DNA of 37,914 nucleotides from Nitrospirales bacterium (GTDB lineage Bacteria > Nitrospirota > Nitrospiria > Nitrospirales > UBA8639). The stretch lies in NCBI GenBank assembly GCA_049607825.1, contig JBMYWX010000001.1, positions 1 through 37,914 on the forward strand. Reading direction: 5' to 3'. Position 1 is the stretch's first letter. Each line of letters begins with the position of its first letter. Below, piece by piece: positions 1-37,914 of this stretch. Below the pieces are notes generated by a model. That model worked only from the letters and a program-made list of their open reading frames with translations. It had not been told where the DNA came from and did no database searches. The translations under genes were made by a program, and so were the position numbers.

Positions 1-56
1 AGGAGTAACAATGTTCAGCAAACTTCCCATAAATAGTCTTTTTCTCCTTCGTGCAT

Positions 57-1007
57 CTACACTGCAACGGCAACGGGCTTAGAATGATTCACGATGGCCC
101 TTACTGTTGTGGATAGATGTTGTACATGAATTCCATAATGACCCAAGAGATCAGCTTGGGACCCATATCGATCTGGAAATTCGTCAGGAATTCCTATTCG
201 TTTAAAGCATTTACGTTGACGAAAGTCGGTTTCAGCGATGACCTCAGCAATGGCACTTCCAAGCCCCCCGATGATCGAATGTTCCTCGATTGTCACTATC
301 GCGGGGACTGAATCCATTAGACCAATAAGTGTTTCTGCATCAAGCGGTTTTACAGTCGGCACATGCACAACTGCTGCATTGATTCCTTCATCTTCAAGCT
401 GGGTTGCGGCTTGTAATGCAATATTCAGCGTCACCCCCGTTGTCACAATTAAGGCATCCCTCCCTTCCTTCATCTGAAACACAGGTCCAATCTGAAAGGG
501 TTCATTTTGTTCTGTTAGAATTGGATCGCCTCCCTTTGCCATTCGAATATAAATCGGACCTGAATAGTCTCTGCTTGCGCAAATGAGTTGGCGCATTTCC
601 GAGGCATCTGCAGGAGCGACAATCGTCATTCGAGGCAAGGCCCGGAGAATCGCGATATCGTCAATAGCAAGATGTGTCGGTCCTAATGGTGCGTAAACTA
701 ACCCACCACCACTACCAAGTAATCGCACATTCGCATCATGCAAACAGACGTCGACGGCTAACTGCTCAAAGCAACGTCTAGTCAAAAACGTTGCAATCGT
801 ATTGACATAGGGGATCTTTCCTTCAAGGGCAAGTCCCGTTGCGATTCCAATAATATTTGCTTCGCTTACGCCTTCCATGAAAAACCGTTCGGGCATTTCT
901 TGTCGAAACTCATTGAGAGTCCCATTACCCAAATCCGAACCTATAAAGAAGATTCGAGGATCCTCTTTGGCCAAATCATACACCGTATCCAAACAAGTTT
1001 TTCTCAT
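57..1007 (-). CDS. Transketolase, C-terminal (pyrimidine-binding) subunit, copy 1
   Basis: 316-aa ORF. Transketolase C-half motifs: EGVSEANIIGIATGLALEGKIPYVNTIATF and IEEHSIIGGLGSAIAE. Its start forms an ATGA overlap with the stop of the N-half ORF upstream. Confidence 0.9.
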   Translation of the reverse strand: MRKTCLDTVYDLAKEDPRIFFIGSDLGNGTLNEFRQEMPERFFMEGVSEANIIGIATGLALEGKIPYVNTIATFLTRRCFEQLAVDVCLHDANVRLLGSGGGLVYAPLGPTHLAIDDIAILRALPRMTIVAPADASEMRQLICASRDYSGPIYIRMAKGGDPILTEQNEPFQIGPVFQMKEGRDALIVTTGVTLNIALQAATQLEDEGINAAVVHVPTVKPLDAETLIGLMDSVPAIVTIEEHSIIGGLGSAIAEVIAETDFRQRKCFKRIGIPDEFPDRYGSQADLLGHYGIHVQHLSTTVRAIVNHSKPVAVAV

Positions 1008-1867
1008 CGTGAGTTTGCCAAACCTTGAAACAATGTTTGCATTTCAACATCACTAATTTTACTTTTGTGATGCCAAGCAGGATTACTTTCAGCAAAGGGG
1101 ATGCCTCGGCCTTTGACCGTGTGGCAAATTACAAGGCTAGGTTTATTTTTTATTTTGGGTAGTTCACTGCACGCGTCCTTTAGCGCAAAAACATCATGGC
1201 CATCTACTTCGACGACATGAAAACCAAACGATCTCCACTTATCTGCAAGCGGCTCTAAATTTTGAACGTTTTCTGTCTGACCATAAGACTGGTATTTATT
1301 ACAATCAATCATGACCGTGAGATTGTCTAGTTGATGTTTTCCAGCACTAAGAGCTCCTTCCCAGATTGTCCCTTCGTTTGACTCCCCGTCTCCAACAACT
1401 ACATAGACTCTGTTCGCAGCATGCTCATACTTCGCATGTAGGGCACAACCAATTCCGATTGAAAGCCCGTGGCCTAAGCTTCCTGTTGAAAATTCCACTC
1501 CAGGAGTTTTGTGATTAGGATGCCCTCCTAACATCGCTTCAAAAGAACAAAACTTCTTCAGTTCTGATCGTGAGATAAACCCTTTATCTGCAAGTATTGC
1601 ATAGAGTGCCAAACACCCATGACCTTTGCTGAGTATAAAGCGATCGCGACCACTCCATTTTGGATCGGAAACGTCATATTGCAAAACTTCATCATACAAA
1701 ACTCTAAGAATTTCGATCAGAGAAAAAGCGGAACCGAGATGCCCTCGTCGTGCGGCCTTCAGCATACCAAGAATTTCTCGGCGTAAATATTTCGAACGTT
1801 CATCAAGAACAGTCGAAGATTCTGATGTTTTAGATAAAGGCATATATGTGTCTGTCATACTGTTCAA
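1004..1867 (-). CDS. Transketolase, N-terminal (ThDP-binding) subunit, copy 1
   Basis: 287-aa ORF. Contains GSLGHGLSIG and the ThDP motif GDGESNEGTIWEGALSAGKHQLDNLTVMIDCN. The start is uncertain (Met at 1867, 1858 or 1843) and overlaps the upstream kinase stop. Confidence 0.9.
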   Translation of the reverse strand: MNSMTDTYMPLSKTSESSTVLDERSKYLRREILGMLKAARRGHLGSAFSLIEILRVLYDEVLQYDVSDPKWSGRDRFILSKGHGCLALYAILADKGFISRSELKKFCSFEAMLGGHPNHKTPGVEFSTGSLGHGLSIGIGCALHAKYEHAANRVYVVVGDGESNEGTIWEGALSAGKHQLDNLTVMIDCNKYQSYGQTENVQNLEPLADKWRSFGFHVVEVDGHDVFALKDACSELPKIKNKPSLVICHTVKGRGIPFAESNPAWHHKSKISDVEMQTLFQGLANSR

Positions 1868-2783
1868 TTATTTCGGATAACATACATTTCGATTTTTGTA
1901 GTTGTCTACGCTGGCGTTCTTGCCAGTTTTCCTGCGAATACGCTGCAAACTGTCGACGTGCTAATTCGTCGGGGAGAAATTCATTGAGCATAATTAAACA
2001 CCATTTCATCCCGAACAAGGGATACATACAATTCATTCGATACACGATATTTTTCTCTTCAACGAACACGGAAATCATATTTTGAAGAAATCGTTGTTTC
2101 ATACGGTGGGTTAACTCCATCGCTGGATGCAAAAGAAAGTCCACCATAAGCTTCACTGGATCGTCCCACCCAAAGTATTCAAAATCTACGAATACAAGCC
2201 CACACGTTTTCTTTTGTATGACATTATGAAAACCACAGTCTGAAGGGCTCAACGTACGTTTCTTTACTGCTAATTCTTCACTCTTCAATAAACCGCATTT
2301 TTCTATAGCTTTGATACAGTAATGTCTAATTTTTTCATAAGTAGGAATGAAGGTAGACTCAAGAAATCGTTGAAGCTCTTGATGTTGATTACTCAAAGAG
2401 AGACATGCTCGAAGCCGAGTAAGCCGTGTCTCGACCGTCATCAAAACACCATCCAAAGAGAACGCGGCCTCAGACGCTGAGGAAAATTCCAGACTTCCAC
2501 TCTGCTCGCTCAATTGATACAAGTGTTTGAGAAAACGACATACCTCATCTATATCGGAGAGTTCAATGTCAGTGGATTTCAAACCTTGCCCCTCAACAAA
2601 TTCATACACTCCACAACCGACATCTGGTATCATACAAATAGGACGCGGCACTTGATCTACTCCATTGTTACGCAGAAACGACAAAGCAGAAAACTCGGTC
2701 TGAAGGCGATCGCGTTGATCCCGTAAAGACTGGTGGTAGTACTTCACCAGATACGAGGTTCCATCTTCACACACACACTTCAT
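1830..2783 (-). CDS. APH/choline-kinase-fold phosphotransferase (substrate unknown)
   Basis: 317-aa ORF. Kinase-fold core: YLVKYY (beta3 Lys), SPSDCGFHNVI (catalytic loop), VFVDFEYFGWDDP (metal-binding DFE). The homologous-looking N-terminal segment lies upstream of the first ATG (see findings), so the 5' boundary is unreliable. Confidence 0.75.
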   Translation of the reverse strand: MKCVCEDGTSYLVKYYHQSLRDQRDRLQTEFSALSFLRNNGVDQVPRPICMIPDVGCGVYEFVEGQGLKSTDIELSDIDEVCRFLKHLYQLSEQSGSLEFSSASEAAFSLDGVLMTVETRLTRLRACLSLSNQHQELQRFLESTFIPTYEKIRHYCIKAIEKCGLLKSEELAVKKRTLSPSDCGFHNVIQKKTCGLVFVDFEYFGWDDPVKLMVDFLLHPAMELTHRMKQRFLQNMISVFVEEKNIVYRMNCMYPLFGMKWCLIMLNEFLPDELARRQFAAYSQENWQERQRRQLQKSKCMLSEIIEQYDRHIYAFI

Positions 2784-2886
2784 AGCTTGACTATTCTGAC
2801 CACGTTTAATCCAAGTACGTGCAACAATCTCATGTCCTAACGCTTCTTCTAGGAAGTCGTCTTTCCTTCGAGTACATCGATTTGAC

Positions 2887-3525
2887 TTAGAGAGGGAAAC
2901 AGTAATGGTCTAATTCCTTCCATGTTTCATATGGTAAGACTCGGCTATGGCGATCCTTAGCATCTCCACCAGGATGAAACCAGAGCTGCTCTACACCATC
3001 TGGGAAATGTGGTTCACAGAACGTTTCATGGAGATCATCGATAAAACAAGTACACTTTTGACGAACAATTCTTTTGACTTTCAGCTCCCGCGTATCTTCA
3101 AAAAACACGTGAGCATGAGGAATACTCCACTTGTGATCGCCAATAATTTTTTGCGCTCTTAACCATGTCCAGGCAGCTTTTCTAAAATCAATATCCGTTT
3201 TCTTCTTCGAAGGATGTTGTGTTTTATGACTAATGATAAAGATTGGGATACTTCTGGCATTCGCCCTTTCGAAAAACTGAAGGACGCCAGCTGAAGGTAC
3301 AGCTTCAAGTATTCGTTCGCCATACACAGTTACTTGTAAGTTCCACCAATCATCATCTCCTGTTGATCGACTTCGTACACGATCTCGAATCTCTCGTTTG
3401 CAATGAGGAGTATAAGTGTCAATGAATCCACGCTCACATGCGAGCTGATAAAACAGTTCGTCGTAATTAATAATGGTATTATCCAGGTCTATTCCGATTA
3501 TCTGCTGAAATTCGCTCACAAGCAC
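2887..3525 (-). CDS. HAD-superfamily hydrolase (probable sugar-phosphate phosphatase)
   Basis: 212-aa ORF. HAD motif I GIDLDNTI (DxDxT) is near the N terminus, followed by IFIISHKT and a late CFIDD acidic motif. The GTG start directly abuts the TGA of the upstream SDR gene. Confidence 0.75.
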   Translation of the reverse strand: MLVSEFQQIIGIDLDNTIINYDELFYQLACERGFIDTYTPHCKREIRDRVRSRSTGDDDWWNLQVTVYGERILEAVPSAGVLQFFERANARSIPIFIISHKTQHPSKKKTDIDFRKAAWTWLRAQKIIGDHKWSIPHAHVFFEDTRELKVKRIVRQKCTCFIDDLHETFCEPHFPDGVEQLWFHPGGDAKDRHSRVLPYETWKELDHYCFPL

Positions 3526-4530
3526 TCAGACCAATTGCACTTCTTTCATCCGCTTGATATTGAAATACTGGCTATCCTCAAAAGAATTAGGAATTTGCCC
3601 ATCCTGAAAGGCTGTCATTAAATCGCCAATGGCGTCTCGAACTGTATGCTGAGGAGTAAACCCTAATTCGCGAGCAATCTTTTCAGAAGAAATATGATAC
3701 GAACGATGATCATTCGTTTCCGTTTGAACAATTTCTACATCAGAGCCCACACAACCTTTGACCATCTCCGCAATTTCAGAGACACAATGGTTATGGTAGC
3801 CGGCATTAAATACCTGCCCATCAACCTTCGCCGATGGCCATTCCAAGGATTGTGTATACACCTCAACCATATCTTGAATATGGATATTAGGACGTTTTTG
3901 CTCTCCCCCATATACCGTGATCTTTCGATTGTTGACTGCATGATTGGTCAAAATATTTACAGTAAGATCGAGTCTCAGACGTGGCGAGTAGCCACAGACC
4001 GTTGCGGGACGAATCACAAGAACCTCAAAACCTGGCCATCGTTTCTCGAGCAAGATCTTTTCACACAGTGCTTTGAATTTGGAGTAGTCCGTTAATGGTT
4101 CAAGCGGAAGATCTTCTGTAACATGCTCTTCGTTCTTTACCCCATAGACACTGGATGATGAAGCATAGATAAAACGTCGAACGCCTGATTCACGAGCGCA
4201 ATCCACTAACCCGGTAAATGCATCGTAATTTATTGAGCGGCCCAACTCTGGGTTTAATTCAAAGCTGGGGTCATTCGAAATACAGGCTAAATGGATGATC
4301 GCATCGCATCCTGGAATTGACTGCTCTAAGATGACGCGATCGCGAATATCTCCTCGAATCTCTTCAAGATTCTCATGACCTCGAACCCCCTCCAACGCTG
4401 ATTCGCCATAGAGGTACAGGTCCAGTACTTTGACCCGATGCCCTTCCGCTAAGAGACGAGGCACCAAAGCGGAACCGACATATCCCGCACCACCAGTCAC
4501 TAAGACTACCTTGTCATCTTGAACTCTCAT
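3526..4530 (-). CDS. NAD-dependent sugar epimerase/dehydratase (extended SDR)
   Basis: Rossmann motif VVLVTGGAGYVGSAL and catalytic YSKFK (YxxxK). The ORF is open to 4557. I place the start at ATG 4530 (MRVQDDK...), which is preceded by GAGGAAG. Confidence 0.85.
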   Translation of the reverse strand: MRVQDDKVVLVTGGAGYVGSALVPRLLAEGHRVKVLDLYLYGESALEGVRGHENLEEIRGDIRDRVILEQSIPGCDAIIHLACISNDPSFELNPELGRSINYDAFTGLVDCARESGVRRFIYASSSSVYGVKNEEHVTEDLPLEPLTDYSKFKALCEKILLEKRWPGFEVLVIRPATVCGYSPRLRLDLTVNILTNHAVNNRKITVYGGEQKRPNIHIQDMVEVYTQSLEWPSAKVDGQVFNAGYHNHCVSEIAEMVKGCVGSDVEIVQTETNDHRSYHISSEKIARELGFTPQHTVRDAIGDLMTAFQDGQIPNSFEDSQYFNIKRMKEVQLV

Positions 4531-4618
4531 GAAATCTTCTTCCTCATAACACAACATGAAACGTCAAAAGTGAAAAATAAGTTGTTCGTATCTCAATTCA
4601 CGTTTCACCCATAATCTT

Positions 4619-6154
4619 TTACTTTAAGAGCGATTCCACTCCCCGTCTTAGCTGTACGGCATCCACTGATCGACTATTTCCAACCGTCATCACCGATTGC
4701 GCTCCCGCAAGGTTTCCGATGAGCCCAACGATATCAGGTGGCGCACCCATGGCTACACATGGCGCCGTCAACGCAAAAAGCGCATCCCCCGCCCCTATGC
4801 GATCGACGACTTTTGTCGCTAATGACGGACTTTCGAAAAAACCTTGATCCTGTTGATACAACAGTGTCCCTCGTTTCCCTTGGGTCACCATGACCGAAGG
4901 ACATCCCAGGCCGGTTGAGAGACGTTTGATAATATCGTTCATATCGCCATGGGAGTCACGTTGATCTAACCGAATCTCAGTTTCGTGAATGGACACATAG
5001 TCGGCCCTGGAATATTTCGAAATTGTGTGAAATCCATTATTTGCAGCATTGATTTGAGTATTAACCGCCAGAAACGGAGATTGTGTACCCACTAAGTCAA
5101 TTGCGGCCTTTGTCATGAGTCCATGGCCAAAGTCCGCGGCAATTACGACATCATACGAAGCTAATGTTCCGTCTAATCGTTCACATAGCTCCGCATTCTC
5201 ACGACTTGTAAGATCAGCATCGTTCATTTCATACACTTCAAAGAGTTTCGAAAATTGATATTCTTCAATAAATCGACGCTTCACAATCGTTGGAGATCCA
5301 GTCTTATAGATGAAGTGTGGGTGGATATTCGGTTTCAAATGACGGCGAATAAAATTCTCCTGAGGTTGAACCGTTCCCAAGTATGAAACCAGGTCCACAT
5401 GGTCGCAACACTCAGCTAAATGATTGGCGATTGCCAGACTTCCACCCGCATGTATTTCTTTAGATTGATACTGCATCGCCAAGATCGGCTCTTTCGATGA
5501 TTTCCCAAGCGCATGGCAATAGACATATTCATCCAGAATCGCTTCGCCAAGCACCAACACACGGAGAGATTTCATGCGTTCGAGATAGTTGATCACATTA
5601 GCAGCCGTGTAACGTTCCCGAAAATTCGTTAACCACCCGTTGAGATCTGATGGAAACATCGGCACATAGCGGTTCAGTAAACTCGTTGAACTAAATTGCA
5701 CATCGTTGGTTGTTTCAAGACGACCCCCAATAGATTGGACGGCAGCTGTTTCTCGTTCGATTCCACCAGTTAAATCAGGACGACCAGATTTATAGTCTGG
5801 TCCTTTTACATAAATATCTGGTCTCAGAGATTTAATCGCATTCTCTGCTGTCTCCCATCGATTCACTGTGACATAGTCCACAGCATCGAGTGCTGCAATG
5901 CCTTCAACACGAAGATCTTCCTGAAACGCGGGTCGATGAGGACCTTTGTTGACATAGCAATCTGGTGTAACCGTCACGACCAGCACATCCCCTAATGCTT
6001 TAGCTTCCTCGAGATGTCGAATATGACCAACATGCAGAAGGTCAAAGACTCCATGACAATGGACGATAGTCTTACCTTCATCACGAGCTTCTTGAAGAGT
6101 TGATTCTAAATCTTCAAGAGATTGGGATTTTTTACAGACTGCCAGACTTGCCAT
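4619..6154 (-). CDS. Bifunctional nucleotidyltransferase (N-terminal, HxGH class) / PfkB sugar kinase (C-terminal)
   Basis: 511-aa ORF. N-terminal part: IVHCHGVFDLLHVGHIRHLEEAK (HxGH, cytidylyl/adenylyl-transferase fold as in RfaE domain II or TagD). C-terminal part: VLVLGEAILDEY... and DRIGAGDALFA (ribokinase/PfkB signature). Confidence 0.85.
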   Translation of the reverse strand: MASLAVCKKSQSLEDLESTLQEARDEGKTIVHCHGVFDLLHVGHIRHLEEAKALGDVLVVTVTPDCYVNKGPHRPAFQEDLRVEGIAALDAVDYVTVNRWETAENAIKSLRPDIYVKGPDYKSGRPDLTGGIERETAAVQSIGGRLETTNDVQFSSTSLLNRYVPMFPSDLNGWLTNFRERYTAANVINYLERMKSLRVLVLGEAILDEYVYCHALGKSSKEPILAMQYQSKEIHAGGSLAIANHLAECCDHVDLVSYLGTVQPQENFIRRHLKPNIHPHFIYKTGSPTIVKRRFIEEYQFSKLFEVYEMNDADLTSRENAELCERLDGTLASYDVVIAADFGHGLMTKAAIDLVGTQSPFLAVNTQINAANNGFHTISKYSRADYVSIHETEIRLDQRDSHGDMNDIIKRLSTGLGCPSVMVTQGKRGTLLYQQDQGFFESPSLATKVVDRIGAGDALFALTAPCVAMGAPPDIVGLIGNLAGAQSVMTVGNSRSVDAVQLRRGVESLLK

Positions 6155-6156
6155 AA

Positions 6157-7176
6157 TTAGACCTCACACGTAATTGCTTCAGACGTTTCTCTACCCAAAT
6201 ATCGAAACCAATCCGACGAAGCTTCCGCAATTGAAGCAGGGTCCCACACGGGAGCTCCCTCCCATGCACGAATATGCTGAAGCATGATATGAACACCCTT
6301 TTCAAACCTAACCTTAGGTGACCATCCAAGCCAATCTCTTGCTTTCTGGGTATCTGCAAATGTGCAATCCGGCTCTCCAGGACGTTTGGGAATCGTAATC
6401 GTTTCACCACCAAGGAGCTCAACTAACCGATTCACGCTATAGGTTCCACCCGACCCAATGTTGAAGATCTCTCCTGAAAAGTCGGAGACTGCAGATTTGA
6501 CAAATGCATCCACCACATCTGTAACAAATGTAAAATCACGTGTTTGCGTACCATCGCCAATTACCGTAAAGGGTTTACCTTGAAGCTTTTGAGCCAGAAA
6601 CACCCCAAAAACAGCACCATAGGTCCCGGATGTTCTTGCACGTGGACCATAGACGTTAAAAAGACGAAGAGACACAGCGGGCAGACCATATATTTTTGCC
6701 CAATGCATCACTAACTGTTCGCCTAAAGATTTGGTTAAGGCATAAGGATATTGAGGACGCGTTTCTGAAGATTCTGGTGTGGGATACACATCAGGTATGC
6801 CATAACATGATGATGAAGCCGTATACATAAACCGCTGCACTCCTGCATGACGCGCACATTCAAGAAGGGTGGCCGTTCCTGAAACATTAGCGTGGAAGTA
6901 TTTCATAGGACTAACAATAGATGGGACAATGTCCGCCAATGCTGCCATATGAAACACCCATTCAATGCCTTCCAACGCACCTCGCACAGCTTGTAGATCA
7001 GCCACATCACCTTCGTGAATCGTCAACCGTGCCTGTCCCTCTAGGTGCGCGATGTTCTCTCGTCGCCCAGTTGAAAAATTGTCCAACACATGAACTTGAT
7101 GACCATCATGGAGAAGTCGCTCCACCAGATGACTCCCTATGAATCCAGCTCCTCCAGTCACTAACACATGCTTCAT
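6157..7176 (-). CDS. NAD-dependent sugar-nucleotide epimerase/dehydratase/decarboxylase (extended SDR)
   Basis: 339-aa ORF. Contains MKHVLVTGGAGFIGSHLVERLL, the SSSCYG serine and YPYALTK (YxxxK). Confidence 0.9.
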   Translation of the reverse strand: MKHVLVTGGAGFIGSHLVERLLHDGHQVHVLDNFSTGRRENIAHLEGQARLTIHEGDVADLQAVRGALEGIEWVFHMAALADIVPSIVSPMKYFHANVSGTATLLECARHAGVQRFMYTASSSCYGIPDVYPTPESSETRPQYPYALTKSLGEQLVMHWAKIYGLPAVSLRLFNVYGPRARTSGTYGAVFGVFLAQKLQGKPFTVIGDGTQTRDFTFVTDVVDAFVKSAVSDFSGEIFNIGSGGTYSVNRLVELLGGETITIPKRPGEPDCTFADTQKARDWLGWSPKVRFEKGVHIMLQHIRAWEGAPVWDPASIAEASSDWFRYLGRETSEAITCEV

Positions 7177-7493
7177 TAGACACCCTTTATCTTGTGGACA
7201 TCATAAAAACCAATTCACTCCAACCAATCGCGTTAGACACCGCCACCTCTAAATACATCGACTTTGCAAAACCTAGACCTCTAAGGATCATTTAAGAAAG
7301 ACGTTGCTTTTAAAAGGTATTTCCTGAAGAATATCTAGTTTTACACATCGCCAAAGAACTGTAAGCAAAACAAATCGTCAAGACTTTGACGAAATGGCGA
7401 AGAGATTGGCATAGAAGCCATGGAAGTTGGGGTGGAGCTGTAAAGCTAGTAAACTTTGAAGAAAGTACAAAACGGAAAATGAGATACGAAGTC

Positions 7494-8120
7494 TTATGCT
7501 GCGGAGTCGATAGGAAGAGCTATGGTACGAAGTACAGGACGAGTCGAAGGTTTTTTCATGAGCGTTTTGGGCTTTCCCATTTCAACAATAAGATCACAAA
7601 CCGAGAGCAACCAGAGCTGATGAAACGTTTCAATGTGATTATAGGAACGGCTTTTCAGCCAGAAGTTCAGAACTCCACGGGATCGCAACGGATTGGATGC
7701 AGCAAATCCAGTGAAAGTCACAAGCGAAAGCCCTCGCTTATTGGCATAATCAGCAGCCCGAACCATGTTCATGGAACGTCCACTCGAACTGATCAACACC
7801 ACCACATCCCCATCATCCGCATAGAACTCCAGAGCTTTCTCAAGCCAGTGCTCATAGCCATAATCATTAGCAAAACAGGTAATCAATGATGATTCGTTAA
7901 AATTCACGCATCGAATCCCAGCAGCTTTTGTAAAGTCAATTGCACAATGGCTGGCAATGGCCGCACTGCCGCCATTCCCAGCGATCACCATTTTCTTCCC
8001 TAAGATGTGGCAAGACAATACGAGATCTTTCAGCGCAATCAGTTGGGCATGAACATCAGTGGCTACTAAATGATCTTCGAAGCTCTTAAAATATGAGTCA
8101 AGAAATTGACGATCACTCAT
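7494..8120 (-). CDS. gmhA: SIS-domain sedoheptulose-7-phosphate isomerase-like protein (GmhA family)
   Basis: 208-aa ORF. Contains MVIAGNGGSAAIASHCAIDFTK and VVVLISSSGRS, with a size typical of GmhA, LmbN or DiaA. Confidence 0.8.
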   Translation of the reverse strand: MSDRQFLDSYFKSFEDHLVATDVHAQLIALKDLVLSCHILGKKMVIAGNGGSAAIASHCAIDFTKAAGIRCVNFNESSLITCFANDYGYEHWLEKALEFYADDGDVVVLISSSGRSMNMVRAADYANKRGLSLVTFTGFAASNPLRSRGVLNFWLKSRSYNHIETFHQLWLLSVCDLIVEMGKPKTLMKKPSTRPVLRTIALPIDSAA

Positions 8121-8136
8121 AAGATCTCTCCCTCAC

Positions 8137-9027
8137 CTACTGAGGTATCACAGATTCAGTTTGCATTGTTTGATGGATTTCACTAATGGTTTGAAGTAAT
8201 CCCTGCCCAAAGTCGATAAATGGATTGCAAATCATCTTTTTTCCAGGCTCAGGAGTAAAGGAATAGGGTGTATACGTGTAATGACCTTGATACTCACTAT
8301 GCAGATATTCAATATCTATGCCATCATCCATCATTTCACGAATCATATTGAGTAACTGAGAATACTTGAACCGCTCTACGCCCGTCAGGATGACATGTTG
8401 ATTCCGATATTGTTCTGCCAGAATTTGGACACTCAGCGTGGCCGCATCTTGAACATGAATATACTCACGCTCTTCTTCCCCATCCCCCTGAAAGGTTATT
8501 TTTCTTTCGACCAATGCCTGCTTAACCAACTTATAAATACGATTCTGTGAGTCAGATCGTGGCCCATAGACGGAACCATAACGAATTATTGTATAGTCCA
8601 AGTCATATTGCCGACTAAACTCTTCAATAATTTTCTCCGAACAACGTTTGCTCACTCCATAAAATGACCCTTTTGACGAGAACACATAGGCCGTGCTGGC
8701 ATACACAAACCGTGAGACTGAATGCGTCACACATGCATCAAGTACATTCGCATTGCCCAAGATGTTAAGCTCTAAAACTGGTAATGGGTTATTGATCGAT
8801 GCATTCAAATCTGCAAATCCTGCAAAATTGTAAACCAAATCTTGGCCATCAACGACTTCATGAACAGCTTGTCGATCGAGTAGATTGCCAACAACCATCT
8901 CTTGAGAATGCTGCAGATATGCTGAAGGAGTCTTGTCAAAAATCGTGACGTGATGCCCCTGTTTCGTAAACTCATCCGCGACAAAACTTCCTAGAAATCC
9001 TGAACCACCAAAAATCAGAATATTCAT
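8137..9027 (-). CDS. NAD-dependent epimerase/dehydratase (SDR)
   Basis: The start is set at ATG 9027 (MNILIFGGSGFLGS), giving an ATGA overlap with the upstream stop at 9024. The longer ORF to 9126 has no Rossmann context. Catalytic YGVSK is present. Confidence 0.85.
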   Translation of the reverse strand: MNILIFGGSGFLGSFVADEFTKQGHHVTIFDKTPSAYLQHSQEMVVGNLLDRQAVHEVVDGQDLVYNFAGFADLNASINNPLPVLELNILGNANVLDACVTHSVSRFVYASTAYVFSSKGSFYGVSKRCSEKIIEEFSRQYDLDYTIIRYGSVYGPRSDSQNRIYKLVKQALVERKITFQGDGEEEREYIHVQDAATLSVQILAEQYRNQHVILTGVERFKYSQLLNMIREMMDDGIDIEYLHSEYQGHYTYTPYSFTPEPGKKMICNPFIDFGQGLLQTISEIHQTMQTESVIPQ

Positions 9028-9965
9028 ATTTGCGTGACCCGATAAAAAGTTTTCACATGTTCTATGGCACTTATACCCATGGCCCGAATCGCCTCTTTCG
9101 AGTTGCCTCCAATGTGTGGCGTGCAAAAGACATTTGGAAGACCTACTAATTCTAAATCTGGAGCTGGTTCATCTTCATAAACATCTATCGCCGCACCTGC
9201 AATAAGCCCTTTACCGAGCGCCTCTTTCAGATGTAGTTGATTCACAATCCCCCCTCGTGACGTGTTTATGAAAAAGGCATCTGACTTCATACGAGCGAGC
9301 AGATCAAGATTCACAAGATGTTGCGTGGCGGTAGTGAGAGGTATATGGATGGTGACAACATCTGATTGAGACACCAGTTCCTCCACCGACACCGTGGTCA
9401 AGTCATGTTGGAGACAAAACTCTGATTGGTCAATAATATCATTTACCAATATCCGACATGAGAATGGGTGTAAGAGACGAACGACTTCTTTCCCAATATG
9501 ACCCAGCCCAATGATGCCAACCGTTTTTCGACTAAGCTGCGCTCCACCTTTTTTTTCCCATGTCCCAGCCTTTAATTGAAAGGATGATTGATATAAATTT
9601 CGGCTCAGACTCAGCATAAACCCAAGAACCTGCTCAGCTACTGACAAACGGTTCACTCCGCCAGTCCATCCTACGTGCACACCACGAACCTCACAGGCAG
9701 CACGATCGATATTGTCCATTCCCACGCCGTACTTTGCTATACATTCGAGCCTCGGACATGAGTCTAGAAATTTTGCATCGACTGGATCAGTACCGAGTAT
9801 GAGCCCATTCGCTGGCTGAACCAACGCGGTGAACGCCGGGCGCGTGAGTTTATGTGTTTCATAGTTGAAAAGGCTGTTCGGAAAGAAATGTAGAAGATTT
9901 TCTCGAAGATATGGATCGTTTGAGAACGAATGCGACGTCGCAACGATAATTTTATCACTCGACAC
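9024..9965 (-). CDS. D-isomer-specific 2-hydroxyacid dehydrogenase (PGDH/GyaR-like)
   Basis: 313-aa ORF. NAD motif GIIGLGHIGKEV, plus INTSRGG, AIDVYEDEP and the catalytic-His segment CTPHIGG. Confidence 0.9.
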   Translation of the reverse strand: MSSDKIIVATSHSFSNDPYLRENLLHFFPNSLFNYETHKLTRPAFTALVQPANGLILGTDPVDAKFLDSCPRLECIAKYGVGMDNIDRAACEVRGVHVGWTGGVNRLSVAEQVLGFMLSLSRNLYQSSFQLKAGTWEKKGGAQLSRKTVGIIGLGHIGKEVVRLLHPFSCRILVNDIIDQSEFCLQHDLTTVSVEELVSQSDVVTIHIPLTTATQHLVNLDLLARMKSDAFFINTSRGGIVNQLHLKEALGKGLIAGAAIDVYEDEPAPDLELVGLPNVFCTPHIGGNSKEAIRAMGISAIEHVKTFYRVTQI

Positions 9966-9968
9966 GAT

Positions 9969-10919
9969 TCATTGATCTCCTTGGCAAAATCGCATAATAC
10001 GATCTGTGACCGTGGCCACATCAATACCAACAAGCTGATGTAAGTGCTCTCGTCCTCCATTTTCTAAGTGATAATGATCAGGTATCCCGATGCGGAGTAT
10101 TGGTGTTTGAATACCTGCATCAATACACCCTTCACCCAACGCACTCCCAAGCCCCCCACTCAGAAAATGCTCTTCCAGCGTCACGATTCGTGAATAGGGA
10201 GCCAGGACCGATTTCAAAATCTCCAAGTCAAGAGGCTTCAGACGATATGAATCCACAATTCCTGCCTGAATATTTTTTTCCGCAAGTTTCTTCTTCACTT
10301 CCAGCGCTTTCTGGACCATATAGCCAGCGGTAACAATGCAAACATCTTTTCCTGATTCAATATCAACGACCCCTTGTGATACAAATCGCGTCTCGCCAGG
10401 CATATAGACTGACGGCAGAAAGGCTCGATCTAATCGTACATAGCGAAAAGCTGGCTGAGCATAGGTGAGTCTTGCCGTAGCCATGACTGATTCCGTATCA
10501 CACGGTGTGAGAATCTCAATGCCTCCCAGGGCACGCATACAGCTGATATCCTCTGTTGCATAATGGGTAGGCCCCGCATCATTATAACTATATCCCACCC
10601 CCACACCGATAATGGTCAATGGTAGGTTCATTGAGGCGATGGCCACTTTGATTTGTTCATAACAGCGTAATGTCACGAAAGGTGCCATGGCATAGACGTA
10701 CACAGTTTTTCCATTCAAGGCTAACCCTGCCGCCACATCAATCATGTTTTGTTCACTAATACCCGCATGAATGAATTGTCCATTCGCCTCGGTACGAAAA
10801 CGGTCAAGAGCCTTGGCGCCTAAATCTGCACTCAGAAAGTAGAGATTCTTGTTATGCGTGGCTTCTTGCCTGATCTGTTCGATAAAGACATCTCTCGGAA
10901 GCTCTTGGCCCATAGTCAT
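9969..10919 (-). CDS. Transketolase, C-terminal subunit, copy 2
   Basis: Contains HAGISEQNMIDVAAGLALNGKTVYVYAMAPF and LEEHFLSGGLGSALGE. The ORF track starts at a TTG (10946). ATG 10919 is preceded by AAGGAC at a 6-nt spacing and removes the overlap with the N-half gene. Confidence 0.9.
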   Translation of the reverse strand: MTMGQELPRDVFIEQIRQEATHNKNLYFLSADLGAKALDRFRTEANGQFIHAGISEQNMIDVAAGLALNGKTVYVYAMAPFVTLRCYEQIKVAIASMNLPLTIIGVGVGYSYNDAGPTHYATEDISCMRALGGIEILTPCDTESVMATARLTYAQPAFRYVRLDRAFLPSVYMPGETRFVSQGVVDIESGKDVCIVTAGYMVQKALEVKKKLAEKNIQAGIVDSYRLKPLDLEILKSVLAPYSRIVTLEEHFLSGGLGSALGEGCIDAGIQTPILRIGIPDHYHLENGGREHLHQLVGIDVATVTDRIMRFCQGDQ

Positions 10920-10930
10920 AGCTGCGTCCT

Positions 10931-11761
10931 TTAGTTCATGATACAATTGGTGAGCAATTCTTCTCGTGCTTGATCCATTTGCTCTTCAGTTGGCATTCGG
11001 TTATGCCATAACGCTTGGCTTTCCATAAAGGAAATACCTTTCCCTTTGATGGAATTCGAAATAATCGCAAAGGGTTTCCCCGTTTGATTTGAGGTAGCTT
11101 CCGTCAATGCTGGTAGTATTTCCGCATAAGAATGACCATCAATTGTTACGGTCTCCCATCCAAAAGCTCGCCATTTCTCTTCAAGCGAATCGAGTCTTAT
11201 GCAACGTTCCGTTTCTTCCATGATACAGAGACGATTGCGATCGATGATGACAACGAGATTCTCAAGCTGATGATGTGCAGCAAACATGGCGGATTCCCAG
11301 ACTGACCCTTCGTAACATTCTCCATCCCCTATAACAACAAAGGTCCTATAGGATTGCCCGTCTTGTTGAGCTGCATAAGCATACCCACAACCAATACCAA
11401 GACCATGCCCTAACGATCCTGTAATAGATTCAATCCCCGGAATACTGTGATCCGCATACATGCGTAACAGACCATCAGGTTTAGTAAACTTCTCAAGCTC
11501 ACTAGCATCAAAATAGCCGAGGTCAGCAAGAATGGGATACAAGACCATGGCCGCGTGACCTTTGCTTATTAGTACACGATCTCTATCTGGATGGCGCACC
11601 TCATTGGGGTATCCATGAAAATACCCACCATACATTAGGGCTAGAACCACTTCAGCGCAGGAATATGACGATGGGATATGACCTTTCTTGACACGCATCA
11701 CAAGTTCAAACAACTCCTGTCGTAACCACTGCGATTTCTTCTTTAATTTTTCAATCTCCAT
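10931..11761 (-). CDS. Transketolase, N-terminal (ThDP-binding) subunit, copy 2
   Basis: 276-aa ORF. Contains GSLGHGLGIG and GDGECYEGSVWESAMFAAHHQLENLVVIIDRN. It is clearly diverged from copy 1. Confidence 0.9.
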   Translation of the reverse strand: MEIEKLKKKSQWLRQELFELVMRVKKGHIPSSYSCAEVVLALMYGGYFHGYPNEVRHPDRDRVLISKGHAAMVLYPILADLGYFDASELEKFTKPDGLLRMYADHSIPGIESITGSLGHGLGIGCGYAYAAQQDGQSYRTFVVIGDGECYEGSVWESAMFAAHHQLENLVVIIDRNRLCIMEETERCIRLDSLEEKWRAFGWETVTIDGHSYAEILPALTEATSNQTGKPFAIISNSIKGKGISFMESQALWHNRMPTEEQMDQAREELLTNCIMN

Positions 11762-11802
11762 AGTTTCTCCCGTCCTTGAATACCCAGCTCAGGACTTACT
11801 AT

Positions 11803-13350
11803 TTACTTTTCTGCTCCTACAGGCACGGAATGTTGCCGTTCCAAGGTATGCGAGGCCATTTCCTGAATATGCGCTCGTGTAGGACTCCCAAACTTTTCTT
11901 CAATCATGTGTAAATACGCTGGACTTTCATGGTACTGCTGCCAGGCTTGATCACGGAATGCCAAAACTTCTGCACCGGAAATGTATTTAGTTGGTAGCGG
12001 TAACGAATCAATTGCGTGTTGCGAATATCCTGACCATTTTTCAGGTAATGCCCATCCCTGCAGAATGGCTTGGTTATAGAGGGCAGATCCCGGATAGGCC
12101 ATCGCACTATAGTAGTTTGCAAACTCGCAATTGAGTTCTAAAGACAAATCCATGGTTGCCTGCATAGTTTCATGGTCATCTTCTGGAAGCCCAAAGATAT
12201 AATTGGCAATGACATTGATTCCCTCGGACCGTACATGTTCGATTGTTTTGTACACAAGATCTTGCTTGTACGATTTCAGCACTTCATCACGTACACGTCC
12301 ACTCCCAGCTTCAATCCCGAAGCAGAGCCAGTGAAAACCAGCACGTTTCAGTTTTTCAGCCATACCATCTTTTACCGTATCGACACGGGCATAGGCCCAA
12401 ATATTTAAATCATATCCACGTTCAAGAATTAAGTCGCAGATGGTATTCACGTGACTCTTATTCAGGACAAACATTTCATCTGCAAATTTGATGTTCCGCA
12501 CACCATAGTGATTCACCAGTACATCAATTTGTGAAATAATTGTCTCTGGGCTCCAAAATCGATAACTATTGACTTTTTCAACATAGCCCAAGGCTAACTC
12601 CCCTGACTTAAATGGTGCTTGAATACAACAGTATGTACAGTGATAGGGACATCCCAAAGTCGTATAGAGCGATGCATAGGGCTCACGTTGATCTAAAAAA
12701 CCAAAGCAATGCCAATTATGAGCTCGATAGTTGTTCATGGGAAGTAAATCCCATGCAAGTCCAGGCATATCTTCATCGAGTGTTTCAAGGTTTTTCCCAG
12801 GATGAGTCTTTGCGATATGACCATCATCCCAATAGTACAGACTTGGAACCTTACAAATATTCGCAGCGTCATGCGATTTGAGCATTTCGATCAGGTCCAC
12901 AATCGTCAACAGTCCCTCTCCACCGCAGACATAATCGACTTGTTCTTCTTGTAGGGTTCTCTCAGGTAACGCTGACACATGGCCACCTATCATCAAAATT
13001 TTCTGTTCTGGCTGAACATCTTTCACGGCCGTACAAATAGCTCCTGCGGACGGCATGACCTGGGTAGATGCAGAGGGATTATGTCCATAGACCACAACCA
13101 CAACCAACCTTGGATTAAGATCTACAATCCGCTGCGCTGTTTCCGATGGAGCCAGATTTTCTCCATTTGCATCAATGACCGCGACGGCATAACCTCGTTT
13201 CCTCAGAAACGTCGCCATCAATCCTGGCCAAACCGGTGGTTCAAGCGCAGAAAGAGAAGACCCGAGTGATTGATAAATTTGTGTACGATTTCCTGGATTA
13301 ATTAACACCACATCAACACGAGATGTATTACCCATTTGAACATTCCTCAC
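11803..13350 (-). CDS. B12-binding-domain radical SAM enzyme (class B-like)
   Basis: 515-aa ORF. The N-terminal part has a Rossmann-like cobalamin-domain pattern (VVLINPG..., LVVVVVYGHNP, ILMIGGHVSALPE). The radical SAM cluster motif CPYHCTYC (CxxxCxxC) is at about 12628..12651. Confidence 0.9.
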   Translation of the reverse strand: MRNVQMGNTSRVDVVLINPGNRTQIYQSLGSSLSALEPPVWPGLMATFLRKRGYAVAVIDANGENLAPSETAQRIVDLNPRLVVVVVYGHNPSASTQVMPSAGAICTAVKDVQPEQKILMIGGHVSALPERTLQEEQVDYVCGGEGLLTIVDLIEMLKSHDAANICKVPSLYYWDDGHIAKTHPGKNLETLDEDMPGLAWDLLPMNNYRAHNWHCFGFLDQREPYASLYTTLGCPYHCTYCCIQAPFKSGELALGYVEKVNSYRFWSPETIISQIDVLVNHYGVRNIKFADEMFVLNKSHVNTICDLILERGYDLNIWAYARVDTVKDGMAEKLKRAGFHWLCFGIEAGSGRVRDEVLKSYKQDLVYKTIEHVRSEGINVIANYIFGLPEDDHETMQATMDLSLELNCEFANYYSAMAYPGSALYNQAILQGWALPEKWSGYSQHAIDSLPLPTKYISGAEVLAFRDQAWQQYHESPAYLHMIEEKFGSPTRAHIQEMASHTLERQHSVPVGAEK

Positions 13351-13380
13351 ATAATTTCATGACGTTACGCTCAATGTATT

Positions 13381-14616
13381 TCAAGATAATTCATTTAATA
13401 TTGAGCACAATTTCACAATTTTCTTTTTATTCAATTCAGGATAGTTGCCAATATAGAAACCAAAAAAGTGAATATGTTCAACATTGGGAAATTTCAGAAA
13501 TTCATTTTCTGGAAATCGTCCCCGCAAATACGGCTGTCGTAGCTGATTGCCACCTCCTGATGTCCCACGTCGGAATTCTACGCCATAGCTTCGAAGAACT
13601 TTCTCTACCAGATTTCGTAATTTCACATCGGGGTGTTTTAAGATAAGAACCAGTGCATAGCTGCAGCTTCCCTCAACTGCAAAGTCTGTTTGATATTTAT
13701 GTTCATCAAGGTATTCAAGAAACGTGAGAAGATTTTCAGTTCGAATCGCATTGCGCTCATCGAGTCTACTAAGCTGTGAGCGTCCTAAGACAGCGTTTAA
13801 CTCTGTGTTCCTCACATTGTAAGCTGGCATCGCAAAAATAAAATCAGGATTTAAATCCGGATACTGCTCCCCATAGTGAGTCTTGAGTGCCTTTGACGTA
13901 GATTCTCTCACCATCCCATGCGATCGAAGCATCCGTAACATTTGATACAATTCCTCATCATTCGTACAAATCATGCCTCCTTCGATCGTACTCATATGAT
14001 GCGCGTAATAGAACGAGAAATTTGACATAAGCCCAAAGGTACCAGACTTACGTTCACGATACGTGGCCCCATGCGATTCACACACATCTTCGATCAATGG
14101 GATATTTCTTTTCGACAATGTATCCAACAATTGCTCACTCATAGCATTAAAGCCTAAAATATGGGTTAAGAAGACGGCTTTTGTGTTGGGTGTGATTTTC
14201 GCGATTACCTGGTCTGTGTTCATCCCTAATGTGGAAGAATCAATATCGACGAAGACTGGTTGAAATCCATTCTGAATAACAGAAGTAATATCTGAGACCC
14301 ACGTTAACGTCGGCACGATGATCTCGCCAGTCCCTACGCGATCCCGAAGAGCAGCAAGCGTGACCAGATTGGCTGACGACCCTGAGTTCACAAATACACT
14401 AAATCTGACACCTAACCAGTTCGACCATTCCTGCTCAAAGGATTCTACTTGTTTAGCTTGAGTTAACATTGGATCGTCTTGTTGCAAATACTCACACAAG
14501 GAATCTAGATCAGCGCGCACTATATTATTTTTCATCAAGGGCCATGACAGATCATGGCTTTCGAATGTATCTTCAGTCCATTGAGCCTGATCTGTTTCTA
14601 AATAGATTGTTTTCAT
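13381..14616 (-). CDS. DegT/ColD/RfbH-family PLP/PMP enzyme, dehydratase type (His replaces the Schiff-base Lys)
   Basis: 411-aa ORF. Contains VNSGSSANL, EDVCESHGA and NFSFYYAHHMSTIEGG. The HH dyad (13996..14001) sits where DegT aminotransferases carry Lys. Confidence 0.85.
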   Translation of the reverse strand: MKTIYLETDQAQWTEDTFESHDLSWPLMKNNIVRADLDSLCEYLQQDDPMLTQAKQVESFEQEWSNWLGVRFSVFVNSGSSANLVTLAALRDRVGTGEIIVPTLTWVSDITSVIQNGFQPVFVDIDSSTLGMNTDQVIAKITPNTKAVFLTHILGFNAMSEQLLDTLSKRNIPLIEDVCESHGATYRERKSGTFGLMSNFSFYYAHHMSTIEGGMICTNDEELYQMLRMLRSHGMVRESTSKALKTHYGEQYPDLNPDFIFAMPAYNVRNTELNAVLGRSQLSRLDERNAIRTENLLTFLEYLDEHKYQTDFAVEGSCSYALVLILKHPDVKLRNLVEKVLRSYGVEFRRGTSGGGNQLRQPYLRGRFPENEFLKFPNVEHIHFFGFYIGNYPELNKKKIVKLCSILNELS

Positions 14617-14640
14617 TCTCGTCTTTCGAATGACTCAGTC

Positions 14641-15705
14641 CTAAAGCCCATTTATGCTTACTTCTTTAAAGACAGGCTGTGGAGCCATCTGCCGTGCACG
14701 TTCAGCAATAGTAAAATCTTCCTCTCGATCGCAGAAAATGACTTGACTGCCACTAAAGTCAAACTTGAATGGAACAAGAATTAAGTCTCGAAGGGTTTCC
14801 CGGACCTGCGCTTGACACTCTGGAGGAACAAACAATAAGAGAAACCCTCCACCTCCTGCGCCCGTTAACTTACCTCCCAATGCGCCTGCCTTTCTTGCCC
14901 GTTCATACATGAGGTCGACATCGTCATTCGACACGCTGGAACTCAACGTCCGTTTAGTCACCCACCCTTCATGTAGTAACTCTCCGAACCCTCTCAACCC
15001 TGAGCCACTATTCAGAATGCTCAAGCCTTCAGCCACAAGGTCTTTCATAATTCGTAACTGTCGTTTTCGTGCCTCTAGATCGTGAACATAGGTTTGCGCA
15101 ATATTGGCTGCGGTACGTTTGAAACCTGTGTAAAACAACATAAGATGAGAATTTAACTCGTGTATTCGTTCTTGACCTAATAACACAGGGGTCACCGAAA
15201 TCTGTCCGTTAGTTTGAAAGGTGACGTAATTAAACCCACCATGAGCGGCAAGAACTTGATCTTGAGATCCAACCGTTTCTTTGAGTTGTTCTTGTTCAAT
15301 CGCAATACTTTCCATCGCTAACTGCTGCTTCGTCGGCATAAACCCTTTCAATCCATACAAGGCATGTAAGAGTCCCACAGTAAATGCTGAACTCGTTCCC
15401 ATTCCACTACGGGCAGGAAGATCACCATCATGATGAATCTCCACGCCCTGTTCAATGTTCATCGAACGCAGGACTTCTCTGACAGCGGGGTGCTTAATCT
15501 CGTTAATCGTCTGACAATTTTCAATTTGGGAATAGACAATCCGAATTCTATGTTCAAAAAATGGGGGAAGGAATCGACATGAAAGATAACAATATTTATC
15601 AATCGAGGCCGCGAGCACTACGCCGCCATGCTTTCGATACCACGCAGGGTAATCAGTTCCACCGCCGAAAAATGAAATACGAAATGGGGTGCGGCTAATA
15701 ATCAT
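14641..15705 (-). CDS. hddA: GHMP-family sugar kinase, D-glycero-D-manno-heptose-7-phosphate kinase-like (HddA family)
   Basis: 354-aa ORF. The N terminus MIISRTPFRISFFGGGTDYP is characteristic. GHMP motif PARSGMGTSSAF and GAGGGGF are present. Confidence 0.8.
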   Translation of the reverse strand: MIISRTPFRISFFGGGTDYPAWYRKHGGVVLAASIDKYCYLSCRFLPPFFEHRIRIVYSQIENCQTINEIKHPAVREVLRSMNIEQGVEIHHDGDLPARSGMGTSSAFTVGLLHALYGLKGFMPTKQQLAMESIAIEQEQLKETVGSQDQVLAAHGGFNYVTFQTNGQISVTPVLLGQERIHELNSHLMLFYTGFKRTAANIAQTYVHDLEARKRQLRIMKDLVAEGLSILNSGSGLRGFGELLHEGWVTKRTLSSSVSNDDVDLMYERARKAGALGGKLTGAGGGGFLLLFVPPECQAQVRETLRDLILVPFKFDFSGSQVIFCDREEDFTIAERARQMAPQPVFKEVSINGL

Positions 15706-15944
15706 GTCGTCTTTCTCAACCGATCCCTGGGAATCAAGTCATGGCATCGCGATTGTCATTAAAAGAAAACACGCAACACAACATGCATCGTACGTCTTAC
15801 CACCGACCTTTTCATACGGAATAAGGACATCCGCATTGTTGAAGCACCAAATAGCAATGCTGACATATCAGTTCTATCCTGCAAAAACATTACTCTATTC
15901 TCTGAACACCTCTCGTATTAACCGCCAACCCCTATGCTCGCCAC

Positions 15945-16919
15945 CTACGATGTCCTGACTAGTTTGGCCTTATCCTTTATCTCTTTCGAACATGATTCAT
16001 GGTCGCAAAACCATTGATAGGTATCCTCTAGTGCTTCTCGCATATTCATAGAAGACAACCACCCCATAGAAATAAGAGGGGAACAATCAAGAGACTTCAG
16101 CGGGGCTCCATCTGAAATGTGAGTATTAAAATGAAATGAACCTTGGTACCCAACAACCTCTGCGATAAGAAACGCCAAGGCTTTGATCGACATCGTCGGC
16201 CCACTTCCTAAATTTATCGGTTTTGAACTTTCATATGAGCGCATCACAAACACACAAGCCCTTGCCACATCATCAGCATGCATAAATTGTCTTTGAGGAT
16301 CTCCACTCCCCCAAATTTCTACTGAATCAGCATGCGTACATTTCGCCTCATGTATTTTCCTCATTAACGCAGGAAGAACATGTGCAGTATCAAGAGCAAA
16401 ATCATCATCAGGACCAAAGACATCTCCAGGGATTCCAACAATCCCATTTAGCTGAAATTGCGTGCGATACGCTTTCACCATGACTATTCCTGCTAACTTC
16501 GCGGTCGCATAGGCTTCACTCGTTGGCTCCAAAGATCCAGTCATCAAACTCTCGATGCGCATTGGCTGAGGGCAAATCTTGGGATAGCTACAGGAACTTC
16601 CGAGATACAATAGTTTCTTCACCCTACTCTGTGATGCTGCCTGAATGATATTCGTTTGTGATAAAATATTCCCGGTCATCAAGTCTGCTGGATATTGTTG
16701 ATTCGCACGAATTCCCCCTGCTTTCCCACCAACGTAAAACACATATTCAGGATTCGTGACCTTAAAGAATTCAAAGACTTCTTGTTGATTCTTGAGATTT
16801 GAAACTTCACCGTTTTCTCCCACACGGTGATAGTACCCTTCTTGCTCCAACACACGAATGAGTGCAGAACGCAAAACCGGATGACTTCCAGCTACGAATA
16901 TTTTTGAGTTCTTGTTCAT
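15945..16919 (-). CDS. GDP-L-fucose synthase-like 3,5-epimerase/4-reductase (Fcl/WcaG family SDR)
   Basis: 324-aa ORF, collinear with Fcl as I remember it: YPADL, LGSSCSYP, YATAK, HVLPALMRK, WGSG...R.F.H.DD, GW. The N-terminal glycine motif is degenerate (see findings). Confidence 0.8.
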   Translation of the reverse strand: MNKNSKIFVAGSHPVLRSALIRVLEQEGYYHRVGENGEVSNLKNQQEVFEFFKVTNPEYVFYVGGKAGGIRANQQYPADLMTGNILSQTNIIQAASQSRVKKLLYLGSSCSYPKICPQPMRIESLMTGSLEPTSEAYATAKLAGIVMVKAYRTQFQLNGIVGIPGDVFGPDDDFALDTAHVLPALMRKIHEAKCTHADSVEIWGSGDPQRQFMHADDVARACVFVMRSYESSKPINLGSGPTMSIKALAFLIAEVVGYQGSFHFNTHISDGAPLKSLDCSPLISMGWLSSMNMREALEDTYQWFCDHESCSKEIKDKAKLVRTS

Positions 16920-17051
16920 AGGAAAATTCTGTTACCCTCTACCACCTTTGCCATCTAGGAAAATTAGACATAGTTATTCACATTTCTCCACCACGCGTAC
17001 TGAGGAAGCTGTATAATCTTTAAGACTGCAAGAAAGACTTTTCACACCACA

Positions 17052-17552
17052 TTATTCAACTGTTCCGTACATACCAAGAACCACATCCTTGATTGGTTGT
17101 CTGGAAGGTGGCACAAGCTCAGCTGGTAATTGATGGATAGGAAAGTATTGAAGATCTAGGCTTTCGTCACTGCAGGTTAATTGTCCAGAGAGAACCGTTC
17201 CCTCTACCACCACATCAATAATTTGCAAACCATCTTTTGTATCTGGATACGTCACAATCCGTTCATGAGGGACCGAGTATACGCCGACCAATCGTACTAT
17301 TTTAATCTCTAACCCAGTCTCTTCTTTCACTTCACGAATGGCTGTTTCTCTGATCGACTCTCCAACTTCCAAACTACCTCCAGGTATTCCCCACCAACCG
17401 CAATCTGAACGACGCTCGAGAAGTATCCGATTTTGTATATCTCGAATGATCACGCCGACTCCAAGTCTTAATGTAGTTCCAGGACCAATCGTATTGATCG
17501 CGAACATCTCAGGAACGTCAGAAACGGATTCAAAGTTTTTAGACATTTGCAT
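17052..17552 (-). CDS. NUDIX hydrolase
   Basis: Nudix box GGSLEVGESIRETAIREVKEETGL. The start is uncertain (candidate Met codons at 17603, 17552, 17546 and 17507, none with a good SD). It overlaps the stop of the upstream SDR gene. Confidence 0.8.
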   Translation of the reverse strand: MQMSKNFESVSDVPEMFAINTIGPGTTLRLGVGVIIRDIQNRILLERRSDCGWWGIPGGSLEVGESIRETAIREVKEETGLEIKIVRLVGVYSVPHERIVTYPDTKDGLQIIDVVVEGTVLSGQLTCSDESLDLQYFPIHQLPAELVPPSRQPIKDVVLGMYGTVE

Positions 17553-18471
17553 AAGAATTATTTCGTAAAACTGTAAAACATTTCGTGAGTTCACGAATTC
17601 CATCTTCTAATGACCACTGAGTGTTGTATCCTGTACCAAGAATTCTTGCATTAGACACGATATAGTCTCGTTTATCAGGATCTTCTCCAACTGAAGCTTC
17701 TAAATAGACGAAATTTGGGAAAAATTTCTGAATAACCTGAGAAAGTTCTATCTTTGACAGATTCGCATCTTCTAATCCCAAGTTATACGGCTTGCCCTTC
17801 ATAGTTTCAAAATGTTCAATCGCGTAAATAAATGCTCTGGCCACATCACGTATGTGGACATAATTCCGTTTGAGATGGCCTTCAAATATCGTGACCGCTC
17901 TGTCATGCATCGCACGATACACAAAATCATTCACTAACAAATCTATACGCATGCGAGGAGACGCACCAAATACTGTCGCTAATCGAAAGGTCACGCTAGA
18001 TTCGCGATCAAGCACGACTTTTTCTGCTCTGACTTTTGATTCTCCGTATAAGCTAATAGGACGCAATGGGGTATCCTCCGTACAGTACTGGCCTGGTTCA
18101 CCAATGCCATAACCACTATTCGTGACTGGAAACAGTATCATTTGAGAAGGAGAGGCAAGCTTACACAGAAGCTGTACGGCATCAAAATTAACGGACCGCG
18201 CACAAACACGATCTTGCTCACAGGCTGGAGCCCCAACCAGTGCCGCGAGAGGGATGAGACAATCATGACGTGTCACAAGTCTATGCAAGACTTTTTCATC
18301 TCGACAGTCTCCTCGAATCATTTCAAAGTTCGAATTGGCACAACAATCCATCAGACTAGATTGTCTATACAAAAAATTATCCAAAACAGTCACTTGATAG
18401 CCTTCGTCTAGCAATGCAGGAACCAAGATTGACCCGATGTAACCTGCCCCGCCAGTCACTAATATCTTCAT
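17539..18471 (-). CDS. NAD-dependent epimerase/dehydratase (SDR)
   Basis: 310-aa ORF. Contains MKILVTGGAGYIGSILVPALL and YGESK (YxxxK). Confidence 0.85.
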   Translation of the reverse strand: MKILVTGGAGYIGSILVPALLDEGYQVTVLDNFLYRQSSLMDCCANSNFEMIRGDCRDEKVLHRLVTRHDCLIPLAALVGAPACEQDRVCARSVNFDAVQLLCKLASPSQMILFPVTNSGYGIGEPGQYCTEDTPLRPISLYGESKVRAEKVVLDRESSVTFRLATVFGASPRMRIDLLVNDFVYRAMHDRAVTIFEGHLKRNYVHIRDVARAFIYAIEHFETMKGKPYNLGLEDANLSKIELSQVIQKFFPNFVYLEASVGEDPDKRDYIVSNARILGTGYNTQWSLEDGIRELTKCFTVLRNNSYANV

Positions 18472-18585
18472 GGTCTGAACCTTCGCACTTTCATCATGTA
18501 CGATTAGAAAGAAGAGTTTTTCCGTACTTACCGATCTCGGTGATTAGACACTTGCTTTTCACTCGGTACTTTGGACCACTGTCTT

Positions 18586-19839
18586 TTATGAGACATTTGC
18601 CAGAAATGAAGTCTTAAACTTAGCTCCTGACCCGGCACCCTGCATTCGGTCAGTCAGCCACTTGGCGAAGGCTAATGAACAGGTCATCCCTGGCGAAACC
18701 ATGTTCAAAACATGAATAGTTCGGTCAGTCGATTCGACAATTAGGTCATCGACCAAATGACCATCTGATCGTATTAATTGAGGACTAATGCCGACCCGAC
18801 TTCCAAGAGCTAAGTCTTCTAGTTGCAATCCTTGAATAACCTTACTGGCCTCTTTCCAAAAATACTGTCGAGTCAATGGATGATCATCTTTTTTCCAGGC
18901 CAAGCGAAAAAGCTTTGGATTGCGGAATAAGGCTTTCCACACAGCTTGCTGTCTCACTAATTTGGCCATCGCACTGAATTGTTTCTGAATAGGTTGATAG
19001 GCTTCCCTTCCAAATGCTGGGATAACACTTGGCCCCACCAGCACAGAACCCTGAAGAGTTCGGGTAACATGCACACCTAAAAATGGCAAAGAAAGATCTG
19101 CAATAGGGTAGACCGTCGAGCGTATGATAGGTGAGTCTGAACCCATCACAGTAAAATATATTCCTCGAAACGGCACCATCAAATATTCCCCACCGATACC
19201 CATTGCATGAGCCAAACGATCGGCATGCAAGCCAGCACAATTAATCACAAGCTCTGACGTATACCGACTATCACGTGTGACAACATTCACCATATCTCCA
19301 TGTTCTTGAATACTCACGACCTCTTGCCAATACAGAATGGTGGCACCTGATCGACTCGCATCATTCACCAGTGACTTTGTCAAAGCTCTTGAATCAATGA
19401 TGGCACCCGTCGGTGCAAATAAAGCCATATGACCAGTAATATGGGGTTCATGTGATCTCACCTTCGAAATAGGAACAAGTCGGAGATCAGGAACACCATT
19501 GCGGTCGCCCCGTCCTTTTAAATCTTCAAGAACGGGAACCTGTGACTCATCAGTTGCGACAACATACGTTCCGACCTGTTCAATTGGAATCCGACGCGAC
19601 TCAGCGTACTTACGAATGGCATAGTTTCCTTCAACACACAGACGGGCAGTCAATGATCCTGGAGTTGCATGAAATCCTGAATGCACAATCCCACTGTTGC
19701 GACCACTCGTATGTAAGCCGACATCTGGCTCTTTTTCAAGTAATAAGACCTTGCACCGTTGGGCTGCTAGACTGCGTGCAATCGCACATCCCAGCACACC
19801 ACCTCCAATAATAATGACATCATAGAATTGACCTTTCAT
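18586..19839 (-). CDS. FAD-dependent oxidoreductase (DAO family, L-2-hydroxyglutarate oxidase-like)
   Basis: Contains the dinucleotide motif YDVIIIGGGVLGCAIARSLA, HTSGRNSGIVHSG and INCAGLHAD. The ORF opens with GTG 19842 followed immediately by ATG 19839. Confidence 0.85.
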   Translation of the reverse strand: MKGQFYDVIIIGGGVLGCAIARSLAAQRCKVLLLEKEPDVGLHTSGRNSGIVHSGFHATPGSLTARLCVEGNYAIRKYAESRRIPIEQVGTYVVATDESQVPVLEDLKGRGDRNGVPDLRLVPISKVRSHEPHITGHMALFAPTGAIIDSRALTKSLVNDASRSGATILYWQEVVSIQEHGDMVNVVTRDSRYTSELVINCAGLHADRLAHAMGIGGEYLMVPFRGIYFTVMGSDSPIIRSTVYPIADLSLPFLGVHVTRTLQGSVLVGPSVIPAFGREAYQPIQKQFSAMAKLVRQQAVWKALFRNPKLFRLAWKKDDHPLTRQYFWKEASKVIQGLQLEDLALGSRVGISPQLIRSDGHLVDDLIVESTDRTIHVLNMVSPGMTCSLAFAKWLTDRMQGAGSGAKFKTSFLANVS

Positions 19840-20236
19840 CACATAGCCAATGATACAAGTTATATGCCAAGACGATCATCAAGAAACTGATGTCTTTTCA
19901 AACAGCTAGCGACCACATTGCCCAGAGTACCTAGGCAAACAGCAATTATTGCCTACCTAGGATGAAGAATATTAGAGAAAGAATATAGAGGAATGAGTAC
20001 TGAGATAGAGCAACAAAGAAAAATTGAAGGAATAATTCCTCAGCGAATTGGTGAAGACATTTCCAATTCAACAAGCTCAAGCAATCGAATGACACAGTAG
20101 GCTATCGTGTGAAGTGAGATCGTAGGGATAGCGACGGGTTCAATGGTGTGTGTAGTCAATGCCGTCTCGTGACAGATGACGTATAAGACCGACCGTATCC
20201 AACGTACTCGGTGTATATCAGGGACTCTCTTGAGGA

Positions 20237-20491
20237 TTATGAAGTAGGAGGGATTTTTCGCTGAGTCAGATTAGGTTGCTTGGGAAGGGTTCGCGCCTGC
20301 TCAGCACTAACAGACAAGGCACTCATATTTTCCTGTCGGACGGCTTCATATAACTCTTCACGGAGAACACGCATATCCGATGGACATTCAATTCCAAGCC
20401 GGACTTGTCCTCCCTTTACCTGAACAAGAACTATTCGTATATCCTCACCAATTCGAATAGCCTCATCTTTTTTTCTCGTTAATATCAGCAT
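20237..20491 (-). CDS. csrA: Carbon storage regulator CsrA (long, FliW-partner type)
   Basis: MLILTRKKDEAIRIGEDIRIVLVQVKGGQVRLGIECPSDMRVLREELYE plus a C-terminal extension of about 30 aa. AAGGA lies 6 nt upstream of the ATG. Confidence 0.95.
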   Translation of the reverse strand: MLILTRKKDEAIRIGEDIRIVLVQVKGGQVRLGIECPSDMRVLREELYEAVRQENMSALSVSAEQARTLPKQPNLTQRKIPPTS

Positions 20492-20552
20492 AGCCGTCCT
20501 TGGCGAATTAGACTAGATCTCTCTCATCTCCCTTGACTGTCACGAGAAAAGC

Positions 20553-21035
20553 CTATGAGGTTTTCACCACTTCCTGCACACATACAGAATCTTCAACTGC
20601 CTCACTCGGTTCTTCGGCAAAGAGAGGTACTTGTAAAGGTATAGACTCATGTAAAATGATTTGTTTACCTACTCGAGTTCGTAAATTGACCACAATGGGC
20701 GCACGTAAATTGGCCGTAGCTTGATCCGGTCGACCAGATGGAATTGTGACAATCACGACAATCTCAACCTGATCATTCGGCATAATATTGAGCTCTTTGA
20801 CATTGTCGTCAGTCAGTTGTGCCTCAAAATCTGCTTGAATGAGATCCGCGTGAGTAATGACGACAGCTAAAGTCTCATCTTCAAGTGATTGCAACCATTG
20901 ATATCCAGAATCTCGATCAACATCAAAGACGACATATCGCGTATGATGAGGCAGTCCAACAAGCCCAGTGGGAAATGAAATAATCGATTCCTCCGGTACC
21001 TCAAGTTCCCCAAAACGACTGGTGGAAATTTTCAT
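20553..21035 (-). CDS. fliW: Flagellar assembly factor FliW
   Basis: Contains FGELEVPEESIISFPTGLVGLP...YVVF...YQWLQS. It lies immediately upstream of csrA. The start is placed at ATG 21035 (MKISTSRFGEL), preceded by GAGGAAAAGGAAGG. The ORF is open to 21056. Confidence 0.9.
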   Translation of the reverse strand: MKISTSRFGELEVPEESIISFPTGLVGLPHHTRYVVFDVDRDSGYQWLQSLEDETLAVVITHADLIQADFEAQLTDDNVKELNIMPNDQVEIVVIVTIPSGRPDQATANLRAPIVVNLRTRVGKQIILHESIPLQVPLFAEEPSEAVEDSVCVQEVVKTS

Positions 21036-21113
21036 GGCCTTCCTTTTCCTCAACATGATGACGATAGAGAGTCTCTACTCTCTACTTTATCCACTATCAC
21101 CTCATTAACAATA

Positions 21114-21141
21114 TTATCGGTTGCTTCAGACTAAGAGTTAA
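21114..21141 (-). promoter_or_regulatory. Sigma-28 (FliA)-like promoter upstream of fliW-csrA
   Basis: The minus strand reads TAACTCTT-N11-ACCGATAA against the consensus TAAAGTTT-N11-GCCGATAA. It lies about 60-80 nt upstream of the fliW start. Confidence 0.45.
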
Positions 21142-21387
21142 GTGTGCCATACATTTGATCAAATGGTACAGCTTTTTAGGGTCTCGAAGGATGTATCAGG
21201 ATTTCCATCATGTTGAGGTACAGATCATAGACCATCCCACTACATGCCATATGCTTTACAGAAATGTCTGAACAATATGACTCCACTCAGATTTACAAGA
21301 TGTACGCGTGGTGACGACTCAGCATACACGTAGCTCACAGAGCGAGTGACTTTCCTTATGAAAACCCACCAGATTCTGGATACGTTG

Positions 21388-21735
21388 TCACAACTGTTGA
21401 GGTTGAACAGGCAACATCTGATAAGCATCAAGCTGAAATGTGCGACAAATCTCTTTGCTCTCCTCTTGAGCATAATAAGGAAATAAACCCAACACCGAAG
21501 GAATTCTACCCATATCTTGTCCTACACGTTGAAGGTTATGAGAAAATAAGCACCAGTCAACATTGGGTACATGAAGATCAAGGACGACACCACTGATATC
21601 ATCTCAAGATTTAAGGACGTCCCAAGAATCGTTCGGATGAGAAAAAGATAAAACCTCTTCGTACTCTGCACGTAAGAGCATTCGTAACATCAACATTTGA
21701 AAGGGGTCAGGATGTATGAGCAGAAGACTAGACAT
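21388..21735 (-). pseudogene. Single-domain CheY-like receiver gene interrupted by an in-frame TGA, with degenerate active-site residues
   Basis: This gene is not in the ORF track. The ATG overlaps the TAA of the GGDEF gene (TAATG). Translation: MSSLLLIHPDPFQMLMLRMLLRAEYEEVLSFSHPNDSWDVLKS*DDISGVVLDLHVPNVDWCLFSHNLQRVGQDMGRIPSVLGLFPYYAQEESKEICRTFQLDAYQMLPVQPQQL*. This gives a receiver-fold pattern, with the stop codon at 21604..21606. Confidence 0.6.
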
Positions 21736-22694
21736 TAGGAATCACGCTGATTGGTCACCAGAGGCGTGACCACAGACTCTCCCTCATATGCAACAAACTC
21801 TACACTATCTCTTCCACTACCCTTCACTAAATACAACGCGCTATCAGCAGCGGAGATGAGCCCACGAACATCATCAGCAAAAGGTGTAGTCCAGGTAGTG
21901 ACGCCCTGGCTCAGGGTTATCTGAATAGAAGAACCAGGGACGATAATTGGTACGTCAGAGAGTGAAGCACGAATTCGTTCAGCCTGCTTGATTGCCGTCG
22001 AGGAATCACTACCAGGGAGAACTATGAGAAACTCTTCTCCCCCGTAACGTCCTATAGCATCATAAGAACGGAGAGATTCTTGAATGCGTCGTGTCACCTC
22101 CACTAGAACAAAATCACCAGCTAAGTGACCACACGTATCATTGACTCGCTTAAACTCATCCAGATCAGCCATGATCAAACTCAACGAAAGATTTTCTCGT
22201 TGTGCGCGAGCTAATTCACGATGAAGGTGATCAAGAATTGCTCCATGATTGAGGACCATAGTCAGAGGGTCCTGCGTAGCTTGGATACGAAGTGTTTCAC
22301 GGGCCGTAATGAGCTCGGCTTGTAAATCCACAATTCGCTTACCAGATCGTAGCCTCGCTTCAAGCTCACCAAGATGGAATGGCTTACATAAATAATCATC
22401 CGCCCCCGCATCGAGTCCAGCAATGAGGTCTTGGGTCTCATCTTTCCCTGTTAACAAAATGACATACACATAGGGGTTTGTTGATTCAGCCCGAAGTTTT
22501 TGACAGACTTGTAAACCATCAAGCCCAGGCATCATCCAATCAAGAATGGCAATTTGTGGCACGTTCTCGGACTGCAATATTTTCCAAGCTTCTTCCCCAT
22601 CACTACAGGTCACCACCTCATGACCCCATTGACGCATTCGATAAACAACCATATGCAAAGTAAGAGGATCGTCATCTGCCACTAAGACAAGCAT
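21735..22694 (-). CDS. Response regulator with GGDEF output (REC-linker-diguanylate cyclase, PleD/WspR-like)
   Basis: 319-aa ORF. REC motifs: VLVADDDP, IAILDWMMPGLDG, ILLTGK, DYLCKP. GGDEF domain: RYGGEEF, with an RSYD (RxxD) I-site five residues upstream. Confidence 0.9.
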   Translation of the reverse strand: MLVLVADDDPLTLHMVVYRMRQWGHEVVTCSDGEEAWKILQSENVPQIAILDWMMPGLDGLQVCQKLRAESTNPYVYVILLTGKDETQDLIAGLDAGADDYLCKPFHLGELEARLRSGKRIVDLQAELITARETLRIQATQDPLTMVLNHGAILDHLHRELARAQRENLSLSLIMADLDEFKRVNDTCGHLAGDFVLVEVTRRIQESLRSYDAIGRYGGEEFLIVLPGSDSSTAIKQAERIRASLSDVPIIVPGSSIQITLSQGVTTWTTPFADDVRGLISAADSALYLVKGSGRDSVEFVAYEGESVVTPLVTNQRDS

Positions 22695-22867
22695 ACCTAT
22701 AACCGTTCCTTTTGGTAGATTCCTCTGAAAGACTCATAGAACAGGTGTTCTGACAGTGTGGACAGATTGTGCCTCAATAACATCGACTGAAATAGATTCC
22801 CTAAAAATGAACAGAAACAAACACAAGGCAAAATACTCATGGACAAGGTCATCACACCTTATCAATC

Positions 22868-22894
22868 ATATCGGAGATGGGAGAATATTTCTAA
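22868..22894 (-). promoter_or_regulatory. Weak sigma-28-like promoter upstream of the REC-GGDEF gene
   Basis: The minus strand reads TTAGAAAT-N11-TCCGATAT. The -10 is good and the -35 is poor. It lies about 175 nt upstream of the start at 22694. Confidence 0.3.
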
Positions 22895-22931
22895 AGGATT
22901 GAAGCGTGACAAACTGTGGGTGACAAAGAAA

Positions 22932-24059
22932 TTATCGAAGAAATTGTAGAAGATTTGTTTGATACTGGCGCGTCAGCACGGCTAATGAAGCTTCAAGGTT
23001 CACTTGAAGAGTTGCAAGTTCAGAAGCCACCGTTGCAAGGTCAGCATCTTCAAAATCCGAACGCAGTGAGTCTATATTGACATTCACCAGGCTCAGACTT
23101 TCTTTGACCGTATCCAATCGGTTGACACGTGATCCAATATCAGCTCGGGAATTGGTCACTTGACTTAACCCACTATCCAAATTAGCAATAGCCGTTTCAA
23201 TCCCATCTTCGTCATTTGTCGCTAAGGCTTGATGGAAGTCTTGAAATACCGTAAAGAGATCCACCGTTGGTCCAGAAAACACTTGGCTTCCAGTCACATT
23301 CGTACTGACTGTTTTTCCGTCACCAATCTCAATCTCCACTGAATTGGAATCGCCCTGATAAGAATACTCAGACCGAGCATAAAAAATATCCCCTGATGAA
23401 GGAGACCCACTGATCGTGGCCGTTAAGCCATCAAAGGTGAGTGGGCTACTTCCACCAGAAATTTCGGTTTCACCAGTAGTCAGATTCAACACATCATAAT
23501 CAGTACCATTAAACTGAATTTCATACAAATGTGGTTGGAGCGCAGATGCAGTTGTCACGACTGCACCAATTGTCCCCGTACCGCTGTTATTGGCACCGAT
23601 CGAAGCTGAAGCCGTATCTAAGATATACGGATCGGTTAGCGTCTCATGACCTGCAAAGATCGACCGACCATTTAACTGACTATTGGCTAAACCAGCAAAC
23701 GACTGAAACAACTGATTCACTTCCTTTCCAAGGTTCGCTCGTTCAACCGATGAATTCGTATCATTGCGTGACTGAATCGCCAATTCCCTTGCTCGTTGAA
23801 TCGCATTGCCAACTGTACCTAGGGTACTATCCGACAGATTCAAACGACCCACCCCTTCGTTTACTGAAGAAACCCGACGCTCGGTCGTACGTAAAACATT
23901 TTTAAACTGACTAATTCGTTCTGCAGCTGCAGGGTCATCAGATGGACGATTCACTCGCCTACCAGACGAGATCTGTTCTTGACGCTCGAAGATGTTCCGT
24001 TGAGTATTTTGTATATCGCTCAACAAGCTTGAAATTTGTTGTCGATCCGTAACTCTCAT
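22932..24059 (-). CDS. flgL: Flagellar hook-associated protein 3 (FlgL)
   Basis: 375-aa ORF with flagellin-like conserved termini (N: RVNRPSDDPAAAERISQ; C: LATLQVNLEASLAVLTRQYQTNLLQFLR). It follows flgK. Confidence 0.9.
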   Translation of the reverse strand: MRVTDRQQISSLLSDIQNTQRNIFERQEQISSGRRVNRPSDDPAAAERISQFKNVLRTTERRVSSVNEGVGRLNLSDSTLGTVGNAIQRARELAIQSRNDTNSSVERANLGKEVNQLFQSFAGLANSQLNGRSIFAGHETLTDPYILDTASASIGANNSGTGTIGAVVTTASALQPHLYEIQFNGTDYDVLNLTTGETEISGGSSPLTFDGLTATISGSPSSGDIFYARSEYSYQGDSNSVEIEIGDGKTVSTNVTGSQVFSGPTVDLFTVFQDFHQALATNDEDGIETAIANLDSGLSQVTNSRADIGSRVNRLDTVKESLSLVNVNIDSLRSDFEDADLATVASELATLQVNLEASLAVLTRQYQTNLLQFLR

Positions 24060-24118
24060 CGATTAACCCACCAACGTTAAACTATAATAAAAACCAACAT
24101 GATACCTGGAAACCAATA

Positions 24119-25777
24119 TTACCGACCTAACGAAAGCACGGTTTGAAGTAGGTCATCTGCTAAGGTAATGAGACGAGCTGAGGCTTCAAAGGCTCGCTGA
24201 AAGCTGAGAAGGTTTGTCAACTCTTCATCCAATGACACACCCGACACACCCTCCCTAAATGTCTCGACTTGCTCGGTTTCTGCTGTTTTTGCAATCAGAG
24301 ATAAGTTAACTTCTCGAGCAGCACTTCCAACATTCCCTGCCGAGATGGTGTGATAATCATTTAACGTCACGCTACCTAATGTGCTTTGCCTTGTGGTGTG
24401 GATATCCACCAAGGCAAGGGCATTAATGTTATTGCCTGGAACTCCAGTTGATGTCGACGAGGCCGCAATATCATCAGTATCCGTTAATGAAACCGAAAGA
24501 TCTGCTGCAGCCCCTTTGTGCGCACTAGCCGTAAACACATCACCAGCAGCTGGAGCTCCGGTATTATTCGTAATCACCACCGTGAGACCTTCAAAAACAA
24601 TATTATTGCCAGAAGTATACGGTTGAGCGCTCAGGACCGTCGTCCCATTTGTCGTATCTAATACGTCAAAGGTTGTCGCATTGGTAAAGGAAATTTGATA
24701 ATTACTCATGGTCAGAGAACTGGCCGTTGAGACTGCAGCGGATGTCCCCTCTGCCCCCCCACTATTTCCGTCACTTGCGATGGGAGCATCGGGACTCAAA
24801 GCCGTAAAAAAGGCATTTCCTGTATCACCATCTAAATCATATCCAGCTTCATGTTGCTGATTAAATTCATTGACAAGAACGGCGACATTTCGATCTAAAC
24901 GATCTTGAAAACTTGCAATGTCCGAATCGCGAAGTGTTAAGAGACCATCAACTCGCCCATCGTTGATCCGTGGGGTCACCACAAATTCAGTCCCATCACT
25001 TCGGACAAAGGCTACGTCATTAAGAGGAGGATTATCGGCATCTGGGGTTTGAACAAGTGTATTAGCTGTATTGCCCCCAACGAGCATTTGTCCGCCAACC
25101 ATAACGGCCAACCCATCTCGCATCTCTACGGGCGATACATCAATAAGTTCAGCCATTTCATTCACACGGAGTTGTCGTTGATCTCTGAGATCATGAGCTG
25201 CACCACCACTTGCCTCGGCATGAAAGATAGAATCATTCAATGTGGCAACCTCAGTGGCAAGACTGTTAATCGTCGTCAAATGTCGATTAATCTCACCATC
25301 CGCATCTCGACGTATTTGTTCTAAAGCAAGAGACGCGCGATTCACCTCATCAACTAATGAATTCGCTTTCCCAAGAAGAACGGTTCGCTGAACCGTCCCC
25401 TCTGGATTGGTGGCAACATCTCGGACTCCATTAAAAAACTCAGTGAGGCCATGGGCAATTCCACTATTCTCACTCTCAGTAAATACCCCGTCAGCTTGCA
25501 CTAAATAATTATGTCGTGCATCAAGTCGTCCAACATCTTCTTTAAGTTTGGTGACTTGTTTTTCTAAAAATACATCAACATTACGCCGAATATCGTTAAT
25601 GCGAACACCAGAAGCCTCTTGGCCATTAGCCGGTGAGGCGGTTTCAAGCACCACTTCCTGACGAGAGAATCCTTTTGTTTCGATATTGGCGATGTTATGA
25701 GAAGTGGTCGCTAGCCCCTGTTGGTGTGCACGAATACCCGTCCGACCAATCTCAAAAATTTGCCCTATTCCGCTCAT
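24119..25777 (-). CDS. flgK: Flagellar hook-associated protein 1 (FlgK)
   Basis: 552-aa ORF. N terminus: IGRTGIRAHQQGLATTSHNIANIETKGFSRQ. C terminus: EELTNLLSFQRAFEASARLITLADDLLQTVLSL. Confidence 0.9.
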   Translation of the reverse strand: MSGIGQIFEIGRTGIRAHQQGLATTSHNIANIETKGFSRQEVVLETASPANGQEASGVRINDIRRNVDVFLEKQVTKLKEDVGRLDARHNYLVQADGVFTESENSGIAHGLTEFFNGVRDVATNPEGTVQRTVLLGKANSLVDEVNRASLALEQIRRDADGEINRHLTTINSLATEVATLNDSIFHAEASGGAAHDLRDQRQLRVNEMAELIDVSPVEMRDGLAVMVGGQMLVGGNTANTLVQTPDADNPPLNDVAFVRSDGTEFVVTPRINDGRVDGLLTLRDSDIASFQDRLDRNVAVLVNEFNQQHEAGYDLDGDTGNAFFTALSPDAPIASDGNSGGAEGTSAAVSTASSLTMSNYQISFTNATTFDVLDTTNGTTVLSAQPYTSGNNIVFEGLTVVITNNTGAPAAGDVFTASAHKGAAADLSVSLTDTDDIAASSTSTGVPGNNINALALVDIHTTRQSTLGSVTLNDYHTISAGNVGSAAREVNLSLIAKTAETEQVETFREGVSGVSLDEELTNLLSFQRAFEASARLITLADDLLQTVLSLGR

Positions 25778-25783
25778 GTGCGC

Positions 25784-26275
25784 CTATCCTTGTAGATTAA
25801 GTGACGTCGCCACACTGGGTGACGATAACTGCCCAGACTCCCCATACACCGGCACTAAGCCCAATCCTTCCTGCACGACCATCATCGCTTCACGCACCAC
25901 ATGAAGACCACGACTCAATAATCCAGAATTGCGGTTGCTCAGCTGTTCGACTTGAGAACCAATAGACATGAGCTTCCTCAATGCTTGTTTAGCGGGAATA
26001 GCATGAGGATGCGTGGACTCTACCAACCATTTCAACGATTTTCCCTGACTACCATCTTTATGCAAGCCCTTGCCACAGATCACTCGGTCTCGTTCCAAAT
26101 TCGTGATAGATGCTAGAATTTCCTCCTTCTGACTAGCGATTTGGACAAGGCGTTGATACTGAAGTGTTCGCAACACCGTCCACTCGTCATTCAGTAATTC
26201 AAGCAGTTGCTCATAGACGCGGCATTCCTGTTGTAAGAGAAGAGAAAGTTGACTCCAAGGATCTTTGCCTGTCAT
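25784..26275 (-). CDS. flgN: FlgN-like export chaperone for FlgK/FlgL
   Basis: 163-aa helical ORF (LLLQQECRVYEQLLELLNDEWTVLRTLQY...) in the canonical slot between flgM and flgK. Confidence 0.7.
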   Translation of the reverse strand: MTGKDPWSQLSLLLQQECRVYEQLLELLNDEWTVLRTLQYQRLVQIASQKEEILASITNLERDRVICGKGLHKDGSQGKSLKWLVESTHPHAIPAKQALRKLMSIGSQVEQLSNRNSGLLSRGLHVVREAMMVVQEGLGLVPVYGESGQLSSPSVATSLNLQG

Positions 26276-26306
26276 TGATAACCACCTTTTGTATTTTTTT
26301 ATACGT

Positions 26307-26627
26307 TTACGACAAAGCTATCGTATTGAGTATCGTGTCTCGCGATAACGCATCAGCAATTTGCTCAGCATTTGCCAAAGACCGGTTCTTCTCAAGTGCC
26401 TCACGAATCGTCTCAACACGATCTTCGCGAACATCAGGCTGGTTGACAACTTGATTCGTCAGATCTCTCACTTCCCGAGCAAAAACCGAGAGGGCCACGT
26501 CATCGCCAGTATGACCAAGGGGACTCGCTTTGGATTGCCGTTGATCACTGGGGACAACGGATTTTGCTTGACTTGTCGAAAAAAGCCGACCCAGTTCACC
26601 GCTGGGATCTAGGCTGGAAATTGTCAT
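26307..26627 (-). CDS. flgM: Anti-sigma-28 factor FlgM
   Basis: 106-aa ORF with a FlgM-like C-terminal half (VREDRVETIREALEKNRSLANAEQIADAL). A strong SD (GAAGGAGG) is present. Confidence 0.8.
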   Translation of the reverse strand: MTISSLDPSGELGRLFSTSQAKSVVPSDQRQSKASPLGHTGDDVALSVFAREVRDLTNQVVNQPDVREDRVETIREALEKNRSLANAEQIADALSRDTILNTIALS

Positions 26628-26662
26628 AATGCCTCGCCTCCTTCTAGTGGATCTATAAGACT

Positions 26663-26690
26663 GTATCGGAGGCTATGTGCGAGAACTTAA
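26663..26690 (-). promoter_or_regulatory. Sigma-28 (FliA)-like promoter upstream of flgM
   Basis: The minus strand reads TAAGTTCT-N11-TCCGATAC. It lies about 35 nt upstream of the flgM ATG (26627). Confidence 0.5.
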
Positions 26691-26711
26691 GAGGTCTTCG
26701 TGAAACGACTT

Positions 26712-27062
26712 CTAACGGCTAGGTTGTGAAGGGTCTTGAACGGAATCTTTGATCGGTTCATTGGCTAATGAAGAGAGGACAAAATCGGTTAGGCCAATCC
26801 CCCCGGATTGAGCCGCACGCTTCCCAATTTCTTCATCATAAAATGAATAGAAAGCCTCGCCCATAGGATTGGCCGTTAAACTCCCTTTGGAAACTGTGCT
26901 TCGCATCTCTTTCATCAGATACGCTAAAAAATAACTTTCATACTCCAGTGCAGCCTTTCGAATATCTTCACGATCACGTTTTCCTTGAAGATCTTGTACC
27001 CGGGCCGTTGACAGGACATCAGTCGAAGAGATCGTCGTTGGACTGAGAATGCCATCAATCAC
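26712..27062 (-). CDS. flgJ: Rod-binding protein (FlgJ N-terminal-domain type, no muramidase domain)
   Basis: 116-aa ORF with a GTG start. Contains AALEYESYFLAYLMKEMRST...GEAFYSFYDEEIGKRAAQSGGIGL, which is typical of the Rod-binding family. It lies downstream of flgI. Confidence 0.8.
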   Translation of the reverse strand: MIDGILSPTTISSTDVLSTARVQDLQGKRDREDIRKAALEYESYFLAYLMKEMRSTVSKGSLTANPMGEAFYSFYDEEIGKRAAQSGGIGLTDFVLSSLANEPIKDSVQDPSQPSR

Positions 27063-27139
27063 GTTGTTGTCTCTCAGTGTTCATGATGTGAAATTTGCCT
27101 CAGGCCGCATAATCTGTTTTTGTGGATTGATTGTCATTT

Positions 27140-28306
27140 TTATATCATTTCCATATCGGCCTGGAGCGCACCTGCCGCCTTGGCCGCGGTAAGGACGGCA
27201 ACAAGATCGCGTGGCGACACGCCAATAAAATTTAGCGCTTTTACTAAGTCACCCAGCGTCACAGACTTGTCAACTTGAATGACTCGTCCAGGTTCTTCTT
27301 CGACAGTCGTATCGGATTCGGATGTCACCACTGTTTCACCAGCAGCATTTCCAATAAGACCCGGAGCTTCTGGTTGTGAGACGTCAAACGTCGTCTTAAC
27401 CTTAATAGTCAGACTCCCATGCGATATAGCCATACTCGACAACCGAACATGTTCTCCCATCACAATCGTCCCAGTTCGTTCATTGACGATAACCTTGGCC
27501 TGAACATCAACATCGACATCAAGCCCTTCGACGGCAGCAATTAGTTGAACGATTTTCCCCTTAAAGGCTTTCGGCATACCGACCTTGACTTGCCCAGAAC
27601 TCACAGGCCATGCCACGCCTGAGCCAAAATGAGTATTAATGGCTTCCGCCACCCGAAGAGATGTGGTGAAATCTGCCTGTCGAATACTCAGGGAAAAAGA
27701 CTTCCATTCATCAATATTCAGTTCCACTGACTTTTCAACAATAGCCCCACTGGGAATAATCCCACCGGACTGTTGATTTTTCGTGACTGTAGTTCCTGAT
27801 CCACCTGCTTCAAACCCCGATGTTGAAATGGGTCCTTGTGCAACGGCATACACCTGTTGGTTGGGAGCTTTAAGAGGAGTCATGAGCAACGTTCCGCCCT
27901 TGAGACTTTTTGCATTAGCCAAAGATGACACTTGAATATCGAGCTTCATCCCTGGTCGTGCAAATGGAGGGAGCTTTGCGGTCACCATCACCGATGCCGT
28001 ATTTTTTGTGAGTAACTGAATAGGGTCGACTTTCAAATTAATGCCCATAGAGTTCAACATGGAAATAATGGCTTGGGCGGTAAACTGTCCACCCACAACA
28101 GAGTCCCCAGTACGATCAAGTCCAACAACTAATCCGTAACCAATCAATTGGTTTTCGCGTACACCCTCAATAGATGAGATATCCTTAATTCGTGCAGCAT
28201 TCGTGGATGGAATAATCAAAAAACAACAGACCAGAGGTAACAGACAAAAGACAAGAATTCGTCTCTGCCATGAACTATAAATATGTGTAATATCTGACAA
28301 ACGCAT
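27140..28306 (-). CDS. flgI: Flagellar P-ring protein FlgI
   Basis: Signal peptide followed by IKDISSIEGVRENQLIGYGLVVGLDRTGD. The start is set at ATG 28306, which has AAGAGGA 9 nt upstream. The ORF track begins at GTG 28336. Confidence 0.9.
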   Translation of the reverse strand: MRLSDITHIYSSWQRRILVFCLLPLVCCFLIIPSTNAARIKDISSIEGVRENQLIGYGLVVGLDRTGDSVVGGQFTAQAIISMLNSMGINLKVDPIQLLTKNTASVMVTAKLPPFARPGMKLDIQVSSLANAKSLKGGTLLMTPLKAPNQQVYAVAQGPISTSGFEAGGSGTTVTKNQQSGGIIPSGAIVEKSVELNIDEWKSFSLSIRQADFTTSLRVAEAINTHFGSGVAWPVSSGQVKVGMPKAFKGKIVQLIAAVEGLDVDVDVQAKVIVNERTGTIVMGEHVRLSSMAISHGSLTIKVKTTFDVSQPEAPGLIGNAAGETVVTSESDTTVEEEPGRVIQVDKSVTLGDLVKALNFIGVSPRDLVAVLTAAKAAGALQADMEMI

Positions 28307-28344
28307 GTTGAGGATTCCTCTTTTTATTTCTTCCACCTACGACA

Positions 28345-29052
28345 TTAAAAGGGAATGATCCAATCTAAAATCCTGACCAACCAACCAGGTCGTTGAACAT
28401 CATCCACGACACCAAGACCGGTATAACCAATCTTGGCTTCAGCAATAGCAGAAGATATGACAGTATTGCTGGTATCAAGGTCTATTCGTCGAACAATCCC
28501 TTTTAGAACCATCGTCTGTTTTTCGCTATTCACCGTCACTTCTCGCTTTCCTTGAATTCTCAAATCTCCATTGGGCAGTACTTCCGTCACACGAGTGGCA
28601 ATCGTACCAGTTAACGTATCCTCTCGACTTGTTGACCCAGTACCTTCAAATTCATTTGCCGTACTCGAATCAAGCCCTAATCCTTCGGTAAAGGCTGAGG
28701 CAAAATTATTGAATCCAAAAATCGAGCCCTTAATCGAGTTCTTATATGTCGACTCCCGATCAGCCTTGGTACTGGCTGTCTTCGATCCCTTATGCTGTTC
28801 AACAATTTGCACAATGACAATGTCACCGATACGACTTGCTCGTCGGTCTTCAAATAAGTACGCACGACCATTCTGTTCTTGCCATAATGAACCGGTGGTC
28901 TCTGGAAGTGATAGCGGAGGCTGTTCAAAGGGTTTCTCTTCTACAGTCTTGATTGGCTGGGGAGAAGCCGCACAGCCGTGGCAAAGAAGAAAAACCCCTA
29001 CCATGACACTAAACTGTCTCCAGGGTCTCTGAGAGACTAGAGAACCTCTCAA
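28345..29052 (-). CDS. flgH: Flagellar L-ring lipoprotein FlgH
   Basis: 235-aa ORF with a signal/lipobox-like VFLLCHGC. Contains GDIVIVQIVE and TRVTEVLPNGDLRIQGKREVTVNSEKQTMVLKGIVRRIDL. The TTG start overlaps the flgA stop. Confidence 0.9.
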   Translation of the reverse strand: MRGSLVSQRPWRQFSVMVGVFLLCHGCAASPQPIKTVEEKPFEQPPLSLPETTGSLWQEQNGRAYLFEDRRASRIGDIVIVQIVEQHKGSKTASTKADRESTYKNSIKGSIFGFNNFASAFTEGLGLDSSTANEFEGTGSTSREDTLTGTIATRVTEVLPNGDLRIQGKREVTVNSEKQTMVLKGIVRRIDLDTSNTVISSAIAEAKIGYTGLGVVDDVQRPGWLVRILDWIIPF

Positions 29053-29804
29053 AATTTCACCTCGACGATACCAGAGGAACGCACAGACGCAAGGACTTCC
29101 CTCCCAGATGTTTGATTCGTCACAAGGATTAATTCTCCAAAGTGTCCAGAAGCTTTCGCCACGCCAAAGGTCTGCACAAATAACCCTCCTCGCCGGACCT
29201 CAATCATCACACGATCGCCTTTATGAACCAACGGAGGCTCAGCGACATATGAAATGCGGAGTGGCTGATGGGGAGGGAGCGAACGCGTCGCTTGCTTGCC
29301 AACGATATCAGCGGCATGCATGACTACATCCTGATTGAATGTTCGAAGATTAACGGTCGTTTTGACCAAGTCCTTTGATTGGAGCACTTCGTGTAATTTA
29401 ATCCATCGAATGGGCGTCATCACCTCAGCACGAGCCGTGATCGATGCGACAATACTCACCGTCTTTCTTAGCTCAGAATCTACAAGTAACTGAACACGAA
29501 AAGCGCGACGGCCAGACAAGTGGCTAAATCGATCGGTCTCGACTCGTAACTCTAATTTTCCAGCAGTGACCTCAATAGGTTGTTTCGGAAATAAAACTTG
29601 AAGGCTTACTTTAATAAGTCCCGTATCGATACGACCTTGAATATCTTTCATCAATGTTCGTTGAAGTCGTTGGATTGAGACAAGTTGAGTCTTCGCATTC
29701 TTTTTCTCAACAGGCTTTGATGATGCTGTCCCAACCCATCCCCCTACCCCGGAAACAGAGAGGAAACACACGACCATACCGATAATCACAATCCACTGTC
29801 TCAT
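29049..29804 (-). CDS. flgA: Flagellar P-ring assembly chaperone FlgA
   Basis: 251-aa ORF with an N-terminal signal. The C-terminal part reads KGDRVMIEVRRGGLFVQTFGVAKASGHFGELILVTN. It sits between flgG and flgH. Confidence 0.85.
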   Translation of the reverse strand: MRQWIVIIGMVVCFLSVSGVGGWVGTASSKPVEKKNAKTQLVSIQRLQRTLMKDIQGRIDTGLIKVSLQVLFPKQPIEVTAGKLELRVETDRFSHLSGRRAFRVQLLVDSELRKTVSIVASITARAEVMTPIRWIKLHEVLQSKDLVKTTVNLRTFNQDVVMHAADIVGKQATRSLPPHQPLRISYVAEPPLVHKGDRVMIEVRRGGLFVQTFGVAKASGHFGELILVTNQTSGREVLASVRSSGIVEVKF

Positions 29805-29807
29805 GAC

Positions 29808-30599
29808 TTACCGCCTTAGATTATTTGCGACTTGCATCATGTCATCAGCTGCTTGAATAGCTTTGGCATTCAACTCATAACTTCGTTGAGCAATGATCAT
29901 ATTCACCATTTCATCAGCAATATTGACATTCGAGGTCTCCAAAAACCCTTGCTGAATAAGACCGAATCCAGTTGAGAACCCTGGCGTCCCTTGTTGGGCT
30001 GCTCCAGATGCAGCACTTTCGATAAAGAGATTATTCCCTTGGGCCACAAGACCAGCAGGATTATCAAATCGAACAAGTTGGATATTCCCAATCTGCGTCG
30101 CTGTTGCGACACCAGGAAGAAGAGCGGAGACGGTACCATCTGACCCAATATCCACTTTAAGTGCCCCAGAAGGAATGGTAATCGTCGGGACGAGAGTGTC
30201 ACCGTCTCCAGTAACAACATTTCCTGTCGCATCCTGCTTAAAGGAACCGCCCCGCGTATACATCGTTGTTCCATCAGGACGACTCACCTGAAACATCCCG
30301 CGACCTTCGATGGCCATGTCGAGATCATTAAATGTTTGCTTTAAATTACCTTGAACAAATTCTTTGGAAACCGTGACAGGCCGCACGCCGAGTCCCACTT
30401 GCATACCAACAGGGAACACGCCAACAGAAGATGCACTCGCACCTGGTAAGCGTTGGATTTGGTAAAGCAAATCGGCAAATTCAGCACGTCCTCGTTTAAA
30501 TCCTGTGGTATTCACGTTTGCCAAGTTATGGGCAATCGTATCGATGTTTAATTGCTGCGCAAACATGCCAGTCGACGCTGTGTGCATGGCACGAATCAT
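29808..30599 (-). CDS. flgG: Flagellar distal rod protein FlgG
   Basis: 263-aa ORF. N terminus: MIRAMHTASTGMFAQQLNIDTIAHNLANVNTTGFKR. C terminus: LETSNVNIADEMVNMIIAQRSYELNAKAIQAADDM. Confidence 0.95.
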   Translation of the reverse strand: MIRAMHTASTGMFAQQLNIDTIAHNLANVNTTGFKRGRAEFADLLYQIQRLPGASASSVGVFPVGMQVGLGVRPVTVSKEFVQGNLKQTFNDLDMAIEGRGMFQVSRPDGTTMYTRGGSFKQDATGNVVTGDGDTLVPTITIPSGALKVDIGSDGTVSALLPGVATATQIGNIQLVRFDNPAGLVAQGNNLFIESAASGAAQQGTPGFSTGFGLIQQGFLETSNVNIADEMVNMIIAQRSYELNAKAIQAADDMMQVANNLRR

Positions 30600-30642
30600 A
30601 ACGTGAACTCCTTTTTAACTTCTGAATTTTTCCACACCACGA

Positions 30643-31359
30643 TTACTGCACCCGTGCAACTTGAATGACCTTACCCGCCAGATCATCCATCGTTTGAATG
30701 GCTTTTTGCATTTGTTCATAAGCCCGTGTCACTTTTATCAATTCAACGAGATCTAAACCCGGGTTAATATTTGATTTTTCCAACATGCCCTGCTGGACCG
30801 TGGTATTCGTCGCCGGCTCAACTTTGTCTGGAATCTTCCAATATAAATCACCGACTTTGACTGGGATAGTAGATGCTGGGAGCGTTTCAACGCGTAATTG
30901 ACCAGCCACAACATTATTCACGCTGACGGTACCCTTTGCATCAATGGAGATATCTCCAGGCGCAGTCTTGATAGGTCCATTTTGTCCTAAGATCGCATCA
31001 CCAGTATGTGTCACCAATTCACCGCTCGTATTCCTAAAAAGATGTCCGCCTCGAAAATGTCGATCCCCATCTGCTGTTTTCACGACAAAAAACCCAGGAC
31101 CATTCAGTCCGACATCTAACTCTCGATTAGTTTGCTCCAAGGCACCCTGTTCCGTCTCCGGCACAATCGTTCCCACACGAGGAAACAGATCCATTCCTGC
31201 AGCTGGTGCGCGGGAAGCTGCCCCAAGAATCGTTTCAAATACAGGTTTATCCTTCTTGTAGCCTGTGGTATTCACATTCCCAATATTATGAGAAAGCACA
31301 TCGAGGCGACGTTCGAAAGAAATTGCCCCGGCAAGAGGGGGATAAATACCACGATTCAT
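30643..31359 (-). CDS. flgF: Flagellar proximal rod protein FlgF
   Basis: Rod-family termini (LDVLSHNIGNVNTTGYKK; LEKSNINPGLDLVELIKVTRAYEQMQKAIQTMDD). The start is set at ATG 31359, with AAGGAG 6 nt upstream. The ORF track starts at TTG 31389. Confidence 0.85.
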   Translation of the reverse strand: MNRGIYPPLAGAISFERRLDVLSHNIGNVNTTGYKKDKPVFETILGAASRAPAAGMDLFPRVGTIVPETEQGALEQTNRELDVGLNGPGFFVVKTADGDRHFRGGHLFRNTSGELVTHTGDAILGQNGPIKTAPGDISIDAKGTVSVNNVVAGQLRVETLPASTIPVKVGDLYWKIPDKVEPATNTTVQQGMLEKSNINPGLDLVELIKVTRAYEQMQKAIQTMDDLAGKVIQVARVQ

Positions 31360-31400
31360 ATCAGTCTCCTTACTCGATAGAATTATCAAATCTACAGAAA

Positions 31401-31416
31401 AGCAATGGACATGCCA
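31401..31416 (-). promoter_or_regulatory. Sigma-54 (-24/-12) promoter for the flgF operon
   Basis: The minus strand reads TGGCAT-GTCCA-TTGCT, which has the exact TGGCAC-N5-TTGCW spacing. It lies about 40 nt upstream of the flgF ATG. Confidence 0.6.
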
Positions 31417-31746
31417 TTAGGGAGCCAGACACGAAGAAAGAATCAAAAATGAATTATATTGAGGAATTGGGATCTACTATTAAGGATATGGATCTCGTAG
31501 CACTGAATCTTAGGCAGATACTTCCAGTCAAGAAGAATAAATTTCCCACCCAGCCACATTGCTAGTCACTTCCCATTTTTCGATTTCCCGAAAATGAGCG
31601 GAATATCCTGCAGGGTCAGCCTTTCTTGCCCAGCAACAAGAAGAGATGAACGAGTCCAGCCATTAGCGGGAAAACGATACTCACACATGAAGACGCAGTC
31701 CGCGACATCGCGGCGATCTTCACTCTCACGCTCAGTGTCTGAATAG

Positions 31747-32450
31747 CTATAAGTCAAGATAGGGATTTCGTTCGACGGGTGGGGCATGGACGTGACGAAG
31801 AATAATGATTTCAACCCGACGATTAGCGGCTCGTCCTTTGGCCGTCTTATTTGATTCTAATGGTCGATAGCCTGCAAAGCTTGTTGCAGAGAAACGCTTG
31901 GGTTCTAGCGAATGAATGTCTGTAAAAAATCTGATAAGAATACTCGCTCGCGAATGGGAAGAGAATCAGTATGACCTTCGACAGCAATATAATTGGGTAG
32001 ACCTTTGATTAGACCGGCAATGAGGTCTAAAAACTTTTTGACTTCTGGACGAAGGGTCGCACTTCCGCTGCCAAATAGGGCATCATCAGAAAGTCGTATA
32101 TTCAACCCTCGGGCTTCAGACTTCACCGACACACCCTGAGGAATCTTGGCCGCCTGTATGGCATTGGCAATTTTCACAAAAGATCGACCACTCGGCTTTA
32201 CCTTGGGAGATTCGTTCGATAACACCTCATTCCGTTGTTCCAAAGGGAGCTCAATGATTGATGGATTGCCCAATGGCTTATGATTACTAAAGGCACTGAC
32301 CAACGACTCACTCAATGTTCGATATTGTCCTTCATTCACAGAAGAAACCGCATACATCACCACAAAGAATGCAAAGAGCAAGGTAATAAAGTCAGCGTAC
32401 GACACAAGCCAACGTTCATGATTTTCATGTTCTTCATGTTTTTTCTTCAC
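31747..32450 (-). pseudogene. motB: motB disrupted by an internal deletion plus frameshift in the OmpA-like domain
   Basis: Frame A (31905..32450) has a normal MotB N terminus (WLVSYADFITLLFAFFVVMYA ... VEGHTDSLPI) and then runs into TAG. Frame B (31747..31965) encodes RASILIRFFTDIHSLEPKRFSATSFAGYRPLESNKTAKGRAANRRVEIIIL. The segment normally between these two (about 14 aa, including SNWELS) is absent. Confidence 0.7.
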
Positions 32451-32480
32451 TGCAATGTCTTTCTTGGCCCACTCATAACT

Positions 32481-33251
32481 TTACCTTGACGATTTCTTCT
32501 TGTGTTCTGATTCAGGAAGAAATCCACTTAACCGCTCTTCGATCATGCGTGGATTTTCACCTTGAGCCACAGACACCAAACCTTCAATCACCATTAATTT
32601 TCCAACAATCAATTCTTTGGCTTTTAATTTAATTTTTCCCCCGAAAGGGAGAAAGAATAAATTGGCACCACCAACTCCATAAATGGTGGCCACAAACGCG
32701 ACTGCGATACCACCTCCCAATGAAGAAGGATCTGCAAGGTTTTCCATGACATGAATGAGACCCATGACTGCACCAAGAATTCCAACTGTTGGCGCATAAC
32801 TGCCGAAGGCTTCCCACACCTTCCCAGCCAGGGTATATTCCTCTTCAAACATGCCCACTTCAACTTCTAAAATTTCACGAATTTTAGGAGGCTCGGTACC
32901 ATCTACGACTAACTGAAGCCCTTTTGCTAGCAATGGATCTTGAATGGTTTTAATCTGACCTTCAAGGGCCAACAATCCTTGTTTACGACTAATGTTGGCC
33001 AATCCTACAACTTTCTCAATCGTTCCTTTAAGATCCACTGAGACATTACCAAAGACCATCCCCACGCTACTCATAGCTTTCATGAAAATAGACATTGGAT
33101 AGTTAATCAGCACCGCCCCAAGGGTCCCACCAAATACGATTAACGCTGCGGTAGGTTGGATAATTGAACTGATGTGGCCACCTTCAAGGACTTGTCCACC
33201 TAAGATAGACACAGCAGCAATCACCAAACCAACAATAGTTAAAACATCCAT
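32481..33251 (-). CDS. motA: Flagellar stator protein MotA
   Basis: 256-aa ORF with four TM segments. Contains the MotA/TolQ/ExbB signature GGGIAVAFVATIYGVGGANLFFLPFGGKIK. Confidence 0.9.
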   Translation of the reverse strand: MDVLTIVGLVIAAVSILGGQVLEGGHISSIIQPTAALIVFGGTLGAVLINYPMSIFMKAMSSVGMVFGNVSVDLKGTIEKVVGLANISRKQGLLALEGQIKTIQDPLLAKGLQLVVDGTEPPKIREILEVEVGMFEEEYTLAGKVWEAFGSYAPTVGILGAVMGLIHVMENLADPSSLGGGIAVAFVATIYGVGGANLFFLPFGGKIKLKAKELIVGKLMVIEGLVSVAQGENPRMIEERLSGFLPESEHKKKSSR

Positions 33252-33273
33252 AGCCTAAACGATACCCTAATAG

Positions 33274-33765
33274 TTAAAATCCGACTCCCACACCAAGAAT
33301 CTGGCCAAGATCTAACAGCATTAACAGACGCCCATTCACTCGACCAATCCCTTTATGAAACTCTGCGCTCCCGCCTCGTCCAGTACTCGGAGGGGTTTCG
33401 ATGAGATTTTCGGGTAAGCGAAGGACCTCCTCAACAGAATCGACGATAAATCCAAGAACGGTGTCGGCAATTTCAACGACAATAATTCGTGTTTCCTTTG
33501 TTCGATCTGCAGAAGGAAGACCAAAACGAGAACGTAAATCTAAAATGGGAATAACTTTTCCACGAAGATTAATCACCCCTTCGACAAAATATGGAGCATT
33601 CGGAACAGGCGTCAATTCCACCATTCGAATAATTTCTTGAACGCCAAGAATATCGATCGCAAATTCTTCTTCTCCCACATGGAAACTTACTAATTGGAGT
33701 ACAGTTCCAACCTCTTCATCTAACTGATCAATGGTCATCGATTCTTCTGATTGTAAGCCTACCAT
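33274..33765 (-). CDS. cheW: Chemotaxis coupling protein CheW
   Basis: Contains LVSFHVGEEEFAIDILGVQEIIRM...INLRGKVIPILDLR. ATG 33765 is preceded by GGAGGTG at a spacing of about 8 nt. The ORF track starts at GTG 33774. Confidence 0.9.
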   Translation of the reverse strand: MVGLQSEESMTIDQLDEEVGTVLQLVSFHVGEEEFAIDILGVQEIIRMVELTPVPNAPYFVEGVINLRGKVIPILDLRSRFGLPSADRTKETRIIVVEIADTVLGFIVDSVEEVLRLPENLIETPPSTGRGGSAEFHKGIGRVNGRLLMLLDLGQILGVGVGF

Positions 33766-33822
33766 CAAAATCACCTCCGTAAATCACTATTGGCCTTCCA
33801 CATTGCCCACCTACCATATATC

Positions 33823-34950
33823 CTATTTGGAAATCTTTACGTGATATTGCATCTCATGTTTATTAACTAAGGAGATTCGGCTAATGATCTCAGATGCTAT
33901 CCGTGATCCCGGCATCACCGCATCAACATCACCATTTTCAATCGCAGCCTTAGGCATCCCATAAATGACGCTGGTCTCTTCATCTTGAACGAGGGAGCAT
34001 CCGCCAGCCGTGTTGATAGCCTGTATGCCACGCGCTCCATCATTGCCCATCCCTGTAAGAATAACACCCACAACCGATGGTCCAAATATTTTGGCAGCAG
34101 ATTCCATTGCTAGATCAATAGAAGGCCGATAAGGAAGATCAACCGGCTCTCGAGACACTCGCACACGAACTTGTCTATCCGCATGACTTTCTAGCTGAAT
34201 ATGTTGACTTCCTGGCGCCACAAGCACTTGTCCACTCACGAGAGGATCTCCATCCTTAGCCTCATCAACCCTAAGAGGACAAACCTGATTTAATCTCTCC
34301 GCAAATGACTTCGTAAAAAATTTAGGCATATGTTGAACAATAACCACTGCAGCTGAAAACGTAGAAGGAAATTCCTCCAGTATTTCTTGAACGACTCTGG
34401 GCCCCCCCGTTGAAGATCCGATAATCACAACTGAGCCTGGAACAGAACCAATCTCATTGTATCTCTCCAATTTCACACGTGAATAAGGAGAATCTGCTGC
34501 CTTCCTTCGGTTTAACGTGGCTTGGGCAATACATTTTTTAAAAACTTTGGCCTTTGCAGCAGCTTTAACTTTACTGACTAAGATTTTCTCAATTTTGGAA
34601 ATATTTAAGATTGATCCATTTAACTGCTTAGAAATAAAGTCTATGGCTCCTAGTTCAAGAGCATGAAGTGTCTCCCATGCTGATTCTTGAGTTAATGAAC
34701 TCACCATAATAACGGGAAGCGGAGAGTGAGCCATTACCGATTCTAAAACTTGCATGCCATTGATCCCGGGCATTTCAATATCTAAAGTCATCACATCAGG
34801 TGAAAGTTTCTTGACCTTCATCAACGCTTCTTCTCCATGATGCGCAATACCAACAACGTCAATCCCAGGTGCTTTGCTCAACATGCCACTAAGAGCATTA
34901 CGGATAAACGCCGAGTCATCGACTATTAATACCCGTATATTTGAGCTCAT
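33823..34950 (-). CDS. cheB: Chemotaxis methylesterase/response regulator CheB
   Basis: 375-aa ORF. REC domain: VLIVDDSAFIR, LDIEMPGINGM. Esterase domain: IGSSTGGP, HMPKFFT, GMGNDGA, SVIYGMPKAA. Confidence 0.9.
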   Translation of the reverse strand: MSSNIRVLIVDDSAFIRNALSGMLSKAPGIDVVGIAHHGEEALMKVKKLSPDVMTLDIEMPGINGMQVLESVMAHSPLPVIMVSSLTQESAWETLHALELGAIDFISKQLNGSILNISKIEKILVSKVKAAAKAKVFKKCIAQATLNRRKAADSPYSRVKLERYNEIGSVPGSVVIIGSSTGGPRVVQEILEEFPSTFSAAVVIVQHMPKFFTKSFAERLNQVCPLRVDEAKDGDPLVSGQVLVAPGSQHIQLESHADRQVRVRVSREPVDLPYRPSIDLAMESAAKIFGPSVVGVILTGMGNDGARGIQAINTAGGCSLVQDEETSVIYGMPKAAIENGDVDAVMPGSRIASEIISRISLVNKHEMQYHVKISK

Positions 34951-35112
34951 ATCCCTCCGGTCAAAGATCGATCAAACAATTTCGTACAAAAATATCACAC
35001 ATTCACAAAAAACCGGGACAAATGTGCGAAAACGTCTCCTTGAAAGATTTTCAAGTCCTCTGATAGGCTTCTCAACATCATTAATATCCATTTATACAGA
35101 TTGGATTTAACT

Positions 35113-35382
35113 ATGAATCGTCACCCTAGCACCGAAGCCGAACGCCTCATGCTCGACGCAAAGAAAGCTATTCTTCAAGAACAGCATCGTCGTTTTCAGG
35201 AAATGCAGAAAGATGGACGATGGGATGATGCCATGCAACAACTTCATGTGACCCTCTCTTGTGCTGCAGACCTACTCAAAGACTCAGTCAACGTTCTTGA
35301 GCGTGCTGTCAGTCAACAAAAAGGGAACGACTCCAATACCCTTCCTGAACCGCCAATTCCACCTGACCCCAAGCTTTCCTAA
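35113..35382 (+). CDS. Hypothetical small protein (89 aa), the only plausible plus-strand gene
   Basis: An ATG-initiated ORF in a gene-free gap, convergent with the MCP gene. It is a helical, charged sequence with a Pro-rich tail (LPEPPIPPDPKLS). It has no convincing SD and no recognisable family. Confidence 0.35.
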   Translation: MNRHPSTEAERLMLDAKKAILQEQHRRFQEMQKDGRWDDAMQQLHVTLSCAADLLKDSVNVLERAVSQQKGNDSNTLPEPPIPPDPKLS

Positions 35383-35404
35383 CGCCGCTCATCTGAGCAG
35401 CGTT
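35381..35404. terminator. Imperfect hairpin between convergent genes (possible bidirectional terminator)
   Basis: AACGCCGCTCA-TC-TGAGCAGCGTT: 5+5 bp arms with one mismatch. It has no U-tract on either strand. Confidence 0.3.
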
Positions 35405-35431
35405 AGTGACGGCTCAAAAACTTGATCGCGA

Positions 35432-37105
35432 TTAGACTCGAAACGTACTAACGAGCGCTTGCAAATCAGTCGCGAGAACACTTAAGTCATGACTCGCTCT
35501 TGCTGACTCAGTGACACCACCAGATGCTTCTCTTGAAGTTTGAGCGACGGCTTCCAGATCGCTAGCAATTTGTCGTGTTGCAGAAGACTGTTCTTCTGCC
35601 GCATCAGCAATCTGTTGAATCATCGACGTCGTTTGATTCACCATCGATTGAATCTTTTCAAGAGCATCTCCGGTCCTATTCGCTAACTCAACACCACCCA
35701 TCACTCGTTGAGTTCCATCCTCCATCGATGAAACAGCACTCTTTGTATCTTGTTGAATTTGTCGAATCATATCACCAATTTCTTTGGTCGCTTTGGTTGT
35801 CCGCTCCGCGAGCTTTCTGACTTCATCAGCCACCACCGCAAATCCTCGACCTTGTTCACCAGCTCGAGCCGCCTCAATCGCAGCATTCAATGCAAGAAGA
35901 TTTGTCTGATCAGCAATGTCTTCGATTGTTCGTACAATTTCTCCTATTTGGTCAGAAGATTGACCGAGCGTGATAATAATATTGGCAGACTGTCCAACAG
36001 CATCGGATACTTGTTGCATTCCCGTCACCGTTTGAGCCATTACTTCATGTCCTGTTTTGGCAGTCTCGGAAGTATCCTGAGCAATACGAGCCGCTTCCGT
36101 GGAATTTCGAGCCACTTCACTTGCGGTCATTGTCATTTCTTCAACTGCTGAGGCAGATTGAACCATTCGTGAGTTTTGTCCCTCGGTACTGTGTGAAAGT
36201 TCTTCTGAAGTAGCCGACAGTTCGGCAGCAGACGATGCAATGCGATTCGTTGCCTCTGAAACTTGCACCATCGACTTTTGCATTTTTTCAATAAAGAGAT
36301 TGAAGTATCTCGCTAATTCGCCAATTTCATCCTGACTGGTTACTGGAACACGCTTGGTTAGATCACCTTGTCCCTGAGCAATATCTCGTGAAATATTGGT
36401 GAGACCGACTAATGGAGCCAAGGCAAATTTTTGTATAAGCACATAAGCAAGAACCAAGCAAATCAAAATAATCCCCGTCAGGAGTCCTCCTGTTTGCATC
36501 AACGACGACATCATCCCTGCTTTCGCAGTCGTCATGGGCATCGACACGGACAAGAGACCAATTAAATCACCAACTTGTTTCCCAGTGTGACAACTGACAC
36601 ATGCTGACACTGATGCCCTATCTGCACTTGCCCGACGATACGTTAAGACTCCATTAAGCATTTCCTCTGTAGAATAGGAATCTGCTCCTCCTTTGATCTC
36701 CCGTATGGCTCTCATCTCAAAGTCATCGCTTGGAGCATTTACAGGATTCATGGGTTCATCGCTTATTAATCGCGCTTGAAAAATGCCTCGTTCTCCTAGA
36801 GACTTACCGATTTCTTGCGTTGCGGTTGCAGGAAACGGAATGGCAAGTGGATTAGCGCTATGCTCGCGTGCGACCACGACTTCAGAACCAAGAGTAGATT
36901 TTTTGATTTTCCCTACATAGTTCTTGGCAATATAGGCACGAGTAACTTCAACTTGGGCCTGGATCATTTCTCCCTGCTGTTCTAACAGATTATGTAGTCG
37001 ACTCTGCTCCTGATTGTAGAGAAAAACCTGACCAACCGTAATCATCACAGCGGCCATACACCCCAGTGATACAACTAATTTCATTCCGATATTCAAGCTC
37101 TTCAT
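35432..37105 (-). CDS. Methyl-accepting chemotaxis protein with a periplasmic CxxCH (haem-c, Tll0287/DUF3365-like) sensor domain and HAMP
   Basis: The layout is TM1, a periplasmic region of about 170 aa containing ACVSCHTG (36587..36601), TM2, HAMP ([24 protein letters not shown]), then the MCP signalling domain ([34 protein letters not shown]). ATG 37105 has AAAGGA 8 nt upstream. Confidence 0.9.
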
Positions 37106-37217
37106 CAACGCAATCCTTTCATGTAAGAAAAATGTCCCTTATAATCAATGTCATTTACTTCTGAAGTTGGAAACAACCTAAGAACGTCTGTAACTCAGAT
37201 GCCATTCGAACAAGATT

Positions 37218-37565
37218 TCAGGTTGCATATGCGACTTGTTCAATGCTCCTTTCATTTGGTTGAATCAAATAGGCAATGGATTGAGGGCGTTCTGCTATGT
37301 GACACGATACTTGAGATTGTTCAGGATATGAGCCAGAAATCTCATGGATCACCTCTGCAACTCGTTGCACGCCCGACACAATTCCATTAAATATTAGACA
37401 TGTCTCTTGAGCTAACTGTATGCCTTTTCGGATTTTGGCCATTCCAACCACTATGAAATGAGCGGTGGCAACGCCACACGCTTGAGACAACTGCTCTTGA
37501 CTAATCTGCGCCACTAACATAGGAATCAACCCAATTCTTGATAGACTCTGCCATAACAGTTTCAT
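37218..37565 (-). CDS. Hypothetical protein (115 aa) between cheV and the MCP gene
   Basis: The ORF fills the gap in the same orientation as its neighbours, with an AGGTG-like SD. I recognise no motif. Confidence 0.45.
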   Translation of the reverse strand: MKLLWQSLSRIGLIPMLVAQISQEQLSQACGVATAHFIVVGMAKIRKGIQLAQETCLIFNGIVSGVQRVAEVIHEISGSYPEQSQVSCHIAERPQSIAYLIQPNERSIEQVAYAT

Positions 37566-37599
37566 GGCTACACCTGTAATCCGTGATAAGATCTCATGA

Positions 37600-37914
37600 C
37601 TATGCTTTAGACATCCCTATATGTTGAACAAGCTTTTGTCGAAGAATTTTTGGGTCAAACTTTGTGACGAAATCTGTTACTCCAACTGACTTTCCTTTTT
37701 CGACATTACAACTTCCAGACAAAGAAGAGTGCATGAGAATAGGAACTTCTAGAAATCGAGGATCTTGACGAATATGTTTCGTCAGAGAAAACCCATCCAT
37801 TTCTGGCATTTCGATGTCGGTGAGTAATCCCTCAACATAGTCCGAAAGTGGTTGACCGGATTCTTCAGCAGTTTTCGCGTACAATCGTAAATGTTCAAGA
37901 GCTTCTTTTCCCGT
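37600..37914 (-). CDS. cheV: CheV-like protein, C-terminal receiver domain (5' end outside the window)
   Basis: The frame is open to the window edge (GKEALEHLRLYAKTAEESGQ...). Contains LLTDIEMPEMDGFSLTKHIR, PILMHSSLSG and DFVTKFDP, which is the CheV receiver pattern. The TTG start in the ORF track is internal. Confidence 0.8.
   Translation of the reverse strand, partial: TGKEALEHLRLYAKTAEESGQPLSDYVEGLLTDIEMPEMDGFSLTKHIRQDPRFLEVPILMHSSLSGSCNVEKGKSVGVTDFVTKFDPKILRQKLVQHIGMSKA

Follow-up and report, generated by a model that had tools for sequence, protein, structure and literature searches.

A block of sugar-nucleotide genes next to late flagellar genes in a marine Nitrospirales bacterium, probably the sugar-building half of a flagellin glycosylation island

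The window analysed here is an entire source contig of a marine Nitrospirales bacterium (37,914 bp). It carries a block of co-directional genes that comes after flgK-flgL-fliW-csrA and is probably the sugar-building half of a flagellin glycosylation island. The full reading that we favour, and hold with moderate confidence, is that this nucleotide-sugar half is cut by the contig end and was built from separate cassettes. Behind it stand direct observations: which genes are present, what they are homologous to, their synteny, and the way flagellar genes bracket the block in relatives. The block had been proposed to encode an undescribed pathway, and we found no characterised locus with its gene set.

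Nineteen ORFs tile positions 57–19842, all on the minus strand and tightly packed as the initial annotation described, and the translational coupling it reported was found at particular junctions. ATGA overlaps join the genes for a 2-hydroxyacid dehydrogenase (2HADH) and the short-chain dehydrogenase/reductase SDR_b (9027/9024) and the two halves of transketolase 2 (1007/1004), and a TGA-GTG junction joins the SDR_d and HAD genes (3526/3525). The widest gaps inside the block are 317 nt (7177–7493) and 239 nt (15706–15944). Listed ORF starts are too long for SDR_b, NUDIX, the radical SAM enzyme, the C-terminal half of transketolase 1 and the N-terminal half of transketolase 2, for which the likely true starts are 9027, about 17546, 13335, about 10919, and 1858 respectively. 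The domain calls, among them four extended SDRs besides the Fcl-like SDR, are reproduced by Pfam and NCBIfam, except that the HAD fold was recovered instead through structure prediction and a fold search. The extent of nineteen genes holds for the complete ORFs, but a twentieth gene begins at the contig edge: the ATG of a small class I SAM methyltransferase is visible at about position 29, co-directional with the block, and the gene (1–29, minus strand) is truncated by the contig end. Logan contig L001 lengthens it to 37 aa. Its family is Methyltransf_11/31, and homologous methyltransferase N-termini come after the C-terminal half of transketolase 2 in 30 of 41 loci. Immediately upstream of the block, also on the minus strand, are the late flagellar genes csrA (20237–20491) and fliW (20553–21056); Pfam confirms CsrA, FliW, FlgL and FlgK. 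A decayed response-regulator gene lies nearby (21232–21735).

Three Nitrospirales genomes share the location of the block behind fliW-csrA, and the csrA junction is the same in L002 and L003. In a related Nitrospirales genome, L159, the same block is positioned between csrA and a run of glycosyltransferase genes, made up of one gene for a 2074-aa multidomain (GT/MT/TPR) transferase, a pair of GT9 genes and a pair with Glyco_trans_1_2 domains, and this run is followed by flagellin-flaG-fliD-fliS; in L035 a flagellin gene is directly upstream of the cassette. This makes the flagellin-glycosylation setting suggested initially a likely one, with flagellin as the predicted target. The view that the block is purely a precursor factory instead reflects where the contig stops. 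No glycosyltransferase or flagellin gene is present on the 37,914-bp contig, and the block lacks glycosyltransferases because the contig ends at position 1; L159, by comparison, continues into glycosyltransferases and then flagellin. Both would be expected just past the contig end here as well.

An alternative explanation is that the block supplies building blocks for a surface glycan other than that of the flagellum (an O-antigen or core of LPS, a capsule or an S-layer glycan) and that the flagellar neighbourhood is a mere insertion site for the island. Both cassettes of the block are also found away from flagellar genes. In Acidobacteria the companions are a GT2 and a 590-aa hydrophobic protein; cassette 1 of Vicinamibacterales and Nitrospira has the same two companions and no flagellar genes in view, cassette 2 lacks flagellar neighbours in a Cytophagia MAG as well as in M. 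salexigens, and the L159 GT9 proteins weakly resemble LPS heptosyltransferases (56–67 bits). We nonetheless consider this explanation unlikely, given the retained position in the three Nitrospirales genomes, the bracketing of the L159 island by csrA and the flagellin genes, and the independent adjacency to flagellin in L035. Moreover, neither the window nor L159 shows a Wzx/Wzy, an ABC exporter or a lipid-carrier priming transferase.

Cassette 1 (19842–11803) would act on a nucleotide-activated heptose. SDR_a (17539–18471) is a Cj1427-like NDP-heptose C4-dehydrogenase whose best PDB match is 6VO6/6VO8 (389 bits, E 1e-115; the next PDB match scores 87 bits), with 53% identity to 6VO6 over 308 residues without gaps; going by its deposit name, we take 6VO6 to be the GDP-heptose C4-dehydrogenase Cj1427. 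The first gene of the block (18586–19842) had been set apart as an FAD oxidase foreign to heptose pathways, but it encodes an LhgO-type FAD-dependent L-2-hydroxyglutarate oxidase (Pfam DAO, 199.6 bits) that scores 337.5 bits against the NCBIfam LhgO model NF008726 (curated cutoff 299); counterparts in L003, L035 and L010 score 355, 539 and 614 bits. LhgO-type genes recur beside Cj1427-like genes in three lineages, and all five LhgO-bearing loci are of the ColD type (5/15 ColD-type versus 0/47 DegT-type loci). Cj1427 uses an alpha-ketoglutarate/L-2-hydroxyglutarate ping-pong chemistry and has been coupled in vitro to a C3-dehydratase (PMC10680097). The LhgO-type enzyme fits this cycle. SDR_a would similarly oxidise C4, with alpha-ketoglutarate re-oxidising the bound NADH and L-2-hydroxyglutarate being released, and the adjoining flavoenzyme would convert this back to alpha-ketoglutarate. 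Because the LhgO-type protein passes its curated cutoff and recurs beside Cj1427-like genes, we infer that it probably recycles the L-2-hydroxyglutarate by-product of SDR_a; we found no prior description of such a link in the literature.

The NUDIX hydrolase gene (17052–17546; Pfam NUDIX, 79 bits) probably starts at about 17546, inside the 3' end of the SDR_a gene, and encodes an intact NUDIX box. It has orthologues in L004, L008, L010, L014, L018 and L035. It had been likened to gmm beside fcl, but NCBIfam indicates no specific similarity to Gmm. The Fcl-like assignment of its neighbour (15945–16919) agrees with ours: this Fcl/ColC-like epimerase/4-reductase matches the NCBIfam GDP-L-fucose synthase model below cutoff (347.6 bits; cutoff 500) and has GSSCSYP and YATAK motifs. 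Next is an HddA-family GHMP heptose-phosphate kinase (14641–15705) with HddA as the top NCBIfam match (133 bits; cutoff 600); two of its four best PDB matches (4USK, 4USM, 3K85 and 4N3O; 112–130 bits) are named heptose phosphate kinases and the next, a fucokinase, scores 61 bits, so by sequence similarity the kinase belongs with the heptose-phosphate kinases. The proposed ColD/RfbH-type dehydratase (13381–14616) proves to be a ColD-type PLP/PMP-dependent sugar 3-dehydratase of the DegT family, matching ColD 2GMS best (191 bits, versus 123 bits for E1 dehydrase 3BCX) and retaining the catalytic histidine, with the first His of AHHMST aligned to ColD His188. The B12-binding radical SAM enzyme (11803–13335; Pfam B12-binding and Radical_SAM, CxxxCxxC at residue 234) is a member of a large uncharacterised family, with over 7,900 homologues found at E ≤ 1e-30, all with generic names; its best NCBIfam match is HpnJ, at 149 bits against a cutoff of 578. 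ColD is directly upstream of it in 12 of 14 ColD-type loci.

In the predicted scheme, in which every catalytic step is one that we infer, the ColD-type enzyme would take the C3 hydroxyl off the 4-keto sugar, the radical SAM enzyme, nearly always encoded directly after ColD, would modify the ColD-derived intermediate, most likely by C-methylation, and the Fcl/ColC-like enzyme would carry out epimerisation and C4 reduction. The closeness of SDR_a to 6VO6, the company of the GHMP kinase, and the ColD-type and Fcl-type enzymes bear out the nucleotide-heptose tailoring set of the initial annotation. Its deoxygenation set stands for C3 only; a 4,6-dehydratase signature is absent from every SDR of the block, and the product should therefore retain its C6 hydroxyl, as a 3-deoxy-heptose derivative.

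Between this cassette and cassette 2 are the two halves of transketolase 1, one a ThDP-binding N-terminal half (10931–11761; Pfam Transketolase_N, with a GDG...N ThDP motif) and one a Pyr/C-terminal half (9969–10919; Pfam Transket_pyr and Transketolase_C). They are followed by the D-2-hydroxyacid dehydrogenase 2HADH (9024–9965; Pfam 2-Hacid_dh_C, 181 bits), which is similar to PGDH and hydroxypyruvate reductase (NCBIfam scores of 212 bits for PGDH and 176 bits for glyoxylate reductase, each under its cutoff), and by SDR_b, a short extended SDR (8137–9027; Pfam Epimerase, 151 bits). 2HADH accompanies transketolase 1 and SDR_b in L002, L003, L004 and L067, and transketolase 1 in L035. Together these enzymes probably add a two-carbon unit, in a yersiniose-like manner: 2HADH would yield hydroxypyruvate, the transketolase would move a glycolaldehyde unit to a keto or aldehyde sugar, with SDR_b serving as reductase of the product. 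By eye, and with E. coli TktA numbering as a guide, both transketolases of the block seem to keep the sugar-phosphate-binding arginines, so their substrates may be sugar phosphates and not nucleotide sugars.

Cassette 2, which extends from 8120 past position 1, would form a second, ADP-heptose-like activation line from a GmhA-like isomerase, a reversed HldE-like enzyme, a HAD phosphatase, an APH kinase, a second transketolase, two SDRs and the methyltransferase. The SIS-domain, GmhA-like sugar-phosphate isomerase (7494–8120; Pfam SIS_2) scores 58–71 bits against NCBIfam phosphoheptose isomerase models, and SDR_c (6157–7176), a GalE/LegB-like epimerase-type SDR, scores 188 bits for GalE, 182 for LegB and 121 for heptose 6-epimerase, all below cutoff. 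The HldE-like bifunctional enzyme (4619–6154) has its domains in reversed order, CTP_transf_like then PfkB (109 bits for NCBIfam rfaE domain II and 115 for domain I, neither reaching its cutoff), and matches heptose 7-phosphate kinase 4E84 in the PDB; its N-terminal half is the sole nucleotidyltransferase domain in the window. SDR_d (3526–4557; Pfam Epimerase) is a distant Cj1427-subfamily member, 34.5% identical to 6VO6. With most NCBIfam matches below curated cutoffs, the substrates of cassette 2 could differ from heptose.

The product of 2887–3525 has no Pfam or NCBIfam match. It contains the four invariant HAD motifs, and its AF2 model (pLDDT 94.2) has HAD phosphatases as top Foldseek matches (best E 8e-7), which establishes a HAD fold, in a capped phosphatase of an unnamed family. 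Since a GmhB HMM fails to pick it up, we rejected its identification as GmhB. The adjacent APH-fold kinase, also of an unnamed family (1830–2783; Pfam APH 23.6 bits, at threshold), has a corramycin phosphotransferase as its only match in a profile search (E 1.4e-4). A natural HAD-APH fusion exists, and P0281 (365 aa) contains an APH domain; this kinase appears to be functionally tied to the HAD gene. Transketolase 2 is again split, into an N-terminal half (1004–1858; Pfam Transketolase_N, 167 bits) with the split-chain transketolase 6YAK as best PDB match (228 bits) and a Pyr/C-terminal half (57–1007; Pfam Transket_pyr and Transketolase_C) with 488 metagenome relatives, the top ones 60–69% identical. 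Conservation over 41 loci is high for the N-terminal half (40), the APH kinase (38) and the HAD protein (35), and the methyltransferase is found in 30.

The block was initially treated as a single 19-gene unit. It is instead a mosaic of separately distributed cassettes, because these rarely co-occur: none of the 41 transketolase-2 cassette loci contains radical SAM-cassette genes, and only 3/71 radical SAM-anchored loci contain the reversed HldE-like and SDR_d genes. These figures also bear on the possibility that the twenty genes together encode a single linear route to one extensively modified sugar, in which the reversed HldE-like enzyme is the only activating enzyme and feeds the Cj1427-like, ColD, radical SAM, Fcl and transketolase steps, in place of two nucleotide-sugar lines running in parallel. 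The window lacks an HddC-type transferase, SDR_d is itself Cj1427-like, and L016 joins both cassettes in the same manner without GHMP kinase and nucleotidyltransferase, with the HldE-like gene directly after the radical SAM gene. Yet the cassettes are almost never together, the retained HddA-type kinase would duplicate the PfkB kinase domain, and the close relatives L003 and L004 hold both an HddC-type nucleotidyltransferase and an HldE-like gene; we consider a single pathway possible, if doubtful.

The nucleotide-heptose core described initially is thus present in part: GmhA-like, HddA-like, HAD and HldE-like proteins are encoded, but an HddC-type NTP-transferase, a canonical GmhB and a GT2 were undetected in the window in six frames with HMMs from relatives. 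Without the first two, this contig carries only part of the GDP-heptose line. Cassette 1 of Cyanobacteria and Chloroflexi contains a complete GDP-heptose route of nucleotidyltransferase, GmhB-like HAD, SIS and GHMP proteins. The GDP-heptose branch may be decaying, such that loss of the HddC-type gene has left cassette 1 non-functional or reliant on genes elsewhere, so that the predicted product is not made. The nucleotidyltransferase accompanies the kinase in L002, L003, L004 and L035; in the window, the slot that its gene holds in L004 is taken by the Fcl-like gene, which has unusually long flanking gaps (132 and 239 nt), and there is the decayed response-regulator gene nearby. All 19 ORFs are nevertheless intact with conserved catalytic motifs, and an HddC or ManC-type enzyme could sit elsewhere in the genome, beyond the 38-kb contig; we regard decay as quite improbable.

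Septacidin and hygromycin-type clusters also use heptose, and antibiotic biosynthesis brings together B12-radical SAM enzymes, heptose pathways and ThDP-dependent enzymes that form C–C bonds. A secondary-metabolite cluster of this kind is, however, very improbable here: no aglycone, nucleoside, NRPS/PKS, resistance or export genes are seen in the window or its relatives, the block sits among flagellar genes, and L159 continues to glycosyltransferases and flagellin. In the flagellin glycosylation island that we favour, the block combines homologues of heptose-modifying enzymes already described with two cassettes that are widespread and so far uncharacterised.

ORF calling in the window identified 19 consecutive open reading frames on the minus strand between 57 and 19842, and Pfam and NCBIfam searches recovered each of the domain names proposed in the initial annotation. 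The genes are tightly packed, as had been described, with ATGA overlaps at 9027/9024 and 1007/1004 and a TGA-GTG junction at 3526/3525, and there are only two long internal gaps, of 317 nt (7177–7493) and 239 nt (15706–15944). Upstream of the block lie csrA, fliW, a GGDEF response regulator gene, flgL, flgK, flgN, flgM, a rod-binding protein gene and flgI. The window comprises the complete source contig: in the database no contig that carries its protein exceeds 37,914 bp, and the sole extension beyond position 1 is a 3.4-kb Logan contig that overlaps the left end and adds 140 nt. This Logan contig reveals the start of a 20th co-directional gene 27 nt past the last transketolase gene, whose family is that of small class I SAM methyltransferases. 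Among named organisms the nearest is Candidatus Nitrospira salsa (order Nitrospirales), in which the B12-radical SAM (rSAM) protein is 87% identical.

Promoter and terminator consensus scans of the window showed no enrichment relative to shuffled sequences, and an Rfam search of it gave no match. By eye, a sequence resembling a sigma-28 (FliA) promoter, TTAACTCT and AACCGATAA separated by 11 nt, is seen on the minus strand 5' of fliW (approximately 21110–21140), although a stricter regular expression gave no match; the 394 nt that separate csrA from the first sugar gene showed nothing comparable by eye. This interval contains an imperfect palindrome, CCTAGGTAGGCAATAATTGCTGTTTGCCTAGG (19930–19975, minus strand), with no T-run after it, which may serve as an operator or form an RNA hairpin. 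The 678-nt spacer between the GGDEF response regulator gene and fliW contains a decayed receiver-domain gene (21232–21735, minus strand) that is interrupted by in-frame stop codons from codon 44 onwards. This remnant matches the N-terminal part of a 785-aa response regulator/PAS protein that the Nitrospirales locus L002 encodes intact at the corresponding position (28% identity over 168 aa, E 1.7e-12).

The initial annotation treated the 19 genes as one pathway unit, and this is not borne out; the block is a mosaic of cassettes with separate distributions. We assembled one set of related loci anchored on the rSAM protein (75 loci from many phyla, with the 71 of at least 10 kb used for counts) and a second anchored on transketolase 2 (TK2; 488 metagenome matches, of which 80 were fetched and 41 loci of at least 8 kb used for counts). 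A metagenome scan with the C-terminal subunit, TK2_C, gave no relative above about 69% identity. Four components of cassette 1 (19842–11803) are found in 57 (the extended short-chain dehydrogenase SDR_a), 58 (GHMP kinase), 14 (ColD-type protein) and 65 (rSAM) of the 71 rSAM-anchored loci and in none of the 41 TK2-anchored loci. Also counted within the rSAM-anchored set were an ordinary DegT-type protein (25–45% identity; 47/71), an HddC-like NTP-transferase (37/71) and the Fcl-like protein (24/71). For cassette 2 (8120 to position 1 and beyond), the APH kinase is present in 38/41 TK2-anchored loci and 1/71 rSAM-anchored loci, the HAD-like protein in 35/41 and 1/71, and the reversed-order HldE-like protein and SDR_d each in 24/41 and 3/71. 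Within the TK2-anchored set, the N-terminal subunit TK2_N occurs in 40 of the 41 loci, a methyltransferase gene of the same family as the 20th gene follows TK2_C in 30, and SDR_c occurs in 17.

A third unit, comprising transketolase 1 (TK1_N and TK1_C), a 2-hydroxyacid dehydrogenase (2HADH) and SDR_b, accompanies the rSAM cassette in loci L002, L003, L004 and L067, and its first three genes are present in L035. Both main cassettes occur together in the window and otherwise only in the Nitrospirales loci L003 and L004/L157 (the latter from Ca. N. salsa) and in one Cytophagia MAG (L016). Even close relatives vary in gene content, with L003 and L004 having a ThDP-dependent E1 alpha/beta pair in place of the HAD-APH-TK2 genes of the window; L002 has an ordinary DegT protein instead of ColD, and a second rSAM gene. 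We considered whether transketolase, SerA and LhgO genes of central metabolism might be co-located here by chance, and rejected this because the same neighbours recur across phyla. In Vicinamibacterales and other Acidobacteriota (L022–L075), where the rSAM cassette is of the DegT type, it is regularly accompanied by a GT2 gene and a gene for a 590-aa hydrophobic protein with no Pfam match, an arrangement that recalls ArnC/ArnT-style periplasmic glycosylation via a lipid carrier. We found nothing in the literature on the gene combination seen in the window.

The proposal that the block acts on a heptose is largely right, as judged from the homologies of four cassette 1 proteins. SDR_a has its best PDB matches with 6VO6/6VO8 (389 bits; the next match is at 87 bits), and is 53% identical to 6VO6 in a gapless alignment of 308 residues; we take 6VO6 to be Cj1427 of Campylobacter jejuni because the name of the deposit shows the same typo as the genome annotation. 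The GHMP kinase has HddA as its top NCBIfam model (133 bits, under the 600 cutoff), and its four best PDB matches (112–130 bits, the next being a fucokinase at 61 bits) are 3K85 and 4N3O, named as D-glycero-D-manno-heptose phosphate kinases, and 4USK and 4USM, deposited as 'putative sugar kinase' and presumably the Burkholderia heptokinase WcbL. The DegT-family protein matches ColD at 191 bits and E1 dehydrase at 123 bits among PDB entries, and has a histidine, in place of the PLP-binding lysine, that aligns with the ColD catalytic His188 mutated in 3B8X and 2R0T; E1/E3-type (RfbH) deoxygenation was rejected on the basis of this closer relationship to ColD. The Fcl-like protein aligns end to end with the GDP-L-fucose synthase model (347.6 bits, below the 500 cutoff), and so by sequence it is a member of the GDP-L-fucose synthase/ColC family and not an Fcl equivalog. 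We also looked for a 4,6-dehydratase among the SDRs, and none of them has the catalytic acid-pair motif.

In the pathway we propose, a nucleotide-heptose would be oxidized at C4, dehydrated at C3, and then epimerized and reduced at C4. The most economical reading of the sequences is that the product of cassette 1 would be a 3-deoxy-heptose keeping O6, with a 3-deoxy rather than a 3,6-dideoxy sugar predicted because a 4,6-dehydratase is missing; C. jejuni itself makes 3,6-dideoxy products (PMC10440746). With the pathways of C. jejuni capsular heptose modification (the Cj1427 route, and the HS:5/HS:11 route to GDP-3,6-dideoxy-heptose) the window shares an HddA-type kinase and three enzymes for the conversion of a nucleotide-heptose, namely a Cj1427-like C4-dehydrogenase, a ColD-type PLP C3-dehydratase and an epimerase/4-reductase; Cj1427 together with a C3-dehydratase works in vitro (PMC10440746, PMC10680097). 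The window differs in lacking both a 4,6-dehydratase and HddC, in having one Fcl/ColC-like enzyme where C. jejuni has a separate cupin epimerase and reductase, in its additional LhgO-type oxidase, B12-radical SAM enzyme and transketolases, and in its flagellar rather than capsular context. The GDP-L-colitose pathway (Gmd, ColD and ColC; E. coli O55 and Yersinia pseudotuberculosis) similarly uses a ColD-type 3-dehydratase with a catalytic histidine followed by an Fcl-like bifunctional epimerase/reductase, but there the 4-keto group comes from the 4,6-dehydratase Gmd, whereas in the window the predicted substrate is a heptose and a Cj1427-type dehydrogenase would supply the 4-keto group.

The FAD oxidase encoded by the first gene of the block had been listed among enzymes that belong to no known heptose pathway, and this view requires revision. 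The protein scores above the cutoff of the curated NCBIfam L-2-hydroxyglutarate oxidase (LhgO) model (337.5 bits, cutoff 299), as do its counterparts in L003 (355 bits), L035 (539 bits) and the cyanobacterial locus L010 (614 bits). The gene adjoins that of the Cj1427-like SDR_a in the window, L003 and L035, and follows the rSAM gene in the cyanobacterial loci L008 and L010. The LhgO gene was seen in 5 of 15 ColD-type loci and in 0 of 47 DegT-type loci, for which a hypergeometric calculation by hand gives a probability of about 5e-4. This value makes the association look stronger than it is, since the five loci stand for no more than about three independent lineages. In Cj1427 the tightly bound NADH is re-oxidized by alpha-ketoglutarate, yielding L-2-hydroxyglutarate (PMC10680097), and we infer that the LhgO-type enzyme would return this by-product of a Cj1427-type reaction to alpha-ketoglutarate. 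The window gene belongs to the same enzyme family as LhgO of glutarate/lysine catabolism (CsiD-LhgO), but it has neither CsiD nor any glutarate-pathway gene as a neighbour and adjoins a sugar dehydrogenase gene instead. Our literature search found no paper linking LhgO with heptose.

The initial annotation saw in the block the core of nucleotide-heptose synthesis, and this holds in part: the HddA-type kinase is present, but the window has no HddC-type transferase, GmhB or glycosyltransferase. No HddC-type NTP-transferase was found in any of the six frames of the window, either by tblastn or with an HMM built from 19 relatives, and a GmhB HMM gave no match in the window for a GmhB-type (HAD-IIIA) bisphosphate phosphatase. 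In cyanobacterial and Chloroflexi versions, the cassette additionally has an NTP-transferase, a SIS isomerase and a GmhB-like HAD protein (176 bits, cutoff 178), which with the GHMP kinase make up a full four-enzyme GDP-heptose route. The Fcl-like gene of the window sits in the slot that the NTP-transferase gene occupies in Ca. N. salsa (L004/L157), between unusually long spacers of 239 nt (15706–15944) and 132 nt (16920–17051), which suggests that the NTP-transferase gene was replaced by the Fcl-like gene; no HddC remnant was found in these gaps. The missing functions may be encoded elsewhere in the genome, or the HldE-like enzyme of cassette 2 may activate the sugar for the whole block, as suggested by the architecture of L016. 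The cassette 1 (GDP-heptose) branch may also be decaying.

Cassette 2 contains a GmhA-like isomerase, a reversed HldE, a phosphatase, two SDRs, an APH-fold kinase, a transketolase and a methyltransferase, and in its sequences resembles a diverged ADP-heptose route. Like the ADP-heptose pathway (GmhA, HldE, GmhB and HldD), it combines a SIS isomerase resembling GmhA with the two HldE domains, a HAD phosphatase and SDRs of the epimerase type, but it adds the APH kinase, transketolase and methyltransferase, and all its scores are far under the curated cutoffs. For the SIS-domain protein the best NCBIfam models are phosphoheptose isomerases at 58–71 bits (cutoffs 209–320), and the two domains of the HldE-like protein, which are in the reverse of the HldE order, score 115 and 109 bits against cutoffs of 345 and 181.5. 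SDR_d is 34.5% identical to 6VO6, and the best PDB match of TK2 is the split transketolase 6YAK (228 bits).

The HAD gene itself gave no family match, and profile searches with the HAD-like and APH families against PDB sequences gave marginal matches only. A structural model of the HAD protein based on an alignment of 45 sequences (database homologues) has a pLDDT of 94.2, compared with 37 for a single-sequence model, and the four catalytic motifs (DxDxT, S/T, K and DD) show little or no variation. The model has 114 Foldseek matches at E≤0.001, and among the top matches listed nearly all are HAD hydrolases, capped phosphatases and not GmhB. On the model, the protein is assigned as a HAD-superfamily phosphatase with a capped fold, distinct from GmhB. 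The existence of a natural HAD-APH fusion ties the phosphatase to the APH kinase, and the 365-aa homologue P0281 has an APH domain.

An intact cassette 2 is also present in a tractable, cultured host, Maridesulfovibrio salexigens DSM 2638. The locus there (L160; CP001649.1, 600718–621326) has the reversed HldE, SIS, HAD, APH, transketolase and methyltransferase genes together with a NeuB-like synthase gene, two non-B12 radical SAM genes and a second methyltransferase gene, and its gene content hints that the cassette may feed a higher-carbon sugar pathway in this organism. A protein of about 320 aa is encoded between the HldE-like and SIS genes in both L016 (13105–14085) and L160 (7343–8293), that of L016 being a member of the 'GSU2086 family' (NCBIfam, 377 bits); the window has no counterpart.

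The rSAM protein has an N-terminal B12-binding domain (PF02310, 46 bits), a radical SAM domain (PF04055, 56 bits) and a single C234-x3-C-x2-C motif, and with a B12-binding domain and CxxxCxxC core it is of the cobalamin-dependent (class B) type. It lies outside the characterized subfamilies (HpnJ, BchE, PhpK, AprD4, GenK-type and others), with all NCBIfam scores far below cutoff; the best subfamily is HpnJ (149 bits, cutoff 578) and the best PDB match is AprD4 (49 bits). The family is large, with more than 7,900 of 8,000 scored candidates at E≤1e-30, all bearing generic names. The ColD gene is directly upstream of the rSAM gene in 12 of 14 ColD-type loci, and its surroundings usually include a ThDP enzyme (a transketolase or an E1 alpha/beta pair), which together suggest that the rSAM enzyme may act on a 4-keto or 3-deoxy intermediate. 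C-methylation is the commonest class B radical SAM reaction, and the reaction may alternatively be of a dehydratase type or a rearrangement. We found nothing in the literature on a cobalamin radical SAM enzyme with heptose or GDP-sugars.

Both TK1 and TK2 have the Pfam transketolase domains on separate N-terminal (ThDP) and Pyr/C-terminal subunits, and the ThDP motif GDG...N is kept. From gene context and textbook transketolase chemistry we propose that TK1, 2HADH and SDR_b would add a two-carbon unit in a yersiniose-like manner, with hydroxypyruvate as the donor. Judging by gene context, there may be a parallel with yersiniose-type (YerE/YerF) and AviB1/AviB2-type E1 alpha/beta systems, in that a 3-deoxygenated 4-keto nucleotide sugar would occur together with a reductase and a ThDP-dependent enzyme that forms C-C bonds; the E1 alpha/beta pair at the place of TK2 in relatives adds to this likeness, although the ThDP enzyme of the window is a split transketolase and YerE is acetolactate-synthase-like.

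The flagellar context noted for the block also stands in large part, as indicated by the csrA/sugar-block junction, common to the window and the Nitrospirales loci L002 and L003, and by genes that bracket the island on the flagellin side in L159, the extended version of L002. In the window the block comes right after flgK-flgL-fliW-csrA, and the contig ends inside the island without a flagellin gene. Past the block, L159 encodes in order a multidomain protein of 2074 aa (GT2, GT1-type, methyltransferase and TPR), a GT9 protein, two proteins with Glyco_trans_1_2 domains, a second GT9 protein, a small ORF, flagellin, FlaG, FliD and FliS. Ca. N. salsa (L157) has a gene for a 1413-aa GT/MT/TPR protein ahead of the block, and in L035 a flagellin gene is directly ahead of LhgO-SDR_a-NTP-transferase-GHMP kinase-TK1-2HADH-ColD-rSAM-NUDIX. 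No glycosyltransferase was found in the window with Pfam or six-frame HMM searches, whereas relatives have TPR-bearing multidomain glycosyltransferases and GT9 genes. In autotransporters, O-heptosylation of the protein by enzymes related to GT9 is an established reaction (PMC4358343). Each of the two cassettes is also found away from flagellar genes, and for this reason we consider flagellin a probable but unproven glycan target in this lineage, as judged from gene neighbourhoods. Giant fusions of 1,400–2,200 aa (GT2, GT1-type, SAM-methyltransferase and TPR) are very common in Nitrospira beside these sugar cassettes (L002/L159, L157 and many other contigs). The L035 record is labelled as an Akkermansia muciniphila MAG, a non-motile organism, yet has a flagellin gene beside the heptose cassette, which suggests that the contig is mis-binned or the taxonomic label wrong.

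Insertion of sugar genes among late flagellar genes is shared with the flagellin glycosylation islands of P. aeruginosa, P. syringae, Campylobacter, Clostridioides and Listeria (GmaR-type TPR glycosyltransferases); in relatives flgL-fliW-csrA lie at one end of the island and flagellin-flaG-fliD-fliS at the other, and it holds TPR-bearing multidomain glycosyltransferases. The sugars made by known flagellin islands are nonulosonic acids, derivatives of viosamine or rhamnose, or GlcNAc. We know of no flagellin island that uses heptose-pathway genes, GT9-family transferases, B12-radical SAM enzymes or transketolases, and our literature search found none; nor did it find anything on Nitrospira flagellin glycosylation.

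Flagellin glycosylation islands and heptose tailoring are both already known, and what has not been described before is this combination, the widespread rSAM and transketolase cassettes, and the inferred LhgO coupling. Taken to its fullest extent, the evidence could describe a Nitrospirales flagellin sugar so far unseen in nature: a 3-deoxy-heptose keeping its C6 hydroxyl, C-modified by a new class B radical SAM family, branched or extended by two carbons by a transketolase (to a branched heptose or to a non-ulosonic sugar of nine carbons) and attached by GT9-type protein heptosyltransferases, with the first dedicated coupling of an LhgO to a nucleotide-sugar dehydrogenase closing a Cj1427-type alpha-ketoglutarate cycle; we regard this complete picture as unlikely to be correct in all its parts.

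Two very widespread, uncharacterized enzyme sets emerge as targets for enzymology, one being the B12-radical SAM family, with thousands of members nearly always found with a Cj1427-like dehydrogenase and a ThDP enzyme, and the other the HAD/APH-kinase/split-transketolase/methyltransferase cassette, available also in cultured M. salexigens. A natural route to 3-deoxy-heptoses is predicted; in PMC10680097 these sugars were obtained solely by mixing enzymes in vitro. A dedicated LhgO would provide a testable answer to how Cj1427-type enzymes avoid a build-up of L-2-hydroxyglutarate, and the recently solved heptose-tailoring chemistry of Campylobacter would be extended to environmental nitrite oxidizers and to a flagellar setting.
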